Below, piece by piece: positions 1 through 64,000 of a stretch of 64,000 nucleotides of DNA. Under the pieces are notes generated by a model. That model worked only from the letters and a program-made list of their open reading frames with translations. It had not been told where the DNA came from and searched no databases. The DNA comes from PVC group bacterium. Its GTDB lineage: Bacteria; Omnitrophota; Gorgyraeia; B26-G9. A program made the position numbers and the translations under genes. Each line of letters begins with the position of its first letter. Within the stretch, counting starts at the first letter, position 1. The DNA is taken from positions 420,593 through 484,592 of the forward strand of contig JAAEQR010000142.1 in the NCBI GenBank assembly GCA_024231215.1. The letters run 5' to 3'.

Positions 1-470
1 TGCGCAATTTCATCGTAATCTAGTTTTTCCGTTTTTTTATTAACCCCGTAAAACTTCACGTTATAAAACAACCCGGAGAAATTGCGAGGATGTCCATGTG
101 AAAGATGTCCTCCACAAGCCAGATCCATTGCCAGCACAGTATCGTTGGGCTTTAAAATAGACATGAAAACCGCCATGTTTGCCTGCGCACCTGAATGCGG
201 TTGAACATTTGCGTGTTCTGCCCCAAATAACCGTTTAGCTCTATCTATAGCCAGACGTTCGGCCTCATCAACATGCTCACATCCGCCGTACCAACGAGCC
301 CCGGGATATCCTTCGGCATATTTATTAGTCAATACTGAACTCTGCGCCTGCATAACCGCCGGCGAAGTAAAATTCTCGCTGGCAATAAGCTCAATATGTG
401 CACGTTGGCGTTTTAATTCGTTTTGAATCACGTTATAAATCTGACTATCAACTTGTCTCAACTTTTTCAT
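1..470 (-). CDS. glyA: Serine hydroxymethyltransferase, N-terminal part (C-terminus lies beyond the window start)
   Basis: Minus-strand translation from ATG at 468-470 reads [101 protein letters not shown], the canonical SHMT N-terminus. Not in the ORF track because it is cut by the window edge. Confidence 0.85.
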
Positions 471-482
471 TTCTTATCTCCT

Positions 483-914
483 CTAACAATCACTAAACAT
501 CTTTACTCTTTTTAAATGTCTTCCGCCGGCAAATTTTGTTTTCAACCACATATCGGTCATCCTCTTTACCTGGGGCTCTTTGATAAAGGCTGCGCCAAAA
601 ACCAAGACATTTGCATTATTATGTTCTCTTGAAAAACGAGCCATTGATAAATTAAAGCAATTTACCGCTCTGATTTTCTTTATTTTATTTGCCGCCATCT
701 GCATCCCTATTCCGCTATTACAAATAAGAATACCCCTGTCAAATTTAGCCTGGGCTACAGACCTGGCTACGGCAAGTGCATACTGTGGATAATCACATGA
801 ATCTGTAGAATCAGTTCCGAAATCTTTTACTTCATGGCCTTTTTTCTTAAGATATTTTATCAATGCCTGCTTCAATTCCAATCCACGATGATCACATCCG
901 ATAGCTATCTTCAT
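483..914 (-). CDS. rpiB: Ribose-5-phosphate isomerase B (RpiB/LacAB family)
   Basis: 143 aa. MKIAIGCDHRGLELK...ICNSGIGMQMAANK matches the RpiB signature. Confidence 0.85.
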   Translation of the reverse strand: MKIAIGCDHRGLELKQALIKYLKKKGHEVKDFGTDSTDSCDYPQYALAVARSVAQAKFDRGILICNSGIGMQMAANKIKKIRAVNCFNLSMARFSREHNNANVLVFGAAFIKEPQVKRMTDMWLKTKFAGGRHLKRVKMFSDC

Positions 915-1969
915 TTTATTTTTAACACCAGCCTCTCTATTGATTCTTGTAATACTTCCAATACCTGTTCATAAAAACGAATTTCCATACCAATTGGGTC
1001 CGGAATATTTAAATTGCCATTGTCTTGGGCCGCAAATTCTTTCAATAAAAAAACTCTATTCTCCGAAGAAGGATCCATATAGAGAACCTGTCGCTTATGA
1101 TCTTGCGACATAACTAAAATATAATCTGACTCTCTAATCATTTCATCCGTCAACATATGAGCCCGGTGTTCGGAAATATCAACTCCCTGCTGCTGCATTA
1201 CCATAACCGCTTCGGCTGATGCAGACATCCCGTCAAAAGCCGCTACCCCAGCTGAAGTAACCTTTATATATTTATTATCTTTCACTATTTTCTTCATCAA
1301 ACCTTCGGCCATTGCACTGCGACAGCTGTTACCAGTACAAACAAATAAAACATTCTTGTATTTTGATTCCTCTTGTATTAGATCTTCTGAAACAGCACCC
1401 TGGCGCAAAATATTATAATTATTATCTTCTACCGCACATACCGTAGATGCTACTCCTAACTTACTAATTCCTGCATCTATAACTGCATCTATAGCGCCAT
1501 CTAACTCAGCCAAAACATCATCCGCGCATATTGGTTCTTTTTTTCCGGGAGGATTTGCTGAAGGAGCAAAAACAGGAGTAGTAACTCTTCTTAATAACAA
1601 TTGCGCCACACCATGATCCGGCATTCGAAACCCAATAGTTTCAGAATCGCCAGACTTCAAAACCAAAGTAAGCGGCCCCGGCCAAAATTTCTTCATCAAT
1701 CGATAAGCAAACGGAGATATTTCAGAAGCAAAATATTCTATTTGGCTAATGTTGTATACACACATGGAAAACTTCTTTCCATCATCGCGCTGTTTGATCT
1801 GACGCAGTCTTTCTACCGCATTCTTGTCATTCACCAAAGCAGCTAATCCGTAAACCGTCTCGGTCGGAAACGCAATGATACCGCCACCTTTTAAAATAGC
1901 TACTGCCTCATCTATTTTCTCTACTTCCGGACGTTCTGAATTAATTTTTATTATTTTCGTTTCAGACAT
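911..1969 (-). CDS. tsaC: Fusion protein: L-threonylcarbamoyladenylate synthase (TsaC/YrdC/Sua5 domain, N-terminal) + low-molecular-weight protein tyrosine/arginine phosphatase (YwlE-like, C-terminal)
   Basis: 352 aa. N-terminal half has the YrdC fold motifs (AFPTETVYGLAA, KQRDDGK). C-terminal half has the LMW-PTP P-loop VLFVCTGNSCRSAMAEG (CX5R) and a DPY/DPIG region. 4-nt overlap with rpiB. Confidence 0.8.
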   Translation of the reverse strand: MSETKIIKINSERPEVEKIDEAVAILKGGGIIAFPTETVYGLAALVNDKNAVERLRQIKQRDDGKKFSMCVYNISQIEYFASEISPFAYRLMKKFWPGPLTLVLKSGDSETIGFRMPDHGVAQLLLRRVTTPVFAPSANPPGKKEPICADDVLAELDGAIDAVIDAGISKLGVASTVCAVEDNNYNILRQGAVSEDLIQEESKYKNVLFVCTGNSCRSAMAEGLMKKIVKDNKYIKVTSAGVAAFDGMSASAEAVMVMQQQGVDISEHRAHMLTDEMIRESDYILVMSQDHKRQVLYMDPSSENRVFLLKEFAAQDNGNLNIPDPIGMEIRFYEQVLEVLQESIERLVLKIK

Positions 1970-2457
1970 TATAATTTCACTTTTATCTTTTTTATAGCTT
2001 GAGCCATATCTTTTTTAAACTGCTGCATTTTTTTCTTTAAGGTATTATCCTGAAGCGCCAGAATCTGGCAAGCTAAAATACCCGCATTCTGCGCCCCGGA
2101 TTTACCAATGGACATACAAGCCACCGGAATACCTTTGGGCATCTGTACCGTAGAAAGCAAGCTATCCAGGCCAGTCAAAGTTCTGGTATCAACCGGAATT
2201 CCAATCACCGGCAAAACAGTATGCGCCGCAACACATCCGGCAAGAGCCGCAGACATTCCTGCTGCGGCAATAACAATCTTAACTCCTCTTTTAGGCAAAC
2301 CTTCTACATGTTTAACCAATGCTTGAGGCGTACGATGAGCCGAAAGAACCTTTACCTCATATCCCACCCCAAAATTCTTTAATATATTTACAGTTTCCTG
2401 AACCACTTCAAGATCTGACTTACTTCCCATAACAATACTTACTTGTACTTTTTTCAT
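1969..2457 (-). CDS. purE: N5-carboxyaminoimidazole ribonucleotide mutase
   Basis: 162 aa. MGSKSDLEV...SAHRTP...AAGMSAALAG is typical PurE. Confidence 0.9.
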   Translation of the reverse strand: MKKVQVSIVMGSKSDLEVVQETVNILKNFGVGYEVKVLSAHRTPQALVKHVEGLPKRGVKIVIAAAGMSAALAGCVAAHTVLPVIGIPVDTRTLTGLDSLLSTVQMPKGIPVACMSIGKSGAQNAGILACQILALQDNTLKKKMQQFKKDMAQAIKKIKVKL

Positions 2458-2476
2458 TTATACAATCTCCCTTCGC

Positions 2477-3754
2477 TTATGTTATTCTTGCCAAAGCCTT
2501 TTTACCGATATCCCTGCGAAAATATATTCTGTCAAATTGGATATTATCTACTACCACATAAGTTTTTTCTATAGCTTCTGTTACTGAAGCTCCTAATCCA
2601 GTTACCCCTAAAACACGCCCTCCACTAGTTAGAATCGTATCACCGTCTTTCTTAGTCCCGGCATGAAAAATAACAATATCAGCTTCTTTTTCTGCAGAAT
2701 CTAACCCGCTAATCACTTTGCCTTTTTCATAATCTCCCGGGTATCCCCCGGAAGCAATAACCACACATACACAAGCTCTCGGGTCCCATTCAATATTTAC
2801 TTCGGACAGTTTTTGTTCTAAGGTTTTGTTCATTATTTCTACAATATCACCTTTTAACCTCGGCAGTACTGCCTGAGTTTCCGGGTCTCCAAACCGCACA
2901 TTAAACTCTAACACTTTAGGCCCGGTAACAGTAAGCATAATCCCGGCATAAAGAATCCCGGAATAAAAACAGCCTTCTTCTTTCATACCTTTTATTAGGG
3001 GGATAATTACTTCTTTTTTAATCTGCTCTAAAACACCCTTAGTCACCACTGGTGCCGGAGAATACGCACCCATACCCCCGGTATTCGGTCCCTGGTCATC
3101 ATCAAATATTCTTTTATGATCCTGGCTGGAATCTAAAACAATCACATTTTCTCCGTCACTAACCGCTAAAATAGAAGCTTCTTCTCCCACCAGCATTTCC
3201 TCGATTAAAACCGTAGCCCCCGCAATACCAAAAGCTTTATCCTGCATAATTTCCTTTAAAGCGGCTTCCTGCTCTTCGAGTGTAGAACAGACAAAAACCC
3301 CTTTACCGGCACAAAGCCCGTCGGCCTTAATAACCTGCGGTTTATTTTTCACACGTACAAATTCAATAGCTTTTCCATAATCCGAGAAGATTTCAAATTC
3401 AGCTGTAGGTATATTGTATTTTTTCATAATATTCTTGGCAAATATCTTACTTGCCTCTAACCGGCTCGCTGCCTTACTCGGCCCAAAAATCTTAAGTCCT
3501 TTTGATTGAAATAAATCTACAATCCCTAAAGCCAGCGAAACCTCCGGCCCAACAACAGTCAAGTCTATCTTCTCCTGTAATGCAAAATCCAACAAAGCCT
3601 CTATATTATCTGCTTTTATCCCCACACATTCGGCAAGTCCTGCAATGCCGCCATTGCCCGGAGCACAATAAATTTTTTCTACTTGCGGTGATTGAGAAAT
3701 TTTCCACACCAGTGCATGCTCACGACCACCGGAACCAACAACCAAAATCTTCAT
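2477..3754 (-). CDS. purD: Phosphoribosylamine--glycine ligase (GAR synthetase)
   Basis: 425 aa. MKILVVGSGGREHAL, ATP-grasp fold motifs throughout. Confidence 0.9.
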   Translation of the reverse strand: MKILVVGSGGREHALVWKISQSPQVEKIYCAPGNGGIAGLAECVGIKADNIEALLDFALQEKIDLTVVGPEVSLALGIVDLFQSKGLKIFGPSKAASRLEASKIFAKNIMKKYNIPTAEFEIFSDYGKAIEFVRVKNKPQVIKADGLCAGKGVFVCSTLEEQEAALKEIMQDKAFGIAGATVLIEEMLVGEEASILAVSDGENVIVLDSSQDHKRIFDDDQGPNTGGMGAYSPAPVVTKGVLEQIKKEVIIPLIKGMKEEGCFYSGILYAGIMLTVTGPKVLEFNVRFGDPETQAVLPRLKGDIVEIMNKTLEQKLSEVNIEWDPRACVCVVIASGGYPGDYEKGKVISGLDSAEKEADIVIFHAGTKKDGDTILTSGGRVLGVTGLGASVTEAIEKTYVVVDNIQFDRIYFRRDIGKKALARIT

Positions 3755-3769
3755 ACTGCAATTCTCCTA

Positions 3770-4771
3770 TTAAACAAACGTTATCTTTTGTTTTTTCTTC
3801 ACTACTTCTCCGATCACCCAGGATTTTAATTTGGATTTTTCTAATTGTTTCTGCACACCCGCTACATCAGCCTTTTTAACCACTAAAACCATTCCAATTC
3901 CCATATTAAAAGTCCGATACATTTCCTGGTCATCAATCTTACCCTGTTTCTGTATCATATCAAATATTTTCGGGACCGGCCAGCTGGTTTTATCAACAAC
4001 AATAGATTTCCCTTTTGGGAAAATACGGGTAAGTTTTTCATAAAAAGCTCCTCCGGTAATATGAGCAACTCCTTTAATATTAAACTTATTTTTAACCGAT
4101 AAAACCGGCTTAACATAGATCCGGGTTGGCCTTAACAATTCATTGGCTAATGCTTTTAATTTAGCAGGAGAAAAAACTTTCCTAACTAGAGAAAAACCAT
4201 TTGAATGCAGCCCATTAGATTCAATACCAATAAGCTTATCCTTAAAGCTAATCTTCTTACCGTCAATAACTTGTTTACGATCAATAATTCCCACACAAAA
4301 TCCAGCCAAATCATATTCATCATCATTATAAATCCCCGGCATCTCAGCAGTTTCTCCACCAATTAAAGCACAACCGGATATTTCACACCCCTTAGCAATA
4401 CCTTTAACAATGCTGACCATTTGTTTCCGTTTTAGTTTTCCCGTAGAAACATAATCTAAAAAAAACAAAGGCTCTGCCCCCATAGCTAAAATATCATTTA
4501 CATTCATAGCCACAAGGTCGATCCCTAAAGTATCATGCTTATTAGCCAGCATCGCAATTTTTATCTTTGTTCCTACTCCATCAGCCGAAGAAACCAGTAC
4601 CGGGCTTTTATATTTCTTTGAATTAAGCTTGAAACATGCCCCGAAACTACCCAGATCAGTAAGCACTTCCGGTCGATAAGTACGCTTTATCATCGGCCCA
4701 ATGTCTTTAATAAACTTGTTTGCTTCGCTGATGTTTACTCCTGATTTCTTATAGGTAAGTCCTTTAGACAT
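3770..4771 (-). CDS. purM: Phosphoribosylformylglycinamidine cyclo-ligase (AIR synthetase)
   Basis: 333 aa. YKKSGVNI, DGVGTK and MNVNDIL motifs. Confidence 0.9.
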   Translation of the reverse strand: MSKGLTYKKSGVNISEANKFIKDIGPMIKRTYRPEVLTDLGSFGACFKLNSKKYKSPVLVSSADGVGTKIKIAMLANKHDTLGIDLVAMNVNDILAMGAEPLFFLDYVSTGKLKRKQMVSIVKGIAKGCEISGCALIGGETAEMPGIYNDDEYDLAGFCVGIIDRKQVIDGKKISFKDKLIGIESNGLHSNGFSLVRKVFSPAKLKALANELLRPTRIYVKPVLSVKNKFNIKGVAHITGGAFYEKLTRIFPKGKSIVVDKTSWPVPKIFDMIQKQGKIDDQEMYRTFNMGIGMVLVVKKADVAGVQKQLEKSKLKSWVIGEVVKKKQKITFV

Positions 4772-4791
4772 TTATTCCTCCCGCACTTTCA

Positions 4792-5586
4792 TTACGCTTT
4801 TTTCAGAAACTCAATTCCATTTTTAAAAATTTCAAAACCATCCGGGATCCCCGCATTTTCTCCTCTTGTCCAACGCGGATGCTGGGTTTTAAAAACACAA
4901 CGTTCAGGATGAGGCATCAAGCCAAATATACGTCCAGTCGCATCACAAATCCCGGCTATATGTTCAACCGACCCGTTCGGATTATCCGGATAAACTGACA
5001 ATCCTCCTTCTTTATCGCAATATTGAAAAACAATTTGTCCATTATCCATTAGGCGTTTTAGTATCGTCTTATTCTTAGCTATGAATTTACCTTCGCCATG
5101 AGCAACCGGCATACAAATCACTTCATCTATCCCTTTAGTCCACACACACTTACTGATTTGGGATTTCCGAAGATGTACCCAGCGGTCTTCAAATTTACCG
5201 GAATCATTGCAAGCCAAAGTTACTTCCTGCTGCCATTGTTTATTCCCGGGAAGCAACCCTGTTTTCACCAGTACTTGAAAACCATTACAAATACCAATCA
5301 TTAATCCGTTTTTACGCAAAAATCTCTGCAGCTCATCCTGCAATTTCATTTTGAGTTCGTTCGCCAAAATCATACCCGCGGCAATATCATCCCCATAGGT
5401 AAATCCTCCGGGAAAAGCAATGATTTGATGTTCAGAGATCATCTTTTTATTTTTTACTAATTCATTAACATGAACTAGTTTTACTTTTGCGCCTAATAAT
5501 TCGAAGGCAATTTTAGTTTCCGCATCACAGTTTGTACCTGCGGTACGAATAATTAAAACATTTATCTTATTTCTGCTTACCGTCAT
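4792..5586 (-). CDS. purQ: FGAM synthase, glutamine amidotransferase subunit
   Basis: Class-I GATase motifs GICNGFQVL and HPER. Track ORF extends to 5634, but the internal start MTVSRNKINVLIIR (ATG at 5584-5586) gives a typical PurQ length and only a small overlap with the upstream gene. Confidence 0.85.
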   Translation of the reverse strand: MTVSRNKINVLIIRTAGTNCDAETKIAFELLGAKVKLVHVNELVKNKKMISEHQIIAFPGGFTYGDDIAAGMILANELKMKLQDELQRFLRKNGLMIGICNGFQVLVKTGLLPGNKQWQQEVTLACNDSGKFEDRWVHLRKSQISKCVWTKGIDEVICMPVAHGEGKFIAKNKTILKRLMDNGQIVFQYCDKEGGLSVYPDNPNGSVEHIAGICDATGRIFGLMPHPERCVFKTQHPRWTRGENAGIPDGFEIFKNGIEFLKKA

Positions 5587-7543
5587 ATAAAACAACCTTA
5601 TTCCTTCCTTCTTCCTTGGCCAGACATAACGCATTTTCCGAACACCTCAAGAATCCCTCTGGCGAAAAATCCTTGCTCACACCGTCGAAATAAGCAACCC
5701 CGATACTAACCGTCACTCCTAAGATTTTACCCTCATGTCCCATTTTAAAATCTTCTACACTCTTTCTTAATCTTTCAGCAACAATCATCGTATCATCAAT
5801 ATGCTTTCTGATAATTTCGCCCGGCCCCTGAGTAGACTCTTCCTGCCTTGTTTCCGGCAAAATAACTGCAAATTGTTCGCCACTATAACGAGCCAGGACA
5901 TCAACATTTCTTAATTTATTTTTTAGGAGTAATCCAATATTTTTTAAGATCAAATCTCCCACCTGATGCCCGTACATATTATCGAATTCTTTAAACCTGT
6001 CAACATCAACCATTAATAAGGATATTGGGTGTCCATATCGTTTACACCGGGCAATTTCCTCTCCCAGCCGCATCAAAAAATAATTATAGTTAAAAACCTT
6101 TGTTATTCCGTCAATAATCGCTTCGCTATATAATCGTGCGTTTTCAATCGCCGCGGAAGCTTCAGCCGCAAAAGATTCAAGGGCATTAATATCATCCTGT
6201 GTATATATACCATCCTGCTTCCTGCCCCCCAAAATAATACTGCCCACCAGCTTATCTTTAATAATCAAAGGGATAACAACTTCAGCATTAAACACATTAA
6301 TTTTTTCAAACACCTTCTCAACTTCAACAATATCTTCTGACTGCTTACATTCTTCTTTAACCAAAATACCCTGCGTATTTTCTAAACGCCTCAATAATGC
6401 GTCATTGGATTCAAGTATCAAATCTTCCTGAATTTCTTTACTTATACCATAAGACGCCTTAATCACTGCGCCCTGCCCCTCTTCATCCTCTAAAAACACT
6501 GCCGCCTTATCTACATCAAACGTTTGAACAATTATCTGAACAATATAATTAAGCAATTGGTCCATGTCCATTATAGAACTCAGCTGCCCGGAAAGATTTA
6601 AGAGAATATTCTGGTAATCATATCTTCCTTTAAACACAATCTTGTTTGAGAGTTTCCTTGCTTTCTTTTTATAGGGAGAAAACATTATTATCGAAATAAT
6701 AATAACCGAAGATATTGCTACAGCCGAGAACGCATCTACCAGTAATAAAAACAAGCGCACAAAAACAAGGTGCAAAAAAACCAGCGGGAGCACTGAAAGT
6801 CCGATTAAAGTCAAACGATGCAGCATTATATCAAATGTCAATAACCGATAATTTACAATAGAATAAGCAATCAATATCCCGGCAATAGTTAAAAACACTA
6901 CACTGCCTTGATATACCACAACTCCCGCAGCAGACAAAAAACTCATAAGTAATGCCAGAACACTCAGCGCAATACTAAAGATAATTAGATTGCTTTGTTT
7001 TCTAGTTAATGAGGATAATGGCACTTGTTTGCTATGAATCAGGCACATAACCACACCCAACGGCAAAAATAACCCTGTATTTAAAAGAAATAAAAAATAT
7101 GGGACATTTGTCAAAGAAATTGTTCTCGCCCAGGGAAAAAGAACGAATTTTATTTCACAAAAACCGCCCCAGAAGCAAACAGATGCAGCTCCTAAAAGAC
7201 AGGAAACTGTAAAAAGAAAATTCAAAAGCCCTGTTCTTCCTTTGTTTACACATAAAAGCAAATAAAACAAAGCTGGCACCACCAAAGATGCCCCCGTCAA
7301 AAAGATTTTTGTCCAAAGCAAAAGAGTATTCGGCTGTTCTTTAAACTGAATAAACCCGAAAGATAGCAGACAATAACAAAAAATCGTCAAAGAAACAGGA
7401 AGATAAGGACGAGTCAAATAAGACTTCTCCCTTTTCATCAAAACAAAAACACCTGTCCCCAAAGTAACCAGGGCACAAACAAATGAGATAAAAGAATAGA
7501 TATTCATAGTCAAGAAAACTACCAGCGCAATGGCTTTTGCCAA
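5567..7543 (-). CDS. Integral membrane sensor: multi-TM N-terminal region + GAF domain + degenerate GGDEF domain (I-site RxxD retained, A-site SGEQF)
   Basis: 658 aa. About 8 predicted TM helices in the first 300 aa. GAF-like middle region. C-terminal GGDEF fold with RNVD-VLARY-SGEQF in place of RxxD-x5-GG(D/E)EF. Sits between purL and purQ. Confidence 0.75.
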   Translation of the reverse strand: MAKAIALVVFLTMNIYSFISFVCALVTLGTGVFVLMKREKSYLTRPYLPVSLTIFCYCLLSFGFIQFKEQPNTLLLWTKIFLTGASLVVPALFYLLLCVNKGRTGLLNFLFTVSCLLGAASVCFWGGFCEIKFVLFPWARTISLTNVPYFLFLLNTGLFLPLGVVMCLIHSKQVPLSSLTRKQSNLIIFSIALSVLALLMSFLSAAGVVVYQGSVVFLTIAGILIAYSIVNYRLLTFDIMLHRLTLIGLSVLPLVFLHLVFVRLFLLLVDAFSAVAISSVIIISIIMFSPYKKKARKLSNKIVFKGRYDYQNILLNLSGQLSSIMDMDQLLNYIVQIIVQTFDVDKAAVFLEDEEGQGAVIKASYGISKEIQEDLILESNDALLRRLENTQGILVKEECKQSEDIVEVEKVFEKINVFNAEVVIPLIIKDKLVGSIILGGRKQDGIYTQDDINALESFAAEASAAIENARLYSEAIIDGITKVFNYNYFLMRLGEEIARCKRYGHPISLLMVDVDRFKEFDNMYGHQVGDLILKNIGLLLKNKLRNVDVLARYSGEQFAVILPETRQEESTQGPGEIIRKHIDDTMIVAERLRKSVEDFKMGHEGKILGVTVSIGVAYFDGVSKDFSPEGFLRCSENALCLAKEEGRNKVVLYDGKQK

Positions 7544-10431
7544 GCTTCTTTTAATTTTTCAACAGGGCAGTCGATTACCACTGTCCCGTTGGTACCTATC
7601 ACCCTGAATTTGCGTTCATCTTTTAGCTGCCCAATCAAGGAATACGGCACACCTTTAAGTGTCTGTTCAAACATCTTCTGCTTACGCGGTTCGACTTCTA
7701 CAACAAACCGGCTATTTGATTCTGAAAACAACAGCGTTTCGCTACTTAAATCTTTTTTATCAATCGCATGTTTCAGCCCGGATAAACAAACCTCCATACC
7801 CAAGCCTCCGGAAAATGCCATCTCAGCCATTGCAACTGCTAATCCTCCGTCGGAACAATCATGACACGACCGGACAAGTCCTTTGTTAACCGCACTGCTT
7901 AAATTTTCAAATATTTTAAGACTGTTTTTAAAATTAACTTTTGGCACATCCGGACTTGATAATCCGTTTACTGCGCAATAACTACTTCCGCCCATTTCAT
8001 CATAGGTAGTACCGATCACATATATAGCATTACCCGGGGCCTTAGCATCAGAAGATATTACTTTTTCAACATTCTCAACTACGCCCATAGCCGAGATCAA
8101 TAATGTCGGAGGAATAGACATCTTTTTACCCCCTACAGTAAACTCATTATTCAAACTGTCTTTGCCGGAAATAAATGGTATCTTATAAGCTAAAGAAGCA
8201 TCTTTACATCCCAAACACGCTCTAACCAGTTCGCCTAAGCCGGCCGGCTTAGAAGTATTTCCCCAACTGAAATTATCAAGCAAAGAAACCTTATTCAGAT
8301 TCCCTCCCACACTAATCACCTGCCGCAATGTTTCTTCAATACAAGAAACCGCCATCCAATAAGGATCAATGTCTCCATACCTTGAATTAATTCCACAGGA
8401 AACTACAATTCCTTTTTTTGATCCGGCTTTTGGTTTAATAACTGCTGCATCTTGAGGCCCGTCATTATTAACTCCACCTAAAGGTTTTAAAACACTCATT
8501 CCCTGCACCTCATGATCATACTGGCGGATTATCCATTCTTTACTGCAAACATTCAAATCTCCTAACACTTTCAGTAAACTAGAATTAAGATTTCTTGTCT
8601 TAGGCATTACTGATTTTTTAATTTTAGGTTTTTTCCAAATAGCCTTTCTTACTGTATCAGGAACTCCCTTATGTAAAAAATGCATATCCAAATCACAAAC
8701 TTTTGTTCCTTCATAAAAAAGCTCAAGATGATTAGTATTAGTAAATGTTCCGATAACGGTAGCTTCCACATTCTCCCGAGCAAAAAGATCTAATAGCTTC
8801 TTCAGCTTTGATTTTGGAACACTGATAACCATTCTTTCCTGAGCCTCGGAAATCCAAATCTCTTCATATGATAAACCGCTATATTTAAGAGGAACTTTTT
8901 CCAGGTCAACCCGCGCTCCGGTATCTTCGCCCATTTCACCTACCGCGCTGGAAAGCCCACCGGCGCCGCAATCAGTCACTGCAGTATACAAACCTTTATC
9001 CCGGGCCTGCAATAACGTATCTAAAACTTTTTTCTCAGTAATAGCATTACCGATCTGTACCGCACCGCTGGAAACAGTTTCCGACTCATGAGTTAGTTCT
9101 ATTGAAGAAAAAGTTGCTCCATGAATACCGTCCCGGCCGGTTCTGCCGCCGACAACTACAATATATTCATCAGAACTAACTTTTTTAAATGAGTGTTCTT
9201 TGGGTAGTATTCCTACTGTTCCGCAATATACAAGAGGATTTGAGGTATATCTTTCATCAAAAATAACCGAACCATTAGATGTTGGAATTCCCATCCGGTT
9301 GCCATAATCCCGAACCCCGGAAACTACGCCTTTCATAACTCTTTTAGGATGAAGCGCTCCCCTCGGCACTTTACTTACCGCAAGCTTAGGAGGCCCAAAA
9401 CAAAAAACATCTGTATTCATAATCGGCTTTGCCCCCAATCCCACACCCAAAATATCACGAATTACTCCGCCGATACCTGTTCCGGCTCCTCCATAAGGCT
9501 CAAGGGCTGAAGGATGGTTATGAGTTTCTACCTTAAAGCAAATATTATCGTCTTTATCAAAAGTGATGATTCCTGCATTATCTTTAAAAACAGAAATACA
9601 CCATTTTTTATTCAGCTTTTTGGTTGCCCCCATAATCGTCGATTTTAAAAGATTTTTAAAATTAGTAGTCTTTTTTGTTTCAGTATCTGTATATTTTATA
9701 TTTGCTTTAAGAGTTTTATGGCAGCAATGCTCTGACCAAGTCTGAGCCAGGGTTTCAAGTTCGCAATGATCAGGATTTCTTTTAAGCTTTTTAAAATAAT
9801 TCTGGATTATCTGCATTTCTTCTAAGGTCAGCGACAATTGCATCTGTTTACTTAATGCAATAAGTTTTCGGTCGAAAAGGTTAAGAAGGTCAACCGTGTT
9901 TTTTTTAAACTCGTAATTAACCTCTTTGTGAGCAATTAGAGTTTTTTTTAAATGCTCAACTTCAACAACATGCTGAATAACCTTATTATACAGCAGTTTT
10001 TCACTGATAAGAGAAAGTTGTTTTGCAAAAAGTCTGCCGTTAATCAAATACCGACGACCGGTCTTAATACTGTGCACCCCTTGAACATTTAAGTCCCGAA
10101 TCCCCTTTTTAGTACTTTCCTCCCATGGATCCATAACTCCGGGGTTATATGCAGTCTCAACTACGAAAAAATTTTTTTTCTTCTTAACTCTGAATTTTTT
10201 ATCTTCCAGTAATCCAAACTCATATTCCTGAATCACCCGGTCCGATAAAAGCTGGCCGCTTATTAGTTCTACCTGTTGTTTAGTAATATCTCCCTCTAAG
10301 ATATAGACCTGTATCATCTTAACGTCACTAACAGTATCAATGCCCAGATCAATAATATCCCGCTTTATACCCTGACCAACAGGATCCATCACCTGTGGTT
10401 TATTTTTAACCTCTATACGCCAAAACATCAT
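7519..10431 (-). CDS. purL: Phosphoribosylformylglycinamidine synthase, PurS-PurL fusion
   Basis: 970 aa. N-terminal ~80 aa resemble PurS (MMFWRIEVKNKPQVMDPVGQGIKRDIIDLGI). The rest is PurL with AIRS domains. ATGATG start at 10426-10431. Confidence 0.9.
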   Translation of the reverse strand: MMFWRIEVKNKPQVMDPVGQGIKRDIIDLGIDTVSDVKMIQVYILEGDITKQQVELISGQLLSDRVIQEYEFGLLEDKKFRVKKKKNFFVVETAYNPGVMDPWEESTKKGIRDLNVQGVHSIKTGRRYLINGRLFAKQLSLISEKLLYNKVIQHVVEVEHLKKTLIAHKEVNYEFKKNTVDLLNLFDRKLIALSKQMQLSLTLEEMQIIQNYFKKLKRNPDHCELETLAQTWSEHCCHKTLKANIKYTDTETKKTTNFKNLLKSTIMGATKKLNKKWCISVFKDNAGIITFDKDDNICFKVETHNHPSALEPYGGAGTGIGGVIRDILGVGLGAKPIMNTDVFCFGPPKLAVSKVPRGALHPKRVMKGVVSGVRDYGNRMGIPTSNGSVIFDERYTSNPLVYCGTVGILPKEHSFKKVSSDEYIVVVGGRTGRDGIHGATFSSIELTHESETVSSGAVQIGNAITEKKVLDTLLQARDKGLYTAVTDCGAGGLSSAVGEMGEDTGARVDLEKVPLKYSGLSYEEIWISEAQERMVISVPKSKLKKLLDLFARENVEATVIGTFTNTNHLELFYEGTKVCDLDMHFLHKGVPDTVRKAIWKKPKIKKSVMPKTRNLNSSLLKVLGDLNVCSKEWIIRQYDHEVQGMSVLKPLGGVNNDGPQDAAVIKPKAGSKKGIVVSCGINSRYGDIDPYWMAVSCIEETLRQVISVGGNLNKVSLLDNFSWGNTSKPAGLGELVRACLGCKDASLAYKIPFISGKDSLNNEFTVGGKKMSIPPTLLISAMGVVENVEKVISSDAKAPGNAIYVIGTTYDEMGGSSYCAVNGLSSPDVPKVNFKNSLKIFENLSSAVNKGLVRSCHDCSDGGLAVAMAEMAFSGGLGMEVCLSGLKHAIDKKDLSSETLLFSESNSRFVVEVEPRKQKMFEQTLKGVPYSLIGQLKDERKFRVIGTNGTVVIDCPVEKLKEAWQKPLRW

Positions 10432-10433
10432 TT

Positions 10434-10468
10434 CGTATCTCGTTCCTCGTATCTAGTATCTCGTGTTT
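10434..10468. repeat. Heptanucleotide tandem mini-array (about 5 x CGTATCT-like) in the purL 5' leader, includes the RBS
   Basis: cgtatct cgttcct cgtatct agtatct cgtgttt. On the mRNA sense strand it ends ...GAGGAACGAGATACGAAA-ATG. Confidence 0.6.
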
Positions 10469-10493
10469 AAAAAATTAATTTCAGTTCCCGACG

Positions 10494-11786
10494 TTAAATG
10501 CCTACACGCTTAAATATTGTTTCGATATTGCGCAGTACATATTTCAGATCAAAACAGCGATCTAATTCTTTTTGGCTAAAAACTTTCTTAACATCTTCGT
10601 CTTTCCCCAGAAGCTCTTTAAAATCAATTCCTTTTTCCCAGACCTTAAGCGCATTCCTTTGCACTACCTGATAAGCCTTTTCCCGTGACAACCCTTTCTC
10701 TATCAAAGCAATTAAAAGCCTTTGTGAAAACATGAGACCTTTTGTCTTGTTTAAATTATTCATCATGTTTTTCGGATAGACGATCAGCTTATCAGCTAAT
10801 TCCGTAAAAAGAGTCAACATATAATCAAGTACTATCGAAGAGTCCGGGATAATCACCCTTTCTACTGAAGAATGAGAAATATCTCTTTCATGCCACAAAG
10901 CTATATTTTCCATAGCTGCTAATGCATTGCCTCTTAGTATTCTGGCCATCCCGGAAATCCGCTCACAAGTAATGGGATTACGCTTATGCGGCATAGCAGA
11001 AGATCCTTTCTGCCCTTTTGAAAAATATTCTTCCACCTCTAAAATTTCCGTGTGCTGTAAATTCCTGATCTCTGTAGTGAATTTTTCCAAACTCGAACCG
11101 ATAATCGCTAATGTATTCATATATTGAGCATGACGATCACGCTGTACAACCTGACTAGCTACCGGCTCAACAGCTAATCCAAGTTTTTTCAAAACCATTC
11201 GCTCAACCCTAGGATCGATATTTGAATATGTCCCGACAGCACCGGAAAGTTTACCCACACATATATTCTTCTTGGCCTGTTCTAAGCGCTCCAGATTACG
11301 TTTTGTTTCTTCATACCAGAGAGCGAGTTTCAAACCAAAAGTTATCGGCTCAGCATGTACATTATGAGACCGGCCGGCCATCGGTGTGTATTTATGCTTT
11401 TTAGCCTTTTTCTTCAGCACTTTCAATAACGCTTTTAAATCTGCAATTAATATATCCAACGCATCTTTAAACTGTAATGCTGCCCCTGTATCTATAGCAT
11501 CATTGGAAGTCAATCCCATATGAATAAAGCGGGAATCAGGACCTACGTTTTCGGCAATACTGGTAAGAAAAGCAATAATATCATGTTTTGTCTTCTTTTC
11601 GATCTGCTTTATTCGTTTGATATCAAATTTAGCTCGTTTTTTTATGTTTTTCAGGGAAGATGCTGGAATTTTACCCAGTTTTGCCCAAGCCTCACAAACA
11701 GCAACCTCGACATCCAGCATTTTCTGCCATTTAGCCTGCTCTTCCCAAACCTTTCCCATCTTTTCCAAAGTATACCTTTTAATCAT
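10494..11786 (-). CDS. purB: Adenylosuccinate lyase
   Basis: 430 aa. Fumarase/ASL family with the GSSAMPHKRNP signature. Confidence 0.9.
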   Translation of the reverse strand: MIKRYTLEKMGKVWEEQAKWQKMLDVEVAVCEAWAKLGKIPASSLKNIKKRAKFDIKRIKQIEKKTKHDIIAFLTSIAENVGPDSRFIHMGLTSNDAIDTGAALQFKDALDILIADLKALLKVLKKKAKKHKYTPMAGRSHNVHAEPITFGLKLALWYEETKRNLERLEQAKKNICVGKLSGAVGTYSNIDPRVERMVLKKLGLAVEPVASQVVQRDRHAQYMNTLAIIGSSLEKFTTEIRNLQHTEILEVEEYFSKGQKGSSAMPHKRNPITCERISGMARILRGNALAAMENIALWHERDISHSSVERVIIPDSSIVLDYMLTLFTELADKLIVYPKNMMNNLNKTKGLMFSQRLLIALIEKGLSREKAYQVVQRNALKVWEKGIDFKELLGKDEDVKKVFSQKELDRCFDLKYVLRNIETIFKRVGI

Positions 11787-11810
11787 ATTACATCCTTTCG
11801 TAAGTATATA

Positions 11811-11839
11811 ATAATAACAAATTATTCAGGTTACGTCAA
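11811..11839 (-). promoter_or_regulatory. Candidate sigma70-type promoter for purB (and the downstream pur genes)
   Basis: On the minus strand: TTGACG (plus 11834-11839), 17-nt spacer, TATTAT (plus 11811-11816), about 25 nt upstream of the purB ATG. Found by eye only. Confidence 0.3.
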
Positions 11840-11901
11840 CTTGGATTTTATATAGGTAAAATAAGGTAAGAATACAACATAATACTCATTCAAAAAACAC
11901 T

Positions 11902-12750
11902 TCAGAACGTAATCATGTCTGCAGATTGTAACGGAAAAGTAATCGTAAAACTGGTTCCTTTGCCCTCTTCACTAGCAACACCAACCGTACCTTTATGCTG
12001 CTCAACAACACGATAAACAATCGACAACCCCATGCCCATCCCCTTATCAGGAGACTTTGTTGTATAAAATGGATTGAAAACATTCTCTAACTTATCTGGA
12101 GAAATACCGCATCCGGTATCTTCAAATTTAACAACAATATTTTTTCCATTCTCGCTCAATTCCGTATTTACTCGAAGTTCTCCACCTTCAGAAGAATCCA
12201 AGCTTTCAATCGCATCTTTGGCATTGTTGATCAAGTTTAAAAATACCTGTTCTAATTGATGGACATCACCCCCTAATTCAGGTAGATTATTATCGAGTTT
12301 TGCGATTAAACGAATATTTTTCTTTTGCAATTCTTTTTCTAGAAGCGATAAAGAATCTTCAAGCGACCGATTAATATCTAATTTTTTAATATTTGACTTA
12401 GAACTTCCGGCAAAAAAACGAACACTTTTAATAATTCTGTCCATCCTATCCGCTTCCTGGATAATCTTAGCTACATCATCCCGCAGCGGACTATCTGTTT
12501 CCAAATCCATAAATACTGCCTGGGCAAAACCTCTAACCCCGGTTAAAGGCTGATTTAACTCATGCGAAATCCCTGCTGCCAGCTGTCCGATTGCGATCAT
12601 TTTATTTGACTGAACAAGTTCTTCCTGCGCTTCTTCAAAATTCTGAACTTTCCGATATTTCGCCTCTAAAAACTCCATTTCCGCAAGATTACTACGTAAA
12701 ACTTTTACTTCCTCAATTAGCTGTTCTTTAGTTTTATCTCGATCTTCCAC
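11902..12750 (-). CDS. Cytoplasmic sensor histidine kinase (HisKA + HATPase_c), orphan (no adjacent response regulator)
   Basis: 282 aa. Coiled-coil N-terminus, H-box ISHELNQPL, G-boxes DTGCGI and GMGMGLSIV, no TM segment. Confidence 0.75.
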   Translation of the reverse strand: MEDRDKTKEQLIEEVKVLRSNLAEMEFLEAKYRKVQNFEEAQEELVQSNKMIAIGQLAAGISHELNQPLTGVRGFAQAVFMDLETDSPLRDDVAKIIQEADRMDRIIKSVRFFAGSSKSNIKKLDINRSLEDSLSLLEKELQKKNIRLIAKLDNNLPELGGDVHQLEQVFLNLINNAKDAIESLDSSEGGELRVNTELSENGKNIVVKFEDTGCGISPDKLENVFNPFYTTKSPDKGMGMGLSIVYRVVEQHKGTVGVASEEGKGTSFTITFPLQSADMITF

Positions 12751-12917
12751 GAAAATATCTCCCTTATAAGTGAATCAATGGAAATCATAATATTATATGT
12801 TTTTCTAGTATGTTTTAAATGTATTAGGTATACCTTATTATATACAGCTAAATGATACATCATTATAACCTATCTGTCAAGGGAATAAATCTGTTTATAA
12901 AAACCAAAAAATAAGGC

Positions 12918-12945
12918 ATTGACTTTCAAACCTTGTATGATATAA
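12918..12945 (+). promoter_or_regulatory. Sigma70-type promoter with extended -10, driving tRNA-Glu
   Basis: TTGACT (12918-12923), 16-nt spacer, TGaTATAAT (-10 at 12940-12945). The tRNA starts about 20 nt downstream. Confidence 0.5.
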
Positions 12946-12965
12946 TTTTTGAATAATAAGACTAT

Positions 12966-13043
12966 GGTCCCATCGTCTAGTCTGGTCTAGGACGCCAGAT
13001 TCTCATTCTGGTAACACGGGTTCGAATCCCGTTGGGACTACCA
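12966..13043 (+). tRNA. tRNA-Glu (anticodon CUC)
   Basis: 78 nt cloverleaf folded by hand. Acceptor GGTCCCA/TGGGACT with G1·T wobble. Anticodon stem CCAGA/TCTGG, loop TTCTCAT (CTC). T-arm ACGGG-TTCGAAT-CCCGT. Discriminator A, encoded CCA. Confidence 0.85.
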
Positions 13044-13054
13044 AAAAGAAAAAA

Positions 13055-13087
13055 GGTCACTCTACAGAGTGACCTTTTGCTTTTTGG
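13055..13087. terminator. Bidirectional rho-independent terminator (ends the tRNA-Glu transcript on the plus strand and the long minus-strand V-ATPase transcript)
   Basis: Stem GGTCACTC / GAGTGACC with a 4-nt loop. Flanked by AAAAAAGAAAAAA upstream and TTTTGCTTTTT downstream, so a U-tract follows the hairpin on both strands. Confidence 0.6.
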
Positions 13088-13201
13088 TTACTTCTCCAAC
13101 CCAGGGATTCGAACAAAAAGAGGATTTTAAAGAAAAGGAGCTAAAGCCGTTAGTCCCGCCGTAGGTGGGAACGGAGTCTGCACGTTAGTGCAGCGCAGTG
13201 C

Positions 13202-13456
13202 TTAAGCGACGTGAGATTCCCGTTGGGCTTTACTCTTGTAAGAATAGCACTTAAAATCATCCTCACCCTGTTGGTCTATACGATTTAGCATACAAAGAAT
13301 TTCTTCTTTTTTATCTCCATCGTACTTACACATAACACACAAACTCTGTTTAGGTACCAACGCAGGATTTACTGGCGTGCCATCATCCAAAAAATATCCT
13401 TCTAATTCTTCATCCATAGCCTTATTCCTTCGCAACAAGCCAAGCAAAGAGACCAA
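13202..13456 (-). CDS. Small Cys-containing hypothetical protein (last gene before the bidirectional terminator)
   Basis: 84 aa (71 aa if started at MDEELEGYF). Motifs CVMC...C...C, no recognisable family. Confidence 0.4.
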   Translation of the reverse strand: MVSLLGLLRRNKAMDEELEGYFLDDGTPVNPALVPKQSLCVMCKYDGDKKEEILCMLNRIDQQGEDDFKCYSYKSKAQRESHVA

Positions 13457-13461
13457 AAACC

Positions 13462-13968
13462 TTACAACTTATATTTAATCTGCCTCAGCAAATCCTTACG
13501 ACACTTAATATCTTCTTCCTGTTCTATGCCTTTTGGCTTATCGCCGTCTACTACTCCGAGAATCCCTCTTCTGCCCCCTCTATCTGCAACAACCACTTCT
13601 AAAGAATTAGCTGTAGCACAAAATATATTACAGACTTCCGGTACGTTTTTCAGGACACCCAAAACATTAATTGGATAAGCCTCACGCATAAAAATAATAA
13701 AAGAATGTCCGGCACTTATTTTGAAAGCATTATCTATCGCTGCCTTTTTCAATTCTTCATCATTTCCCTCATAACGAACAAGACATTTTCCAGATGCTTC
13801 GCAAAACGCAACCCCAAATTTTATATTTGGCACAGTATTTACCAAAGCCTCGTAAATGTCTTCTACTGTTTTAATGAAATGTGCCTGTCCGATAATCACG
13901 TTAGCATCTTTAGGAGTATTAACGTGAATATTTCGCATATCCATACATTCCCTCCAATATTTAAGCAA
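13462..13968 (-). CDS. Conserved hypothetical protein, possibly adenosine-specific-kinase-like (PF04008) family
   Basis: 168 aa. IIGQAHFIKTVEDIYEAL resembles what I recall of PF04008. Start overlaps the ntpK stop by 8 nt, so it is translationally coupled to the V-ATPase operon. Confidence 0.5.
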   Translation of the reverse strand: MLKYWRECMDMRNIHVNTPKDANVIIGQAHFIKTVEDIYEALVNTVPNIKFGVAFCEASGKCLVRYEGNDEELKKAAIDNAFKISAGHSFIIFMREAYPINVLGVLKNVPEVCNIFCATANSLEVVVADRGGRRGILGVVDGDKPKGIEQEEDIKCRKDLLRQIKYKL

Positions 13969-14413
13969 TAATTCCCTTAATCAAGAAACATGCAGCAAAC
14001 GCAACAATCGCGTATAATTCCGGAAATACTGCCAAAACCATTGTCTTTCCAAAGACATCTGAACCACCGGCAATTCCGGCGATTCCATTAGCACAAACTT
14101 TTCCCTGATAGATCGCAGAGATCAATCCAGCCACTCCCATCATTATCCCGGCTCCTAATAAAGCTGCTCCCTGCATTATTGTGATTTCCGGAGTTAAGAC
14201 ATCTTTTAATACAAAAAAAGCGGCAAATCCATATAATCCCTGTGTCCCGGGAAGAGCACTCAGCACTAAACAGCTTGCAAACGCTTCTTCTTTTCTCTTT
14301 AGCGCTCCCACTGTTGCCGAACCTCCAATAGAAGTTCCAATCGCACTACCACAACCAGACAATCCCACCATAAGACCAACCCCGATAAATCCTAAAATTA
14401 ATGCTAATGTCAT
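13961..14413 (-). CDS. ntpK: V-type ATPase subunit K (proteolipid c-ring subunit)
   Basis: 150 aa. Duplicated hairpin of Gly/Ala-rich TM helices (GIAGIAGG, LGAGIMMGVAGL). AGGAG RBS. Confidence 0.85.
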   Translation of the reverse strand: MTLALILGFIGVGLMVGLSGCGSAIGTSIGGSATVGALKRKEEAFASCLVLSALPGTQGLYGFAAFFVLKDVLTPEITIMQGAALLGAGIMMGVAGLISAIYQGKVCANGIAGIAGGSDVFGKTMVLAVFPELYAIVAFAACFLIKGIIA

Positions 14414-14489
14414 TTGTTACTCCTTTCCATTTATTTGTTTCATGTTAAATGTGTTATATTTAATGCTAAAAATCCTATCTTCTGTTTTT

Positions 14490-14517
14490 CTATCAGCCAT
14501 CAGCTATGAGCCATGAG
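14490..14517. repeat. Heptanucleotide tandem mini-array (4 x CYATSAG) overlapping the ntpI stop, upstream of ntpK
   Basis: ctatcag ccatcag ctatgag ccatgag. A weaker TNNATGT-period block lies at 14425-14452, next to the ntpK RBS. Confidence 0.5.
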
Positions 14518-16285
14518 CTTTTTTGAACGGACTATATGCCCTTCCTCCACCTTCAAAACCAGCATTTTTATAAAATTCCACAAACGTTAAACGCAACGGA
14601 TGCACAAAACTCGAAAGCGCTCCTAAAGCAAAATTCAAACTATGTAAAACAACTAATAATATTAGTGTCAGAAAAAAACCGATTATCGGAATATCTTTAC
14701 ATTGTAATGCAATACTATTAAAGACAAAGCCCAGTATTGTGCTTGAGATTCCCAACGCAAAGAGCCGCACATAGCTTAAAATATCACCTAAGAACCCGGT
14801 CAAACCTCCGTATAATTCCCAAAGCCCCTTACCGATTCTCACAAAAATATTAGCTTTTAGATCATTAAATAACAAAATTAATACTAGCCCGATTAATGCT
14901 ATCCATTGGGCCCATTGAGGCGATGAATTTTTCCCCAAATATGCAAGAACTAATGGCAATACGCCGGTAAGCATCAGCATCCAACCCCAAGTTGATAAAC
15001 TTTCCATCAAACCGAATTGACGTATCTTTCCGATCGCTTTTAGCAGTAGGCCGAAAAATATTTGCACAACTCCTATTTTAAGCGATAAATAAAAAAGCTG
15101 ATTCGAATTTAACAAGACCATTTCTTCAAAAAACTCGATATTCACAAGCTCGATTCCAAACAAGTTACCGCAAATAATCCCGAACAAAAAAGTAGAAACT
15201 CCAAAAATTGATCCTAAGATTAAAAATGGTTTTTTATCACAAGATACCTTTTTCCAAAATATTGCACAAATAAATAAAATGATCAATCCATAACCAGCAT
15301 CAGCTAAACAAAACCCGAAAAACAAAGTAAAAAACGGAGCAAAAAACGCCGTTAAATCCATCTCCATATATTGCGGCAAAGCAAACATTTTAGTTATCGG
15401 CTCAAACAAACGTGCAAAACGATTGTTCTTAAGTAAAACCGGGATCATTTCACCTTTTTGAGGATCGGAAGCTTCAAAATACACTTCTTTTTTCTCCAGA
15501 AACTTCTCAACTTTTTCCATAAGTTTTCGCGGCACCCAGCCGTTCAATATATATATATTTCCTTCTACCGCTGAGCCCAGCCCCTGGCTAACCGCAAGAT
15601 ATGCTCGTTCAGTATGTAAAGTATTCCAAAATTCGCAAACCTCATCAGTATACGCAAACAATCCGTCCCTCTGTTTTAGCTTTTGGCTTTTTTGAACTTC
15701 CAAATCCGCTAATTCAGCTTCCAGTTTTTGTTTATCTGTATGTGGGTAAAAAAACTCATCACAGTCCAGCTCTATTTTCTCCTCTTTTTCCAAAACAACA
15801 AAGTAGACATATGTCTTATCCCGGGATATCTCCTCATAACATATATCCTTACTAGCGCATACTTCAAATTTCTTTATCGGGGTAATGAAAAACCTCATAT
15901 TAACCCCTGCTTGTTTTAATTTTTCCACATATTCAATATCAAAATCACCCCAGGGAGCTAAATTACGCAACTCTCTGGATATCTGTTCATGCCGCTCCTG
16001 CATATGCCGCAATTCTTCGCGGATCCCCTCGTAGGACTCCACGTACGAAAAAACATCACCCTGTTTTTCAGAAGAGACATCTGCTTCTTTTTTATTCTTA
16101 CGCGCAATTTTTAAAAATGACTCGCAACGTTCAATCTGTTTCTCGCGATCTTCCAAATCTTCATTTTTTAGTTCTTTTTTTTCTAAGCTTATATGCACTA
16201 CTCCTAAATCCTGCAACGCAAATAAAAAATCATCTTTATCTTTATGAAAAATTAAAGCTGTGAGTTTTTTCATCGGGACAATCAT
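14504..16285 (-). CDS. ntpI: V-type ATPase subunit I (membrane a-subunit)
   Basis: 593 aa. Cytoplasmic coiled-coil N-terminal half, multi-TM C-terminal half with a conserved Arg-containing helix. Confidence 0.85.
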   Translation of the reverse strand: MIVPMKKLTALIFHKDKDDFLFALQDLGVVHISLEKKELKNEDLEDREKQIERCESFLKIARKNKKEADVSSEKQGDVFSYVESYEGIREELRHMQERHEQISRELRNLAPWGDFDIEYVEKLKQAGVNMRFFITPIKKFEVCASKDICYEEISRDKTYVYFVVLEKEEKIELDCDEFFYPHTDKQKLEAELADLEVQKSQKLKQRDGLFAYTDEVCEFWNTLHTERAYLAVSQGLGSAVEGNIYILNGWVPRKLMEKVEKFLEKKEVYFEASDPQKGEMIPVLLKNNRFARLFEPITKMFALPQYMEMDLTAFFAPFFTLFFGFCLADAGYGLIILFICAIFWKKVSCDKKPFLILGSIFGVSTFLFGIICGNLFGIELVNIEFFEEMVLLNSNQLFYLSLKIGVVQIFFGLLLKAIGKIRQFGLMESLSTWGWMLMLTGVLPLVLAYLGKNSSPQWAQWIALIGLVLILLFNDLKANIFVRIGKGLWELYGGLTGFLGDILSYVRLFALGISSTILGFVFNSIALQCKDIPIIGFFLTLILLVVLHSLNFALGALSSFVHPLRLTFVEFYKNAGFEGGGRAYSPFKKAHGS

Positions 16286-16872
16286 ACTGTCGCTGCCTCC
16301 ATTCGACGTTTTAATACTTTCTGGGAAGATTTGGAAAGATTATCTTCATCTTCCAAGTATCGCTTGATCTTACGAATAGTCTCTTCAAAAAAAGGTATCT
16401 GTACTTTTTCATACAAATTCACCTTTTGAGTAGTTTTGCGCCGGGCATATTCAACACTTTTTAAAATTTTTTCTTCGGTTAAATGTTCTACTTTTAATCT
16501 GATTACTTCTTTTATCTCCTCTCTGCCCCGTAATACCCAGGCAGGATAAGCAAATAAACTAAAAGACCCCGGGGGGAAAATCACTTCCTTTATAACTTTC
16601 ACCTTAATACTGGCAATTTTTTTGTCGACAAGATCTACTTTTTCCAGCCTTACCAAATCTGGAAATTCGCTCCATAACCGTTTCATCCCAGCCAGAGATT
16701 CTATCTTTGCCTGGACTTTTTTATCTAATTCTTTAATCCTAGCCCGAATCCGCTTTGTCTCAGCTCGTAAAGCAGCTTCTTTGCTTTGCAATACGGGAAG
16801 CGCATTCATGCGAATCTTCAAATCCCTATTTATCTGAATCAATGTAATTTTATTATATTGTATCTGCGCCAT
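16282..16872 (-). CDS. ntpD: V-type ATPase subunit D
   Basis: 196 aa. MAQIQYNKITLIQINRDLKIRMNALPVLQ is a typical subunit D N-terminus. 4-nt overlap with ntpI. Confidence 0.85.
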   Translation of the reverse strand: MAQIQYNKITLIQINRDLKIRMNALPVLQSKEAALRAETKRIRARIKELDKKVQAKIESLAGMKRLWSEFPDLVRLEKVDLVDKKIASIKVKVIKEVIFPPGSFSLFAYPAWVLRGREEIKEVIRLKVEHLTEEKILKSVEYARRKTTQKVNLYEKVQIPFFEETIRKIKRYLEDEDNLSKSSQKVLKRRMEAATV

Positions 16873-16923
16873 AATAATTTATACCAATTAAGAATTAATT
16901 TTTTATCTTTTTTTGTCTTACTA

Positions 16924-16944
16924 CTTACAGCTTATAGCTTACGG
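16924..16944. repeat. Heptanucleotide tandem mini-array (3 x CTTAYRG) overlapping the ntpB stop, upstream of ntpD
   Basis: cttacag cttatag cttacgg. Same motif family as the array at 58053-58087. Confidence 0.5.
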
Positions 16945-18270
16945 CTGCTTTTTCGGCCAGTATTTCTTAGTTATTTCTTCTTTAATTCCAACTTCTTCTT
17001 TCTTAAAATACGCCCCGAACAGCTTCCAGGAAGTATCAAGCATCTGATCAATTTCAACATTCACATCAATCGCTAATAATTCACGCGCATAATTTAATGC
17101 AAACTTCAGACATCGTTCATCATAATCGCTTAAATCAAATCCGTTTTCCTGTTTTGTTTTAGCGTTTGCCGCGTCCGCATAAAGACGTACACCCGCGTTC
17201 ATCACTTGAGGATGGTCTTCCCGACTGCGCTTACCAATAACCAACTGTTTCAAACGGGAAAGACTGCGGAACGGATCAACTATAACTTTGGAGATATCCG
17301 TATTGCGGCGTAAAAACAACTGACCTTCGGTGATATAGCCGGTGTTATCCGGGATAGCATGCGTAATATCACCGCCGCTTAAAGTCGTTACCGCGATAAT
17401 TGTAATTGATCCCTTTTCAAACTGCACTGCCTTTTCATATATTTTAGCCAGATCACTATAGAGTGATCCCGGCATACTATCTTTAGACGGGATTTGATCC
17501 ATACGATTGGATACAATGCTTAATGCATCACAAAACAAAGTCATATCCGTTAACAATACAAGAACATTCTCATTTTTCTCTACAGCAAAATATTCAGCCG
17601 CAGTAAGCGCCATATCCGGGATAAGCAGACGTTCAACCGGCGGATCATCTGTGGTATTAATAAAACACGAGATCTTTTCTAATACTCCGGCATCTTCAAA
17701 TACACGACGATAATACAGATAATCATCATTTGATAATCCCATACCACCTAATATAATTCTATCTGCTCCAGCACGTAAAGCTACATTGGCCATAACCTGA
17801 TTATACGGTTGATCCGAATCAGCAAAAAAAGGGATTTTCTGTCCGGTAACCAAAGTATTATTCAAATCAATTCCGGCAATACCGGTAGTAATCAATTCTG
17901 AAGGCTGCTGCCGACGTACCGGATTAACACTTGGGCCTCCAATAGCTGTTTTTACACCTTCTAACTCCGGACCTCCGTCAATCGGCTGACCATAAGCATT
18001 AAAAAATCTTCCAGAGAGATCAGAGCCTATTTTTAAAGTCGGCGGCTCTTTTAAAAATATAACATCCACATCATTTCCAATCCCCTGTGTCCCGGAAAAT
18101 ACCTGTAAGGTAACCAAGTCTCCCTGAATTTTCACTACCTGCGCCGGACGACCGTCAATTAAAGCCATCTCCTCGTTCATTACATCCTGAGCCCGTAAAG
18201 AACACGTTGCCTTAGTAATCTGTTCTATCTTTGTATATACTGTAGCAAAAGCTGAAGCCTGCCTCTTCAT
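16939..18270 (-). CDS. ntpB: V-type ATPase subunit B
   Basis: 443 aa. Non-catalytic nucleotide-binding subunit with F1-alpha/beta-like core. Confidence 0.9.
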   Translation of the reverse strand: MKRQASAFATVYTKIEQITKATCSLRAQDVMNEEMALIDGRPAQVVKIQGDLVTLQVFSGTQGIGNDVDVIFLKEPPTLKIGSDLSGRFFNAYGQPIDGGPELEGVKTAIGGPSVNPVRRQQPSELITTGIAGIDLNNTLVTGQKIPFFADSDQPYNQVMANVALRAGADRIILGGMGLSNDDYLYYRRVFEDAGVLEKISCFINTTDDPPVERLLIPDMALTAAEYFAVEKNENVLVLLTDMTLFCDALSIVSNRMDQIPSKDSMPGSLYSDLAKIYEKAVQFEKGSITIIAVTTLSGGDITHAIPDNTGYITEGQLFLRRNTDISKVIVDPFRSLSRLKQLVIGKRSREDHPQVMNAGVRLYADAANAKTKQENGFDLSDYDERCLKFALNYARELLAIDVNVEIDQMLDTSWKLFGAYFKKEEVGIKEEITKKYWPKKQP

Positions 18271-18281
18271 AATATTACTCC

Positions 18282-20048
18282 TTAATTCTTATCATTAATA
18301 ACTCTCTCCATTAATGTACTTTGTAGTTCATCTTCAAATTTCTTAAACTCGTTATTTTGAAACTCAGAAAAATTCATCTGTTTTATAAGATTTATAAGCT
18401 TCTTGAAATATGGGGCAACATCTATAAAATTGTCAAAATCAAAATCATCTTTACATATATTATGGATAATATCCATCATATAGCGCTGTCTCTCCATAGA
18501 AGTAACTTTATCTACCGGATCAAACGCATCCTGCTGCAAAAATCCAAAATCTATCAATTCCGATTTCCAGTAAGCTTCGTGGTAGTCCGTAGGCACACTA
18601 TCATCACCCAAAATATTGATCTGGTCATAAGCTTCTTTTCCACGCAGCAAAATATCTCTTATAAACAACACCTTTTCCACCCAATGCGGTTCCAAATGTT
18701 TTTGCATGTATTCCTGAACTTCTTGATATTCAAGATACTTTGAATAGCTTTCAATTGTATCAATCGCCGGATATCTTCGGCTGTCTGCTCTTTTCTGAGC
18801 CAGAGCATAAAAACAACGTGCAACTTTTTTGGTTGATTCGGTAACCGGTTCTTTCAAATTACCTCCAGCCGGGCTAACCGTACCAATAAATGTAATCGAA
18901 CCTTTTTCTCCGTTATGCAATTCTACTAATCCGGATCGAGAATAAAAATTAGCAATAATTGCCGATAAATCCATCGGGAAAGCATCCGGCCCGGGCAGTT
19001 CTTCCATCCGATTGGACATCTCCCTTAAAGCTTGTGCCCAACGAGAAGTAGAATCAGCTAAAAGCAGTACTTTCAGGCCCATTTGCCGGTAATATTCACC
19101 AATTGTCATTGCCGTGTATACAGATGCTTCACGTGCTGCTACCGGCATATTTGAGGTATTACAAATAATGATTGTCCGTTCAATAAGTTTTCGGCCCGTA
19201 CGAGGATCATCTAATTCCGGATATTCTTTAAATATTTCTACCACTTCGTTTGCACGCTCCCCACAAGCACAAATAATTACCAAATCCACCTGAGCATTTG
19301 CAGCAATAATATGCTGCAATACTGTCTTCCCACAGCCAAATGGACCGGGAATAAATCCGGTCCCGCCTTCTACAATCGGATTGATTGTATCAATCAAGCG
19401 CACACCTGTTTCTAACGGCTTAAATGCAATCGGTTTATTCGCATATACTTTCACCGGAACTTTCACGGGTAATCGCTGAGACATTTGTATTTGCTGAGTC
19501 TTTCCGTCTGAGTTTTTTAGCACAGCAATCGTATCTTTGGTAGTATACTTACCTTTGGATTTCAGTGATTCTATTTCCCATAATCCGTCCAGTAAAAATG
19601 GAACCATTATTTTATGGTCGATCCAGTTTTCCTTTACCTGCCCAATCCAGTCCCCGGCCTGCACACGATCGCCAGGCTTGGCGATTGGTTCAAAATCCCA
19701 TTTTGTCTCATACGAAAAAGCCGGGGGCATCTCCCCCCTTTTCAGAAAAACTCCGGTCATTGCTTCTAGATCACTCTGTAATCCATCGTATCTTTTAGAT
19801 AATAGTCCCGGGCCAACCTCAACCTCAAGCATATGCTCGGTAAATTCAACCGGAGCACCCATTTTTAATCCACGAGTACTTTCAAATACCTGGGTAAATA
19901 CTTTTTGTCCATCGATCTTAATTACTTCGCCCTGGATATTTATATTATCCAACGTAATATGACATATTTCATTTTGACTTACCGGGCCATCCACCTCGAT
20001 AGTTACCAGGTTTGATACTACGCCAATTACTTTTCCTTTAGTCGCCAT
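18282..20048 (-). CDS. ntpA: V-type ATPase catalytic subunit A
   Basis: 588 aa. P-loop GPFGCGKTVLQ plus the non-homologous insert typical of A subunits. Confidence 0.9.
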   Translation of the reverse strand: MATKGKVIGVVSNLVTIEVDGPVSQNEICHITLDNINIQGEVIKIDGQKVFTQVFESTRGLKMGAPVEFTEHMLEVEVGPGLLSKRYDGLQSDLEAMTGVFLKRGEMPPAFSYETKWDFEPIAKPGDRVQAGDWIGQVKENWIDHKIMVPFLLDGLWEIESLKSKGKYTTKDTIAVLKNSDGKTQQIQMSQRLPVKVPVKVYANKPIAFKPLETGVRLIDTINPIVEGGTGFIPGPFGCGKTVLQHIIAANAQVDLVIICACGERANEVVEIFKEYPELDDPRTGRKLIERTIIICNTSNMPVAAREASVYTAMTIGEYYRQMGLKVLLLADSTSRWAQALREMSNRMEELPGPDAFPMDLSAIIANFYSRSGLVELHNGEKGSITFIGTVSPAGGNLKEPVTESTKKVARCFYALAQKRADSRRYPAIDTIESYSKYLEYQEVQEYMQKHLEPHWVEKVLFIRDILLRGKEAYDQINILGDDSVPTDYHEAYWKSELIDFGFLQQDAFDPVDKVTSMERQRYMMDIIHNICKDDFDFDNFIDVAPYFKKLINLIKQMNFSEFQNNEFKKFEDELQSTLMERVINDKN

Positions 20049-20077
20049 TACATCCTCCGTATGAATTCTTTATAGTC

Positions 20078-20878
20078 TTAAGATATTTCCTGCATCGCTA
20101 CTTCAGTTATCTTGTTAAATACTTCGCTGCCTCTTTGCTCATCCAGCTGGATCCAGCGTTCTACCATCATTAGTTTCATAAGGTATCCTAACAATACATC
20201 TATTTCAAAATATTGGAACATATTGATCTGATCTATTTTCCCCCAGCGCAGCTGATCAATATATTTCTCACTGTGCACCGCATCATTATTATTAAAGCTC
20301 TCAATTAAAGCCTGAATATAATCAATTTCTCCGGATAATCCAAAGTCACCGGCATTACTAATTTTCAACTGATTAATAATATAAGAATCATCTTCAGCCT
20401 CAACTAAATTCACTTTTTCCAAATTAAACCTGCGTTTATTTAAAACTGCCAAAGTATTGCGCAGAGTCAAATCAAATTCAAAATAACAACGAATAAACTG
20501 ATTTTCATGTACTGTCATCTTAGAGTAGAACCCGGAAAACAACATCCTCTCTAATTCCTCACGCGAAAAAATAACATCTTCTCTTTTTTTTCGTTTAACT
20601 TCAGTCAGAAAAGAAGCTATATAATCATCTGCGACAAGTTCATGATCCTGCAGTTTTTCTTGCCATTCTTTTGCCTTGGGGCTATCAAGTCCAAGCACTG
20701 CGTCAACAATAGGTTTATTATCATATAGGCATAGAATATCCCTAACATAACCAAAATCTCTATCTATTAGACCCTCGGAAAGTTCGCTCACAAATTCTTT
20801 TACTCGATACGGCTCTTTATAATCATCTAAGTGCAATTCCGGCAACCCAGTAACTAAACAGTAATAATTATTTTTCAT
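20078..20878 (-). CDS. V-ATPase-associated protein (DUF2764-like; occupies the position of subunit C in Bacteroidetes-type operons)
   Basis: 266 aa, no P-loop. Sits between E and A exactly as in Bacteroidetes/Spirochaete V-ATPase operons as I recall them. Assignment is by position and recollection only. Confidence 0.5.
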   Translation of the reverse strand: MKNNYYCLVTGLPELHLDDYKEPYRVKEFVSELSEGLIDRDFGYVRDILCLYDNKPIVDAVLGLDSPKAKEWQEKLQDHELVADDYIASFLTEVKRKKREDVIFSREELERMLFSGFYSKMTVHENQFIRCYFEFDLTLRNTLAVLNKRRFNLEKVNLVEAEDDSYIINQLKISNAGDFGLSGEIDYIQALIESFNNNDAVHSEKYIDQLRWGKIDQINMFQYFEIDVLLGYLMKLMMVERWIQLDEQRGSEVFNKITEVAMQEIS

Positions 20879-20884
20879 AGTTAT

Positions 20885-21505
20885 TTATTCCGACTTAAAA
20901 AGAAACTCTTTCATTCGGGGACGCAAAAAATAGTCAATCAATGATTTAAAATCAGCTTCCGTAAAACCAATCCGATAATTACCATCTTCCGGAGAGATAA
21001 CAAATCCGCTTTTGATATTTTCGTCAAATTCAATTTTCAACCCTTTGTCCAGTTCTTCTTTACCTTTCTCAAGCAAATACTCCTGGATATTCTTCTGCAT
21101 ATCTGCCGGTAATCTCAAATAAAACTGCTGTCCCTGGCTGTGACCGCCGCAAATCCATTCTTTCATAATTACAAGAACTGTCTTTTTCAGGAATTCAGAG
21201 TCATCTATTAACCCTGTTGCCGAAGATTTAGCTACTTTTTTAGAAATCATTCCCGTAATCTTCTGCCGCAAAAGAGATAAAGACTGTTGCGATGCCATCC
21301 TTATTTCTGATTCCGCCCGCTTTCTTAAGTCTTCTGCTTCCTTACGGGCCGCAGCTGTGATATCTTCTGCTTCCTGCCTGGCTGCACGTAATATCTTTTT
21401 CTTCTCTGCTTCTGCGGTTTGAATAATCTTTGCCGCCTCTTCTTTTGCTTTGCCAATACCTTCGTCGTAAATCTGTTTCGTCAGTTTTTCAAGCTTATCT
21501 GTCAT
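20885..21505 (-). CDS. ntpE: V-type ATPase subunit E
   Basis: 206 aa. Highly charged coiled-coil N-terminus with EAEKKKILRAARQEAEDI, globular C-terminus. Confidence 0.75.
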   Translation of the reverse strand: MTDKLEKLTKQIYDEGIGKAKEEAAKIIQTAEAEKKKILRAARQEAEDITAAARKEAEDLRKRAESEIRMASQQSLSLLRQKITGMISKKVAKSSATGLIDDSEFLKKTVLVIMKEWICGGHSQGQQFYLRLPADMQKNIQEYLLEKGKEELDKGLKIEFDENIKSGFVISPEDGNYRIGFTEADFKSLIDYFLRPRMKEFLFKSE

Positions 21506-21529
21506 TTTTTCACCTCTTTAATAAGTAGA

Positions 21530-21550
21530 CGATTTACGGCACGTAAATCG
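21530..21550. promoter_or_regulatory. Perfect 9-bp inverted repeat CGATTTACG-GCA-CGTAAATCG about 25-45 nt upstream of the ntpE start; candidate operator
   Basis: Perfect palindrome seen directly. Not followed by a U-tract on either strand, so unlikely to be a terminator. Confidence 0.3.
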
Positions 21551-21660
21551 TAGGCCTTAATTAAACCCCGTGTATCGAGGTAACTATAGATTAAAGTAGT
21601 TTTTATTATATACCAAGTAAGGCTGGAAATAAAGAGGAATATACTAGGATTGATCCTGGG

Positions 21661-22701
21661 CTAAATAGACTCTGCTATAAACAATGTGTATTTTATTTTC
21701 TCAAGATCCTGATCTAAAATATCAACAGGAATAAACTTTATTCTCCCTAAACTACGACGCTCTTCTTCTGTTGCGAATTCTTTTTGTACCTGTTCTTCCA
21801 CTGTCGTTTTAAAACTGGATACAACTTGTTTTATTGCACTATTTTGTTCACCCAGCACAACTACAGGAGATGAACTCTTATTCTTTTTTCTGCCTGGGAA
21901 TATGATATTACGTAATGTCTGTCCTATTCCCTGCTTTTGCTTTCCGCTCAATTCCTGTTCGATTTTTTCTGTCTGCCGCAGTATGTCAAACAAAATATCT
22001 TGCCGTTTCCACTTAGCCCCAAGATATCTTATCCATTCTACCCAGTTAATGACATTAGCCACAAAAAGAGTTATAATAGCTGCAGTTAAAAATCCCATTC
22101 CCATCACACAGCTAAACATCATAACGGCAATAGCCCCAAAAAACCCGCAAAATACCGACACAAATACAAAAACATATCCACTCTCATGGACTATTTTCGT
22201 ATTTTTCTTTGCCGCTTCTCTTTCCGCATTTTTCTTTGTCCGATATTCAGCATACCATCCCAAGCCTAGTATCCATAAAACCGAAATGACATAAAGAGGT
22301 ATGCCTTTTAAAACACATGCTAAGACACAAGTAGCACCTACAACCACTAGTCCTTTAAAACAAGCATCTATTAATACCTGGACCTCATCACTGTTGCATA
22401 AAAATGTCCACAACAATTGAATTTCATCACGAATAGTTTTTAATATAGATTCATTCTTATCTGGAACATTACTCTCTGCTGTCTCATCTATAGACTTATT
22501 TAGATTAATACTGAAAAGTTGCTGGATACTATTATGCGAAATAACAACTTGGGGAGATAATGTATCATTCTTGAATTGTATTGAAGTAGACGAGTAATTA
22601 TCATCAGCACTCCACGCAATATTACCAACAATCATCGCATGAATAATAATTACCGCTAAGCATTTGAATATTAAACTGTATTTAACTTGTCTTATAGTCA
22701 T
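21661..22701 (-). CDS. Hypothetical membrane protein (signal peptide, exported N-domain, 3-4 TM helices, charged cytoplasmic tail)
   Basis: 346 aa with hydrophobic segments. No family recognised. Confidence 0.5.
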   Translation of the reverse strand: MTIRQVKYSLIFKCLAVIIIHAMIVGNIAWSADDNYSSTSIQFKNDTLSPQVVISHNSIQQLFSINLNKSIDETAESNVPDKNESILKTIRDEIQLLWTFLCNSDEVQVLIDACFKGLVVVGATCVLACVLKGIPLYVISVLWILGLGWYAEYRTKKNAEREAAKKNTKIVHESGYVFVFVSVFCGFFGAIAVMMFSCVMGMGFLTAAIITLFVANVINWVEWIRYLGAKWKRQDILFDILRQTEKIEQELSGKQKQGIGQTLRNIIFPGRKKNKSSSPVVVLGEQNSAIKQVVSSFKTTVEEQVQKEFATEEERRSLGRIKFIPVDILDQDLEKIKYTLFIAESI

Positions 22702-22823
22702 TAGTTATACCTTGTCTAAATATGTCTGGCAAGTATACCACAGAATAAGGTTTTTACAAGCATATTTACATAACCAATTACTATAAAACATATTATGAAG
22801 ATTAATCGATATGCTTCGGTAGG

Positions 22824-23660
22824 TTAATTGCTATTATTAGGTAAGGATTCCTGAACACGGGTTATTGATCTTGCTTTTCCATCCTGTTCATCAATATCAA
22901 TAATTACTCCCTGCAATTGCACATTCTCTTCAGCAACTTCAAAACGAGTCGGTACATGGGTTAAAAAACGCACTAAAACTTGTTCTTTTTTACGGCCGAT
23001 AACTGAATCAATCGGCCCGGTCATTCCGACATCGGTAATATAAGCGGTATGATTATGCTCCGGAAGTATCCTTTCGTCTGCAGTCTGCACATGAGTATGA
23101 GTGCCTAAAACCGCAGTTGCCTTGCCGTTTAAATACCAGCCTAAGGCTACTTTTTCGCTGGTTGCTTCAGCATGAATATCCACAATCACAATATTGGTTT
23201 CCTGCTTAATTTTCTCAAGCAAAGCCATACTCGTATGAAAAGGACAGTCCAGAGAATCCATAAACACCCGGCCGTTAACATTAATAATTCCAACTTTAAC
23301 ACTATCATTAACCGGAATAACTACAGAGCCCTTACCTGCTGCACCTTCGGGATAATTGGCCGGACGAAGTAATCGCTCTTCTCCCGCGATTAGCTCCAAA
23401 GCTTCTCTGCGTTTAAAAATATGATCTCCGGAAGTAACAACATCCACCCCAGATCGTATCAACTGCTGAAAGATCTTGGGAGTTATCCCGGAACCGCCAG
23501 CCGCATTCTCTCCGTTAGCAATAACAAAGTTTATTCCCTCACGCTGTTTTAAAAGCGGTACGATTTTATCGACTGCTCTTCGGCCCGGCTCTCCGACAAT
23601 GTCACCGATCATAAGTATCTTCATGGAAGTCCCTTTATTTAGAGTAATTCCAAATTCCAC
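22824..23660 (-). CDS. ymdB: YmdB-type metallophosphoesterase (2',3'-cyclic-nucleotide phosphodiesterase family)
   Basis: MKILMIGDIVGEPGRRAV...VIANGENAAGGSGIT is a YmdB (TIGR00282-like) signature. Likely start at 23624 (MKILMIGD, AAGGGA RBS). Lies downstream of rny as in Bacillus. Confidence 0.8.
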   Translation of the reverse strand: MEFGITLNKGTSMKILMIGDIVGEPGRRAVDKIVPLLKQREGINFVIANGENAAGGSGITPKIFQQLIRSGVDVVTSGDHIFKRREALELIAGEERLLRPANYPEGAAGKGSVVIPVNDSVKVGIINVNGRVFMDSLDCPFHTSMALLEKIKQETNIVIVDIHAEATSEKVALGWYLNGKATAVLGTHTHVQTADERILPEHNHTAYITDVGMTGPIDSVIGRKKEQVLVRFLTHVPTRFEVAEENVQLQGVIIDIDEQDGKARSITRVQESLPNNSN

Positions 23661-23719
23661 ATTACAAATTCCAAATTAAAAGATTTTTAATCTGAGATAT
23701 GGAATCTGTAATCTGTGAT
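23645..23719. repeat. Bipartite heptanucleotide arrays in the rny-ymdB junction (5 x AMATTCC at 23645-23679; 4 x CTGWRAT at 23692-23719)
   Basis: taattcc aaattcc acattac aaattcc aaattaa, then a 12-nt spacer, then ctgagat atggaat ctgtaat ctgtgat. The first block abuts the ymdB RBS; the second abuts the rny stop. Confidence 0.6.
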
Positions 23720-25294
23720 TTACTTCGCGTACTCTACAACTCTTTTTTCTCTAATAACCGTTACTTTTATCTGCCCCGGATAATCCAGCTCGTTTTCAAT
23801 CCGCTTGGCAATATCACGTGATAAGATCACTGATTCCTGATCTCCAATCTTATCCGGTTTAACTATAACTCTTATCTCACGGCCTGCCTGAATCGCAAAT
23901 GCCTTATCTACTCCTTTAAAAGAATCAGCTATTGATTCTAGTTTTGTCAACCGTTTAATATAACTCTCTAAGGTCTCTCTTCTGGCTCCAGGCCGGGTAG
24001 CACTTATCGCGTCCGCCGCCTGAACAAGCACCCCATAAATTGATTTAGATTCTACTTCATTATGATGCGCTGCTATTGCATTAAGTACCGTATCGTTTTC
24101 GCCGTATTTCCTGGCCAGATCAGAACCGATCCCGGCATGAGTCCCTTCCATATCATGATCCACTGCTTTACCAAGATCATGAAGTAACCCAATCCGTTTT
24201 GCTAAGTTAACATCAAACTCCAGCTCTCCCGCTAAAAGGCTCATAAGAAATGCTACTTCTTTAGCGTGCTGCAAGACATTCTGTCCATAACTGGTACGAT
24301 AGCGGAGTCTACCTAGAAGTTTAACTACCTCAGGATGTATTCGCTGTACTCCCACATCAAATACAGCCTTTTCCCCTTCTTCTTTCAAGCTTTGATCCAT
24401 CTCTTTCTTAACTTTCTCTACCACTTCTTCAATACGTGCCGGATGAATACGACCGTTTGTGATCAATCGTTCTAAAGACAACCTAGCAATCTCCCGACGA
24501 ATAGAATCGAACCCGGAAAGAGTTACCGCTTCGGGGGTATCATCTATAATCACATCAATTCCTGTAGCTACTTCCAAAGCCCGGATATTCCGGCCCTCAC
24601 GTCCAATAATCCGGCCTTTCATATCATCATTTGGCAGACTAACAACACTTACGGTTGATTCCACAGTATGTTCTGCCGCACAACGCTGAATCGCCAAACT
24701 GATCAGGTGTTTCGCTTTTTTATCTGCAGTGTCCTTTGCCTCGTCTTCTATTCTCTTAATCATCAAGTTGGCATCATAACGCACTTCATCTTCCATGTGT
24801 TGAAGCAATATTTTTCTTGCCTCTTCTGAACTCAAGCCGGAAACTCTCTGCAATTTATCTTTTTCTTCCAAAATTAATTGATTTAATTCATGTTCTTTTT
24901 GTTCATTCAGTTTTTCTTTTTCCGCAAACTGTCTCCCCCTCTGACTTACTTCACGTTCTTTCTTTTCCAATAAATCAAGTTTTCTTTCCAGATTCTCTTC
25001 CCTTTGAATCAACCGACGCTCCAAATTCAATAACTCCTGCCGCCTGTCTTTTGATTCCTTTTCGAACTCTATTCGGGTCTTATAAAGCAAATCTTTTGCC
25101 TCTAACCCAGCCTCTTTTTTCTTTGCCTGAACATAGCGGTCAGCGTCCTGCAAAATTTCTTTTGCTCTTTGTTCTGCTCCCACAATCTTCTTTTCTGCAA
25201 CAAAACGCCGATATATATATCCGGAAACAAAGAAAACTACAGCTACAAATATACCGATCAACATACTGATTGTATTTGCCATGACTATTTGCAC
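23720..25294 (-). CDS. rny: Ribonuclease Y
   Basis: 524 aa. N-terminal TM helix, coiled coil, KH domain ([15 protein letters not shown]), HD domain (HDLGK...H). Confidence 0.9.
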
Positions 25295-25414
25295 CTCCTC
25301 AAGAAATATCTAGGATTTCTCATATTACGTTAAACCTATGTGTCTAATATAAAGTCTAGGTTAAAGTGCAAAAAACGGGTAAGATGAAGCCTGAATTTTA
25401 AGTAAAGTCTGTTT

Positions 25415-25969
25415 TCAGGCGAAGATAAGCTTCGTAACGGGAATATCATGTTTCAAAACCGGCACTTGCCTTAGGATTTGTTGTTTAAAGGCAAGACCGA
25501 ACATCGGTATATTTCTCTTTTTGATTTTAGCCAGGAATCTATCAAAGTACCCTCCGCCACGGCCTAAACGATTGCCGAGACTATCAAATGCTAATCCAGG
25601 TACTATCACTAAATTAATACTTTTAAGCAAAACTTTCCGCATAAATTTTCTTTTCGGTTGATAGATTCCATAAGGACCTTCCCCTAGCTCTTTTTCAAAG
25701 TCTTTTAATCGGGAAGGAATTATCTTTTTTTCTTTTACCAATGTCATTGGAACAACTACTTTTTTCCCCATCTTAAGTGTATCTTTAATCATCTCAGACG
25801 TCTCTACTTCTCCGTCTTTTGCTATATAAAACATTACTGTATCTGCTTGTAAAAACTGCTTTTGTGAAAACAACTTCTTCTTTATCGCTAAACTTTTTTT
25901 AAGCCTCTGGGTCTCCTTTTGTCCCTTCAGCTTCTTTTTTATCTGTTCTCTTATTCGTTGTTTATCCAT
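25415..25969 (-). CDS. 5-formyltetrahydrofolate cyclo-ligase
   Basis: 184 aa. MTHFS motifs VVVPGLAFD and GRGGGYFDRFL. Confidence 0.8.
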   Translation of the reverse strand: MDKQRIREQIKKKLKGQKETQRLKKSLAIKKKLFSQKQFLQADTVMFYIAKDGEVETSEMIKDTLKMGKKVVVPMTLVKEKKIIPSRLKDFEKELGEGPYGIYQPKRKFMRKVLLKSINLVIVPGLAFDSLGNRLGRGGGYFDRFLAKIKKRNIPMFGLAFKQQILRQVPVLKHDIPVTKLIFA

Positions 25970-26010
25970 TAAAATTGTACCTTAAACCACTGAAAATGTC
26001 AAGGACAGGG

Positions 26011-26397
26011 CTAATTTGCCTGAAACAGCCAGCCTGCTTTCCCCTTACGAAGTACATGTACAACATAAGAAAGCATGGCTATTGTCAAAAAAGCTTCTGC
26101 CCAGTCAAAATAGACTAAAATAATCCTTAAGGCCAGAATTCCATACACCGCTAACCGGCTCCATTGTTTTAAATCTTTTAAAATAATTCCCACATATATC
26201 TGAAAAGCTGATAATAAGAATAAAATTGTATTAAAAAAATAGGGAAAGACAAAAATACTGGTATTTGCTCCCAAAGCAACGAAATCATCTGCACTCATGA
26301 TCAACCCAATAACCCCATTGAGTATGACCAGAATAGAGGCAATTTTAACCTTTTTGCGTGCTTCTTCTATGCTCCAAGACTCTTGTTTAATCTTCAT
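26011..26397 (-). CDS. Small hypothetical membrane protein (about 4 TM)
   Basis: 128 aa, hydrophobic. No family recognised. Confidence 0.45.
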   Translation of the reverse strand: MKIKQESWSIEEARKKVKIASILVILNGVIGLIMSADDFVALGANTSIFVFPYFFNTILFLLSAFQIYVGIILKDLKQWSRLAVYGILALRIILVYFDWAEAFLTIAMLSYVVHVLRKGKAGWLFQAN

Positions 26398-26444
26398 AAC
26401 GTAAATTATTATAGCATAACAAGGAAAAAGAAGGAAATGAATTA

Positions 26445-27050
26445 TTATGAGTTAAGCAACATGCCTTTTATCGGCTGGAATGTTTTGCGGTGGATCGGAC
26501 AGGGACCATGTTTGTAGATTGCATCACGATGGGCTTTGGTGCCGTAACCTTTGTGACCGGCAAATCCGTACTGCGGATAGAGTTTATCATACTCAACCAT
26601 CATCGCGTCCCGCGTCACCTTGGCGATAATTGACGCACAGGAAATAGATATACTTTTGGCATCACCGTCAATAATTGGAGTACAGGATTGAAAAATTATC
26701 GGTTCATGCGGGCCGTCAACAAGGACCCATTCCGGTTCTTTAGGCAAGTTTTCTATGGCACGCGCCATAGCATCTAATGATGCGCGCAGAATATTGATTT
26801 TATCTATCTGTTCTTCGGTTGAGAATGCATGCGCGTACAAACAATTCGCAGTTATCTCTTCATACGCTTTCTGACGCTGCCGCGGGCTCAATTTTTTAGA
26901 ATCCGCGATCTTTTGCTCAAACACATACTCAGGCGGAACAATTACTGCTGCGGCAACCACAGGACCAGCTAAAGGTCCACGACCGGCTTCATCTACACCG
27001 GCAACAGTCTTAATCCCTTTTGCAAAAAGATCATGTTCAAATGTCCACAT
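26445..27050 (-). CDS. rnhB: Ribonuclease HII
   Basis: 201 aa. VAGVDEAGRGPLAGPVVAAAV signature. Confidence 0.9.
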   Translation of the reverse strand: MWTFEHDLFAKGIKTVAGVDEAGRGPLAGPVVAAAVIVPPEYVFEQKIADSKKLSPRQRQKAYEEITANCLYAHAFSTEEQIDKINILRASLDAMARAIENLPKEPEWVLVDGPHEPIIFQSCTPIIDGDAKSISISCASIIAKVTRDAMMVEYDKLYPQYGFAGHKGYGTKAHRDAIYKHGPCPIHRKTFQPIKGMLLNS

Positions 27051-27053
27051 ATT

Positions 27054-27410
27054 TTATTTAACAGAATTCTTTGCTTTTTTCTCAGCTATTTTAGCACTCT
27101 TACCGGTTCTGCCTCTTAAATAATACAGCTTCGCACGCCGAACTTTACCTTTTCTTAATACATCCAAGCTATCGATCATCGGAGAATGCAAAGGAAATAC
27201 TCTTTCTACTCCTTCTCCATGAGAAATACGCCGAACCGTAAAAGTACTGCTTATTCCAGCACTGCGTTTTCTGATAACCGCACCTTCAAAAGTCTGAATA
27301 CGAAATTTCCCTTCATCTTCCGGGATTTTTACATGAACCTTAACTGTATCCCCGGGAGAAAAATTCACCTCATAAGCTTTATGCTGCTCTTTTGTTTTCT
27401 TCTTACTCAC
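27054..27410 (-). CDS. rplS: 50S ribosomal protein L19
   Basis: 118 aa. [10 protein letters not shown]...[10 protein letters not shown] matches L19. Confidence 0.9.
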
Positions 27411-28098
27411 TTCTCTTACCCTCCTTATTATATTTTTTCAACAAATCACTTCTTCTCTTCTTTGTTCTTTTCAATGACTGCTGTTTACGCCATTTCTCGA
27501 TTTTATTATGATTCCCGGACACCAATATCTCGGGTACTTTCATATCTCGATACACACTTGGACGGGTATATTGAGGATATTCTAATAAATCATCGTTAAA
27601 TGATTCCGAATCTAAAGAACCTTCTTCTCCCAATACTCCCGGAACAAGCCGCACAATCGAATCAATAACAACCATTGCCGGCAACTCGCCGCAAGTTAAA
27701 ACATAGTCGCCAATAGATACTTCCCGATGTGCCAAAGTCCGTATCCGTTCGTCATATCCTTCATAATGACCACAAATAAACAATAGATGTCGATACTTTA
27801 AAAGCTTTGTTGCTAGTTTTTGATCAAGTTTTTCTCCCTGAGGAGTAAGTAATATAACATGCGTATTTTTTTTACAAAGATCGTCACAAGCTTCAAATAC
27901 CGGTTCCGGTTTTATCACCATTCCCGGCCCACCGCCATACGGCTTATCATCTACAGTCCGACGCTTATCATGTGTCCAATCGCGCAGGTTATAGAGATTT
28001 ATATCTACTTTCTTCTTTTCCTGAGCTCGTTTTAAAATAGAGTCTCCAATAACTCCTTCAAACATATTCGGGAAAAGTGTTAAAACATCAATCTGCAC
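27403..28098 (-). CDS. trmD: tRNA (guanine37-N1)-methyltransferase
   Basis: 231 aa. [20 protein letters not shown]-fold motifs. Confidence 0.9.
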
Positions 28099-28427
28099 TA
28101 TTTTTTGTCCGCACTTTTTCTGCGTTTCAAAATATTTTCCAGGCTTTTTTCCGCATCCAGCCCTTCTAGAGTATCTGCAAAGTTCTCCTTAACCAGAGTA
28201 TAATAGTGAATCGCTGTCTCATAATCATCAACATCTTCTGCTAATTCAGCAGCATGCACCCATGATTCAAGAGAATGCTTTTCTTTTGTCGTCAAAATCG
28301 TCTGTTGTTTTGAACTCTCCACACTTGTCTCGGGTTTAATATTTCGTTGCTTTGCTTGGGCAGTAGAATTCATTCCTACTACTATACACATTACCATCAC
28401 CAGTAACATTATTCTGCGCATTAACAT
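28098..28427 (-). CDS. Small secreted hypothetical protein (signal peptide; occupies the slot normally held by rimM/KH-domain genes)
   Basis: 109 aa. MLMRRIMLLVMVMCIVVGMNSTAQA signal peptide. Translationally coupled (ATGA-type overlaps) to rpsP and trmD. Confidence 0.45.
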   Translation of the reverse strand: MLMRRIMLLVMVMCIVVGMNSTAQAKQRNIKPETSVESSKQQTILTTKEKHSLESWVHAAELAEDVDDYETAIHYYTLVKENFADTLEGLDAEKSLENILKRRKSADKK

Positions 28428-28711
28428 TACTTATCTCCCTGTTTTTTCTTCTTCCCTTGTTTCTTTTTAAACGATATATCTTTATTTTTAAATATCCTTT
28501 TTACCGTCTCAGTCGGCTGAGCACCTTCACTTAGCCAATACATAGCTCTTTCAATTTTCACGTCAACAAACACCGGATCTTTTGATGGATCATAATAACC
28601 GATCTCTTCAATAAATCTTCCGTCGCGAGGTCTACGCTTGTCAGTAACAACAATCTTATGATGCGGTTTTCTTTTTGACCCTAATCTTGATAAACGAATA
28701 ACAACTGCCAC
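28427..28711 (-). CDS. rpsP: 30S ribosomal protein S16
   Basis: 94 aa. MAVVIRLSRLGSKRKPHHKIVV matches S16. Confidence 0.9.
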   Translation of the reverse strand: MAVVIRLSRLGSKRKPHHKIVVTDKRRPRDGRFIEEIGYYDPSKDPVFVDVKIERAMYWLSEGAQPTETVKRIFKNKDISFKKKQGKKKKQGDK

Positions 28712-28724
28712 TCTCTCACCTCCT

Positions 28725-30005
28725 CTATTCTTTCACCCTCTTTATTCTCGCGCCCACTTTAATAAGTTTCTCTTCTATCTGTTCATATCCCCTATCCAGG
28801 TGATATATACGCGAAATTTCTGTTTTTCCTTTTGCCACCAACCCGGCTAAAATAAGCGCCGCAGATGCACGCAAATCTGAAGCCATTACCGGAGCACCAC
28901 TTAAGCGTTTGCCACCTTTTACAATCGCACTAGCGCCTTCTAAAAAGATCTCCGCTCCCATTCGATTCAATTCACTCACATGCATAAACCGATCCGGAAA
29001 TATCTTTTCTGTAAGCACACTAATTCCATCTGTAACTGTAACCAAAGCCATCATCTGCGCCTGCATATCCGTAGGAAATCCCGGATATGGCAAAGTTGTA
29101 ATATCAACCGGCTTTAAATTCGAAGATCTTCTTTTCACATGAATATCTCCGCTATTTGCCTTCACACTTACACCAGCTTGAGTCAGCTTATCGATCAACG
29201 CAGAAAGATGTTCTATCTTAGCCTTTTTTATAACCAGATCACCTCCGGTTATCGCCGCAGCCAAAACATGCGTCCCCGCCTCAATTCGGTCGGGAATAAT
29301 GCTATGTGTTGCACCTCCCAGTTTTTTCACGCCTTCAATTTCTATAATTGGCGTTCCCTGACCTTGTATTTTTGCCCCCATCTTGATCAGGAAATTAGCT
29401 AAATCAATAATTTCCGGTTCACAAGCAGCATTCTCAATCAAAGATCGTCCTTTTGCCATCACCGCAGCCATCATTACATTTGCTGTAGCCAAGACTGAAG
29501 AGCCATAGGCTCCTCCTAAAAATATATTACTGCCCCTTAATTCTTTCACCTTGGCAACAATATATCCATGCTCTATTTTTATCTGTGCACCTAAAGCCCG
29601 CAAGCCTTTAATATGCAAATCCACCGGTCTCTGCCCGATAATACAACCCCCCGGCATCGAAACCCGTGCCTGCCTCTGCTTTGCCAAAAGCGGCCCCAAA
29701 ACACAAATCGAAGCACGCATCGTACTTACCAGCTTATATGCAGCAACGTTCTGCTTTATCTGAGAAGGCCCGACAACAACACGATTACCAGTCATTTGAA
29801 CCTTAATTCCCAGACTCCGCAATATTTTCAGCATTGTTCCTACATCCCGCAAAACAGGAACATTTTTAATAATACATTTTTCATTGGTCAGTAATGTCGC
29901 TGCTAATATCGGCAACGCCGCATTTTTAGCTCCACTAACCTCTATTGCTCCTTTTAAAGGAACACCACCTTCTATAATTATTTTATCCATGGACCTTTCT
30001 CGCAC
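28725..30005 (-). CDS. murA: UDP-N-acetylglucosamine 1-carboxyvinyltransferase
   Basis: EPT family. Likely start MDKIIIEGG at 29990. Overlaps prmC by about 20 nt. Confidence 0.9.
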   Translation of the reverse strand: MRERSMDKIIIEGGVPLKGAIEVSGAKNAALPILAATLLTNEKCIIKNVPVLRDVGTMLKILRSLGIKVQMTGNRVVVGPSQIKQNVAAYKLVSTMRASICVLGPLLAKQRQARVSMPGGCIIGQRPVDLHIKGLRALGAQIKIEHGYIVAKVKELRGSNIFLGGAYGSSVLATANVMMAAVMAKGRSLIENAACEPEIIDLANFLIKMGAKIQGQGTPIIEIEGVKKLGGATHSIIPDRIEAGTHVLAAAITGGDLVIKKAKIEHLSALIDKLTQAGVSVKANSGDIHVKRRSSNLKPVDITTLPYPGFPTDMQAQMMALVTVTDGISVLTEKIFPDRFMHVSELNRMGAEIFLEGASAIVKGGKRLSGAPVMASDLRASAALILAGLVAKGKTEISRIYHLDRGYEQIEEKLIKVGARIKRVKE

Positions 30006-30897
30006 TCACAAATCGAGATATCCCATTCAAGTCGGAAAACAATTCCAGACATTCAAAAACACGATTATGCTGCACTAATTCACCTATTTGTGCTGACTGC
30101 TTGTCCCCGCATTCAAAAGCAATAAATCCGGACGGACGCAAGTACACCGCACAACCGGCAAGTATACTTCTATAAAACATAAGTCCGTCATCTCCACCAT
30201 CTAATGCATTGCGCGGTTCACAACAAACTTCCGGCGGCAAATCAGAACATTCCTGACGAACAATATAAGGTGGATTTGCTATAATTATATCAAATGTCTC
30301 TGCAGGTATCCCTGTTTCATTAATCTTAAGCGCTGAAAATAAATCGCCTTGCAAAAAACAAATTCTCTGAGCAACTCCCTGATTTTCTGCATTATCGCGG
30401 GCTGTTTCCAAAGCATATCTATTAATATCAGTGGCTACTATTGTACAGTCGGCCAGATTTTTTGTCAATGCAACCGCAATATTACCGCTGCCAGTACATA
30501 ATTCCAGGATTCGTACCGGCCTTGAAAAATTTTCATTTATTATATTAATAACCCTTTCGACCAACATTTCAGTTTCCGGTCGCGGGATAAAAACACCCTC
30601 GTCTATCGCCAATTTCAACCCGTAAAAATAAGTTTCTTTTGTCAGGTATTGCAACGGAGTTCGCAAACATCTTTTTGTTACAAAGTCCTTAAAAGATTCA
30701 GCTATCTCCGCAGAAATAATATGTTCTCTGTCCGTATATAACTCTCCCCTAGAGCAATCAAGCAAAAAACTCAGCAGTAATTCAGCTTCCTGTCGTGAAG
30801 ATACAATACCGGAATCTGAAAAACACTTACCCGCCCAATTTATCAGATCTAATATATTAGATCTTCTCTTCTCTAATACCGGCATCATAGACTTCAT
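29983..30897 (-). CDS. prmC: Release factor glutamine N5-methyltransferase
   Basis: 304 aa. NPPY motif and LELCTGSG SAM-binding motif. Confidence 0.85.
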   Translation of the reverse strand: MKSMMPVLEKRRSNILDLINWAGKCFSDSGIVSSRQEAELLLSFLLDCSRGELYTDREHIISAEIAESFKDFVTKRCLRTPLQYLTKETYFYGLKLAIDEGVFIPRPETEMLVERVINIINENFSRPVRILELCTGSGNIAVALTKNLADCTIVATDINRYALETARDNAENQGVAQRICFLQGDLFSALKINETGIPAETFDIIIANPPYIVRQECSDLPPEVCCEPRNALDGGDDGLMFYRSILAGCAVYLRPSGFIAFECGDKQSAQIGELVQHNRVFECLELFSDLNGISRFVSARKVHG

Positions 30898-31982
30898 CAG
30901 CTACTCTCCAACTTAAGCTTACGTTCTGCCTGCTGCAACGCGATAACAACTTCTTCTAAATCACCTTCTAAAATCTGCTCTATCTTATACAGCGTAAGTT
31001 TAATTCTGTGATCCGTAACTCTTCCGTCTGGAAAGTTATATGTCCTTATCTTTTCACTTCTGTCTCCAGAACCTATCTGCGTCCGACGCTGCTGAGTAAT
31101 CTTTGACTCATGTTCTCTCCGCGCCACGTCCAACAACCTGGCACGTAATACCTTTATTGCCTTAGCTTTATTTTTAATCTGAGAACGTTCATCCTGACAC
31201 GTCACCACAATACCTGTAGGCAAATGGGTCAAGCGCACCGCAGAATCAGTAGTATTAACACTCTGACCACCGGCACCTTGAGACCGATATACATCCACCT
31301 TTAAATCCTGTGTATTAATTTCAAGATCCACATCTTCGGCTTCAGGCAAAACCGCGACACTCACTGCAGAAGTATGTATTCTTCCTGAGGCTTCTGTAGC
31401 TGGAACTCTCTGCACACGGTGCACTCCGCTCTCATACTTAAACTTCCGATAAACACCCTGTCCTTCTACAGAAAATATTATTTCCTTAAATCCTCCGATT
31501 TGAGTAGGATTTGAATTTAATAATTCAACCTTGAACCCACTAACTACCGCGTATTTTGTATACATCCGATAAAGGTCTCCGGCAAAAAGAGCAGCTTCTT
31601 CACCTCCGGTACCCGCTCGAATTTCAACAATTATATCCTTATCAGCATCCGAATCTTCTACAACCAAGTATTCTTCAAGTACCAACAAAAGTGCCTGTTT
31701 TTTTTCTTGTAATTGTAAAAGCTCCTCTTGCACTAACTCCAAAAATTCTTTATCTTCTTTGCCATCTTTGACAATTACTTGCAAGCGAGCTAATTCCTCT
31801 TCTGTATTACGATACTCTCTATACTTCTCTACCTTCTCGCGAAGACGAGCTCTTTCCTTTGCAAGCTTCTGATACTGGGAAGCATCCTGAATGATTTCCG
31901 GATCAACCATACGAGTTTCCAGTTCCTGAAAACGAGCTTCAAACTCTTCAAATTTTTTCAAGAAAAGCTGCTTATTTTGCAT
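30897..31982 (-). CDS. prfA: Peptide chain release factor 1
   Basis: 361 aa. GGQ motif ([10 protein letters not shown]) and PxT-type recognition region. Confidence 0.9.
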
Positions 31983-32169
31983 ATCTCTTCTTAAATCTTT
32001 CCACTCGACCGGCAGTATCCATAATCTTCTGTTTACCAGTATAGAAAGGATGACATTTACTGCAAATTTCGATACGAATACTCTGCCTCGTGCTACATAC
32101 CTGAATCACCTCTCCACACGCACAGGTTATCGTCGTCGGTTTATATTCCGGATGAATTTTCTGCTTCAT
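31972..32169 (-). CDS. rpmE: 50S ribosomal protein L31
   Basis: 65 aa. MKQKIHPEY...CxxC...[12 protein letters not shown] matches L31. Confidence 0.85.
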
Positions 32170-32220
32170 TGTTCCTACCCTCCTTACATTATTTTCAAAA
32201 GCTTTTATTATACCACATTA

Positions 32221-33609
32221 TTATCTTCCGTCAATAGCCAGCGACATTAAAAATTCCGCATTGGTGTTTACCTTCTTTAGCTTTGCAATCAACAGTTCCA
32301 TAGCTTCTACACTGCTTAATTCATTCAGTGCTTTACGCAAAATCCAAATACGCTTTAATTCTTCCGGATCAAGCAAAAGTTCTTCCTTCCTGGTATTTGA
32401 ACGTTTTATATCGATCGCCGGATAAATTCTCCTTTGGAAAAGATTACGATCCAGCTGTAGCTCCATATTACCTGTCCCCTTAAATTCTTCAAAAATAACT
32501 TCATCCATTCTACTGCCGGTATCCACCAAAGCAGTCGCCAGAATGGTTAAAGATCCACCTTCTTCAATACTCCGGGCTGCCCCAAAAAAGCGTTTCGGTT
32601 TCTGCAAAGCAGTAGAATCAACACCACCGGACAATATTTTACCGGAATGCGGCACCACCGTATTATGTGCTCTGGCCAACCTGGTAATACTATCCAGCAA
32701 AATAACTACGTCCCTACCACATTCTACCAGACGTTTTGCTTTTTCCAGCACAATTTCCGCAACCTGTACGTGTCTCTCCGGCGGCTCGTCAAACGTAGAA
32801 CTAATAACCTCTCCCTTTACCGAACGCTGCATATCCGTAACTTCTTCCGGACGTTCATCAATCAAAAGAACAATCAAAATAACATCCTCGTTATTACTGG
32901 TAATACTATTAGCTATTTTCTGCAAAAGCACTGTTTTTCCACTATATGGCGGAGCCACAATAAGTCCACGCTGCCCCTTACCAATCGGAGTCAATATATC
33001 CATAATCCGCATCGAAACTTCTTCCGCATTTGCTTCTAATAAAAACCTCTTATTAGGATACAACGGCGTAAGGTTATCAAATAAAATTTTATCTTTAGCC
33101 TTTTCAGGTGCTTCAAAATTAACCGCTTCCACTTTCAATAGGGCAAAATATCTTTCTCCCTCTTTCGGAGGACGGATCTGACCGCTTACCGTATCTCCGG
33201 TCCTTAAATCAAACTTTCTGATTTGACTTGGGGAAATATAGATATCATCCGGACAAGGCAGATAATTGTAATTCGGACTGCGCAAAAAACCAAACCCGTC
33301 TGGAAGAACTTCTAAAATACCTTCTCCGAACATATTTCCTTGTTTTTCAGCCTGAGCCTGTAAAATCTTAAATATCAGGTCTGTCTTACGCGCGCCGCTG
33401 ATACCTTCGACTTTAAACTCGCGGGCAATTTTATGCAACCCAGCTACACTCATTTTTTTTAAGGCGCCAAGATCCAGACCATCATGTGCCTTTACCACCC
33501 GCGCCTCTTGCCTTGCCGCAGGCGGCCTATCGTTGTGATGTCTCTGTCTACTGTTTTTTGCATTGTTATTATTTTTTACATATCTTTTTTTCTCTGGTCT
33601 CTGTAACAT
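32221..33609 (-). CDS. rho: Transcription termination factor Rho (with an Asn/Arg-rich N-terminal extension)
   Basis: 462 aa. Rho N-terminal domain, cold-shock-like RNA-binding domain, RecA-like ATPase (GKTVLLQ). Confidence 0.9.
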
Positions 33610-33649
33610 AAAAACCTCTCATTGTTGTCCCTTCAATAAAAAGGGCTGC

Positions 33650-34252
33650 TCAGACACGTAGTTTCGATTCCTTCCAAATTTTCTTTACCTGAGCTTTTGT
33701 TTGTGTTAAATTTCCACGGTTATCAACAACATAGTCCGCATATTTTATTTTTTTATTTAAAGGCAGTTGAAATCCCATCCTTTGCTTTGCCTGCTCAACA
33801 GAGATTTTCTTCGAACCAAAAGCTCTTTCTATCTGCTGCTGAGGTGTTGACTTTACGATCAAGACACTATCCATATTTTGATAGAGCCCGGACTCGACAA
33901 GCAATGCTGCATCAACTACCGATATTTTTATCGCATCGGTTTTACTGTATTCATAAAGCTTTTTGTTGATATATTTCAATACCCAAGGATGAACAATATC
34001 ACACAATTTCTGCTGATTTTTTTTATTTTTAAAAGCAACTTTAGCTAATTTTTTCCTATTTATAGAACTATCCGGATTAAGAATTAATTCACCAAATGCT
34101 TTGATCACCCTACGGTAACATAGCGAATTTTTATAAATAGCACGATGCGCTATCCTGTCTGCATCCAACACACGCGCTCCCAGCTCTTTAAACATTTTTG
34201 CTACTGTAGTCTTGCCGCTGGATAAGCCTCCGGTAATTCCTAGTTTTATCAT
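33650..34252 (-). CDS. coaE: Dephospho-CoA kinase
   Basis: 200 aa. MIKLGITGGLSSGKTTV P-loop. Confidence 0.85.
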   Translation of the reverse strand: MIKLGITGGLSSGKTTVAKMFKELGARVLDADRIAHRAIYKNSLCYRRVIKAFGELILNPDSSINRKKLAKVAFKNKKNQQKLCDIVHPWVLKYINKKLYEYSKTDAIKISVVDAALLVESGLYQNMDSVLIVKSTPQQQIERAFGSKKISVEQAKQRMGFQLPLNKKIKYADYVVDNRGNLTQTKAQVKKIWKESKLRV

Positions 34253-34257
34253 CTTCT

Positions 34258-35676
34258 TTAAACTACCACTTTTTGTTTAGTAACCTCTTCATACAATTTA
34301 AAATATTTCTTGGCCGACTGTCCCCAGGAAAAATCTTCCTGCATTGACTTTACCACCAAATTCTTCCAAACCGCAGAGTCCTTATATACCCCTAAAGCAC
34401 GTTCTATTGTTTGCAGCAAATCTTTTGATTTGTATCCACTAAAGACAAATCCGTTACCGTCTCCTGTTTTAAGATTATAATCAACTACTGTATCTGCCAA
34501 ACCGCCGGTCTTACGTACAAGCGGAATTGTCCCGAATGAAAAACTGATCAACTGCCCTAACCCGCAAGGTTCATAATAAGAAGGCATGACAAACATATCT
34601 GAAGCCGCATAAATCTTATATGCCAAAGCAGCATCAAAGGTTAAATTGATCGATGTGTTTTTGTACTTTTTCTGCACCTGGGCAAAAATCTCGTGATATT
34701 TCGGGTCTCCGGTTCCCAACAGAATAAACTGCAAAGGCAGCTGGCAAATCCGATCAATTACCTCCGCAAAAATATCCAGTCCTTTTTGATCTGCTAAACG
34801 AGTAATCATGCCCAAAAGCGGCACATCTTTTTCTATTGGTAGATTTTTGTTCTTTTGCAACTCTGCTTTAATTGCATATTTACCGTCTAAATTTTCATCG
34901 TTATAATGGGTATTCAGATGCTTATTAGTCTTAGGATTCCACTCTTCATAATTAATACCATTTAAAATCCCGAGCAAGTCAGTCTTTCTGTTTTGTAAAA
35001 TACCTTCTAATCCACAACCGAATTCCTTAGTCTGTATTTCCTGTGCATAAGTCTGACTTACTGTTGTAATCTTATCAGAAAACAAAAGCCCGCCTTTTAA
35101 CAAATTCGTCTTCCCATAAAATTCCAGTCCATCAACAGAAAAAACACTTTCGTCCAACCCTGTCTGAGGGAATTCTTCTTCTGTAAACAAACCCTGATAT
35201 CCCAAATTATGGATCGTAAATACTGTCTTAATGTCCTTATAAAACGGATCTTTTTTATATATCGTTTTTAAATAAACCGGGATCAGTGCAGTTTGCCAAT
35301 CGTTACAGTGAATCAGGTCCGGTTTAAAATCAATTTTTTTTAATAATTTTAAGGTCTGTGTACAATAATAAGTAAACCGTTCCAGATTATCAGGATAATC
35401 CTCACCTTTATCCTGATACAATCCATCCCGCGCAAAATACTTCTGACTTTCTATAAAATAAACGTCTACAGAATCGGATAATTTTGCCACCGAAGTTTCT
35501 GCATCCAATTTTTCTAATTTAAATTTTTCCGTATCAATACATTTATATTTCGGCAACACTACCTTTATTTCCACACCTAACTTCGCTAATTCCGGAGGCA
35601 ATGTTCCGGCAACATCTGCCAATCCTCCTGTCTTTGCAAACGGTACAACTTCTGAAGAACAAAATAATATTTTCAT
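34258..35676 (-). CDS. glgA: Glycogen (starch) synthase
   Basis: 472 aa. MKILFCSSEVVPFAKTGGLADV; GT-B fold with the KTGGL motif. Confidence 0.85.
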   Translation of the reverse strand: MKILFCSSEVVPFAKTGGLADVAGTLPPELAKLGVEIKVVLPKYKCIDTEKFKLEKLDAETSVAKLSDSVDVYFIESQKYFARDGLYQDKGEDYPDNLERFTYYCTQTLKLLKKIDFKPDLIHCNDWQTALIPVYLKTIYKKDPFYKDIKTVFTIHNLGYQGLFTEEEFPQTGLDESVFSVDGLEFYGKTNLLKGGLLFSDKITTVSQTYAQEIQTKEFGCGLEGILQNRKTDLLGILNGINYEEWNPKTNKHLNTHYNDENLDGKYAIKAELQKNKNLPIEKDVPLLGMITRLADQKGLDIFAEVIDRICQLPLQFILLGTGDPKYHEIFAQVQKKYKNTSINLTFDAALAYKIYAASDMFVMPSYYEPCGLGQLISFSFGTIPLVRKTGGLADTVVDYNLKTGDGNGFVFSGYKSKDLLQTIERALGVYKDSAVWKNLVVKSMQEDFSWGQSAKKYFKLYEEVTKQKVVV

Positions 35677-35677
35677 C

Positions 35678-38269
35678 CTAGCCCCTTTCCCCCTCGATTA
35701 ATTCCATATCTTTCCAGTTCTGCCCTACTTTTAAACTAACTTTTATCGGAACATCTAATCGCAATACATTTTCCATTATATCCTTAACTATTCTCTTAAC
35801 CATCTCCATCTCATCTTTTGGCACTTCAAATACAAGTTCATCATGAACCTGCAGTAACATCACACTTTTTAGTTTCTTTGCCTTGAAGACACGATAGACT
35901 TCAACCATTGCCGCTTTAATTAAATCCGCAGCTGTTCCCTGTATTGGAGTGTTCATTGCCGTACGTTCGGCAAAACTACGCTGCATAGCAAGTTTTGATG
36001 TTATCTGCGGCATATAACGACGCCTATTAAGCAATGTCGTAACATACCCTTTATCCCGCGCATGATCAATCTGTTCCTGCATATATGTTTTTACTAACGG
36101 ATACCGGTTAAAATACTCCGATATAAACTTTTTTGCTTCATCATGAGATACCCCGATATCTTTGGCCAGGCCAAAAGCGCCCATACCATAAACAATACCA
36201 AAGTTAACCCGTTTCGCGATATCACGCATTTTTTTTGTTACGGTATTTTCTTCTACGCCAAAAATCAAAGAAGCGGTAAACGCGTGTATATCCAAATCCT
36301 GCTTGAACGCCTCAATTAGATGTTTATCTTTTGAAAGATGAGCTAAAACACGTAATTCAATCTGTGAATAATCCGCTGCTAAAAGCTGTCGTCCGGAACA
36401 TGCGACAAATACAGCACGAATCTGTCTTCCACTCTCAGTTTTTATCGGTATATTCTGTAAATTCGGAGCACTTGAACTCAATCGTCCGGTTGTAGTTACT
36501 GTCTGATTAAAGGACGTATACACTCTCTTTGTCTGTTTATCAATCAACGCAAGCATTCCATCTATATAGGTTGATTTTAACTTTGTTAATTCCCGGTATT
36601 CCAGAAGAACTGCCGGCAAAGCATGCTGATTTGCTAAAGTCAGCAAAACATCTGCGTCCGTTGAAGGTCCGGTTTTACCTTTTTTTATAACCGGCAACTG
36701 TAATTTTTCAAAAAGCACTTCTCTTAATTGCTTTGTAGAATTTATATTAAATTCACAGCCGCTTATCTTATAAATTTTTTCAATCAACGCTGTTAATTTT
36801 TTATCTATTTTACTCCCCGTAGCCAGTAATAACTTCTCATCTACTTCTATCCCTGCCTGCTGCATAGAAGCAAGCACTCTGACCAAAGGCATTTCCACAT
36901 CAAAAAATAATTCACCTAACCAGTTGTCATTAATTAGCTTGGCTGTTTCATCCTTGATACACATCTGTTCAATTGCCTGAACATCTTTATTTATATTTCT
37001 ATTTAAAAATACTCTTGCAACCTCTTCTATACTTAGTGTTCCTAGATTCGGTTCAAGTAAATACGCAGCAACCATAACATCAAAAAACGGACCGTTTAAA
37101 TATATGCCATGCTGCCCAAGCATGAGACAGACTGTTTTTAAATCATAGCCAATTGTAAGCATATTCTGATCGCTAAAAAATCCGGATAATTCCTTTTTAA
37201 TTGTTTCTAAAGTAATCTTCGAGCCAATCTTAATCCGATACATTCTTGTTTGGTCTTGGGCGATATCAATACAGCAAATACCATTAACTACTTCGGAATC
37301 CGGCCCAATGCATATAGAGCATTCCTTTAACTTCTTTAGTTTCCGCCCTAAGCGTTTCAAAGCCTCAGGTGTTTCAATTATATCTATTGATATTTCAGCC
37401 GAAACTACCGGAGGTTTATTTGATAGCCCTTTTAATAAATTTCTAAACTCTAAATCCTGAAAAATCCGGATTAGTGTTTCTGTATCTTGATCTTGCACTT
37501 TTAATTCGTCCAAAGCATCAACAATATCAACATCTGTAATTAACGTAGCTAATTCTCTACTAAGCCGAGCTTGCTCCTCAAAATCAGTAAGCGATTCTCT
37601 TCTTTTTTTCTGGGTAATCTGGTCTAAATTTTTAAATACACCTTCAAAACTTCCAAATTTCCCAATTAAATCAACCGCTGTTTTCATTCCTATCCCTGGC
37701 ACTCCCGGAATATTATCAGCACTATCACCGGCTAAAGCAAGGAGATCTATTATTTGGCAGGGAGTAACTGAAAAACGCTCAAACACTCGTTTTTCATCTA
37801 TAACCGCGTCATCTTTTTGCGGATTATAAATTTTAACATCTTTATCAACCAGCTGCATCATATCTTTATCCCCGGTAACAATATAGACATCAACCTCTTG
37901 CTTAAATCGCATAACCAGACTGGCAATGAGATCATCTGCCTCATATCCTTCTATTTCAAAGATCGGAATCCCGTACGCGGAAATAACTTCTTTTATTAAA
38001 CCCATTTGGCTTATCAAATCATCCGGCATCGGCTTACGCTGTGCCTTATAATCCTCAAATTTCTCATGTCTATGAGTAGGCCCCTTTAAATCAAAGCATA
38101 TAGCCAGATAATCAGGCTTCACCGTGCTTTTAAGCTTATTCAGCATATTAATAAAACCATAGACAGCACCTGATGGCCTGCCATCAGATGTCGTTAATCC
38201 GCTGACCGCGTAATAAGCGCGATAACAATAGGAATTTCCATCGACAATGTATAGATTTTTTCTTTGCAT
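35678..38269 (-). CDS. polA: DNA polymerase I
   Basis: 863 aa. 5'-3' exonuclease N-terminus (LYIVDGNSYCYRAYYA). Pol motifs A/B/C including HDELVFEV. Confidence 0.9.
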   Translation of the reverse strand: MQRKNLYIVDGNSYCYRAYYAVSGLTTSDGRPSGAVYGFINMLNKLKSTVKPDYLAICFDLKGPTHRHEKFEDYKAQRKPMPDDLISQMGLIKEVISAYGIPIFEIEGYEADDLIASLVMRFKQEVDVYIVTGDKDMMQLVDKDVKIYNPQKDDAVIDEKRVFERFSVTPCQIIDLLALAGDSADNIPGVPGIGMKTAVDLIGKFGSFEGVFKNLDQITQKKRRESLTDFEEQARLSRELATLITDVDIVDALDELKVQDQDTETLIRIFQDLEFRNLLKGLSNKPPVVSAEISIDIIETPEALKRLGRKLKKLKECSICIGPDSEVVNGICCIDIAQDQTRMYRIKIGSKITLETIKKELSGFFSDQNMLTIGYDLKTVCLMLGQHGIYLNGPFFDVMVAAYLLEPNLGTLSIEEVARVFLNRNINKDVQAIEQMCIKDETAKLINDNWLGELFFDVEMPLVRVLASMQQAGIEVDEKLLLATGSKIDKKLTALIEKIYKISGCEFNINSTKQLREVLFEKLQLPVIKKGKTGPSTDADVLLTLANQHALPAVLLEYRELTKLKSTYIDGMLALIDKQTKRVYTSFNQTVTTTGRLSSSAPNLQNIPIKTESGRQIRAVFVACSGRQLLAADYSQIELRVLAHLSKDKHLIEAFKQDLDIHAFTASLIFGVEENTVTKKMRDIAKRVNFGIVYGMGAFGLAKDIGVSHDEAKKFISEYFNRYPLVKTYMQEQIDHARDKGYVTTLLNRRRYMPQITSKLAMQRSFAERTAMNTPIQGTAADLIKAAMVEVYRVFKAKKLKSVMLLQVHDELVFEVPKDEMEMVKRIVKDIMENVLRLDVPIKVSLKVGQNWKDMELIEGERG

Positions 38270-38370
38270 TAATTAGGGAATTTTGGTCTCTTCATACCTT
38301 AATAAGAGGATTATTGTTTAGCGGCGTGAGCCCCCCAACTGCTCAAATCAGTTACTTATACTAGTACCAG

Positions 38371-40275
38371 CTAAATAGAATCACTATTGCTCTCTACTGT
38401 TTCACCGGTTGGTGCGATAATTCGGGCAGTAACAAATATCAACAGGTTTCTTTTCTGTTTATTATCATATTTACGGCTGAATAAACTTCCGACTATCGGA
38501 AGACTACCCACAACTGGAATACGATCTACTGTATGCTCTACAACTTCCCGCATCAAGCCCCCCATTACTACCGTATCATTATTATTTACTACGATACTCG
38601 CTGTGCAATTACGTACTGCAAAAAACGGCTGTTTAAACGGCTGAGCCTCTGTACCAAAATTGTACATATCTTTTTCGATATCGAATTCACTTACCTCAGG
38701 TACAAGTGTCAGGTTTATAGTCTTGCCGTCTGTGCCAACATTCGGCGTTACTTTTAAGATAATACCAATATCACGTGTTTTAAAATCAGCCGGCACTGTC
38801 GTAAAATACGTTTTATTATCCGACTCCCAGGTTTTAACTTCATATTTTGTGGGATAACGATATTCTTTCACAATTTTAATAATTGCTTCCTGCCCGCTGA
38901 TTGTCGTGATTTTCGGAGAAGAAAGTGTATTGTTCTTTGTATTCTGTTCAATCGCCGAAAGCATAGCCTGAAACTGGGAAAGATCCAGCTTACCCAAGGT
39001 AAAATCACCCGCAGAAGATGTTGGGAATGCATCCACAAATTTATTGTTTTCATTTTTATTAAACGGATATGAGTGAGGCTGATTTGACCCTGTAGCAGTC
39101 ACCTGCCCGGAAACCTTTAAACCTAAAGAAAATAAATCATCATCACCAATCTCCACAAAACGTGCCTCAATCATTACCTGAGGAGGAGCAACATCCAAGA
39201 CTTCCAACGCCTGCTCAAGTAAAGCCAAGTTACTCGGAGTATTTCGTACAATAAGCGTGCTGGTACGATTATCCAGAAATATACTACTGCCTTCGGGCCA
39301 TGCAACAATTTCTTCCAGCACATCTTTTATCGTCAATGCTATCTTTCCATCTACTCCTCCGGAACCACCAATCTTTACTCCTTCAAATGTATCCACGCCA
39401 TCATCATAAGTACCTCTATCCTCGGCACCTTCCTCACCTTCTCCTTCTTCAATCCCACCCGAAGAAGATGAGGCAACAATAAGCTTATCGGCACGCAAAG
39501 CTTTAATTGTTACCGTATCAAAAGTGGTAAAAGTAGTATATGTGGCCAGCCCCTGACTAAGATGATAAATCCGGGTAGTAAAATCTTCATTTTCAATCGC
39601 ACTCTTAGTCGTAACCCAGATATAATCTTCTTCAAAACTATACGCCAGCCCCTTAGACCGCAAAATCATCTCCAGAGCCTTTACTACCGTAACATCTTTT
39701 ATCTTTATACTAATTGTTCCTGCCTTAGATACTGCAGAATCATCAAACACTATATTGATATCACTTACATCAGATAAATAATGTAATACTTTAGTTAATT
39801 TCGCATCACTGAAATCAATGCCAACAACTTTGCTTTCCGCCTCTGCTTTCAGCTTGTTGGTTATGCGTTTCTGGATACCAGGCCAGGGAACATTGGTTGT
39901 CGGTTCTTCTATCAGCCAAGCTTTATCTGAATCCAACACCCTTTTATCCTCTAGGATCTTTTTATCAATCATTGCCTGGTGATGGGCTCTTTCTAACCTT
40001 TCCAATTCGACTTCTTGAATAGCACTTACAAGAGATGCATTATTCGGATCTAATTTAAGCGCAAACTCAAACTGACGTCTAGCTTTATCGTAATCGCCCT
40101 CTGCCCAGTAACTATTAGCGCTTTCTATGAAATCATTTGCTTGTGCCGGAACAATTTCTTCCCAGTCACTTTCTCTGGTAAAATATTCTTCTTCTGTAAT
40201 TTCCTGCGCAAAGGTAAAAGGTTGAACTCCTAAGAATAAGGACAAGAGGATTAATATGAAGATAACTCGTTTCAT
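38371..40275 (-). CDS. pilQ: Secretin (PilQ/GspD family), the only secretin in the window
   Basis: 634 aa. Signal peptide. C-terminal secretin domain (VVMGGLMRE...IPVVGSLPIVGSLFS). Confidence 0.8.
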   Translation of the reverse strand: MKRVIFILILLSLFLGVQPFTFAQEITEEEYFTRESDWEEIVPAQANDFIESANSYWAEGDYDKARRQFEFALKLDPNNASLVSAIQEVELERLERAHHQAMIDKKILEDKRVLDSDKAWLIEEPTTNVPWPGIQKRITNKLKAEAESKVVGIDFSDAKLTKVLHYLSDVSDINIVFDDSAVSKAGTISIKIKDVTVVKALEMILRSKGLAYSFEEDYIWVTTKSAIENEDFTTRIYHLSQGLATYTTFTTFDTVTIKALRADKLIVASSSSGGIEEGEGEEGAEDRGTYDDGVDTFEGVKIGGSGGVDGKIALTIKDVLEEIVAWPEGSSIFLDNRTSTLIVRNTPSNLALLEQALEVLDVAPPQVMIEARFVEIGDDDLFSLGLKVSGQVTATGSNQPHSYPFNKNENNKFVDAFPTSSAGDFTLGKLDLSQFQAMLSAIEQNTKNNTLSSPKITTISGQEAIIKIVKEYRYPTKYEVKTWESDNKTYFTTVPADFKTRDIGIILKVTPNVGTDGKTINLTLVPEVSEFDIEKDMYNFGTEAQPFKQPFFAVRNCTASIVVNNNDTVVMGGLMREVVEHTVDRIPVVGSLPIVGSLFSRKYDNKQKRNLLIFVTARIIAPTGETVESNSDSI

Positions 40276-41045
40276 TTATGCACCATTCCTTTCTCTAACT
40301 TCAAGTGCTGTCCCTGTTTAGATACTAACACATGGTCTTCCAATATGTCAAGGACCTTATAACCAAAAAATTCACTATCTTTACTTACCACCAAGGTTCT
40401 TTGAGAATTATATTCTTTAATTTTAGCAATGCGACTTTTACTATACGCCGCTTTTCTAAATTCAATTTTAATAGTTTTTGAATCCTCAGATTCCAATGTT
40501 ATACATTCAGGATCTAATTGACTTACCGTATAACCACCAATTTTAGAACCAACACGCACTAAGTATGTATGCTTTTTAAAATTTACCTGCGCAACCAATC
40601 CTTTCTCATCATCAAAAACAATCCGGCCCAAATAATCAATGCCTACCGGCTTATACTCTATCGTAAGCACTTCCAAAACCGGAGTTTTTGAAGTATTTTT
40701 CTCAACCGGTTCCGGGACAAAAACTTCTTCTGTCTTATTTATCCGTTTTTTAAACTTAGCAAAGATATTACGTTTTGTTTCCTGGGCTTGCATCTGAACA
40801 ACTACTTCTTCTATGTTCTGCAAAGAATATGGAGCAGTAGCCAAATATTGCTTCTGCCAGTCTTTTAGATCTCCCGGGTATTCTCCCAGTATCTTTAACT
40901 GACGCGCCATTTGCTCCTTATAGCTACTTGTTTCCCGGGCACAAGAAGCAATCACAATAAGCAGTAAAAAAAACATCGTTAAAAAGCTTATTTTTTCCCA
41001 ATTTTTACCAATTATCTTCATAACCTTATATCTCTTTGTGTTCAA
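40272..41045 (-). CDS. PilP-like pilus assembly lipoprotein
   Basis: 257 aa. Lipobox LIVIASC. Position between pilO and the secretin. Confidence 0.45.
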   Translation of the reverse strand: MNTKRYKVMKIIGKNWEKISFLTMFFLLLIVIASCARETSSYKEQMARQLKILGEYPGDLKDWQKQYLATAPYSLQNIEEVVVQMQAQETKRNIFAKFKKRINKTEEVFVPEPVEKNTSKTPVLEVLTIEYKPVGIDYLGRIVFDDEKGLVAQVNFKKHTYLVRVGSKIGGYTVSQLDPECITLESEDSKTIKIEFRKAAYSKSRIAKIKEYNSQRTLVVSKDSEFFGYKVLDILEDHVLVSKQGQHLKLEKGMVHK

Positions 41046-41757
41046 GTTCGATATTAACTAAAAGGTATTTCTCTGCATCTTTTTTACGCTGAATACTTAT
41101 TTTTTCCACAATATAAATACGTTCTGTTTCTACCAATTCTTTTAAAAAATGATTTAGTGACGAAAAATCAGATTCCAATGATAACTGCATCGGAATCGTC
41201 TTCAATGCTCCATTATGGTATTCATGAGAAAGCTTGATTTGTGTAATAGCGTTCACACGGCTATTTAACAATAAGCTTACAACCTCTTCTGCGGCAATAA
41301 GTTCTTTATTCAAAACTATAATTTGTTCTTGCTCAGGCACAGCAAAATCATATTCCTGAAAACCCAACGATTCCGGCAACCCAATATCTTTTGCAGACGC
41401 TTTTTGTTTTATTTTTTCCTGAAAATCGAAAAGTTTTTCTTTAAACGCTAAAGGTGTATTTGAGATTGCAGTTTCATCAAAAGAGCACGTAAAAACCCTA
41501 ACAAATTCAACATATTTTTTATGCAAATCCTGCGCGATAAATTCCTGTCTTTCCAGAACTTCATCCGGCCCTACTCCGTAAACAGCTCGATAGTGCTGCA
41601 ATCGATCTTTCAACTCTACAGATTCTACACAGCTACGCCGGTTAATATAAATCCCTATTCCAGCCGTAAGCATTAATACAATGCTCCCAATACATAGAAT
41701 AGTAATCAAGCTTATGGTTCCTTTGAATTTCTGGATTAAAAGTTTATTCACCTTCAT
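41026..41757 (-). CDS. pilO: PilO-like type IV pilus assembly protein
   Basis: 243 aa. Single N-terminal TM, coiled coil, periplasmic domain. Position after pilMN. Confidence 0.6.
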   Translation of the reverse strand: MKVNKLLIQKFKGTISLITILCIGSIVLMLTAGIGIYINRRSCVESVELKDRLQHYRAVYGVGPDEVLERQEFIAQDLHKKYVEFVRVFTCSFDETAISNTPLAFKEKLFDFQEKIKQKASAKDIGLPESLGFQEYDFAVPEQEQIIVLNKELIAAEEVVSLLLNSRVNAITQIKLSHEYHNGALKTIPMQLSLESDFSSLNHFLKELVETERIYIVEKISIQRKKDAEKYLLVNIELEHKEI

Positions 41758-43381
41758 TATTTATCGCCTTTTTTAACTTTAAAGCTAATGAAAAATTTAT
41801 TATACCGGTATCATCTTTGCCAACTGTTCCTATCTGAACCTCTTTAAATTCATCTTTTCCGTTTAGAGACTCTTGAAACAAACCTACATCCTCTAAATCT
41901 CCCGAGCAAAATCCACGCAATCCAATACTACCGCCATTCCAGTCTGCTTCTAAGCTATCAATCCATATTGTCTCCGGCATTACTGCGGCAATATAGCCGA
42001 TTGTTAAAACCGCTACGTATTTTCTCTGAAAAGTCTCAGACATCAAAGCAACTGTATTCTCATACCCAGCTCCAACCTCTTCTAATTGTTTCTGTCTTTT
42101 TTCACTTCGCTCATATTGAAACACCTGTTCTGCCGCTTCATTAACATATCCCTGATTTAAAAAATATTTATTAAAAATAAAAATATTGCAAACAAACAGC
42201 ATCAGGAACAAAAAACCCGCTGAGGCAATAATAAACGGTCTTTTTTTCTTAAAACTTTTAATTTGCAGCTGCTCTTCCGGTAAAAGATTTATATTCACCA
42301 CAAAACGCCGCATTCCTCTTAATGCCGAACCTATAGACGCTCCTAAAAATTCATTCAACCCAACATTTACATCCGGATGCACACTTAAGGCATCAAAATA
42401 GTCTATTTTCTCTACTTTCAAAGCAAGACTGTTTTCAAAGAACTTATCTATATTTTCAATTTTGCTTACCCCACCGGTTAACAAAACTTTACGTAAATTA
42501 AATTCAGTCTTATCCTGTGACCGGCAAAAATTCAATGTATTTACAACTTCATTCGTCAAATCTGTCAATACATTGGTTATCGCTTCAGCCGCCTTTTCTT
42601 CAATCTCTGCTTGCTGTTTTTCCCGCCCATAATAGAGCATCAAAATCTTGCCCTTTTCTATTTTCATCTTTTCTGCAGCAAATCGATCTACATTCAAACT
42701 AGCGGCAATTGCTTCAGTAATATCCTCTCCTCCTATAGGCAAACTTCTCGTCCAGATTTTTCGAGAATCACTTACAATAATGGTTGTTGTCTTTGCTCCG
42801 CAGTCTAAAATCAACGTATCTTTTAAATCCGGGTAATAGTAATGCAAGCAATTATACAAAGACAAATTGCAAACATCCATAAATTCCACATCAAGCGCAC
42901 AATCTTCGGCAACCCGAAGTATGGACATAACAAATTCTTTTTTTACAGCCGCTAGCAGTACATTTAGCTGTTTTTTATCTCTACCATATACCTGATAGCC
43001 CCAAACAACATCATTCATCGGAAAAGGAATCTGCTGCTGAATTTCATAAAGCACTATCTGACGTAGTTTTTTAGGTGCTGTAACCGGAATATTTACCAAA
43101 CGGACAAAAGCAGATTGTCCGGCAATTGATATTCCTGTTTTTACATTTTTTAATTTCTTCTCTTGGCGGAGAAATTTCTTTAGAATATATTCTAAAACTG
43201 ACGCCTGATACTGAGGTCCTGCGTCTGAAGAACTACCATATTCTTCATAGACGGTCTTTAATAACTTTAACCGTCCTCCTTTTTCCCGGCTTAAAAGTGC
43301 AATTTTAACTGCACTCGCGCCAATATCAATACCTAGAAATAGATTTTTTTCCAAATTAGACATATTACATCCTATAGACAA
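41744..43381 (-). CDS. pilM: PilM-PilN fusion (actin-like ATPase domain + TM + PilN periplasmic domain)
   Basis: Actin-fold phosphate-1 motif LGIDIGASAVKIALL. TM segment near residue 370, then a PilN-like region. Track start is TTG at 43381; an ATG at 43361-43363 (MSNLEKN) is more likely. Confidence 0.75.
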   Translation of the reverse strand: MSIGCNMSNLEKNLFLGIDIGASAVKIALLSREKGGRLKLLKTVYEEYGSSSDAGPQYQASVLEYILKKFLRQEKKLKNVKTGISIAGQSAFVRLVNIPVTAPKKLRQIVLYEIQQQIPFPMNDVVWGYQVYGRDKKQLNVLLAAVKKEFVMSILRVAEDCALDVEFMDVCNLSLYNCLHYYYPDLKDTLILDCGAKTTTIIVSDSRKIWTRSLPIGGEDITEAIAASLNVDRFAAEKMKIEKGKILMLYYGREKQQAEIEEKAAEAITNVLTDLTNEVVNTLNFCRSQDKTEFNLRKVLLTGGVSKIENIDKFFENSLALKVEKIDYFDALSVHPDVNVGLNEFLGASIGSALRGMRRFVVNINLLPEEQLQIKSFKKKRPFIIASAGFLFLMLFVCNIFIFNKYFLNQGYVNEAAEQVFQYERSEKRQKQLEEVGAGYENTVALMSETFQRKYVAVLTIGYIAAVMPETIWIDSLEADWNGGSIGLRGFCSGDLEDVGLFQESLNGKDEFKEVQIGTVGKDDTGIINFSLALKLKKAINNEGE

Positions 43382-43627
43382 AATTTCCTTTGATTATTTT
43401 ATAGGTAAGCCATTTAAATCCCTGCCTATGGCCTAATCCTTTAAGTCTACCCCTTCCTTCCCTGAAAAGGTGATAAATAAGGCAAGCATCTGAATTGTCG
43501 GTAAGCTACAACCCTTTCAAATCATATAATATATAGCATATTTAGAGGCATTTGTCAATAGCTGCGCCATTTTCTCGAAAAAACAATCGGGACATTTTCA
43601 GAAATCTTACTCATAACTGCAATGTTA

Positions 43628-44872
43628 TCAACCAGTTAAAGATTTAATTAGAGTAATTAGGGGCAAAAACATGGCAAGGACAATAATTCCGACGACAACA
43701 CCCATCGTGATTATCAACATCGGCTCAAGTAAGGAAGTTAAACTGTTGGCCGTAATCTCAACCTCTTCCTCATATGTATCAGAAACTTTGGCCAGCATTT
43801 TATCTAAAGATCCACTCTCTTCTCCTACGGCAATCATATCAACCATCAATTGGGGGAAAACCCCGCTGTTTTCAAGTACTTTGGCAATAAAACCACCTTC
43901 CCGCACACTCTCATAAACACTACCGATAGCTTTGGTCATAACTTCGTTTTCACTTATCTCTTTTGTCAATTCCAAAGCTCCCAATATCTGTACTCCTCCG
44001 CTAATAAGAGTTGCCAGCGTACGGGCAAAACGCGCTGCAGTTATTTTTTTAATCAATATTCCAAAAACAGGAACATTTAATTTGACACTATCTTTAAAAT
44101 AACGAAATTTATAGTTTCGCAGCATAAGTTTGTAAGCTAACCCTAAAAGACCTACCCCGCCCAGCAAAAGATACCAGTGAACACGCAAAAACCCGGTAAT
44201 ATTTAAAACAAGCTGAGTAAGCCAAGGCAATTCAGCACCTACATCTTTAAATAATTCCATGAAATTGGGGATAACAAAAGTAATAATAATCCCTAATATT
44301 ACTACGGCAATAATAAGCACAAGTGCCGGATAAATCAAAGCTGAACTAATCTTCTGTTGTAATTTCAGATTTCTTTCCAAGTAATCTGCCAACCGTTTTA
44401 ATACTTTATCCAATGCTCCGCCGGTTTCCCCAGCTTTAACAATATTAATATATACTTTTGAAAATGAACCAGGGTATTGTGACAACGCATCACTTAGCGG
44501 CCGGCCTGATTCAATAATCTCGACAAGATCGCCGACCATTGCACTCATTGCCTCAAAACGCGCCTGTTTCTTCAAAGTACGTAATGCCTGGATAAGAGAT
44601 AATCCTGCCTCGATCAATACAGCAAGCTGTCGGGTGAAAATAACCAGATCCTGTGGTTTTATTTTACGTATGCGAGGACTAAATAAACCACTTTTACCTA
44701 ACGCGGAAAATAGCCCTTCTTTAATTTTACTCTCACCCGCGGGCACTACTTCCACCGAAAAAAGACCTCTTTGGCGCAGTAATCCAACCACATCCGGCAC
44801 AGAAGTTCCTTCCATTTGCCCAGTAACTTCATTTCCCTCTCGGTTCATTGCGATATAATCAAATAATGCCAT
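43628..44872 (-). CDS. pilC: Type IV pilus platform protein PilC (GspF family)
   Basis: 414 aa. Two GspF repeats, 3 TM helices. Confidence 0.85.
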   Translation of the reverse strand: MALFDYIAMNREGNEVTGQMEGTSVPDVVGLLRQRGLFSVEVVPAGESKIKEGLFSALGKSGLFSPRIRKIKPQDLVIFTRQLAVLIEAGLSLIQALRTLKKQARFEAMSAMVGDLVEIIESGRPLSDALSQYPGSFSKVYINIVKAGETGGALDKVLKRLADYLERNLKLQQKISSALIYPALVLIIAVVILGIIITFVIPNFMELFKDVGAELPWLTQLVLNITGFLRVHWYLLLGGVGLLGLAYKLMLRNYKFRYFKDSVKLNVPVFGILIKKITAARFARTLATLISGGVQILGALELTKEISENEVMTKAIGSVYESVREGGFIAKVLENSGVFPQLMVDMIAVGEESGSLDKMLAKVSDTYEEEVEITANSLTSLLEPMLIITMGVVVGIIVLAMFLPLITLIKSLTG

Positions 44873-44878
44873 AATATT

Positions 44879-46606
44879 TTACACGTATCCTGTCGTTGCG
44901 TGTGTTAATTCCTGTAACGTTGTTTTACCGGAAAAAACTTTAAGCAGTCCATCTTCCCGTAATGTCAACATCCCATTCTTTATTGCCTGAGTTCTTAGTT
45001 CAGATATAGATGCCTTATCCAAAATTAACGAACGAATATCCTCATCAAAAATCAAGAGTTCAAAAACACCAATTCTGCCCTTATACCCAGCACCTTCACA
45101 TTGTTTGCATCCTTTGCCCTTATAAAAAACTTTACCCTTGATATCCTGAGGTTTAAGCTTTACTTCCTCCAATTCTTTTTCCGTAGGAAGATATTCCGCC
45201 TTGCAATTCGGACAAATAACCCTAACCAAACGCTGTGCTAATATCGCCTCTACGGCTGAAGCGATCAAGAACGGCTCTACACCCATATCAATAAGACGCG
45301 TAATCGCACTAGGTGCATCATTAGTATGCAATGTTGAAAATACAAAATGCCCGGTAAGCGCAGCATGTATTGCCATTTGCACAGTTTCCGCATCACGGAT
45401 TTCCCCGACCATAATAATATCAGGATCTTGTCTTAAAATATGCCTTAAAACCACAGGGAAAGTCAAATTTATTTTTGGACGCACAGAAACCTGAACTAAC
45501 CCGGGCAGATCAAATTCTACCGGATCCTCTACTGTAATAATTTTCTGCTCTATGTTATTTATAGAACTTAAAGCTGAATACTGTGTCGTTGTTTTCCCGC
45601 AACCAGTCGGCCCGGTGCTTAAAATTATACCATAAGGTTTTTTAATCAACGATTTAATCTTCATCTGGATATCTTTTTCAAAGCCCAAGTCATCTAAAGA
45701 AAGCTGAACCGTAGTTTTATCCAGAATCCGGATGACCACACTTTCACCAAAGATTGTCGGAAGCGCCGAAACTCGCAAATCAACCATCCTCCCTCCAATT
45801 TTAACAAAAATCCTGCCATCCTGAGGAAGTCTGGTTTCAGCTATGTTTAAATTTGCCATGACCTTAATTCTGGAAGTAATCGCTAGATGTAAAGCTGTCG
45901 GAGGAGAAACCACATCGTAAAGAACTCCGTCTAAACGATATCTGATCTTAAATTCATCCTGAAACGGCTCAAAGTGGATATCCGACGCCTTCTTCTTTAT
46001 AGCCTGGATAAGAATAATATTGATAAGCTTGATAATCGGAAGCTGCGACGCCAACTCTTCGATATTTTCAATCTTTTCATCGCCATCGATTAAATCAGGA
46101 ATTTTTTCACTAATCTCTGAAAAAATTTCATCAACACTATCGGATTCTCTTCCGTAATATTTCTTGATCGCTTTGGTAATACTAGTCAGGGTTGCTGCTT
46201 TTCCTTTTATATTGCAGTTAAGCATAAATCGCAAGTCATCAAAAATACTAAAATTCAACGGCTCTGAAGTAGCAATTACAAGCGTATTATTTTCAATACC
46301 AATCGGCAGTATACTATATAGTTTGGCAATAGAACCGGGAATCCGCTCAAGCACTTCTTTAGGGATTTGCAAACGACCCAATTCAACCGTTTCCATCTTT
46401 GCCTGCACACCCAATGCTTTTAAAAGATCTTTTTCCGTAATATATCCAAGATTGACTAGAACACGCCCGAGTGGAAGTCCTGTCATATTCTGACTTTCCA
46501 GCCCTTCCTTTAACTCATCTTCAGTTATAAGACCGCGTTCTTTTAAAATTGATCCTATTGTTTTAAATCTAAATCCTACTTTCATAATCTCCAATTTGAG
46601 TGACAA
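44879..46606 (-). CDS. pilB: Type IV pilus extension ATPase PilB with N-terminal MshEN-type (c-di-GMP-binding) domain
   Basis: Walker A GPTGCGKTTT. Tetracysteine CPNCK...CKQCEGAGYKGR. Two MshEN 24-mer motifs (IGSILKERGLITEDELKEGLESQ and LGRVLVNLGYITEKDLLKALGVQ). Probable start MKVGFRF at 46585 with a GGAG RBS. Confidence 0.85.
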   Translation of the reverse strand: MSLKLEIMKVGFRFKTIGSILKERGLITEDELKEGLESQNMTGLPLGRVLVNLGYITEKDLLKALGVQAKMETVELGRLQIPKEVLERIPGSIAKLYSILPIGIENNTLVIATSEPLNFSIFDDLRFMLNCNIKGKAATLTSITKAIKKYYGRESDSVDEIFSEISEKIPDLIDGDEKIENIEELASQLPIIKLINIILIQAIKKKASDIHFEPFQDEFKIRYRLDGVLYDVVSPPTALHLAITSRIKVMANLNIAETRLPQDGRIFVKIGGRMVDLRVSALPTIFGESVVIRILDKTTVQLSLDDLGFEKDIQMKIKSLIKKPYGIILSTGPTGCGKTTTQYSALSSINNIEQKIITVEDPVEFDLPGLVQVSVRPKINLTFPVVLRHILRQDPDIIMVGEIRDAETVQMAIHAALTGHFVFSTLHTNDAPSAITRLIDMGVEPFLIASAVEAILAQRLVRVICPNCKAEYLPTEKELEEVKLKPQDIKGKVFYKGKGCKQCEGAGYKGRIGVFELLIFDEDIRSLILDKASISELRTQAIKNGMLTLREDGLLKVFSGKTTLQELTHATTGYV

Positions 46607-46687
46607 GTTACAAGTGACAAGTTACAAGTTATAAGTATTAAATCTTTTTGTTTTTCACCTGTCATTTGTAATTCGTCATTTGTCACT
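46602..46687. repeat. Bipartite heptanucleotide arrays in the pilT-pilB junction (5 x KACAAGT at 46602-46636; 4 x YGTMAYT at 46660-46687)
   Basis: gacaagt tacaagt gacaagt tacaagt tataagt ... tgtcatt tgtaatt cgtcatt tgtcact. The blocks are partially complementary (ACAAGT vs ACTTGT-like). Confidence 0.65.
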
Positions 46688-46696
46688 TCTTTTGTC

Positions 46697-47764
46697 TTAT
46701 ACGCCTTCCTGTATTTTTCTCTGCATCATGTCCTGATCAAACGCCTTGGCAACCGCATCTTCCTGCCGAATATGCCCGGCCGAATACAAATCAAACAAAG
46801 AGTTATCAAATGGTTTCATACCATATTTAGCCCCAGTCTGTAAATCAGATGTGATTCTAAATGTCTTCTTCTCCCGAATAAGGTTTTGAATTGAAGGAGT
46901 ACTAACCATTATTTCAAACGCAGCCACACGCCCCCTGCCTGTAGAACGCACAATCAACTGCTGTGATACTATGGCAAGAATTGAGGTAGACAACTGCGTC
47001 CTTATCTGCTCCTGCTGATTCGGAGGAAATACATCAATTATTCTGTCTACTGTAGCCGCAGCACTGGTTGTATGCAAAGTCGCTAAAACTAAATGTCCGG
47101 TCTCCGCTGCTAATATTGCTGCTTCAATCGTGGTCAAGTCTCTCATTTCTCCAACGAGAATAAGGTCTGGATCCTGCCGAAGACCTCTTACCAGCCCTTC
47201 ACTAAAACTAGGCACATCTATGCCGATTTCGCGTTGTGTAACAATACCCTTTTTATGAGTGTGATAATATTCTACCGGATCTTCAATCGTAATTATATGA
47301 CAATCCCTCTCTGTATTTACAAAGTCGGTCATTGTCGCTAACGTTGTCGTTTTTCCGCTGCCAGTCGGGCCGGTAACCAAAATAAGTCCACGCGGCCGAT
47401 ATAATAAATCCCTAATTATTTTAGGCAATCCGATTTCGTCAAATGTTAATAAGCGAGTAGGAATTAAACGCAAGGTCAATCCATAATGCCCTTTTTGTTT
47501 GTAAACAGATACTCGAAAACGCGCTATTTTTTCAAAAGCAAAACCAAAATCAACACCCCCTATTTCCTGAACCCGCCGTTGATTTTCAGTACTGGTGATA
47601 GATTTCATGAGCTGTTCAGTATCCTCATGCTTCAACGGGTCATAGTTCATGGACATCAGCGCCCCGTCAATTCTCAAAGTCGGAGGCTTCCCTACTGTAA
47701 TATGTAAATCAGAAGCATTATGATTCACACAAAGCTGCAAAAGTTCCCCTATATCAACTGACAT
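46697..47764 (-). CDS. pilT: Twitching motility (retraction) ATPase PilT
   Basis: 355 aa. Walker A GPTGSGKTTT. PilT-type C-terminus, no N-terminal GSPII domain. GGGGG RBS. Confidence 0.85.
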   Translation of the reverse strand: MSVDIGELLQLCVNHNASDLHITVGKPPTLRIDGALMSMNYDPLKHEDTEQLMKSITSTENQRRVQEIGGVDFGFAFEKIARFRVSVYKQKGHYGLTLRLIPTRLLTFDEIGLPKIIRDLLYRPRGLILVTGPTGSGKTTTLATMTDFVNTERDCHIITIEDPVEYYHTHKKGIVTQREIGIDVPSFSEGLVRGLRQDPDLILVGEMRDLTTIEAAILAAETGHLVLATLHTTSAAATVDRIIDVFPPNQQEQIRTQLSTSILAIVSQQLIVRSTGRGRVAAFEIMVSTPSIQNLIREKKTFRITSDLQTGAKYGMKPFDNSLFDLYSAGHIRQEDAVAKAFDQDMMQRKIQEGV

Positions 47765-47777
47765 AATTACCCCCTTG

Positions 47778-47877
47778 TAAAAGTTATAAGTTACAAGTTA
47801 CGAATTACAAGTTGCAAAAATCAAATAATTTATACTTTTAATTTTCACCTATCACTTGTCACTCGTAATTCGTCACC
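47778..47877. repeat. Bipartite heptanucleotide arrays in the pilB2-pilT junction (5-6 x TAYAAGT at 47778-47812; 4 x YRTMAYT at 47850-47877), paralogous to 46602-46687
   Basis: taaaagt tataagt tacaagt tacgaat tacaagt ... tatcact tgtcact cgtaatt cgtcacc. Same architecture as the pilT-pilB junction: stop, block 2, spacer, block 1, RBS, ATG. Confidence 0.65.
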
Positions 47878-47881
47878 TTTT

Positions 47882-49567
47882 TTAGTCCACATCACTTTGC
47901 GTCACCCTAACCACTTCTTGAAAACTGGTTAATCCTTCCAAAACCTTATTTACAGCATGTTCTTTTAAAGTCATCATTCCCATCGATCGCGCCTTTTCAC
48001 GTATTTCAGTACTAGGAAGCCGTTTATGCGTCATCTGACGAATTTCTTCATTAATCACCAAAAGCTCAAAAATACCGGATCTACCTAAATATCCGGTATG
48101 TGCACATTTAGGACATCCTTTAGGTCTATAAAATCTTTTTTTTGCTTCCTCTTCCGAGAGTTCTAAAATCTTCAACTCATCCTTAGGGGGAGAATACAAT
48201 TCTTTACAATTAGGACATAATAAACGAATAAGTCTTTGAGCCAAAATCGCCCTAATCGTAGCAGCAACCAAATAAGGTTTTATCCCCATATCAATAAGTC
48301 TGGTAATCGCACTTGAAGCATCATTAGTATGCAAAGTACTAAAAATCAAATGCCCAGTCAAAGCTGACTGCACCGATATATTTGCTGTTTCTAGATCACG
48401 GATTTCTCCGACCATTATAATATCCGGCGCCTGCCTAAGCATAGAACGCAGGACCTTTGCAAAAGAAAGTCCGATTTTCGGCTTAACTTGCACTTGATTG
48501 ATCCCGCTTATTTGATATTCAACGGGGTCCTCAACCGTAAGTATTTTTCGCTGCGATCGATTTACACTGCTCAACACAGCATAAAGAGTAGTACTTTTAC
48601 CACTGCCGGTCGGACCGGTAACCAGAATTATACCATTTGGAAAATCAGTAATACTTTTAAATTTTTCAATTTGAGCCGGAGAAAAACCCAGCTCATTTAC
48701 TTTCATAACACGACGATCTAGAATACGTAATACAACGCTTTCTCCATAATGTGACGGAAGAGTAGAGACTCTTAAGTCAAATTCACGGTTATCTACAACT
48801 GTACGAATACGTCCATCTTGAGGCAAACGTTTTTCCGCAATATTCATTCCAGCCATAAGTTTAACTCGACTAATGACTGAAGCCTGCAATTTCTTTACCG
48901 GAGACTGCACTTGTTGTAATATTCCATCGATCCGATAACGAATTCTTAAAATATCACGCATAGGTTCTACATGGATATCGCTCGCTCTTTTTCGATAAGC
49001 ATCAGATATAAGCATACTTACCAGTTGGATAACCGGTGCATCATCTTCTGTTGTCCCGTTTTCCTCATCTGCATTTTCTGAAGGATCAACCGCCGATATA
49101 TCTTCATAAGCAATCGGATAATACTTCTTTAATAATTCCTCCATAGCATCTGACTTAATCAGTTCTGCATTCAAAGCATATTTCAAAGTCTGGGAAAAGT
49201 ATTCCAGGGAAAGAAAATTAAGCGGGTTATCAAACGCTATTGTAAGCACACCGCCTTCAAGCTGCAAAGGAACAACTCCAAACCGGTTAGCAAAAAAAGG
49301 ATCGAGAATATCTAATAATTGCGGATCTAAAGAAAAGGTGGACGGATCAACAGCTGACAGACCAAGTTCTTCAACAATCAATCCACCTAAATTCTCGTCG
49401 CAAAATACGTCTAGTTTCTTAAATATACTGTTGATATTCTGCTGGGTACGAGCCTGCATCTGCCGGGCTTGTTTTAACTGATCTAAAGAGAGAATCCCTT
49501 TTGCAGTAAGAAACTCGCTGATAATCTTTTGTTTATTCAGCATGTAAATCCTGTAGGGTTCCGGCAA
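47882..49567 (-). CDS. Second GspE/PilB-family ATPase with MshEN-like N-domain
   Basis: 561 aa. Walker A GPTGSGKSTT. Zn-finger CPNCKELY...CPKCAHTGYLGR. N-terminal IISEFLTAKGILSLDQLKQARQMQ motif. Confidence 0.8.
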   Translation of the reverse strand: MPEPYRIYMLNKQKIISEFLTAKGILSLDQLKQARQMQARTQQNINSIFKKLDVFCDENLGGLIVEELGLSAVDPSTFSLDPQLLDILDPFFANRFGVVPLQLEGGVLTIAFDNPLNFLSLEYFSQTLKYALNAELIKSDAMEELLKKYYPIAYEDISAVDPSENADEENGTTEDDAPVIQLVSMLISDAYRKRASDIHVEPMRDILRIRYRIDGILQQVQSPVKKLQASVISRVKLMAGMNIAEKRLPQDGRIRTVVDNREFDLRVSTLPSHYGESVVLRILDRRVMKVNELGFSPAQIEKFKSITDFPNGIILVTGPTGSGKSTTLYAVLSSVNRSQRKILTVEDPVEYQISGINQVQVKPKIGLSFAKVLRSMLRQAPDIIMVGEIRDLETANISVQSALTGHLIFSTLHTNDASSAITRLIDMGIKPYLVAATIRAILAQRLIRLLCPNCKELYSPPKDELKILELSEEEAKKRFYRPKGCPKCAHTGYLGRSGIFELLVINEEIRQMTHKRLPSTEIREKARSMGMMTLKEHAVNKVLEGLTSFQEVVRVTQSDVD

Positions 49568-49606
49568 GCACCCTTAGGGCACAGGCCTGAACCATTTCTT
49601 AATATT

Positions 49607-50362
49607 TTACAAACATCCCTTAATAATTCCTAAGAAAGATTCAGCTTTTAACGCCGCGCCCCCGACAAGTGCTCCGTCAATATCCGGCTGCGCAATTAAA
49701 ATTTTAATATTATCGGGTTTCACACTTCCACCATATTGAATGCGCAGTTTTTCAGCTACTTCGCTTCCAAAATTATCTGCAATAAGTTTTCTAATAAAAG
49801 CATGTACTTCTTGGGCCTGCTCCGGAGTTGCAACCTGGCCTGTACCAATCGCCCATACAGGTTCATAAGCAATAATTATATCCTTAAGATCATCGGCGCT
49901 TAACCCTTCCAATGCCCCGGTCACATGATTACGAATCACATCAAATGTCTCGTTTTTCTGCCGTTCTTCTAAACGTTCTCCCACACAAACAATCGGCAGT
50001 AATTCAGCCTTTAAAGCAGCTTTTAATTTTCTGTTTACATATTCGTTAGTTTCTTTAAATATATTGCGGCGTTCCGAATGCCCGATTAAAACATAATCAC
50101 AATTAGCATCTTTTAACATCTGCGCTGAAATCTCACCGGTAAAGGCACCTTTTTCCTCCCAAAATAAATTCTGCGCACCCAACTTTATATTTGAACCCTC
50201 TATTTCGTGACTAACACTATACAAAGCCGTAAACACCGGACAGATTACAACGTCTACATCTTTTACGTCTTTAAGCTCCATACTTAATCCACGCACCAGA
50301 TCCAATGCTTCGGTTATCGTTTTATTCATTTTCCAATTTCCCGCAATAATTGTACGTCTCAT
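49607..50362 (-). CDS. tpiA: Triosephosphate isomerase
   Basis: 251 aa. IIAGNWKMNKT and the AYEPVWAIGTG signature. Confidence 0.9.
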   Translation of the reverse strand: MRRTIIAGNWKMNKTITEALDLVRGLSMELKDVKDVDVVICPVFTALYSVSHEIEGSNIKLGAQNLFWEEKGAFTGEISAQMLKDANCDYVLIGHSERRNIFKETNEYVNRKLKAALKAELLPIVCVGERLEERQKNETFDVIRNHVTGALEGLSADDLKDIIIAYEPVWAIGTGQVATPEQAQEVHAFIRKLIADNFGSEVAEKLRIQYGGSVKPDNIKILIAQPDIDGALVGGAALKAESFLGIIKGCL

Positions 50363-50407
50363 TACTAAATTATCCTCCCATTTTCATGTGATTGTTAATC
50401 TTATAAA

Positions 50408-50863
50408 TTAAAGACTTGTAATATCATCTCCACCCCCGGAACCTCCATCCGGCCCGTTTGAGCTTATTTTATACGTAGAACCGATACGAGTATATACATA
50501 ATCATTTCCCCAAACATCGATAACCGTACCATCGGCAGCTACTGTTCCATTTAAATCTTCCTCTTTCAAACTTATATATGGCCCATTCCAGTCAGGATCA
50601 GGAGAACTCCCGCCGGATCCATAAGCACCTACATCCGCAAGGCGATCAACCAAAATCACATTACCCGCTGCAGGATAATCACCAAAATCCGCGTGATACA
50701 TTGCCAAGGCAGTTTCTAAAGAAGCAATCATAGATTTAGTACGGTAGATTTTTGCCTTCCCGCGTGCAGCCGTACCACCGCTAACCAGCATGCCCATAAG
50801 AATGGAAATAACCGCAATCATCACTAATATTTCAATCAATGAAAACCCTTTTTTATCTCTCAT
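50408..50863 (-). CDS. Prepilin-type pseudopilin, GspG-like
   Basis: Class III signal KKGFSLIEILVMIAVISIL. GspG-like VIDVWGNDYVY motif. Lies between pgk and tpiA. Confidence 0.7.
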   Translation of the reverse strand: MRDKKGFSLIEILVMIAVISILMGMLVSGGTAARGKAKIYRTKSMIASLETALAMYHADFGDYPAAGNVILVDRLADVGAYGSGGSSPDPDWNGPYISLKEEDLNGTVAADGTVIDVWGNDYVYTRIGSTYKISSNGPDGGSGGGDDITSL

Positions 50864-50866
50864 AAT

Positions 50867-52048
50867 CTATTTATCTTTTAACGCCGCTATTCCCGGCAAT
50901 TCCAGGCCTTCCAAAAATTCAAGACTCGCTCCGCCGCCGGTGGAAACATGGCTCATTTTATCCTTAACATTAAAACATCTTACGGCACTCGCAGTATCTC
51001 CACCGCCAATGATACTTGTTGCTTCTAAGTCAGCAATATATTTAGCAAGAACTTCAGTACCTTTTGCAAACGGAGCCATTTCAAATACACCAACCGGTCC
51101 GTTCCAAACAATTGTTTTTGCGTTTTGTAATTTTTCTTTGAACAACTCTATTGTTTTAGGCCCAACATCTAAACCCATATATCCTTCCGGTATTTCCTCC
51201 CCTACACTCTGGACATTGGCATCTGCCTGAAATTTATCCGCCACGACATTATCAACCGGTAAAACCACATCAACACTGTTAGCCGCAGCTTTTTCTAAAA
51301 TTAAACGAGCTAGATCCAAACGATCTGCTTCAAGCTTAGAGTTACCAATTGCCTTGCCCTGCGCCTTTAAAAACGTATACGCCATTCCTCCGCCGATCAA
51401 CAAACAATCTACTTTATCCATAATATTTTCAATCATTTTGATTTTATCAGATACTTTCGCCCCGCCCAATATAGTTATAAAGGGACGTTCCGGGGATTCC
51501 ACCACCTTACCTAAATACTCAATTTCTTTTTCAATTAAAAATCCAGCATAAGACGGTAGATAATGCGCAACTCCTTCTGTAGATGCATGTGCACGATGTG
51601 CAGTTCCGAATGCATCATTAACAAAAACATCTCCCAAACAAGATAATTGCTTGGCAAATTCCGGGTCATTCTTTGTTTCCTCAGCATGAAAACGTAAATT
51701 TTCCAGAAGAATCACACGCTCTGAAGCTGCTTCAACTTCCTTCTCTATCTCTTCGCCCACACAATCATCCAGCTTTTTTACCGGCATATCCAGCAATTCG
51801 CTTAATTTTTTTGCAACTGGGCTAAGACGCATTTTCTCGACTACATTTCCCTTAGGCCGGCCAAGATGGCTCATCAGGATAACCTTCTTAGCTCCTTGCT
51901 CCAGACAATATTTAATTGTAGCTAAAGCAGAAGTGATTCTCAATTCATCGGTTATATTCAAATTTTCATCTAGCGGCACGTTAAAATCCGCCCGCATTAA
52001 GACCTTTTTGTCTTTTAAATCCGCATCTTTCACTGTCATCTTATTCAT
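50867..52048 (-). CDS. pgk: Phosphoglycerate kinase
   Basis: 393 aa. Canonical PGK N- and C-domain motifs. Confidence 0.9.
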   Translation of the reverse strand: MNKMTVKDADLKDKKVLMRADFNVPLDENLNITDELRITSALATIKYCLEQGAKKVILMSHLGRPKGNVVEKMRLSPVAKKLSELLDMPVKKLDDCVGEEIEKEVEAASERVILLENLRFHAEETKNDPEFAKQLSCLGDVFVNDAFGTAHRAHASTEGVAHYLPSYAGFLIEKEIEYLGKVVESPERPFITILGGAKVSDKIKMIENIMDKVDCLLIGGGMAYTFLKAQGKAIGNSKLEADRLDLARLILEKAAANSVDVVLPVDNVVADKFQADANVQSVGEEIPEGYMGLDVGPKTIELFKEKLQNAKTIVWNGPVGVFEMAPFAKGTEVLAKYIADLEATSIIGGGDTASAVRCFNVKDKMSHVSTGGGASLEFLEGLELPGIAALKDK

Positions 52049-52122
52049 TACTTTTTTTTGCCTTTCTTCAATAAGTGCATAATTTACAGAGCAAAGCGAT
52101 ATAAATTATGTGCACGAATTGA

Positions 52123-52145
52123 ATCCCGCCGTTTTTTGGCGGGAT
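52123..52145. other. Perfect 8-bp inverted repeat ATCCCGCC-GTTTTTT-GGCGGGAT in the 353-bp pgk-upstream intergenic region
   Basis: GC-rich stem with a U/A-rich loop. No U-tract following on either strand. Possible atypical terminator of the upstream pseudopilin operon, or a protein-binding site. Confidence 0.3.
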
Positions 52146-52401
52146 AATTATCCTTATATAATACATACTAATTTTTTATTATACCACTCTAAAAGGTCTT
52201 TTGCAAATGAGGATATTTCCTGAGGAAGTTTAACCTAGAATTTGTATTAGATCGCGACGAATAGCACTAATCTTTTGGGCTCAAAGAAGCTACAAAAAGC
52301 CTCGACAAACAATAAAGTATGCCTGCGTTCTTTGTAACTTTTTGATCTCCAAAACATTAGCACTCTTCATCCACGTCTAATGCAAAATCTAGGTTAAGAA
52401 A

Positions 52402-52944
52402 TTACGGTATGACAATTTTAGATATCAATAACTCACACTGGGCAGTACTTGATTGTCTTGATTTAGGGGTAATACTAAACGCGCTTAACTGAAACAGTTT
52501 ATCCGCACTCTCAATAGCATATAGAAAAGAAACTAATGCCTCCATATCTGCGGTACAATTAATGCTAACTAAGAACTTTTTCACTCCGCCCTCGGCTTCA
52601 ACGCTAAGTGGTTTCATATCAGCAAGATACACGTTAAATTCACTCGACATGGTTTCTAATTCTTTTAACAACGCAGCGGTTTCTTCTTCTTCTGAGCCTG
52701 CCTCCACAGAAAATGATGCATATTCTTTTTCTTCGGCTTTAATTCTTTTTTTCTGAGCAATAATCCTAGTATTCTTTTTGATCTCCTCCTGTGTGTTTTT
52801 AATATCTATTTCCAATGACTGCATTTTATGGAAAATAGGCCCAATAACAGCTCTATCCATCACTGCAAAAAGCACAAATAAAACAGACAGGTATAAAACA
52901 GTTTTTTCTCTTTTAGATAATTTAGCAATAAATCCTTTTGTCAT
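52402..52944 (-). CDS. GspM/PilO-like assembly protein (single TM + periplasmic domain)
   Basis: 180 aa. N-terminal TM. Position after the GspL-like gene. Confidence 0.5.
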   Translation of the reverse strand: MTKGFIAKLSKREKTVLYLSVLFVLFAVMDRAVIGPIFHKMQSLEIDIKNTQEEIKKNTRIIAQKKRIKAEEKEYASFSVEAGSEEEETAALLKELETMSSEFNVYLADMKPLSVEAEGGVKKFLVSINCTADMEALVSFLYAIESADKLFQLSAFSITPKSRQSSTAQCELLISKIVIP

Positions 52945-52946
52945 GA

Positions 52947-54416
52947 TTAGTTTTTCTTCTTCTCTTCTGAGGGTTCTGCCATTTCCTCTTTATTTTCTAG
53001 AATACAAGATATACCAAAATCAGCCCAATCTTCACCATCTTCCTGCCGAGAAGTTGTATAATTAGTCTGAACATTACTGAAAAAATCTGAATCCTCCAAA
53101 GAAACAACAAATGCAAAAACATCAGACATTGCCCTGCCGGTACCTTTTAAATACAAGTTCCCTTCCTGACTCATCTTAATACTGTCAAGCAAAATCCGCT
53201 TTGGCAAAACATCATATATCGAAGCTAACACCTGTAAAGGATACCCTCGTGCTTTAATATAGTGTTTGATTATTCTCATTTTTTCCATAGATTTCTCTAA
53301 TATCTGGGCTTCATGATTAGTCGATTCATATTCAGACTTAAGTTGCTGTAAGTATGTGCTTTTAAAATAAATCTTTCCCAAAAATAATCCGCCAATTAAA
53401 ATTAGCAAACAAATAATATACATTCCTGTTTTCATCAATGCCTGGGCATGCTCTTCAAAAGACCGTTTAAGCTTAATCTCCTCAGGGATAAGGCTTACTT
53501 TCATCGCCATTGGATTTAAAAGTACTGATGCTACATTAAAAAAGGATAGATGCCTGGCGATTGAAGGCACTGCCGCAATATTCGGACCAAGCGGTAAATG
53601 TTTAAAATACGGCATTGTTTGTACCGGGATATGCAACGAAGCTGTCAAAGCCATTTCTATATCTTTTGGCTGGTCTATTGCACCGGTTAACACCAAAACA
53701 TGCGGCGATTTATCAATATCTTCTGAATAATAACTTTCCATAGAATTTTTCAATTCCTCAACAAACTTATCGGTATCTGTGGAAATTTGGTCAATTCCTA
53801 TAGGTATACTTCTGGTAAAAATCGGATTTCCCCGCAAAGACACAATAAAGTCGGTAAAATTAGCATCAATATGAATAATTCCAACCGGAACTGCCTGCAA
53901 TTCATTCCTCAGATTAGCTAAACAAAAACGGCTAATTCCTTCCGGCGCAAAAAGCGTTTTTTCAATCTTAACACCAACTTTTTCCATTATTTCAAACTGG
54001 CGTTTAATTGCCACACGCGTAACAATTACTAAAAGAATTTTAGTATAACTTTGCCGATAATTTCCCAAATCAACATAATCAATAATTATTTCTTCACGAG
54101 CATATGGGGTCTGTCGACCGGACTGCAAATCGATAATTTCTCTTATCTCTCGAGGATCAAGAGATGGGATTTCCAGATTTTTAGTAATTGCTAGATGCAA
54201 TGGAACAACATTTATCAAATAGGGATTTTTAATTTTAAGTTCTTTGAAAAGATTCTTTATCATTTTGACAATATCATCATCTGAAGCTTCCTTAATATTA
54301 TACGTGGTCAAATTGATTAGTTCTTTTTTAGTCCCTGTTTTTTTAAGATAAGCAAAAACAAGCTCATCTCCGTCTAGATCAATTCCAACTATATCCGCAT
54401 TATTTTTTATACTCAT
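52947..54416 (-). CDS. GspL-like / PilM-PilN-type fusion (cytoplasmic actin-like domain + TM + periplasmic domain)
   Basis: 489 aa. IVGIDLDGDELVFAYL actin-like start, TM around residue 330. Confidence 0.6.
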   Translation of the reverse strand: MSIKNNADIVGIDLDGDELVFAYLKKTGTKKELINLTTYNIKEASDDDIVKMIKNLFKELKIKNPYLINVVPLHLAITKNLEIPSLDPREIREIIDLQSGRQTPYAREEIIIDYVDLGNYRQSYTKILLVIVTRVAIKRQFEIMEKVGVKIEKTLFAPEGISRFCLANLRNELQAVPVGIIHIDANFTDFIVSLRGNPIFTRSIPIGIDQISTDTDKFVEELKNSMESYYSEDIDKSPHVLVLTGAIDQPKDIEMALTASLHIPVQTMPYFKHLPLGPNIAAVPSIARHLSFFNVASVLLNPMAMKVSLIPEEIKLKRSFEEHAQALMKTGMYIICLLILIGGLFLGKIYFKSTYLQQLKSEYESTNHEAQILEKSMEKMRIIKHYIKARGYPLQVLASIYDVLPKRILLDSIKMSQEGNLYLKGTGRAMSDVFAFVVSLEDSDFFSNVQTNYTTSRQEDGEDWADFGISCILENKEEMAEPSEEKKKN

Positions 54417-54441
54417 AATATTCCTAACCCAAAATTTGGGT

Positions 54442-55512
54442 TTAATTTAAATATCGCAACCGCCAGCTTAAAATCAAGCCGGCTTTCTTTGTATCCGGAT
54501 CTATATCTTTTTTAAAAACACATCTAATTTGACATCTTCCTTTTCTATAATTTAATGCCGATTCACTCTGAATAAGAAAGATTTCAGAAGATGTAGAAAG
54601 CTTACCCTGAGAAACTAATATGTTCAATTCCGTCACTTCTGAAGGAGCAAGCGCATAGATTTTACTTAACTCAGCCGACAAAACTCCTGCATTAATAAAC
54701 ACCCGATCATCTATACTTGTTGCAATTCCGTCCTCTCCACAACGAAATAAAAGAATCTTCCGTATTAACTTCTTATTTAAACCTAATGCGCGTAATACAG
54801 ACCGTGAAGCAGTATTAATATTTACTTGCCCTGTCCCGTAAACCGTAAGATACGACCGTATTTTGGGCAAAATTTCAGCGTTTATTCCCTTTATATAACA
54901 CAATTCTTCCAACGCCTGAAAGGATCTGTCTTTACAATTATACGGCAGACTTAAACTACGATAATATGCGCTTTCAGCCCCATTAGGCAGTGATTGTGTA
55001 TCCTCATCGCGCCAATCTACTATACTTGAAGCAATAATATCAGCATCACGAGGTTCAAGATCTGTAACAGCACGAATTAAACGTATCAATTCACTCCGGC
55101 TGGCTGTATTAATATTCATCCTGCCGCTAAGATCATTAACTCCGAACATGGTTAGTTCGGTTTCATCATCCGCTGCTGCATCCGGAGTATAGTCCCCCGG
55201 CATATATTTATACCCTACTCTAAAATATCCATCATTAACAACGCCTTTAGAAAAAATAGATTCCTGGTTACACATCGGTGTTTTTAAAGAAACCCTCATT
55301 GCCTGTGCATCAAAATTTCCAATTTCACTAACAGCTTTTTTCACTCCGGCTTCGGCAATAAGTAAAAGTTTATTCCTCGTTTCCAACCTTTCTAAAAAAT
55401 CCAGGCGCTGCCGCACACTGATTCCTAAGTATACCGCAAAAACCGTAAAAAGTCCAAGCATCCACAACACTAAAACAAGAATAGATCCAGTTTCTCTAGT
55501 TTTAAATTTCAT
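54442..55512 (-). CDS. GspK-like minor pseudopilin
   Basis: 356 aa. Hydrophobic N-terminus LVLVLWML without Glu5. HhH-like NINTASRSEL and a second NINTASRSVL repeat, typical of T2SS protein K. Confidence 0.6.
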   Translation of the reverse strand: MKFKTRETGSILVLVLWMLGLFTVFAVYLGISVRQRLDFLERLETRNKLLLIAEAGVKKAVSEIGNFDAQAMRVSLKTPMCNQESIFSKGVVNDGYFRVGYKYMPGDYTPDAAADDETELTMFGVNDLSGRMNINTASRSELIRLIRAVTDLEPRDADIIASSIVDWRDEDTQSLPNGAESAYYRSLSLPYNCKDRSFQALEELCYIKGINAEILPKIRSYLTVYGTGQVNINTASRSVLRALGLNKKLIRKILLFRCGEDGIATSIDDRVFINAGVLSAELSKIYALAPSEVTELNILVSQGKLSTSSEIFLIQSESALNYRKGRCQIRCVFKKDIDPDTKKAGLILSWRLRYLN

Positions 55513-55521
55513 TTAACTTCT

Positions 55522-56175
55522 TCAATTTAATATTCCGCCAGCCGGTATATTTATAGTTTTTATTCTTTGTTCAATTGTTTTATTATCCACAAAAGCCAGT
55601 TTTATTTTTACTGCCAGGGGGAACACTGTCTGCATCGACTCTAGTTCCAATGGAGGCCAGATTGAACTCCAAAAAAATGTTTCCTTTTCCTGATCATAAA
55701 AATAATATTGCAAGGAAAAAGACTGCACCTCTTCAAGTAACTGCCTGGCTATTGGTTTATGTTTAGAAAATAAACGCTGATAATCAACTTCTTTTCGATG
55801 CAAAGTCTTTTCCTGCTCATCATAAGAATAACTCACTCTTCCCGCAACAGACTCAAAATAATCTTCCCACCCAGGCCCGCTTTTTAACACCGTGGAAAAA
55901 GTAAACTCTGTTTCTCCTCCGGTAAGCGCCTGATCGGAAAAAGCAAATCCATTTTGAAGTTCTTCAGTAATCCGCTCAAAGAACAGATTCACATCAATTT
56001 GGGGAGAATCCCTGGTTACTAACTGCCATACCTTTATTCCGTTAGAAAGCATCACATATAACACTATTGCCAGCACAACAGACATCGCCGTACTCATAAG
56101 CATTTCAACAAATGTAAATCCACTTTTTCTGCTTTTTTTGCAAAACATTATAGTTGCTCTACCGGCCCCAGACAA
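55522..56175 (-). CDS. Minor pseudopilin (GspJ-like), prepilin-type N-terminus
   Basis: GFTFVEMLMSTAMSVVLAIV class III signal. Probable start MFCKK at 56148. Confidence 0.55.
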   Translation of the reverse strand: MSGAGRATIMFCKKSRKSGFTFVEMLMSTAMSVVLAIVLYVMLSNGIKVWQLVTRDSPQIDVNLFFERITEELQNGFAFSDQALTGGETEFTFSTVLKSGPGWEDYFESVAGRVSYSYDEQEKTLHRKEVDYQRLFSKHKPIARQLLEEVQSFSLQYYFYDQEKETFFWSSIWPPLELESMQTVFPLAVKIKLAFVDNKTIEQRIKTINIPAGGILN

Positions 56176-56248
56176 TCGTGGCCCCTTCAGTTTTTTTATT
56201 TACAATCATCTGTTTCGGGCGGACGCAAGGCCCGCCCCTACGGTTTTT
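56175..56248. other. GC-rich structured island between two pseudopilin genes: hairpin GGGCGG-N9-CCGCCC plus GGCCCC-N10-GGCCCC direct repeat and T6 tract
   Basis: Local GC is far above the window average. Oriented like an intrinsic terminator on the plus (antisense) strand; on the sense strand it is followed by an A-tract. Confidence 0.35.
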
Positions 56249-56756
56249 TCTGCAAAGGGTAGGCATTAGAAAAAAATCTTTTTGCCATGGTAGCCCTTTG
56301 AATGGATCGACTTTTAGATGCTTCATCCCATGAGATTGAAGCATCTACATCATACAACTCCTGGGTTACATCATCTAATGTCAGATTGATCTGCCAATTA
56401 AACCGCCGGCCATCAATACGTTCTATACCACTTTGCTGCGTAGCCAAAAAACTGCCCGAGCTCTGGTCTAGATTTTGCTGTACCTGCCAAATTTTTTCAT
56501 TAATAAAAAACTGCGCATTCAAACGATTGAAGAAAAAATTAATTGTGTCTAACGATACTAAAAATGATTCATAAATAACAACCAGACCTACAGCCAAAAT
56601 AACAACTGAAACCATCACTTCAATTAAGGTGAAACCCGCTGATGGCTTATGGCTAATAGTTAATAGCCGTCCTTTATCCTTAGATTTTGGCTTTTTTTTG
56701 ACTATGGACCATGGACTATTAGCTATAGACTGTTTAGTCCCAATTCGTAACATCAT
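56238..56756 (-). CDS. Minor pseudopilin (GspH/GspI-like), prepilin-type
   Basis: SAGFTLIEVMVSVVILAVGLVVI class III signal. The 41-aa leader in the track ORF suggests the true start is internal or non-ATG. Confidence 0.55.
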   Translation of the reverse strand: MMLRIGTKQSIANSPWSIVKKKPKSKDKGRLLTISHKPSAGFTLIEVMVSVVILAVGLVVIYESFLVSLDTINFFFNRLNAQFFINEKIWQVQQNLDQSSGSFLATQQSGIERIDGRRFNWQINLTLDDVTQELYDVDASISWDEASKSRSIQRATMAKRFFSNAYPLQKKP

Positions 56757-57138
56757 CGGTACTTTCTACCCCATCTTTACCTACTGAATAAAGATCATAA
56801 TCCTGAGGACGATGTTCCCCCGGAGACTTATATTCATATACTCTTCCCCAAGGATCTATCGGCTCTTTTTCTAAATAAGGACCATTCCAATTTATACCTG
56901 AAGTCGGTTTTGTCAATAGTGCCTGTAACCCTTCTGAGGTAGTAGGAAATCCACCGTTATCCAGCTCAAAAAGCTTCAATGCCGTAGCAATATTTGCACG
57001 AACATCTGCCCGGGCAGCCGAAGAACGTGCCTGTTCAGAACGTCCGGCCAATCGAGGCAGTACCATAGCCGCAAGTGCACTGATAATAATTACAACAAGC
57101 ATCAACTCAATTAACGTAAAACCATAATTCTTTTTCAT
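56734..57138 (-). CDS. gspG: Major T2SS-type pseudopilin GspG
   Basis: 134 aa. NYGFTLIELMLVVIIISALAAMV and the GspG hallmark DPWGRVYEY. Confidence 0.8.
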   Translation of the reverse strand: MKKNYGFTLIELMLVVIIISALAAMVLPRLAGRSEQARSSAARADVRANIATALKLFELDNGGFPTTSEGLQALLTKPTSGINWNGPYLEKEPIDPWGRVYEYKSPGEHRPQDYDLYSVGKDGVESTDDVTNWD

Positions 57139-57199
57139 AACACACCCTCCTCCAGGTAATAGACCTATTTTTTAAATACCATATTTTTTGAATTTTGAC

Positions 57200-58045
57200 T
57201 TATTTTAATATGTATTTCACCCATTTCTCTTCAAAATCAGCTAATGTACTCATCTTTGTGGGATAAGTATGGCTTAAAGCTCTCGCTATACTTGCGCCAT
57301 CTCTAAGCTGACGACAGAAAATAACAAAATCTTCCGCGTAATATCTCTCGACCAAAAAACCAACAAGGGAAAATGCCTGCAAATAATAAGCCGCGACAAG
57401 ATCACTGCCATCTACAATCTGAACATTTTTACCACCCAGAAATCGCAGCTTAACTTTTTGCCCTTGACTTACCTGTCGGATATCCATACGCATCATATCT
57501 TCCAAGGGAATTAAACGCCCATTCTGTGCCAGCTGTTTGATCATCAGCTTTCTTTCCTGCCTCTGCTGATGTTCCTCCCATTGAGCAACCCCTTCATCCA
57601 ACCAAAGCGGTACTTCTCCTTTAAATCCGACAAAATCACGAAATATCAAATGCGCAAGTTCATGCGGCAACAACTGATCGACAAATCCTTCACTCCAGGC
57701 ATAACTAATTATCTCTTTACGATTATAGTCAGCCATACCACGCGACCAGCTTGGTCTTCCTGAATCTTCCACATAGGAATCATGGTCAGAATGAATATAA
57801 ATTTTCACCCTGTCATCCCACTTCCAGAACCCGGAATACCGGACATATCCTAAATCATCCGCAATTGAATTATAATATTTTTCTGCCTTACGGGAAACCT
57901 CACGGGCAAAATTTTTATATTCACCAGATTTATAATAAACAATGAAATGATCTCCTTTGATCTCGGCCCAATCACTTTTCGCCTGTATCAAAGAACAAAA
58001 AACGAAAAAACAGAGACAAAAAATTACCAGAAATTTTATTTTCAT
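57200..58045 (-). CDS. Secreted zinc metallopeptidase-like protein (HExxH, peptidase MA-like), embedded in the pseudopilin module
   Basis: 281 aa. Signal peptide MKIKFLVIFCLCFFVFCSLIQA. HELAHL motif with downstream EG. Confidence 0.55.
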   Translation of the reverse strand: MKIKFLVIFCLCFFVFCSLIQAKSDWAEIKGDHFIVYYKSGEYKNFAREVSRKAEKYYNSIADDLGYVRYSGFWKWDDRVKIYIHSDHDSYVEDSGRPSWSRGMADYNRKEIISYAWSEGFVDQLLPHELAHLIFRDFVGFKGEVPLWLDEGVAQWEEHQQRQERKLMIKQLAQNGRLIPLEDMMRMDIRQVSQGQKVKLRFLGGKNVQIVDGSDLVAAYYLQAFSLVGFLVERYYAEDFVIFCRQLRDGASIARALSHTYPTKMSTLADFEEKWVKYILK

Positions 58046-58052
58046 AAGTTTC

Positions 58053-58087
58053 GCTTACAGCTTAAGGCTTACCGCTTATAGCTTACT
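58053..58087. repeat. Heptanucleotide tandem array (5 x GCTTAYN) filling the gspF-peptidase intergenic gap
   Basis: gcttaca gcttaag gcttacc gcttata gcttact. On the mRNA sense strand this reads as NNNAAGC with a strict 7-nt period. Confidence 0.6.
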
Positions 58088-58088
58088 T

Positions 58089-59312
58089 TTAGTTCATCAC
58101 AACATTAATCTGAAATACAGGCAGGAGCATAGCAATAATAATTCCCCCGATTATTATTCCCATAATTAAAATCATTATCGGTTCCAAAAGATTCGTCATT
58201 ATTTTGACCGACTCATCTGTTTCTCTTTCATAAGTATTGGTCAGCTCCTCCAGCACTTCTTCTAATCGGCCCGATTCTTCCCCCACACTTACAAGATTAG
58301 CCATAAACTTAGGGAATACAGGAAAACGCTTAAGCGTTCTACCTACAGATTCTCCACGTTCTATATCTGAATACCCCTGTCGCAATGCTTCCCGAATCAT
58401 TTCATTACTCAGGGTGGGAATACTTACTCTTATCGCGTTCAGCAACTGAATCCCGCTTTTTAAAAGCAGCTCCAGCGTACGACTAAAACGTGCCAGCTCG
58501 GTTTTAAGAAAAATCTCGCCAAAAATCGGCAAACGCAATTTTAAAGCACTTAACATCAATTTCTGCTTTTTAGACCGCATTCCATATTTTATTATCAGTC
58601 CAATTGCTACACATAATAAAACAAACCCTACCCATACCCATCCTTGACGCAAAAAATGACTTATCGCAATAAGTATTTTTGTCGGCAAAGGAAGATCCTG
58701 TCCTAACCGGGTAAAAATCTTGAGCAATTTAGGCATTACAAACATTAGCATAAAAACAACAGTACCTACCCCCACAACTGCCATAAGTAGCGGATAAGTA
58801 AGTGCGGTACGAACATTAGATATGATCTGTTCCTGCCGATATCTATATTCGGAAATTCTAAATAATGCTTCATCTAAAGTACCGCTATTTTCTCCTGTAC
58901 GCACCAAAGCAATATACAGAGGAGAAAAAATTTTTAAATACCCTTCAAGTGCAGCAGATAACGTCCGACCTTTTTTGATTTCCCCATAAATTTCATTAAC
59001 TACAGCCTTTAGATAATTATTCTCCGATTGCTCTGCTAAAACACCCAAAGCTTTTAAAATCGGAACCCCTGACTTAAGCAAAATTGATAACTGCCGCGTA
59101 AATACCGTGATCCGTTTTTTACTAACTCCCAGACGAAAAAGACCGCCTTTGGACAATGGCATTGCATCTGCAGCATCTGTCTTTTCAATATGCATTGCCA
59201 GATATCCCAGCTGGCTTATTTTTTCTATTGCCTCTTCTTTTGAATCAGCTTCAATCGTTGAATCAATAATGTCATTTGGTCCTTTTTTGGCCCGATATTT
59301 AAACGTACCCAT
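58089..59312 (-). CDS. gspF: GspF/PilC-family platform protein (second copy)
   Basis: 407 aa. Two GspF repeats, 3 TM helices. Confidence 0.8.
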   Translation of the reverse strand: MGTFKYRAKKGPNDIIDSTIEADSKEEAIEKISQLGYLAMHIEKTDAADAMPLSKGGLFRLGVSKKRITVFTRQLSILLKSGVPILKALGVLAEQSENNYLKAVVNEIYGEIKKGRTLSAALEGYLKIFSPLYIALVRTGENSGTLDEALFRISEYRYRQEQIISNVRTALTYPLLMAVVGVGTVVFMLMFVMPKLLKIFTRLGQDLPLPTKILIAISHFLRQGWVWVGFVLLCVAIGLIIKYGMRSKKQKLMLSALKLRLPIFGEIFLKTELARFSRTLELLLKSGIQLLNAIRVSIPTLSNEMIREALRQGYSDIERGESVGRTLKRFPVFPKFMANLVSVGEESGRLEEVLEELTNTYERETDESVKIMTNLLEPIMILIMGIIIGGIIIAMLLPVFQINVVMN

Positions 59313-61483
59313 TAATCCCCTCGCAATACAAACCTGTTCAACCTTGACCGCTCCACATTAGGCAAATCTAAAAAACACACAGCTATCTCATAATTCTTGT
59401 TCGGTACTATTTCTTCAACTCTTATTACCCTCGCCAGACACTGCACCGAAGTTTCATCGGGAAGTTCCAAAGTTAAATCAACCATCTCCCCCACAGCTAA
59501 ACTTTCTGAGGTATCGAATAAAAGACCTCCCGCACTGATATTCTTTGTAACCGCAACCTGTTCCGGCTCATACCCAGCGTTCTTTTGGCCTGTTTTAAAA
59601 AATGTATACCGCACATATACCCGATTATCGAGGCGTTCAAAAACACGTCTGTCAGCCGGATCAATTGAATCAATTTCCTTCTTAACCGGTTTTATTTTTT
59701 CAGGTGAGATCTTTTTCACTGCCGGAGCCGCAGGAACAACCGGTTCTTCTACTTCTTCCGCTAAAGAAACCTCATCCGCCTGAGTAACACGCAATATTTC
59801 ATCAGTAGTAGTTACTCCTTCGATAACTTTCAACCAGCCGCTTTGGCGCAAAGTTCTCATCCCGCAATTCACAGCGCATCTTTTAATATCCTCACTTGAG
59901 ACTTTCTGCAAAACCAGCTTTCTTATAGATTCATTTAAAATTAGAATCTCATATATTGCAGTACGACCATAATACCCTGTAGAATTGCAGGACTGACATC
60001 CTTTACCGCGGTAAAGTTTAATTTCCTGACTATGATCATGACCTAAATCCCGTGCAATCTTCTCTTTTATATCCGTCGATTCAGTAATTTCTTCGCGGCA
60101 ATGAGGACAAATAACCCGTACCAATCGCTGAGCAATAAAACATTCCACGCTGGAAGCAACCAGATAAGGCTCAACCCCGACATCAACAAGCCTGGTAATT
60201 CCGCTGGCAGCATCGTTGGTATGTAACGTAGAAAAAACAAGGTGGCCGGTAAGTGCCACACGTATTGCTATTTCCGCAGTCTCCAGATCTCTCACCTCAC
60301 CGACCATCATAACATCCGGGTCATGGCGCAGCATACTGCGCAATCCGCAGGCAAAACTTAAACCTACAGCCGGTGTAACCTGGATCTGAGTTATTCCTTC
60401 AAGTTCATATTCAATTGGATCTTCAATTGTAATTATTTTACGCTTATTTGTATTGATGCAGGATAAACAAGCATAAAGCGTGGTGGTTTTACCACTACCG
60501 GTGGGACCAGTCAGGAAAACTATTCCATGTGGTTTGTCCAGTAACCCAGTAATCGACTGAAACTCTTCCGGAGCAAGCCCCAGCCTATCTAAGCCAAATA
60601 ACATTGTAGTCGGTAAAATCCTGATTACCACACTTTCTCCGTAAGGAGTCGGAATAAAAGAAACTCTCAGGTCCAAAGTTTCATCCTGAACCTTAACCAC
60701 AGCCCGGCCGTCTTGCGGTACACGCCGTTCTACAATATTCAAGTTAGCCATTAATTTAATCCTGGAAAGTATCGGAGTAAGAAAACTCTTCATTTCCGGA
60801 GAAAGATTAGCTTCATAAAGAATTCCGTCAATTCGATAACGCAAACGGATCTTACTGCGATATGGTTCAATATGAATGTCTGTTGCCCGTTTCTTATACG
60901 ATTCTAATATTATCTGATTCACTAATTGGATCACAGACGCAGTGCCGCTCAAGGCCTCAAGGTCTTCTACCTGTTCTTCTGCTTGAATTTTTGTTTCTGA
61001 GCTTTCGTATGTCTTTTGGGCAATTATCTTTTCTAAAGTCTCCGCCCCAAGACCATAGTATTTCTTAAGCATCTCAAAAATATCTTCTTCACAACTAATA
61101 CCTATAGCTATATTAAATCCAAGCTGAGTTCTTATCGCATCCTGCTTTTTTATATCTAGTGGATATGCAACTGCAATGGTCAAAGTCCGGTTTTCCAGTT
61201 TTACAGGAATAAACTTATAATAGGAAGCAACTTTAACCGGAACTTTTTTAATAGCATTATCATCTATCGGAATTGACTTTAAATCTAAATACAAGATATG
61301 GAGTTGGTTAGCAATATTTTCTAAAAGCTGTGCTTCAGATAAATTTGCACGTTGAGCTAAGAAAGGAACAGGTGAAGACTTTCTGTTTTCAGCTTCCGCA
61401 AAACAAGACTGGATAGTTTTTTCATCCAGCAGATTACGGTCAAGCAATAATTGCGTGACAATAGTATTGGTTTTTTTATCCAT
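59312..61483 (-). CDS. gspE: GspE-family secretion ATPase with N-terminal MshEN-like domain and C-terminal PilZ domain
   Basis: 723 aa. Walker A GPTGSGKTTT. Zn-finger CPHCREEI...CQSCNSTGYYGR. A ~150-aa C-terminal extension carries PilZ motifs RRVFER (RxxxR) and NISAGG (D/N-x-S-x-G-G) about 30 aa apart. Confidence 0.8.
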   Translation of the reverse strand: MDKKTNTIVTQLLLDRNLLDEKTIQSCFAEAENRKSSPVPFLAQRANLSEAQLLENIANQLHILYLDLKSIPIDDNAIKKVPVKVASYYKFIPVKLENRTLTIAVAYPLDIKKQDAIRTQLGFNIAIGISCEEDIFEMLKKYYGLGAETLEKIIAQKTYESSETKIQAEEQVEDLEALSGTASVIQLVNQIILESYKKRATDIHIEPYRSKIRLRYRIDGILYEANLSPEMKSFLTPILSRIKLMANLNIVERRVPQDGRAVVKVQDETLDLRVSFIPTPYGESVVIRILPTTMLFGLDRLGLAPEEFQSITGLLDKPHGIVFLTGPTGSGKTTTLYACLSCINTNKRKIITIEDPIEYELEGITQIQVTPAVGLSFACGLRSMLRHDPDVMMVGEVRDLETAEIAIRVALTGHLVFSTLHTNDAASGITRLVDVGVEPYLVASSVECFIAQRLVRVICPHCREEITESTDIKEKIARDLGHDHSQEIKLYRGKGCQSCNSTGYYGRTAIYEILILNESIRKLVLQKVSSEDIKRCAVNCGMRTLRQSGWLKVIEGVTTTDEILRVTQADEVSLAEEVEEPVVPAAPAVKKISPEKIKPVKKEIDSIDPADRRVFERLDNRVYVRYTFFKTGQKNAGYEPEQVAVTKNISAGGLLFDTSESLAVGEMVDLTLELPDETSVQCLARVIRVEEIVPNKNYEIAVCFLDLPNVERSRLNRFVLRGD

Positions 61484-61550
61484 AATTATTCCGTTAATTA
61501 TAGTACTTTAACTGATATTTTCTTTATTATCACATCAATAACAATGTTTG

Positions 61551-62969
61551 TCAATCCAAGGCCCCGATCATGTAAAATTCTTTTTCTCCCCGCTTATCGA
61601 ATTCACCCGCCATGATCCGCTTACAGTCCCTTACTGTTTCTTCTACAGTTACATATACACCTTTTCGACCGGTATAAACTTCAGCTACAAAAAACGGCTG
61701 AGTTAGAAAATTTTGGAGTTTCAACGCCCGTTCATAATTAGTACGGTCAGCCGCCGAAAGCTCATCAATACCAACAACTAATACTATTTTTCTTAATTCT
61801 TCGTATCGCTGAAAAATACGCAGTACATCTTGCGCAATATCATAATGATAGTTCCCTACAATATCCGGATCAAGATTATTACAGGCAGATAACAACGGAT
61901 CTATCGCCGGATAAAGCCCCATCTGCACCCGTTCACGCGAAAGAACAATAAGCGAATCCAAAAAACTAAAAATAGCTACTACCGCAGGGTCAGTCAAGTC
62001 ATCAGCCGGAACGTATACTGCTTCGATAGAGGTTATTGATCCGCCCAATGCCTTTTCGGATCTGATCCTTTCATGAAAATCCGCAGCCTCAGATATTAAA
62101 GTTGGCTGATATCCGGTTTCTGAAGGCACTCTGCCTAACAAAGTAGAAATCTCCTGCCCCGCCTGTAAAAAACGAAATACATTATCAATAAATAGAAGTA
62201 CATCTTTATTTTGTCTTTGAATACTTTCAGCCAGGGTTATCCCGGTCATAGCCACCCCGTAACGCGCTCCCGGCGGTTCATTCATTTGACCAAACACCAT
62301 TTTTATTTTAGGCAATAGTCCTTGGTTCTCTAATTCAAGATAAAGTTCATTACCCTCACGAATACGCTCTCCGGCACCGGTAAACACACACGCCCCCTGA
62401 TGTCTTTTAACAATATGCTGGATGATTTCCAGGGTAAGAACACTCTTACCCATAGCCGCACCTCCGAGGATCCCGTTTTTACTTCCTTTTACCAACGGAA
62501 ATAAAAGATCAATAATTTTAATCCCTGTTTCTAACAGTTCTACTCCTACCTTTGCTCCTTCTTCTTTGCTGACTTTAGTTCCTTTGGCCGCACGACGGAT
62601 CGGCCGCATTTCCACAGAATTAATCGGTCCTTTCTGATCTATCGGCTCACCCACAACATTCATCAGACGCGTATACACTTCATCTCCCACCGGAATTTCT
62701 ATTCCACCACCAGGCACAAATGCCGGAGAATTCCTCTGCATATTCAAAGTTGAATTAATAGATATACAACGCGCGATATTTCCGGGAAGATGTTCGGCAA
62801 CTTCCAAAGTAACTTTTTTGTCATCAACTGTATAGCTGGTAATAACGTCAAAGACATTGGGTACGTCTTGCTGATGCGTAAATTTCACATCAACTACCGG
62901 CCCCTGAACAGCTACCACCCATCCGACAACCTTTTTCTTTTCCTGTTTACTCGCTTGTTTAGTTTTCAT
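61551..62969 (-). CDS. atpD: F1 ATP synthase beta subunit (divergent: P-loop GGAAMGKS, DELSAAD in place of DELSEED)
   Basis: 472 aa. LLFIDNVFRFLQAGQEISTLLGRVPSETGYQPTL and AGERIREGNE are beta-specific. Confidence 0.85.
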   Translation of the reverse strand: MKTKQASKQEKKKVVGWVVAVQGPVVDVKFTHQQDVPNVFDVITSYTVDDKKVTLEVAEHLPGNIARCISINSTLNMQRNSPAFVPGGGIEIPVGDEVYTRLMNVVGEPIDQKGPINSVEMRPIRRAAKGTKVSKEEGAKVGVELLETGIKIIDLLFPLVKGSKNGILGGAAMGKSVLTLEIIQHIVKRHQGACVFTGAGERIREGNELYLELENQGLLPKIKMVFGQMNEPPGARYGVAMTGITLAESIQRQNKDVLLFIDNVFRFLQAGQEISTLLGRVPSETGYQPTLISEAADFHERIRSEKALGGSITSIEAVYVPADDLTDPAVVAIFSFLDSLIVLSRERVQMGLYPAIDPLLSACNNLDPDIVGNYHYDIAQDVLRIFQRYEELRKIVLVVGIDELSAADRTNYERALKLQNFLTQPFFVAEVYTGRKGVYVTVEETVRDCKRIMAGEFDKRGEKEFYMIGALD

Positions 62970-63897
62970 GTGTCATCCTAGACGCGAAAAGCTCGCGCAT
63001 ATTTTGATCAACTATTTCATGTTTAGCGCGAAAGTATTTCAATTTAAGTTTTTTATCTAATTCTTTTATCCTCTGCGTGCAAAATTCAAGATGCATAAAA
63101 CGTGCCGCTTGTTCTGCCAAATTACTTAACCCAAAAATCTCAAATATCTTTTGCCCCAGCCAAAGATAAAGAAGGTATTCAACAAGATTATCAAATTTTG
63201 ATTCTAAAATAATCTCATTCAGCTCTAAGTTTGCCGGGCTCTTTTTTATATCCGGCACAAAAGGTAATACCTGTACCACTTCTACCCGCTGCATCGTAAA
63301 AGAAAGGGGTCTTGAAAAAACCAGTTTTACCGGTCCTAGTTTTCCTTGCAAAACATTATCTACGATATAGTCCCTTAACTGTAAAGCCTGTTCCAACCTT
63401 TTTTCCTGACTAATCCCCGGGAAAACCGCAAATACCATCTTATGTTTTTCCACGTATAACCTACCACGCTTGCCAATAATAATCAGTTTGCTATCCTGTT
63501 GCTGTACCTGGGTTAAGGCTTCATTCATAATCATAGCATTATATCCGCCCAAAAGACCAGCGTCTGAAGTTATCGCAATAATAGCTGTTGTTTTTTTAGA
63601 TTCGCTTACAAAAGGATGCTGTACTTTCTGCATATCCAGCCAGTAAAAAAAACTTTCTATCGCCTCAAGATAAGTCGCAAATGTCTTATTTTTCTTTTCC
63701 AAGCTATGGTATTGCGTGATCGCAATCATCTTTAATAACCCAATTAAAGATCCCAGCGATTTATAAAAATCCATATCTTCTTTTAACTTGGAAATTGAAC
63801 TCATAATATTTCGTATCTCGTGTTTAGCATCTCGTATCTCGTGTTTAGCATCTCGTATCTCGTGTTTAGTATCTCGTATGTGCGAGATACGATTCAC
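62959..63897 (-). CDS. atpG: F1 ATP synthase gamma subunit (probable true start at 63804)
   Basis: ITSDAGLLGGYN gamma signature. The first 31 codons of the track ORF read through 21-nt tandem repeats (HEIRDAK x3), and M32 (MSSISKLK) is the more likely start. 11-nt overlap with atpD. Confidence 0.75.
   Translation of the reverse strand: MNRISHIRDTKHEIRDAKHEIRDAKHEIRNIMSSISKLKEDMDFYKSLGSLIGLLKMIAITQYHSLEKKNKTFATYLEAIESFFYWLDMQKVQHPFVSESKKTTAIIAITSDAGLLGGYNAMIMNEALTQVQQQDSKLIIIGKRGRLYVEKHKMVFAVFPGISQEKRLEQALQLRDYIVDNVLQGKLGPVKLVFSRPLSFTMQRVEVVQVLPFVPDIKKSPANLELNEIILESKFDNLVEYLLYLWLGQKIFEIFGLSNLAEQAARFMHLEFCTQRIKELDKKLKLKYFRAKHEIVDQNMRELFASRMTHEN
63807..63892. repeat. 3.5 tandem copies of a 21-nt unit (3 heptads: catctcg tatctcg tgtttag) followed by an inverted copy (CGAGATACGA), immediately upstream of the likely atpG start
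   Basis: Copies at 63807-63827, 63828-63848 and 63849-63869, with a partial copy at 63870-63880. The 7-bp hairpin TATCTCG/CGAGATA sits at 63870-63889. Shares the ACGAGATACGAAA-ATG junction with the purL leader array. Confidence 0.7.
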
Positions 63898-63916
63898 TAG
63901 ATACTAGATACGGCTT

Positions 63917-64000
63917 TTACTCTGGGAAATAAATTCTGAGCGCCTCCTCCAGATTCATTATACTTTCATCCATAAGCACCTTGGTCTCCTTTATATTATC
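63917..64000 (-). CDS. 3' end of an unidentified upstream gene (possibly atpA), partial
   Basis: Open minus-strand frame from the window edge to TAA at 63917-63919 (...DNIKETKVLMDESIMNLEEALRIYFPE). Too short to assign. Confidence 0.25.
   Translation of the reverse strand, partial: DNIKETKVLMDESIMNLEEALRIYFPE

Follow-up and report, generated by a model that had tools for sequence, protein, structure and literature searches.

The locus analysed here raises the question of what a membrane-bound signalling protein with a degenerate GGDEF motif does in an operon for purine biosynthesis. From our analysis of the window (the whole 64,000-nt stretch of DNA), we conclude that the gene probably encodes a c-di-GMP receptor that arose from a product-inhibited diguanylate cyclase, decayed catalytically, and became fixed in the slot between purSL and purQ, where it would be co-transcribed with the pur operon.

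Gene structure and position in the pur operon

The operon has the order purB-purSL-X-purQ-purM-purD-purE, in which X is the GGDEF gene and every gene lies on the minus strand. The features of the gene and its surroundings are as follows.

5567..7543, minus strand: longest ORF of the TM-GAF-GGDEF protein, 658 aa, TTG start at 7543
5567..7507, minus strand: most probable CDS of the TM-GAF-GGDEF protein, 646 aa from ATG 7507
7519..10431, minus strand: purS-purL fusion (FGAM synthetase subunit), upstream neighbour; TIGR01736, 640 bits
4792..5586, minus strand: purQ (FGAM synthetase glutaminase subunit), downstream neighbour; likely start ATG 5584-5586
7508..7518, minus strand: 11-nt spacer from the purSL stop (TAG 7519-7521) to ATG 7507
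5567..5586, minus strand: 20-nt overlap between the GGDEF gene stop (TAA 5567-5569) and the purQ ATG 5584-5586
11811..11839, minus strand: best candidate operon promoter, upstream of purB; TTGACG-17-TATTAT with TG extension, a consensus match only

The initial annotation described a 658-aa ORF lying between purL and purQ and overlapping both. The ORF was found at 5567..7543 on the minus strand, and residues of the window protein are numbered here from its TTG start at 7543. Orthologues with spacers of 74-102 nt after purSL begin at a conserved MNIYSF, MSIYAF or MNIYAF. In the window this N-terminus falls at ATG 7507, which is therefore the likely start, rather than TTG 7543. The gene would then abut purL and overlap purQ only; the 20-nt overlap with purQ stands, while the supposed overlap with purL becomes an 11-nt gap. 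The longest purQ ORF spans 4792-5634, and the likely start, ATG 5586, is M17 of that ORF.

The overlap with purQ is a probable site of translational coupling. At the corresponding junctions of the orthologous loci, X and purQ overlap by 20, 4, 4, 14, 8 and 4 nt, abut in one locus, and are separated by a 13-nt gap in another. No terminator-like site or spacer was detected at either junction of the gene (purSL side, purQ side), and promoter-like matches in the region were not in excess (49 versus 39 ± 6 in shuffled sequence). A promoter and terminator of its own, which would have made the gene an incidental neighbour, were thus not detected; moreover, the gene shares 20 nt with purQ, and nine loci show the same arrangement. 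We infer that it is co-transcribed with the pur operon. A search for an operon riboswitch gave no Rfam match other than one tRNA.

The GC content of the gene (0.35-0.39) matches that of the neighbouring genes, and a recent horizontal insertion was rejected. The AT-skew shift at 6501-7500 is the expected product of T-rich TM codons.

Distribution and phylogeny

The initial annotation raised the question whether the pur operons of related genomes carry the same insertion, and they do: besides the window, eight or more related lineages of Omnitrophota have it. Nine Omnitrophota loci carry the gene at the position purSL-[X]-purQ; identity between the proteins falls as low as 36%, and in all nine the X protein is full length and free of frameshifts. 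The pur-embedded proteins are monophyletic in 100 of 100 neighbour-joining (NJ) bootstraps. The NJ backbone inside the clade is weak (21-68% bootstrap at the relevant splits), so independent losses of the A-site can be counted only as one to three or more. Synonymous sites are saturated at these distances (at most 57% protein identity).

In one related Omnitrophota genome the slot holds a LOG family gene instead, and in others it holds no gene. A scan of the genome collection with PurQ gave only 13 loci, too few to map presence and absence, and added a single Omnitrophota genome (L004); it shows that the purSL-purQ slot can hold a different gene. A metagenome scan with the orthologue alignment recovered only one known locus (L002); in the 79 further loci the GAF proteins were unrelated and no pur gene lay close by. 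We found no published example of a pur operon in which a GGDEF gene is fixed.

Domain architecture

The predicted polytopic membrane protein with a GAF domain and a GGDEF domain was borne out by nine TM helices and by Pfam matches to both domains. The following regions were delimited.

6674..7507, minus strand: nine-helix membrane domain, residues 13-290 (hydropathy, Lys/Arg positions, AF2 helices)
6572..6673, minus strand: juxtamembrane linker, residues 291-324 (KKKARK and conserved (F/Y)(R/K)G(R/K)YDYQ)
6140..6571, minus strand: GAF domain, residues 325-468 (GAF_3 1.7e-12, GAF_2 1.5e-10, GAF 8e-09)
5597..6121, minus strand: GGDEF domain, residues 475-649 (Pfam 1.3e-33)

The hydropathy scan and the AlphaFold model (pLDDT 73) each place nine TM helices in the stretch from residue 15 to residue 288, modelled at 15-37, 44-66, 71-100, 105-125, 147-171, 178-200, 213-230, 235-266 and 271-288. 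The KKKARK cluster that follows them predicts an N-out/C-in topology. The membrane domain resembles HisKA_7TM plus two extra helices; the match to PF16927 is weak (residues 21-236, 17.6 bits versus a gathering threshold of 28.6), and HisKA_7TM is on record for the orthologues P0004 and P0006-P0010. Within the clade, the linker residues G306, Y308, Y310 and Q311 show 93% conservation or more, and the linker motif also retrieves 7TM-GAF histidine kinases. The GAF domain adopts an alpha/beta fold in the AF2 model.

This module links the protein to PrsK-like 7TM-GAF histidine kinases (HisKA_7TM, TIGR02916), which have a homologous membrane domain, the YDYQ linker and a GAF domain. TIGR02916 gave 49 bits over residues 212-471, and many HisKA_7TM-GAF kinases were among the matches. 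The kinases differ in carrying a HisKA/HATPase output where the window protein carries a GGDEF domain.

The GGDEF domain, its I-site and its A-site

The GGDEF domain is covered by PF00990 over its full length (profile positions 1-161 of 161, E=1.3e-33) and belongs to the GGDEF superfamily according to TIGR00254 (133 bits versus a cut-off of 37.4). Its sequence matches in the PDB were DosC, PleD and WspR (1e-24 to 1e-17), and Foldseek gave target-normalised TM-scores of 0.8-0.87 against isolated GGDEF domains. The functional sites, with conservation counted across 15 clade members, are listed below.

5900..5911, minus strand: primary I-site RNVD (R545..D548), equivalent to PleD R359..D362; invariant in 15 of 15 clade members
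5771..5773, minus strand: R591, equivalent to PleD R390, the I-site Arg on helix alpha3; present in 14 of the 14 clade members covering the position
6047..6049, minus strand: R499, equivalent to PleD R313, the secondary I-site Arg; 15 of 15 clade members
5870..5884, minus strand: degenerate A-site SGEQF (S554-F558), equivalent to PleD G368-G-E-E371-F
5981..5983, minus strand: D521 in place of the guanine-binding Asn (PleD N335), by alignment to PleD

The I-site is complete. RNVD(545-548)-VLARY-SGEQF(554-558) aligns without gaps to PleD R359-A-I-D362, LPCRY and G368-G-E-E371-F. The ungapped alignments to PleD, DosC and GcbC place the RxxD in the correct register, intact at the -5 spacing, as the initial annotation had proposed; the PleD string it used for comparison (RESD-VVARY-GGEEF) was wrong, since PleD reads RAID-LPCRY-GGEEF. 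A misassigned RxxD, which would have undermined the proposal, was not found, and the accessory arginines R591 and R499 are present as well.

The A-site is only partly degenerate. The catalytic motif reads SGEQF at residues 554-558, as first described, and thus departs from the GG(D/E)EF signature, which calls for both glycines and both acidic residues. In PleD numbering, the window protein carries the changes G368S (S554), E371Q (Q557) and N335D (D521). Half of the guanine-binding pair is therefore lost (N335, now D521) and half is kept (D344, as D530). The equivalent of G369 is retained, as are the metal and phosphate ligands D327 (D513), K332 (K518), E370 (E556), K442 (K643) and R446 (R647). 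By PleD numbering, N335, D344 and D327 are reported to be essential and E371 and D327 to bind metal (PMC7288161; PMC7911125; bioRxiv 10.1101/2025.08.22.671821), and N335 hydrogen-bonds guanine and the alpha-phosphate (bioRxiv 10.1101/2025.08.22.671821).

Across the 15 clade members, R499, R545, D548, R552, F558 and R591 are invariant, and D513, K518, D521, D530 and positions 554-557 vary. The signature motif is GGEEF in 4 of 15 and SGEQF, GGGQF, SNKMF, DKRTF, STQRF, SRYIF or others in the remaining 11. The four syntenic orthologues with GGEEF (P0003, P0004, P0121 and the second L101 copy) also keep N335 and D344, and are probably product-inhibited diguanylate cyclases. Among the closest relatives of the window protein, P0002 has GGGQF and P0005 has TGGQF; both carry Asp in place of N335, and P0005 also carries Glu in place of D327. 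An invariant I-site combined with a decaying A-site is what one would expect to see in a c-di-GMP receptor. Against this reading, RxxD is also kept in active outgroup cyclases, where its role is simply product inhibition.

The window protein could instead still be a product-inhibited diguanylate cyclase that works with a non-canonical SGEQF, yielding c-di-GMP in proportion to pur-operon expression as the GGEEF orthologues would. This we regard as unlikely. It is favoured by these orthologues with their intact N335 and D344, by the retained equivalents of D327, K332, D344, E370, K442 and R446, and by the activity of SGDEF and AGDEF enzymes, since Ser or Ala is tolerated at motif position 1 in ECA3270 and VCA0965 (PMC3974145). 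In addition, an engineered RSp0334 variant with LAARYGGEQF is reported to make c-di-GMP from GTP (PMC10667535). However, E371Q, N335D and G368S coincide in the window protein, N335 is described as essential (PMC7288161), and the GGDQF domain of RgsP is inactive (PMC6107284). The nearest relatives also lack E370 and/or D327, and the unrecognisable motifs of 11 of the 15 clade members indicate that selection on catalysis is relaxed in the family. Active SGEQF-type sites, which would have spoken against lost catalysis, are not known in close homologues, the nearest of which are further eroded. The A-site changes make it most likely that the window protein has lost cyclase activity and no longer makes c-di-GMP.

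Two other activities were rejected. A 2',3'-c-di-GMP synthase of the RSp0334 type (GGDQF) is reported to depend on L542, L545 and D548 within LLARLGGDQF (PMC10667535), and VLARYSGEQF in the window carries only the first of these three determinants. A Hypr-type cGAMP synthase was ruled out, as the D344 equivalent is Asp and not Ser.

Alternatively, the half-degenerate A-site could have been kept as a sensor of purine nucleotide status that binds GTP or (p)ppGpp, with the I-site secondary. The pur-operon setting makes a guanine-nucleotide input attractive, and the window protein keeps residues that contact phosphate, metal and, via D344, guanine. GTP binding by a degenerate GGDEF domain occurs in Caulobacter PdeA, which also counts for such a sensor. 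Furthermore, (p)ppGpp and GTP share the same pocket in PleD (bioRxiv 10.1101/2025.08.22.671821). Nevertheless, we consider this very unlikely: N335, with its contacts to guanine and alpha-phosphate, is lost in the window, and D327, K332, N335 and D344 vary in other clade members, so the function of the family cannot rest on them.

A further possibility is that what remains of the GGDEF domain is a relic in decay, carried by a passenger gene unrelated to purines that functions only through its TM and GAF module; the operon would then serve merely for expression, or the gene would be heading for loss. The embedded protein does diverge faster than its neighbours (36-57% identity versus 64-75% for PurSL and PurQ), and the slot is empty or occupied by the LOG family gene in some relatives. 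This contrasts with the full-length, frameshift-free protein in all nine loci, the position held down to 36% identity with a tight purQ junction, and the invariance of specific I-site residues in what is the most conserved domain, and we deem a relic highly improbable. Between the window protein and P0002, identity is 74% in the GGDEF domain and 49% in both the TM region and the GAF domain; the GGDEF domain is thus the best conserved despite its degenerate A-site.

Comparison with known systems

The receptor reading has a functional counterpart in PelD, the c-di-GMP receptor for Pel polysaccharide in Pseudomonas aeruginosa. PelD is anchored in the membrane and has, besides a GAF domain, a degenerate GGDEF domain that binds c-di-GMP via RxxD and a further Arg; it is encoded inside the operon under its control. 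The window protein has the same logic and cytoplasmic architecture and is likewise embedded in an operon, but it has nine TM helices and lies in a pur operon, whereas PelD has four and lies in the pel operon; its GGDEF domain also closely resembles that of the active cyclases PleD and DosC. PelD chains were absent from the PDB sequence search (E<=10) and from the top 50 Foldseek matches. Membership of the PelD family was ruled out, as there is no sequence or fold match and the neighbours are pur genes instead of pelA-G.

PleD, WspR and DosC are the best sequence and fold matches and share the I-site register, with R313, R359, D362 and R390 present. They differ in that the window protein lacks G368, E371 and N335 and has a 9TM-GAF input module instead of receiver or globin domains. 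The order GAF, signalling helix, GGDEF is common to the window protein and the GAF-GGDEF cyclases (PA2771 DcsBis, NCBIfam DgcA NF041606 and the phytochrome-linked IsPadC), and the top Foldseek matches were GAF-GGDEF cyclases (5llw, 6et7, 4zmu). DgcA NF041606 was the top NCBIfam match, at 176.7 bits versus an equivalog cut-off of 370, which places the window protein outside that family. Unlike the window protein, these cyclases are soluble and catalytically competent.

RgsP, a 7TMR-PAS-GGDEF-EAL protein of Sinorhizobium meliloti, is a reason for caution. It, too, is a polytopic membrane protein; its GGDEF domain reads GGDQF, with Gln in fourth place, and keeps RxxD intact, yet this domain neither makes nor binds c-di-GMP, binding being absent in DRaCALA (PMC6107284). 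RxxD is thus insufficient for binding, and a role as receptor is not proven by the motifs alone. RgsP differs from the window protein in having an active EAL output domain. Neither an output domain nor a partner was found for the window protein, which speaks against a receptor.

c-di-GMP in the host

Three MshEN ATPases are encoded elsewhere in the window.

44879-46606: MshEN ATPase
47882-49567: MshEN ATPase
59312-61483: MshEN ATPase with a PilZ domain

The initial annotation had connected three nearby MshEN/PilZ ATPases with the GGDEF gene. All three exist and the last has a PilZ domain, but they lie 37-54 kb from the gene, too distant for linkage. The PilZ domain, fused to a T2SSE ATPase, carries RRVFER and NISAGG. 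The host therefore encodes c-di-GMP effectors, which indicates that the messenger is in use.

Proposed function and significance

As a probable c-di-GMP receptor, the gene product would be a dimeric inner-membrane sensor in which the nine TM helices are joined to a GAF domain and, through a long signalling helix, to the GGDEF domain. It would belong to an Omnitrophota-specific family fixed between purSL and purQ, whose ancestor was probably a product-inhibited diguanylate cyclase with GGEEF and RxxD. Having retained the complete I-site (R499, R545, D548 and R591), the window protein is predicted to bind c-di-GMP made by other cyclases and to act as a receptor or 'trigger' protein, with its conformation set jointly by c-di-GMP and the signal sensed by the TM-GAF module. 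Transcription would proceed with the pur operon from a promoter upstream of purB, and because the last codons of the GGDEF gene overlap the purQ start, we propose that synthesis of the protein is tied to that of FGAM synthetase.

Conserved gene position is the basis for relating this receptor to purines: it hints at the coupling of purine or GTP status to c-di-GMP that had been suggested for this locus, and an action of the output on purine synthesis is speculative. In a more specific form, the protein would be a regulator of de novo purine synthesis gated by c-di-GMP and by the TM/GAF signal, binding or tethering the co-translated PurSL and PurQ. The pathway that supplies GTP would thereby come under direct feedback from a messenger derived from GTP, and the tight purQ overlap would fix the stoichiometry and bring the enzyme to the membrane as it is being synthesised. 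We consider this form distinctly doubtful.

Degenerate GGDEF receptors with defined roles (PelD, YdaK, PopA, SgmT) act in polysaccharide secretion, cell cycle and development, and are often encoded beside their targets. To our knowledge, a link between c-di-GMP and purine synthesis has so far been seen only indirectly, via nucleotide pools. Here, a whole family is locked between two FGAM synthetase genes, even in lineages whose proteins share as little as 36% identity. With A-sites ranging from intact to fully eroded in one orthologous setting, it is a natural series that is useful for studying the evolution of cyclases into receptors, and it offers a first point of entry to c-di-GMP signalling in Omnitrophota, an uncultivated phylum. 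If here, too, gene position marks the target, c-di-GMP would for the first time be connected directly with purine nucleotide biosynthesis, the source of its precursor GTP.

Gene, start codon and domain architecture

The minus-strand reading frame at 5567-7543, described in the initial annotation as a membrane GAF/GGDEF gene, is present and encodes 658 aa if read from TTG. Pfam finds both domains, namely GAF at residues 325-468 and a full-length GGDEF domain at residues 475-649 (E=1.3e-33), and HisKA_7TM, a membrane domain, matches residues 21-236 below threshold. The NCBIfam model TIGR00254 gave 133 bits, and the top named NCBIfam model was the GAF-GGDEF cyclase DgcA, with a score under the model cut-off. 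Nine transmembrane (TM) helices are predicted within residues 15-288, on which a Kyte-Doolittle scan and an AlphaFold2 model (mean pLDDT 73) agree. Lys/Arg-rich loops alternate at residues 37-45, 101-103, 172-182, 233-243 and 292-307, and an N-out/C-in topology is therefore expected from our own reading of the Kyte-Doolittle scan, made with no dedicated predictor. After the TM region, the model shows a long helix (449-477) between a GAF and a GGDEF fold. The top Foldseek matches were diguanylate cyclases linked to GAF or phytochrome, and GGDEF domains in isolation; target-normalised TM-scores reached 0.87.

A start at TTG 7543 would make the gene overlap purL by 25 nt. Three orthologues with 74-102-nt spacers 3' of purSL begin with MNIYSF, MSIYAF or MNIYAF, and because these N-termini correspond to window position 7507, ATG 7507 is likely the real start, giving a 646-aa product 11 nt past the purSL stop. 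The public annotation (P0001) is a 623-aa protein from M36 (codon region 7435-7438), which would delete TM1; the conserved N-terminus of the orthologues indicates ATG 7507 over this Met36.

The pur operon and its junctions

10494-11786, minus strand, purB
7519-10431, minus strand, purS-purL fusion, stop TAG 7519-7521
5567-7543, minus strand, GGDEF gene, stop TAA 5567-5569

The gene order on the minus strand is purB, purSL, the GGDEF gene, purQ, purM, purD, purE, a Sua5/LMW-phosphatase fusion and rpiB. The GGDEF-gene stop lies 20 nt within purQ, measured from the likely purQ start ATG 5586. Of the overlaps initially described with both neighbours, the one with purQ thus stands, and the one with purL becomes an 11-nt gap if ATG 7507 is used. 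No terminator-like hairpin was found at the purSL/GGDEF or GGDEF/purQ junction, and promoter-like matches in the region (49, versus 39 ± 6 in shuffled sequence) were at background level; the best such site, 11839-11811, lies 5' of purB. Rfam detected no riboswitch, and the GC content of the gene is like that of its neighbours. We infer that the GGDEF gene is co-transcribed from the purB promoter, and that purQ translation is coupled to that of the GGDEF gene.

The 970-aa PurSL carries PurS at the PurL N-terminus, where Pfam gives two PurS stretches, and the fusion is kept in every related locus examined. The protein encoded at 911-1969 joins a Sua5/YciO/YrdC domain to a low-molecular-weight phosphotyrosine phosphatase domain, with rpiB next to it; this pair also closes the pur operon in the related loci L001, L002 and L103. 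Directly 5' of purB lies a gene for a 282-aa histidine kinase (11902-12750; HisKA and HATPase, without sensor domain), which is not kept in orthologous loci, and farther 5' a PF04008 'adenosine-specific kinase' family gene (13462-13968).

Conservation of the slot in Omnitrophota

A word-indexed search of 5.8 billion proteins yielded only a handful of full-length relatives, and an exhaustive search of 1.84 billion cluster representatives yielded further ones; a genome-collection scan brought up few Omnitrophota genomes. Looking up the relatives' contigs revealed the same insertion, purSL-[TM-GAF-GGDEF]-purQ, in nine loci including the window. The named sources of these loci are Candidatus Omnitrophota/Omnitrophica.

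Loci with the embedded gene (locus; protein; identity to the window protein; signature motif)
Window; -; -; SGEQF
L001; P0002; 57%; GGGQF
L002; P0003; 48%; GGEEF
L003; P0004; 40%; GGEEF
L099/L100; P0122; 41%; SNKMF
L101; P0121 and a tandem second copy; 43% and 45%; GGEEF (both)
L102; P0124; 38%; DKRTF
L103; P0125; 39%; STQRF
L104; P0126; 36%; SRYIF

At the purQ junction of the eight other loci, the genes overlap by 4-20 nt in six, abut in one and are separated by 13 nt in one. The embedded protein is 36-57% identical to that of the window and the flanking enzymes are 64-75% identical in most loci; the gene evolves fast, and its slot is fixed.

In L101 (112-4109) the duplicated genes encode paralogues of 647 and 659 aa, both with GGEEF and RNVD, directly 5' of purQ. 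L003 encodes, between purE and sua5 (16046-16990), a second, soluble GGDEF protein of 314 aa (RLTD...AGGGF; dead A-site, RxxD intact) alongside its GGEEF-type embedded copy. It also has a methyltransferase pair between purD and purE. The 102 nt that separate its purSL from the embedded gene contain a perfect 10-bp inverted repeat (TTACCTTTTC ... GAAAAGGTAA; 7935-7968), with no T-run after it.

In L004, an Omnitrophota locus at similar distance (PurSL 57.5% identical), the slot is filled by a LOG-family gene (8322-9005, 227 aa, PF03641, 1e-35); purB and purSL are separated by a glycosyltransferase gene, and purQ and purM by purF. The slot seems to accept accessory genes tied to nucleotide homeostasis. 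In the more distant L005 and L006, purQ directly follows purL.

Active site and I-site

The phmmer alignment of the window protein with PleD (1w25/2wb4) has no gaps between the DxD metal site and the end of the signature motif. The register initially assigned to RxxD is therefore right; the PleD string quoted with it was not, the true one being RAID-LPCRY-GGEEF.

Aligned residues (window protein; PleD)
R499; R313
D513; D327
K518; K332
D521; N335
D530; D344
R545/D548; R359/D362
S554-G-E-Q557-F; G368-G-E-E371-F
R591; R390
K643/R647; K442/R446

Three conserved cyclase positions are changed (PleD G368, E371 and N335) and the rest are retained; the protein thus departs from active cyclases in its signature motif and in a guanine-binding residue. 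N335 and D344 of PleD form hydrogen bonds with the guanine base, Mg is bound by D327 and E370, metal coordination has also been assigned to E371 and D327, and D327, N335 and D344 are reported essential (PMC7288161; PMC7911125; bioRxiv 10.1101/2025.08.22.671821). Precedents on degenerate motifs conflict: RgsP, with GGDQF, is without cyclase activity (PMC6107284), motif position 1 tolerates Ser or Ala in ECA3270 and VCA0965 (PMC3974145), and c-di-GMP synthesis was reported in one paper for an engineered RSp0334 variant, LAARYGGEQF (PMC10667535). Inactivity of the window protein is likely, but not certain.

In a distance-based neighbour-joining tree, the pur-embedded proteins form one clade (100/100 bootstraps) and the window protein pairs with P0002 (100/100); the backbone within the clade is weak. 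Four of the 15 clade members have GGEEF with N335 and D344, and 11 have degenerate motifs. R499, R502, Y503, K541, R545, D548, R552, F558, A589 and R591 are at least 93% conserved (n=15), and the columns at this level take in all PleD primary and secondary I-site residues; D513, K518, D521, D530 and 554-557 are not conserved. Identity between the window protein and P0002 is 74% in the GGDEF domain and 49% in both the TM and GAF regions. An invariant I-site with a decaying A-site in a well-conserved domain is what would be predicted if a product-inhibited cyclase had turned into a c-di-GMP receptor.

Relatives outside the pur-embedded clade (P0130, P0011, P0007-P0010) are encoded away from pur operons. 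P0130 (33% identity, GGEEF) adjoins pheT. The gene for P0011 (L097, 985-4685), a TM-GAF-GGDEF protein with intact motif, belongs to a sulfate-assimilation cluster with cysN/cysD-like and PAPS reductase genes, where it lies 5 nt 3' of the one for sulfite reductase; P0011 is predicted to be another sensor cyclase joined to a biosynthetic operon. In the more distant P0007-P0010 (L098, 154-2400), 7TM-GAF is combined with a GGDEF domain that is dead (motifs GEKEF, GENGF and the like) and with an OmpR-type winged-helix DNA-binding domain (PF00486) at the C-terminus; these proteins are candidate membrane-bound c-di-GMP-responsive transcription factors. Their dead A-sites and intact RxxD and R390 fit the cyclase-to-receptor pattern as well.

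Proposed function

In sequence and fold, the window protein belongs to the GGDEF superfamily, within which PleD-, DosC-, WspR-type and GAF-GGDEF cyclases are closest to it. PelD-type receptors share its combination of membrane anchor, GAF and degenerate GGDEF domain, and by analogy it may work as these I-site receptors do. A PelD homologue was ruled out by a PDB sequence search (none at E<=10) and by the top 50 Foldseek matches.

From the residue pattern, the window protein has quite probably stopped making c-di-GMP, and it may well bind c-di-GMP at the I-site. The 9TM-YDYQ-GAF module is common to histidine kinases, PP2C phosphatases and HD-GYP proteins, and is thus a signal-input module. With cyclase output gone, the GGDEF domain would act through ligand-dependent conformation or via partners. 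Receptors encoded in the operons of their targets suggest by analogy FGAM synthetase or purine flux as the target, which we consider improbable.

The source organism clearly uses c-di-GMP, because the T2SS/T4P-type ATPase encoded at 59312-61483 has RRVFER and NISAGG in its PilZ domain. This 723-aa MshEN-T2SSE protein carries PilZ, with canonical motifs, at its C-terminus. Two further MshEN ATPases, PilB-like, are encoded at 44879-46606 (with tandem MshEN-like 24-residue motifs, without leading Arg) and 47882-49567, and PilT at 46697-47764. The three MshEN ATPases initially described as nearby are thus present, with PilZ reported on the one at 59312-61483, 54 kb from the GGDEF gene. No second GGDEF gene occurs within the 64-kb window. 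It contains an ATPase operon of the V/A type as well as genes for the alpha/beta and gamma subunits of an F-type ATP synthase (14504-20048 and 61551-63897).

Literature searches on GGDEF genes in pur operons and on c-di-GMP in Omnitrophota turned up no account of such an arrangement. To our knowledge, the links between nucleotide synthesis and c-di-GMP known so far are indirect. We regard the embedded proteins as a new, lineage-specific receptor/cyclase family whose metabolic association is likewise new, and conserved.

Follow-up and report, generated by a model that had tools for sequence, protein, structure and literature searches.

Are the short runs of a seven-nucleotide unit between genes of a Candidatus Omnitrophota metagenome-assembled genome (MAG) a genuine element, and of which kind? 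We analyzed 64 kb of this genome (the window, i.e., the whole stretch of 64,000 nucleotides) together with about 20 kb per relative. All window genes are carried on the minus strand, the mRNA strand is hence the reverse complement of the window, and all arrays described below lie on the minus strand. TRF found arrays of period 7, 14 or 21 at 10433–10464, 14490–14519, 16924–16946, 23646–23677, 23688–23716, 46599–46636, 47781–47817, 58053–58086, 63807–63879 and 63896–63911, and repeats of any other period in the window all stayed below three copies. With a threshold of at least 16 self-matches in 21 positions, a lag scan returned nine segments at lag 7, five at lag 14 and two at lag 21. The remaining lags not divisible by three gave zero or one segment each, 7, 14 and 21 being the only enriched ones among them in the window. 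Second blocks at 46650–46690 and 47838–47880 were likewise periodic (16/21 at lag 7). A shuffled control, proposed in an earlier sequence-only reading of this DNA, came out in favor of the arrays: 100 dinucleotide-preserving shuffles contained a mean of 0.09 and a maximum of 1 lag-7 segment, compared with nine observed. An assembly artefact was ruled out, because the NCBI MAG L001 and the Logan assembly L002, independently assembled from the same strain, contain identical arrays. Intercistronic 7-base tandem repeats, of 3–10 imperfect copies each, are genuine and occur far above chance.

Eight of the nine lag-7 segments fall between ORFs, in a space of at most 3.7 kb (at most 5.7% of the window), for which our own arithmetic gives a binomial p of about 1e-9. 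This is in agreement with the same-strand junction placement claimed earlier, as is the lack of promoter- or terminator-like consensus sites in the four array junctions scanned (46000–64000). The sequence-only reading had listed nine junction arrays of constant period and locus-dependent unit. The period and the changing unit were confirmed at eight junctions, whereas the ninth, a 'weak' locus at 43418–43456, is no array, with 9/21 matches at lag 7 as at every other lag. Lying inside operons, the arrays are presumably therefore transcribed, and their exclusion from coding sequence presumably reflects a unit length that is not divisible by 3. Such exclusion would follow from unit length also if the arrays were neutral or selfish DNA, i.e., by-products of slippage and template switching that amass in harmless intergenic spacers and have no role for the RNA or the cell. 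We regard this explanation as possible, though not as the probable one, and return to it with the folding and comparative data.

Four junctions carry inverted bipartite blocks in the order that had been read from the sequence, i.e., stop codon, block 2, spacer, block 1, ribosome binding site and ATG. Between rny and ymdB, the 5′ arm (block 2, 23686..23722, ACAGATT units; TRF 23688–23716, period 7, 4.1 copies) starts at the rny stop TAA (23722–23720). The 3′ arm (block 1, 23640..23682, TGGAATT/TGTAATG units; TRF 23646–23677, 4.6 copies) is followed by the Shine-Dalgarno (SD) sequence AAAGGGA and the ymdB ATG at 23624–23622. A GTG start at 23660 given by the ORF finder is an over-call, the Pfam YmdB match beginning at residue 16 of the long ORF. 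Between pilT and pilB, the 5′ arm (46655..46690, GTGACAA ATGACGA ATTACAA ATGACAG GTGA; 16/21 at lag 7) starts 9 nt past the pilT stop TAA (46699–46697). Its 3′ arm (46595..46646, CTTATAA CTTGTAA CTTGTCA CTTGTAA CTTGTCA; TRF period 7, 5.4 copies) contains a 14-nt higher-order repeat of 100% identity (46599–46629; TRF) and precedes GGAG and the pilB ATG (46585–46583). Between pilB2 and pilT, the 5′ arm (47838..47880, GTGACGA ATTACGA GTGACAA GTGATAG GTGA; 16/21 at lag 7) starts 4 nt past the pilB2 stop TAA (47884–47882), and the 3′ arm (47776..47818, ACTTGTA ATTCGTA ACTTGTA ACTTATA ACTT; TRF period 7, 5.3 copies) precedes the SD AAGGGGG and the pilT ATG (47764–47762). Upstream of atpG, the 5′ arm (63884..63915, CGTATCT AGTATCT AGTGAAT CGTATCT CG; TRF 63896–63911) starts just past the stop TAA of the preceding gene (63919–63917) and is complementary to CGAGATA units. 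The 3′ block (63805..63880) is built from a 21-nt super-unit, CGAGATA CGAGATG CTAAACA (TRF period 21, score 131), with 3.3 copies of 97% identity at 63811–63879. It ends in CGAGATACGAAATATT directly before the ATG (63804–63802), with no SD in between, and shares its unit family with the purL array.

In all four cases the blocks can form imperfect hairpins of 25–35 bp, with sense folds of −22 to −29 kcal/mol. The complementarity proposed earlier was borne out, with marked sense-strand z-scores at three of the four, i.e., at rny/ymdB (−23.0 kcal/mol, z −4.14), pilT/pilB (−22.2 kcal/mol, z −3.18) and pilB2/pilT (−26.8 kcal/mol, z −3.80); the atpG region folded with −28.8 kcal/mol over 121 nt and a z of just −1.5 over 111 nt. 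A hairpin is nevertheless not a general property, because on folding the four single-block junctions, half of the arrays, formed none (purL, ntpI/ntpK, ntpB/ntpD and gspF/peptidase).

The single-block arrays vary in their position relative to stop codon, SD and ATG, an inconsistency that neutral DNA would explain. The purSL array (10434..10470, CGAGATA family: CGAGATA CTAGATA CGAGGAA CGAGATA CGAA; TRF period 14, 16/21 at lag 7) abuts the start codon ATG at 10431–10429, with no canonical SD within 12 nt of this start and no stable fold (−3.4 kcal/mol). The ntpI/ntpK array (14488..14521, GCTCATG GCTCATA GCTGATG GCTGATA; TRF period 7, 3.9 copies, 17/21 at lag 7) overlaps the final four ntpI codons and the stop TAG (14506–14504), and the ntpK SD and ATG follow 80 nt beyond it. 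At ntpB/ntpD, the array (16917..16946, GTAAGCT family: GTAAGCT ATAAGCT GTAAGTA GTAAGAC; TRF period 7, 3.3 copies) begins at the ntpB stop TAA (16941–16939). It has the 13-mer GTAAGCTATAAGC in common with the gspF/peptidase array (58050..58088, the same family: GTAAGCT ATAAGCG GTAAGCC TTAAGCT GTAAGCG; TRF period 7, 4.9 copies). The latter fills the entire spacer from the gspF stop TAA (58091–58089) to the peptidase ATG (58045–58043), lacks an SD before this start and has no stable fold (−7.7 kcal/mol). The ninth lag-7 array (56637..56667, CTATTAA CTATTAG CCATAAG CCATCAG; 17/21), absent from the earlier list, lies within the 5′ end of a pilin ORF (56238–56756), directly 5′ of the prepilin motif G|FTLIE. 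Its units are the reverse complement of the GCTGATG family, and it is either leader-peptide coding sequence or the result of a mis-called start. The orthologous site in L001 (1036–1100) is a bipartite heptamer hairpin.

Arrays running into the three SD-less start codons of purL, atpG and the peptidase parallel the situation in Beggiatoaceae (PMC4679880). They could point to a trans-acting factor that binds the arrays and reads RNA or DNA in single-stranded form at intervals of about 7 nt, e.g., cold-shock-domain proteins or ribosomal protein S1, with the arrays abutting start codons acting as SD-independent translation leaders, as proposed for TAACTGA repeats. Conservation of unit families at non-orthologous loci between genomes and the polarity of the arms (see below) would also suit such a factor. 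We consider it unlikely, however: with at least five unrelated units within 64 kb and others at the same junction in relatives, one sequence-specific binder cannot cover the arrays. Moreover, half of them are expected to be double-stranded, others adjoin stop rather than start codons, and no candidate protein was identified.

Unit families recur within the window, i.e., CGAGATA at purL and atpG, GTAAGCT at ntpB/ntpD and gspF/peptidase, GTGACAA/ACTTGTA at both pil junctions, and GCTGATG at the ntpI end and at 56638. In the relative L012, another junction carries a CGAGATA-family hairpin, again bipartite and with its arms in the same order. This recurrence at distant and non-orthologous loci is not explained by local slippage alone, and together with the inverted pairs in intergenic spacers it resembles REPINs. 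The bipartite hairpins might hence be REPIN- or MITE-like non-autonomous mobile elements, copied by an enzyme encoded in the genome, e.g., a RAYT-type Y1 transposase. Against this stands that the longest conserved element measures only about 13–14 nt, that boundaries are undefined and filled and empty sites differ without target-site duplication, and that copy number, arm length and loop are all variable. Single-block arrays furthermore have no partner arm, and a transposase gene was not seen in the window (Pfam, 40 of 57 ORFs covered). Mobility of this kind thus appears quite improbable.

The sequence-only reading had called the family genome-specific, which does not hold. Among the loci of 17 Omnitrophota genomes, 29 of 131 same-strand junctions carry arrays, and the same kind of array was found in Verrucomicrobiota, Planctomycetota, Nitrospirota and Kiritimatiellia. 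Loci of other phyla, 1.0 Mb in total, yielded 18 segments at lag 7 and 12 at lag 14, compared with 0–2 at lags 5, 8, 10, 11 and 13. The pilB2/pilT junction bears a heptamer array in 9 of the 17 genomes in spite of complete turnover of the unit (GTGACRA, ATTCCAA, GTAGCGA, GAATACA, GGGTGTA and GCGTATT, unrelated among genomes), with heptamer hairpins in relatives too, whereas most other junctions of these loci are occupied sporadically or never; this uneven occupancy speaks against neutral DNA, as do the same unit families at different loci across genomes. On the other hand, L007, L011 and L019 lack the element at the orthologous junction, which fits neutral DNA and means that the element is dispensable.

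Strain comparisons bear on a further explanation, that copy number switches or tunes the downstream gene at phase-variable contingency loci, cf. hmw1A of Haemophilus influenzae. Heptamer simple sequence repeats (SSRs) of hmw act in this way (PMC12721329), and window arrays too lie just upstream of start codons. Yet none of 11 arrays differed in length between strain pairs of at least 99% identity, and the flanking genes have housekeeping functions (purine synthesis, ATPases, RNase Y). The arrays are also short (3–6 copies) and imperfect, which disfavors slippage here. Phase variation is therefore already disfavored, and we deem it highly improbable.

Does selection on the transcript maintain the hairpins? 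Stem mismatches in 17 junction hairpins comprised 32 G·U, 29 A·C and 71 transversions, i.e., selection on sense RNA was not seen, and at two of the four window junctions the antisense strand matched or surpassed the sense strand in folding. Both the missing excess of G·U over A·C and the inconsistent strand preference favor neutral DNA. By contrast, arm complementarity of about 77% Watson-Crick pairs is held across lineages, which counts against neutral DNA. The purine-rich arm came first in nine cases versus one, again to the disadvantage of neutral DNA, with the limit that these cases are not fully independent and that the directions of transcription and replication are confounded. Both arms contain variant units such as GAATTAC, as expected of inverted copies. 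SD and AUG are located outside the stems. The hairpin hence probably does not occlude the ribosome binding site, and simple occlusion or coupling is unsupported.

The reading that we favor, with somewhat better than even confidence, is that the arrays are dispersed tandem heptanucleotide repeat families, of the same kind as STRR and heptanucleotide long SSRs (LSSRs), born by slippage and possibly forming intercistronic hairpins. Arrays would lengthen by 7, 14 or 21 nt at a time, through tandem duplication or slippage during replication. Slippage was not seen directly, and the 11 arrays compared between strain pairs showed no difference in length. Signatures of tandem duplication are the 14-nt repeat and the 21-nt super-unit at the pilT/pilB and atpG junctions, and at other loci units change in stepwise gradients along the array. 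The second arm may stem from a DNA-level event in which the array was duplicated in inverted orientation, and an array could be long-lived at a junction while its unit sequence turns over. In polycistronic mRNA, bipartite arrays would form a long intercistronic stem-loop which, by analogy with REP/BIME elements or with the RNase III-processed hmw hairpin, probably affects stability or processing of the flanking cistrons. Single-block arrays would be unstructured spacers that in three cases may replace a Shine-Dalgarno leader. We place high confidence in the identity and origin of the arrays as tandem heptanucleotide repeats and low confidence in an RNA-level function, which we infer only, because neither a sense-RNA signature nor copy-number variation was observed. 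Our best reading is thus that slippage generated these repeats and that the cell tolerates them and possibly uses them as hairpins or spacers between the cistrons of an mRNA.

Which known elements do they resemble? STRR, the short tandemly repeated repetitive sequences of cyanobacteria, were reportedly described by Mazel and colleagues in 1990 (via PMC4692102). The analogy drawn earlier fits in architecture, i.e., tandem 7-nt units with several families per genome, dispersed intergenic copies also in operon-internal spacers, blocks able to pair as hairpins, and a position kept among relatives at variable sequence and length. Differences are the host, there a heterocystous cyanobacterium and here a member of the PVC group, and the short window arrays of 3–10 units. 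The STRR1–3 consensus units were absent, and the suggested likeness to STRR2 was not significant (one 14-mer match with two mismatches on the antisense strand).

STRR, the only similar elements known to the earlier reading, are moreover not the only ones, since heptanucleotide LSSRs have been described in many prokaryotes (PMC4679880, PMC4692102, PMC12721329). As cited in two of these papers, Mrazek, Guo and Shah (2007) found them to be the most abundant long-SSR class in many or most prokaryote genomes and proposed polymerase slippage as their origin (PMC4679880, PMC4692102). As far as this survey is represented there, the over-represented period 7, the mostly intergenic position, the scattered phylogenetic distribution and the proposed origin match our arrays; it is older than the Omnitrophota genomes and reportedly describes neither an inverted bipartite layout nor a stop-to-RBS placement. 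The heptamers GGGAATC / GGGGAYT of Xanthomonas and Nostoc (Rehm et al. 2015, PMC4692102) also form intergenic arrays, typically of about four units and with some inverted pairs. They are G-rich and quadruplex-forming, whereas the window units are AT-rich, without G-runs and of many families. In marine Beggiatoaceae (MacGregor 2015, PMC4679880), TAACTGA direct repeats are present in 2–6 copies at most a few nucleotides ahead of start codons that usually lack a canonical SD, like those of purL, atpG and the peptidase. Beggiatoaceae have a single unit there, arranged nearly always in direct repeats, in contrast to the several units of the window, where half of the arrays are inverted pairs; TAACTGA is absent here.

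Experiments have established a mechanism for such an element only in H. influenzae hmw, where (ATCTTTC)n is one arm of a 5′-UTR hairpin cleaved by RNase III (PMC12721329). As proposed here, a start codon is preceded by a long mRNA hairpin, one arm of which consists of a transcribed heptamer SSR. The hmw SSR is, however, long (at least 11 units) and phase-variable, whereas no variation in copy number was seen here, its partner arm is a non-repeat G-rich sequence, and it is located in a promoter-proximal 5′-UTR and not between cistrons. REP/BIME and REPIN elements of proteobacteria share dispersed intergenic families, often operon-internal, whose inverted pairs form mRNA hairpins (PMC3116915 for REPINs). 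They differ in conserved palindromic units of about 20–40 nt without 7-nt periodicity and in their link to RAYT transposases, whereas at most about 14 nt are conserved in the window. Omnitrophota are hence a further host of a heptanucleotide repeat class known from cyanobacteria, Xanthomonas, Beggiatoa and Haemophilus.

Tandem arrays with periods of 7, 14 or 21 nt were found with TRF at 10433-10464, 14490-14519, 16924-16946, 23646-23677, 23688-23716, 46599-46636, 47781-47817, 58053-58086, 63807-63879 and 63896-63911; every TRF repeat of another period in the window had fewer than three copies. Independently of TRF, we ran a lag scan, i.e., we counted self-matches at fixed offsets with a cut-off of at least 16 of 21 positions. 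The window contained nine segments at lag 7, five at lag 14 and two at lag 21, and zero or one at each remaining lag indivisible by 3. In the shuffled-sequence control proposed with the sequence-only reading, 100 dinucleotide-preserving shuffles had a mean of 0.09 and a maximum of one lag-7 segment, compared with the nine observed. By both methods, head-to-tail 7-nt copies hence run beyond chance length, as in heptanucleotide long simple sequence repeats (LSSRs), and the LSSR preference for non-coding DNA was found as well, with eight of the nine lag-7 segments intergenic in a window where the space between ORFs makes up 5.7% or less. The shuffles and the comparison with other lags rule out chance or low complexity as the source of the arrays, and identical arrays in independent assemblies rule out an assembly artefact. 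We conclude that the 7-nt arrays are real and non-random to a high degree. This confirms the mini-arrays at gene junctions of the sequence-only reading, except for the "weak" array listed at 43418-43456, which lacks periodicity (9 of 21 at lag 7, with other lags equal). A ninth array lies at 56637-56667 and was absent from that list.

After overlap filtering, all 56 non-overlapping ORFs of at least 90 aa in the whole 64 kb were on the minus strand, so that the mRNA sense of the arrays is the reverse complement, and GC skew ranges from -0.15 to -0.33 across the whole window. The sole opposite-strand gene is a tRNA-Glu(CTC) at 12966-13043. Pfam agreed with the earlier gene calls and identified purB, purSL, V-ATPase I/K/D/B/A, RNase Y, YmdB, three PilB-like ATPases, PilT, two GspF/PilC paralogues, an MA-family peptidase and F-type gamma and beta subunits. 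The V/A-type ATPase operon (K, I, D, B, A and a DUF2764 protein) at 13961-21505 and F-type atpG-atpD at 61551-63804 occur in the same 64 kb. The PilB, PilT and PilC/GspF genes form a pilus cluster at 41744-61483, the arrangement of which is syntenic among related Omnitrophota (e.g., the homologous loci L001 and L003); one PilB-like ATPase carries a C-terminal PilZ domain (59312-61483), and glycolytic tpiA (49607-50362) and pgk (50867-52048) are embedded within the cluster. Two stretches taken as intergenic contain small unlisted genes: at 12751-13461, ahead of the tRNA, a cysteine-rich ORF coding for about 70 aa, and at 31983-32220 rpmE (L31, starting MKQKIHPEY...). Unrelated to the heptamers, a 21-nt motif, AACCTAGAYTTTRYATTAGAC, occurs three times (expected 0.02) at 25342-25362 (-), 52375-52395 (-) and 52232-52252 (+). 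In the long intergenic region preceding pgk, two of these copies bracket about 120 nt as an inverted pair. The motif is a candidate MITE-like element, operator or structured RNA.

Neither a sigma-70-like promoter pattern nor, on the mRNA strand, an intrinsic-terminator pattern was found in the four array junctions scanned, which is consistent with co-transcription. Unlike an intrinsic terminator or attenuator, which has a GC-rich stem and a U-tract, the stems are AU-rich and followed by a Shine-Dalgarno (SD) sequence. A known RNA family was ruled out for the arrays: at the gathering threshold, the tRNA-Glu was the sole Rfam match in the window.

On the mRNA strand, the unit is CGAGATA at purL and atpG, GCTSATR at the end of ntpI and GTAAGCT at ntpB/D and gspF/peptidase; ACAGATT and TGGAATT occur together at rny/ymdB, and GTGACAA and ACTTGTA at the pilT/pilB and pilB2/pilT junctions. 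Four junctions, rny/ymdB, pilT/pilB, pilB2/pilT and atpA/atpG, have an inverted two-block (bipartite) layout. Their 5' block starts 0-9 nt past the upstream stop codon, and at three of the four the 3' block ends 5-12 nt from a strong SD, whereas at atpG it ends 9 nt ahead of an AUG without SD. Sense-strand folding gave long imperfect hairpins for pilT/pilB (-22.2 kcal/mol, z -3.2), pilB2/pilT (-26.8 kcal/mol, z -3.8) and rny/ymdB (-23.0 kcal/mol, z -4.1), and -20.9 to -28.8 kcal/mol with z -1.5 for atpA/atpG. The hairpin between blocks put forward earlier therefore applies to the four bipartite junctions but not to the four single-block arrays, which have no stable fold (-3 to -13 kcal/mol). 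Two single-block arrays (ntpI, ntpB) begin within or right at the stop codon of the upstream gene, and two (purL, peptidase) extend into a start codon without SD. Provision of stop codons in all three frames is not a general purpose of the arrays, as some frames are stop-free at purL and pilT/pilB.

The 21-nt repeat of the atpG super-unit (63805-63897) is open in the atpG frame, and ORF finders hence call a GTG at 63897 and an N-terminus with HEIRDAK three times. The Pfam gamma-subunit match begins at residue 36 of this long ORF, and the true atpG start is plausibly the ATG at 63804-63802. The array at 56637-56667 lies in the 5' end of a pilin ORF (56238-56756), where it adjoins the prepilin motif G/FTLIE and reads in frame LLTISHKPSAG/FTLIE. 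Either it encodes a stretch of a leader peptide of unusual length, or translation truly begins at a non-canonical codon downstream. In L001, an NCBI MAG locus, the orthologous site (1036-1100) has a bipartite heptamer hairpin, CAGAAGT / ATCTGTC.

We compared the syntenic loci of two relatives, 80 species-representative genomes and 80 metagenome contigs. PilT (46697-47764) is 100% identical to a protein of a "PVC group bacterium" MAG, and the next matches, at 81-87% identity, are Candidatus Omnitrophota; apart from the identical protein, the genome and metagenome collections searched contained no PilT relative closer than 87%. Of 17 close Omnitrophota genomes, 9 have a heptamer array at the orthologous pilB2/pilT junction, mostly bipartite and located between the stop codon and a conserved AAGGGGG-type SD. 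The units at this junction are unrelated between genomes, i.e., GTGACRA/ACTTGTA in the window, ATTCCAA/TTGGAAT in L001, GTAGCGA/CTCGCTA in L003 and L004, GAATACA/TCTGTYC in L005, GGGTGTA/CCCCACC in L009 and L084, and GCGTATT/CGATACG in L012. Three loci (L007, L011, L019) have a minimal, array-free junction of about 20 nt. Overall, the 17 Omnitrophota loci had arrays at 29 of 131 same-strand junctions of 25-700 nt. How far array junctions can expand is exemplified by L010 (11060-11620; also L086, 1420-1990), where the pilT/pilB spacer has lengthened to about 560 nt and several heptamer families (AAGTAAA, TAGCTNA/GCTGATA) are interleaved with GC-rich inverted repeats.

Period-7 arrays also occurred in loci from Verrucomicrobiota (e.g., GGCTAAA/TTTAGCC in L028), Nitrospirota (e.g., GGATTTT/AAAATCC in L036), Planctomycetota, Kiritimatiellia and Hydrogenedentota, frequently as inverted pairs. 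In 1.0 Mb of non-Omnitrophota loci, the scan found 18 segments at lag 7 and 12 at lag 14, compared with zero to two at lags 5, 8, 10, 11 and 13; the density in the window (nine per 64 kb) is several-fold above that of this set. Contrary to the sequence-only reading, the arrays are hence not genome-specific, and the same kind is found in related Omnitrophota and in other phyla. The metagenome loci L109, L136 and L143 contain GAATGCA/CACGCAT and GATTGCG/CGCAATC arrays. There, one family pair, GAATGCA then CACGCAT or GATTGCG then CGCAATC, recurs at at least five successive junctions (L109, 13700-18430; L143, 15580-20360; L136, 2000-4070 and 14240-14345), a density far above that of the window, which makes these loci well suited to genome-wide study.

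TRF resolved a 14-nt higher-order repeat with 100% identity and a 21-nt super-unit of 3.3 copies with 97% identity, which points to past tandem duplication in steps that are multiples of 7 nt. Stepwise unit gradients run along arrays of other loci. Moreover, the variant unit GAATTAC is present in both arms of the pilB2/pilT hairpin, as expected of inverted duplication. About five unit families occur within the 64 kb, four of them at two or more loci each, so that several dispersed heptamer families, as in the cyanobacterial short tandemly repeated repetitive (STRR) sequences, are found here too. Locus L012 (76% PilT identity) has the CGAGATA family as well, AAACACGAGATAC and AGATACGAAA included, in a bipartite hairpin with identical arm order, but at the pilB/pilC junction. 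For family sharing between genomes, searches with 11-mers or 14-mers and two mismatches allowed had too high a background for statistical support, and the sequence comparison is persuasive only for explicit cases such as L012. The proposed comparison of copy number between related genomes gave no length difference in any of 11 arrays from strain pairs at least 99% identical, a small sample; the slippage polymorphism of LSSRs between close strains was thus not seen, which argues against phase variation.

Mismatches in 17 junction hairpins comprised 32 G·U, 29 A·C and 71 transversions, i.e., there was no sense-strand wobble excess and no asymmetry indicative of selection at the RNA level. At two of the four junctions in the window, the antisense strand folded as well as the sense strand. 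From both observations, the complementarity of the arms seems to have arisen in the DNA and not to have been preserved base pair by base pair in the RNA. In same-strand contexts, nine skewed pairs had the purine-rich arm in front and one had it second (p ~0.02), although these cases are not fully independent and transcription direction is confounded with replication direction in these strand-biased genomes. As modeled, bipartite arrays would necessarily put a long intercistronic hairpin into the polycistronic mRNA, and by analogy we infer that it may be used in mRNA stability, RNase III processing or uncoupling of cistrons.

We consider it improbable that the bipartite hairpins serve Omnitrophota and other PVC bacteria as a conserved device between cistrons, in which selection would act on position, inverted layout and purine-arm-first polarity, the unit would be free to change, and a limited vocabulary of families would be recognized in trans by a mobilizing enzyme or an RNA-binding or processing factor. 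Such recognition would explain one family at different junctions in different genomes. The arrays would then be a self-renewing, tunable setter of the relative expression of neighboring cistrons, here pilB2/pilT/pilB, ntpB/ntpD and atpA/atpG, and a tractable entry to why 7-nt repeats dominate bacterial SSRs. Any explanation must cover the DNA-level origin, site persistence, family dispersal and the absent RNA wobble signature. The best-supported reading is that of dispersed heptanucleotide SSR families, which probably arise when DNA is duplicated in tandem or inverted form, are kept out of coding sequence by frame constraints and persist in operon spacers.

Membership in named families was assessed by sequence. 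For the STRR1, STRR2 and STRR3 consensus units CCCCAGT, TTGGTCA and CAACAGT, no dimer matched in the window with up to one mismatch. The closeness of the TGTCAYT block to STRR2 noted earlier reduces to a single match with two mismatches on the antisense strand. A TAACTGA dimer had no match in the window with up to two mismatches, and GGGAATC and hmw repeats did not match either. The STRR analogy is right in kind, but by sequence the units match no named family; the STRR host is a heterocystous cyanobacterium, whereas PilT identity places the host here in Omnitrophota. REP/BIME/REPIN elements have a conserved imperfect palindrome of about 20-40 nt, whereas the longest shared stretches here are 13-14 nt and heptamer-built, and none of 40 ORFs scanned within the 64 kb had a RAYT (Y1 transposase) domain.

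Heptanucleotides were flagged in 2007 as the dominant class of prokaryotic long SSRs, the most abundant in most genomes, and about 7 nt was proposed as the DNA segment held by polymerase, favoring slippage (Mrazek et al. 2007, as cited in PMC4679880 and PMC4692102). The 7-nt preference and the general function of such repeats have been without explanation since. Xanthomonas and Nostoc have intergenic GGGAATC and GGGGAYT heptamers, typically of four units and sometimes inverted, which recur at the same gene pairs in related species with varying length and sequence (Rehm et al., PMC4692102). TAACTGA is found in two to six copies directly ahead of start codons that seldom have a canonical SD (MacGregor, PMC4679880), and a Nostoc preprint describes heptamer repeats that lie near start codons or overlap them and have modest effects on regulation. 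In H. influenzae, (ATCTTTC)n supplies the left arm of a hairpin in the 5'-UTR that RNase III cleaves (PMC12721329). Similar to this hmw-type hairpin, in silico folding makes arrays hairpin arms at four junctions here (-22 to -29 kcal/mol); in contrast, the four single-block arrays do not fold. With heptamers known from Xanthomonas, Beggiatoaceae and H. influenzae, such elements, contrary to the earlier supposition, are not exclusive to cyanobacteria, and the phenomenon is not new in kind. We found no literature linking heptamer repeats to Omnitrophota. New here are this phylum, together with related loci of other PVC-group phyla and Nitrospirota, an operon junction that keeps an inverted heptamer hairpin while its unit is completely replaced between genomes, and unit families common to genomes at non-orthologous sites.

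Follow-up and report, generated by a model that had tools for sequence, protein, structure and literature searches.

A PilZ domain fused to a GspE/PilB-family ATPase of Omnitrophota as the probable site of c-di-GMP input

A 723-aa protein encoded at 59312..61483 on the minus strand of the window (the whole 64,000-nucleotide stretch analysed) combines an MshEN-fold N-terminal domain, a T2SSE ATPase and a PilZ domain in one polypeptide, as read from the open reading frame list and Pfam, and is referred to here as E-PilZ. It is a GspE/PilB-family ATPase whose core has a zinc-binding tetracysteine and whose C-terminal PilZ domain is genuine and canonical, and its N-terminal domain has retained the MshEN fold while losing, to judge from its sequence, the c-di-GMP-binding residues. 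We consider it probable (roughly 70%) that E-PilZ is a T2SS-like type-IV-filament assembly ATPase whose c-di-GMP input has moved to the cis-fused C-terminal PilZ domain. Control of type-IV-filament motors by c-di-GMP is known in two forms, through MshEN domains in cis and through PilZ/FimX adaptors in trans, and a canonical PilZ domain fused to the motor itself would add a third form, more direct than either. The fusion appears to be the rule across a phylum whose ultra-small members probably depend on hosts and, to our knowledge, have no genetics. It offers a simple biochemical prediction from one soluble protein, and a handle on the regulation of a conserved F-type-ATPase/filament locus proposed for host attachment. 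A literature search combining PilZ with GspE, T2SSE, PulE, PilB or Omnitrophota found a T2SSE-PilZ fusion nowhere described, in agreement with the first-pass annotation, which knew of no characterised GspE-PilZ fusion.

The product of the gene matches MCP4650256.1 at 100% in NCBI, where its sole annotation is 'Flp pilus assembly complex ATPase component [PVC group bacterium]'. Under database names such as 'Flp pilus assembly complex ATPase component TadA' and 'ATPase, T2SS/T4P/T4SS family' the sensor domain goes unseen. The first-pass annotation had given the same reading frame and length without a strand, and had proposed a Pfam check of the translation for PilZ (PF07238), T2SSE and MshEN; all three domains were found, each above its Pfam gathering cut-off. 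Against the NCBIfam equivalogs, E-PilZ scores 576.4 bits for GspE (TIGR02533, cut-off 630.25) and 559.2 bits for PilB (TIGR02538, cut-off 675.65) and is therefore a superfamily member assignable to neither equivalog. The ATPase core, consisting of N2D and CTD (aa 180-565; 59789..60946, minus strand; Pfam T2SSE 430.7 bits), has all its catalytic motifs intact by location. These are a Walker A motif GPTGSGKT (aa 326-333; 60485-60508), a Walker B motif DPDVMMVGEVRD (aa 388-399), a His box TGHLVFSTLHT (aa 412-422) and the zinc tetracysteine formed by CPHC (aa 459-462) and CQSC (aa 496-499), spanning aa 459-499 (59987-60109), all on the minus strand.

The last residue matched by T2SSE is aa 565, which leaves a tail of 158 aa, close to the continuation of about 150 aa initially estimated. 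The tail begins with a flexible linker between ATPase and PilZ (aa 568-611, 44 aa; 59651..59782, minus strand), defined by its acidic, Pro- and Ala-rich composition and its low identity. Across 114 homologues this linker is only 17% identical and 22-63 aa long (median 32), being rich in E, S, A, K and P, whereas the PilZ domain is 50% identical across the family. The domain occupies aa 612-720 (59324..59650, minus strand) and consists of a beta-barrel with a C-terminal helix, as supported by Pfam, AF2 and Foldseek. Its match to PF07238 has 47.9 bits (E 1.8e-12, cut-off 22.5) and covers model positions 2-101 of 102. The canonical PilZ signature pairs an RxxxR in the N-terminal loop with a [D/N]hSxxG some 20-30 residues away on a beta-strand. 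It is present as RRVFER (aa 612-617; 59633-59650) and NISAGG (aa 648-653; 59525-59542), both on the minus strand and separated by the 30 residues originally noted. Among 120 homologues the two motifs, in the forms [R/K]RxxxR and [D/N]xSxxG, are close to invariant, with R613 and G653 kept in 120, R617 and N/D648 in 119 and S650 in 115. Three RxxxR motifs overlap within RRVFERLDNRVYVR, where position 621 is Lys in 58 and Arg in 32 members and R625 is found in 92 of the 120; because of the conservation of R613 and R617, the functional RxxxR was assigned to residues 612-617.

An AF2 model of aa 606-723 (pLDDT 85) shows a six-stranded beta-barrel, with strands at model residues 18-23, 37-44, 48-53, 62-68, 75-88 and 92-99, followed by a C-terminal alpha-helix at 104-117. 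The comparison of such a model with PilZ structures had been suggested with the first annotation, and in a Foldseek search against the PDB the top 45 matches of the tail were all PilZ domains (TMq up to 0.73), many of them solved with c-di-GMP and including MotI, Alg44, BcsA, YcgR, MapZ and MrkH. Bacillus subtilis MotI/YpfA also matches the tail by sequence across both motifs, at 20-22% identity. A chance pair of motifs within a low-complexity tail is ruled out by the confidently folded domain and by structural matches confined to PilZ.

The N-terminal domain comprises a four-helix MshEN_N subdomain (aa 1-62; 61298..61483, minus strand; AF2 helices 3-15, 21-34, 39-45 and 50-61) and an alpha-beta MshEN_C/GSPII (N1D) subdomain (aa 63-146; 61046..61297, minus strand). 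The latter carries the Pfam MshEN match (PF05157, aa 64-146, 56.6 bits, cut-off 23.1), and its profile matches PilB, MshE and Xanthomonas citri PilB-N. The AF2 model of the domain (pLDDT 91.5) has the four-helix bundle and alpha-beta subdomain of the MshEN fold. In Foldseek searches of the PDB, MshE (5HTL) ranked first (TM 0.72-0.77), followed by PilF GSPII and X. citri PilB-N, with the X. citri complex of the PilB N-domain and PilZ (7LKO) among the best structural matches. The family profile of E-PilZ likewise matches 5HTL with an E-value of 4e-15, and the MshEN-like N-terminus first proposed is well founded as a fold.

The c-di-GMP motif of MshEN consists of two tandem 24-residue repeats, RLGxx(L/V/I)(L/V/I)xxG(L/V/I)(L/V/I)xxxxLxxxLxxQ, and binding by MshE is reported to require Arg9 and Gln32 (Wang et al. 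2016, PMC5013675). When E-PilZ is mapped onto MshE, R9, G11, G18 and Q32 correspond to I8, T10, N17 and A31, and R38, G40 and G47 to S37, V39 and A46; the sole match is Q61 to Q60, so that seven of the eight key Arg, Gly and Gln positions are substituted. The motif of Wang et al., in strict or relaxed form, was absent from the first 90 aa of all 120 family members, and the curated NCBIfam model of the c-di-GMP motif (NF053729) gave no match to E-PilZ even at E<=10. A sequence search with the first 70 aa alone found no MshEN structure, and of the folded parts of E-PilZ the MshEN_N segment evolves fastest, its identity among family members being 28%. Two unfused proteins serve as points of reference. 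A PilB-like paralogue without PilZ, 13 kb from E-PilZ (44879..46606, minus strand), scores 59 bits with NF053729 (cut-off 38), and its N-terminus aligns to MshE with an E-value of 1.5e-8. The closest unfused relative (P0132, 50% identical) also passes, at 67.7 bits; by tblastn, the gene 5' of it on its 4.9-kb contig shows no homology to atpD.

A T2SS-like operon begins with E-PilZ, which is preceded by a promoter-like site of its own, TTGACA-17-(TG)GATAAT (61526..61554, minus strand; 11 of 12 matches, 43 bp 5' of the ATG), identified as a consensus match only. All genes of the operon lie on the minus strand. The ATG of a gspF/pilC-type platform gene (58089..59312; two Pfam T2SSF matches; NCBIfam GspF 353.7 bits, below the cut-off of 424) overlaps the E-PilZ stop codon in TAATG. 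It is followed by a secreted Peptidase_MA with HELAH at aa 128 and an N-terminal signal-like peptide (57200..58045; Pfam and motif), and by the major pseudopilin gspG (56734..57138; NCBIfam GspG equivalog 136.1 bits, above 88.85; Pfam T2SSG and N_methyl). The minor pseudopilin region (54442..56756) contains an N_methyl protein (56238-56756), a GspJ-like protein (55522-56175; Pfam T2SSJ) and GspK (54442-55512; T2SSK; NCBIfam GspK 76 bits, below the cut-off of 130). Domain matches identify a GspL-like PilM-PilN fusion (52947-54416) and a GspM/PilO-like protein (52402-52944; T2SSM_b). The set of GspG, GspK/J and GspF/L/M-type genes beside an ATPase is that of a T2SS operon. The first-pass annotation had placed the ATPase at the head of an operon with gspF, a secreted HExxH peptidase, gspG and further pseudopilin and platform homologues, and each of these was recovered, the last group as two prepilin-type proteins, gspK and the GspL-like and GspM/PilO-like genes.

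Between 52402 and 61483 no GspD, GspC or prepilin peptidase is encoded. The sole secretin among the scanned ORFs lies at 38371-40275 in an adjoining T4P-like cluster, and a prepilin peptidase was not found among these ORFs. Three GspE/PilB paralogues, one PilT and two GspF/PilC genes fall within 18 kb. Directly 5' of E-PilZ, on the same strand, are the genes for F-type ATPase beta (61551-62969) and a divergent gamma subunit (62959-63897). The window contains a single GGDEF protein, a GAF-GGDEF gene product with a degenerate active site (SGEQF for GG[D/E]EF), so that c-di-GMP synthesis by the organism is not established from the window; for the phylum, both pilZ genes and GGDEF domains have been reported.

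Proteins with the E-PilZ fusion form one clade, whose members are nearly all Omnitrophota, as traced by a genome scan with family-specific peptide patterns, which are blind to independent T2SSE-PilZ fusions outside the clade. Fusion architecture and operon are fixed across Omnitrophota, in the order F-type-ATPase gamma/beta, E-PilZ, gspF, secreted Peptidase_MA, gspG, pseudopilins, gspK, PilM-PilN, gspM. In 80 related loci, gspF is present in 76 and Peptidase_MA in 54, and F-type ATPase genes lie directly 5' of E-PilZ in 61, with gaps of 6-12 bp in loci L082 and L084; synteny is also kept in the most divergent fused representatives. A HMMER scan of 1.84 billion representatives yielded six full-length fused representatives, checked with Pfam, among the best 150. 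Candidates of about 1000 aa for longer fusions proved to be tandem T2SSE-T2SSE, T2SSF-T2SSE, REC-MshEN-T2SSE or T2SSE-double-zinc-ribbon proteins, none with PilZ. A regular expression for the MshEN motif matches no fused protein and 51 of 147 unfused PilB/GspE representatives. These statistics were dropped as evidence for a receptor swap because the fused proteins form one clade and most unfused relatives (96 of 147) also fail the expression. Since the fused clade goes back to one evolutionary event, 'replacement' of the MshEN site interprets that event and does not describe a correlation that has been demonstrated.

In the most likely mechanism, inferred from these features, c-di-GMP on the PilZ tail would gate the ATPase in cis, standing in for the lost MshEN site. 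The ligand would bind the RRxxxR loop and the NxSxxG strand of the tail and, with an arginine at position 612, probably does so as an intercalated dimer. Because the flexible 44-aa tether ends in the RRxxxR loop, ligand binding would make this tether shorter and more ordered, and the PilZ barrel would shift relative to the hexamer. The docking site for the barrel is most plausibly the ligand-free MshEN/N1D, by analogy with Xanthomonas PilB, in which this surface contacts a PilZ protein in trans. In related ATPases the N1D surface is the binding site for PilM/GspL or PilZ. Repositioning of PilZ could then alter the activity of the ATPase or its contact with the platform of GspL-like PilM-PilN and GspF. 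As a best guess at direction, high c-di-GMP would activate the ATPase through relief of autoinhibition, as in BcsA. All c-di-GMP inputs to GspE/PilB-type assembly ATPases that we know to have been characterised promote assembly.

The opposite sign, with PilZ acting as a brake through which high c-di-GMP inhibits the ATPase and halts secretion or pseudopilus assembly, as YcgR and MotI act on the flagellar motor, is unlikely. PilZ acts in both directions in known systems, and MotI/DgrA, to which the tail is closest in both sequence and structure, inhibits motility in a c-di-GMP-dependent manner; that likeness, however, is of the generic PilZ fold only at such low identity, and the known inputs to this ATPase family are positive (MshE; FimX enhances the PilB ATPase, PMC8389850). 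Binding at both ends of the protein, as the first-pass annotation had envisaged, would give each polypeptide two c-di-GMP inputs through MshEN and PilZ. The MshEN fold, with 5HTL as its closest structure, and the Pfam match favour this, and 15 of 23 family N-termini weakly match NF053729 at E<=1, two of them reaching the cut-off of 38 bits (38.6 and 38.2), so that the ancestor or some members may have been dual-site. For E-PilZ itself two inputs are very improbable, given the replaced residues, which include the counterparts of Arg9 and Gln32, the failed motif searches and the rapid divergence of MshEN_N, and the claim was not upheld.

A different role for a ligand-binding tail, namely localisation or partner selection without control of catalysis, is compatible with gating in cis but unlikely as the account of E-PilZ. 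The tail might, for instance, bring E-PilZ and not its PilB-like neighbours to a platform or secretin used in common, or link the machine with the adjoining F-type ATPase complex. The crowding of paralogues around one secretin outside the operon and the tight linkage to F-type ATPase genes are consistent with such a role, as is the intact MshEN motif of one paralogue, which places two different c-di-GMP receptors on two motors of one super-locus. Xanthomonas PilZ adaptors also work by complex formation and polar co-localisation (PMC8389850), although the characterised cis-fused PilZ of BcsA gates its attached enzyme directly. A broader evolutionary proposal, which we regard as unlikely, is that an Omnitrophota ancestor gained the C-terminal PilZ domain, after which the MshEN site decayed and the freed N1D came to dock the cis PilZ, a covalent counterpart of the Xanthomonas PilB-PilZ contact. 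Since an MshEN site persists in the neighbouring PilB paralogue, a single c-di-GMP pool would be sensed by two types of receptor with different affinities, which would let the cell choose the active filament machine. If true, the selection would fall between two machines with a shared secretin and a non-canonical F-type ATPase link during host-cell attachment or attack.

The preferred reading, gating in cis by c-di-GMP on the PilZ tail, can be set against known systems. With MshE/PilB/PilF-type proteins (Vibrio cholerae MshE, PDB 5HTL; PMC5013675), a paralogue of which is the PilB-like protein of the window described above, E-PilZ shares the ATPase family, the N-domain fold and sensing by the motor polypeptide. 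It differs in that the 53-residue MshEN site is degenerate and the predicted receptor is PilZ, at the opposite end of the protein. At the level of the locus, 'symbiotic' F-type ATPase/type-4a pilus loci have been described from all classes of Omnitrophota in a study that does not mention PilZ, c-di-GMP, GspE or PilB (Seymour et al. 2023, PMC10066038). In gene content and gene order the E-PilZ locus appears to be of the same kind, the 'symbiotic' clade being defined by an alpha subunit that lies outside the window. [quoted passage not shown] 2021, PMC8389850), the PilB N-domain does not bind c-di-GMP and the EAL domain of FimX is the sensor. The likeness lies in an MshEN-like N-domain without c-di-GMP binding that is combined with a PilZ-fold module for c-di-GMP control of filament assembly. 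The X. citri PilZ, however, is a separate, non-canonical protein unable to bind c-di-GMP, whereas that of E-PilZ is canonical, has both motifs and is fused to the ATPase C-terminus; by this comparison E-PilZ would need no FimX-like partner. BcsA (4P00) and Alg44 (4RT0), among the best structural matches of the tail, resemble E-PilZ in that a canonical C-terminal or attached PilZ domain gates its host protein. Their output domain is a glycosyltransferase or co-polymerase, and that of E-PilZ is a hexameric secretion ATPase.

The protein named here E-PilZ (723 aa; 59312..61483, minus strand) contains three Pfam domains, all scoring above the gathering cut-off: an N-terminal MshEN domain (PF05157, aa 64–146, 56.6 bits), a T2SSE secretion ATPase (PF00437, aa 180–565, 430.7 bits) and a C-terminal PilZ domain (PF07238, aa 612–720, 47.9 bits, E = 1.8e-12). 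Judged by its motifs the ATPase is intact, with a Walker A (GPTGSGKT, 326–333), Walker B (DPDVMMVGEVRD, 388–399), His box (TGHLVFSTLHT, 412–422) and a tetracysteine formed by CPHC (459–462) and CQSC (496–499). The MshEN-like N-domain, tetracysteine ATPase core and C-terminal PilZ domain described in the first-pass annotation were therefore all located, as were the other features it described. Against NCBIfam, E-PilZ scored 576 bits for GspE (cut-off 630) and 559 bits for PilB (cut-off 676) and, lying between the two and under both cut-offs, was assigned to neither equivalog. It is identical to NCBI MCP4650256.1, encoded on a 497-kb contig of a PVC group bacterium MAG and named just 'Flp pilus assembly complex ATPase component' in the database.

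The tail of E-PilZ is a true PilZ domain. Its RxxxR motif, RRVFER (aa 612–617), and NISAGG (aa 648–653) are separated by 30 residues, and a phmmer search of PDB sequences matched B. subtilis MotI/YpfA over both. Three overlapping RxxxR motifs occur in RRVFERLDNRVYVR, and conservation points to 612–617 as the functional one. An AlphaFold2 (AF2) model of aa 606–723, with 30 homologues as input, had a mean pLDDT of 85, and its top 45 Foldseek PDB matches were without exception PilZ domains, including MotI, Alg44, BcsA, YcgR, MapZ, MrkH, PlzD and PP4397; c-di-GMP is present in many of the matched structures. Both the Pfam match and the predicted fold agree with the PilZ assignment made initially from the sequence. 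The ligand-binding residues are nearly invariant across the best 120 homologues ([R/K]612 in 104, R613 in 120, R617 in 119, N/D648 in 119, S650 in 115 and G653 in 120). In contrast, the preceding linker (aa 568–611) is rich in E/S/A/K/P, varies from 22 to 63 aa among homologues and shares 17% identity with E-PilZ against 50% for the PilZ domain. With both motifs conserved in this way and lying in a folded domain, the motif pair is not a chance occurrence in a low-complexity tail; the PilZ domain is canonical, conserved and held on a flexible tether.

The likeness of the N-terminus to MshEN held at the level of the fold. An AF2 model of aa 1–150 (pLDDT 91.5) most closely matched c-di-GMP-bound V. 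cholerae MshE (5HTL, TM 0.72–0.77), followed by the GSPII domains of Thermus PilF and the N-domain of X. citri PilB as solved in the PilB–PilZ complex, and a profile of the E-PilZ family matched 5HTL with E = 4e-15; the first 70 aa alone found no MshEN structure by sequence. Binding of c-di-GMP by MshEN rests on two 24-residue motifs, RLGxxLLxxGLLxxxxLxxxLxxQ (PMC5013675). E-PilZ was aligned ungapped to MshE residues 7–71, MshE residue n corresponding to E-PilZ n-1. MshE R9 and G11 become I8 and T10 (both extrapolated by the fixed offset because the local alignment begins at MshE L13), G18 becomes N17, Q32 A31, R38 S37, L39 P38, G40 V39 and G47 A46, with only the hydrophobic scaffold and Q60 (MshE Q61) surviving. 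In none of the best 120 homologues do the first 90 aa contain the strict motif or the relaxed version with which its authors searched. NF053729, the curated NCBIfam model of the MshEN c-di-GMP motif (cut-off 38 bits), gave no match to E-PilZ even at E<=10 and is also absent from its NCBIfam matches. The same model scored 67.7 bits for P0132, the closest unfused relative, 59 bits for the window's 575-aa PilB-like paralogue (44879–46606) and a borderline 30.8–38.6 bits for the highest-ranked E-PilZ family members tested. At E<=1 it matched 15 of 23 family N-termini, and even in these the Arg, the Gln and the Gly at the third position are missing. The MshEN_N segment has the lowest identity (28%) among the folded parts of the family. 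The family looks like a series showing decay of an ancestral MshEN site. By residue loss, the E-PilZ N-domain appears to be a ligand-blind MshEN fold. With key residues replaced, the motif absent and no NF053729 match, the proposal that c-di-GMP binds at both ends of E-PilZ is therefore unsupported.

The best 120 matches of E-PilZ in a 5.8-billion-protein collection (54–72% identity, 701–748 aa) all share its three Pfam domains, and nearly all the named ones are from Candidatus Omnitrophota. Family-specific peptide patterns, run against a single genome for each GTDB species, found 120 loci, almost all in Omnitrophota, with a few under other MAG labels. An exhaustive HMMER search of 1.84 billion representatives at 50% identity gave, among its best 150 matches, just six full-length fused proteins and three fragments; the remainder are unfused (~570 aa) or carry other extra modules (a tandem T2SSE, REC, double zinc ribbons or T2SSF). 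Fused representatives being few and the loci almost all from Omnitrophota, the fusion forms one compact clade. Nearest unfused relatives with other architectures, including P0124, P0126, P0129, P0130, P0133, P0134, P0240 and P0255, comprise T2SSE–T2SSE tandems of ~1000 aa, a T2SSF–T2SSE fusion, REC–MshEN–T2SSE and T2SSE with C-terminal double zinc ribbons. Frequent gain of add-on modules seems characteristic of this ATPase family.

The genes surrounding the fusion keep a strikingly constant order. Across 80 related loci, F-type ATPase gamma and beta precede E-PilZ, gspF, a secreted Peptidase_MA, gspG, two prepilin-type proteins, gspK, a GspL-like PilM–PilN fusion and a GspM/PilO-like protein, and the order is identical in the most divergent fused representatives. 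gspF lies beside E-PilZ in at least 76 of the 80, with Peptidase_MA in at least 54 and gspG in at least 49, all lower bounds because contig ends cut many loci. The window matches the operon originally proposed, with gspF, a secreted HExxH-type peptidase (HELAH), gspG, pseudopilins, gspK and GspL-like and GspM-like genes after E-PilZ. In the window the stop codon of E-PilZ and the start codon of gspF overlap (TAATG), a promoter-like consensus match (TTGACA-17-TG-GATAAT) lies 43 bp 5' of the E-PilZ ATG, and GspG exceeds the NCBIfam equivalog cut-off. No secretin, GspC or prepilin peptidase is encoded in the operon. The Peptidase_MA gene (57200–58045, minus strand), between gspF and gspG, has a signal-like N-terminus and no NCBIfam match; its product may be a cargo that the machine exports or an accessory to it.

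Directly upstream of E-PilZ are F-type ATPase beta and a divergent gamma (61551–63897, minus strand; gamma 99.9 bits against a cut-off of 194), with no epsilon gene after beta at the window locus. This adjacency occurs in 61 of 80 related loci. Of two loci with the most divergent fusions, L082 (1872–6993) reads alpha-epsilon-c-OSCP-gamma-beta with E-PilZ close behind beta, and the corresponding region of L084 spans 114–3266. By gene content and synteny, the pairing appears to be the 'symbiotic F-type ATPase/T4aP locus' of every Omnitrophota class, proposed to serve attachment to host cells and motility on them (Seymour et al. 2023, PMC10066038); that paper makes no mention of PilZ, c-di-GMP, GspE or PilB. 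A 21-bp tandem repeat (63811–63879, 3.3 copies, 97% matches) at the 5' end of the gamma-like ORF would translate as HEIRDAK repeats, and the true start is probably an ATG further downstream (MSSISKLKED...). V/A-type ATPase genes also occur in the window (14504–20878, minus strand), comprising DUF2764 (20078–20878), subunit A (18282–20048), subunit B (16939–18270) and an I-subunit-like gene (14504–16285), so the cell has two rotary ATPase systems.

A T4P-like cluster lies 3–14 kb downstream of the E-PilZ operon (47882–49567, 46697–47764, 44879–46606, 43628–44872 and 38371–43381, minus strand), encoding two PilB/GspE-type ATPases, PilT, PilC/GspF, PilM, PilO and a TPR-STN-secretin (38371–40275), the sole secretin among the ORFs scanned. 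The 575-aa ATPase passes NF053729; the 561-aa paralogue fails it and has no PilZ. With an MshE-type motif on the former and PilZ on E-PilZ, two types of c-di-GMP receptor module thus occur on two motors in one super-locus. Between the two filament clusters (49607–52048, minus strand) lie pgk (50867–52048) and tpiA (49607–50362), with an extra GspG-like prepilin gene (50408–50863) between them. ORFs 40272–41045 (257 aa) and 21661–22701 (346 aa), both minus strand, have no Pfam match; the former sits between PilO and the secretin, the expected place of a PilP-like protein. A 658-aa GAF-GGDEF protein (5567–7543, minus strand) has SGEQF instead of GG[D/E]EF and an intact RxxD I-site (RNVD) five residues upstream; it is probably c-di-GMP-binding or regulatory, not an active cyclase.

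The PilZ tail of E-PilZ is predicted to be a functional c-di-GMP receptor (probability roughly 0.8). In PilZ structures, an Arg just before RxxxR favours an intercalated c-di-GMP dimer; this residue is R612 in E-PilZ, and the family is divided between R and K. Upon c-di-GMP binding to the tail, ordering of the RRxxxR loop, which forms the end of the tether, would pull the PilZ barrel towards the hexamer, and this movement would alter ATPase activity or engagement with GspF and the PilM–PilN platform. For the contact site, the N1D/MshEN domain is the strongest candidate, by analogy to the X. citri PilB(12-163)–PilZ crystal complex (PMC8389850); this structure (7LKO) ranks high among the fold matches of the E-PilZ N-domain, and docking there is proposed tentatively.

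Activation by c-di-GMP is the favoured direction, at about even odds, because the c-di-GMP inputs known for this ATPase family act positively (MshE, and FimX through its stimulation of PilB). The PilZ domain might act as a brake on the motor in the style of YcgR and MotI, both fold matches of the tail; such a role is considered unlikely. Less probable again is a PilZ domain serving purely for localisation or partner choice.

The PilZ domain is a long-known receptor, fused to many outputs. No T2SSE–PilZ fusion is mentioned by Galperin & Chou in their analysis of PilZ-related domains, by a large-scale study of PilZ similarity networks, by the MshEN paper (PMC5013675), by reviews on PilB cofactors (2024) and on the evolution of c-di-GMP receptors (2023), or by Omnitrophota genomics papers including PMC10066038. 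Precomputed Pfam annotations already show the architecture, which is therefore uncharacterised rather than undetectable. Of the first-pass annotation, the PilZ fusion, its operon and its uncharacterised status stand, whereas the idea of two c-di-GMP-binding ends is not upheld. Known GspE/PilB motors are controlled by c-di-GMP through MshEN in cis, or through PilZ/FimX in trans, whereas E-PilZ carries a canonical PilZ on the C-terminus of the motor together with a degenerate MshEN. The novelty lies in this combination, which appears to be the norm for a phylum.
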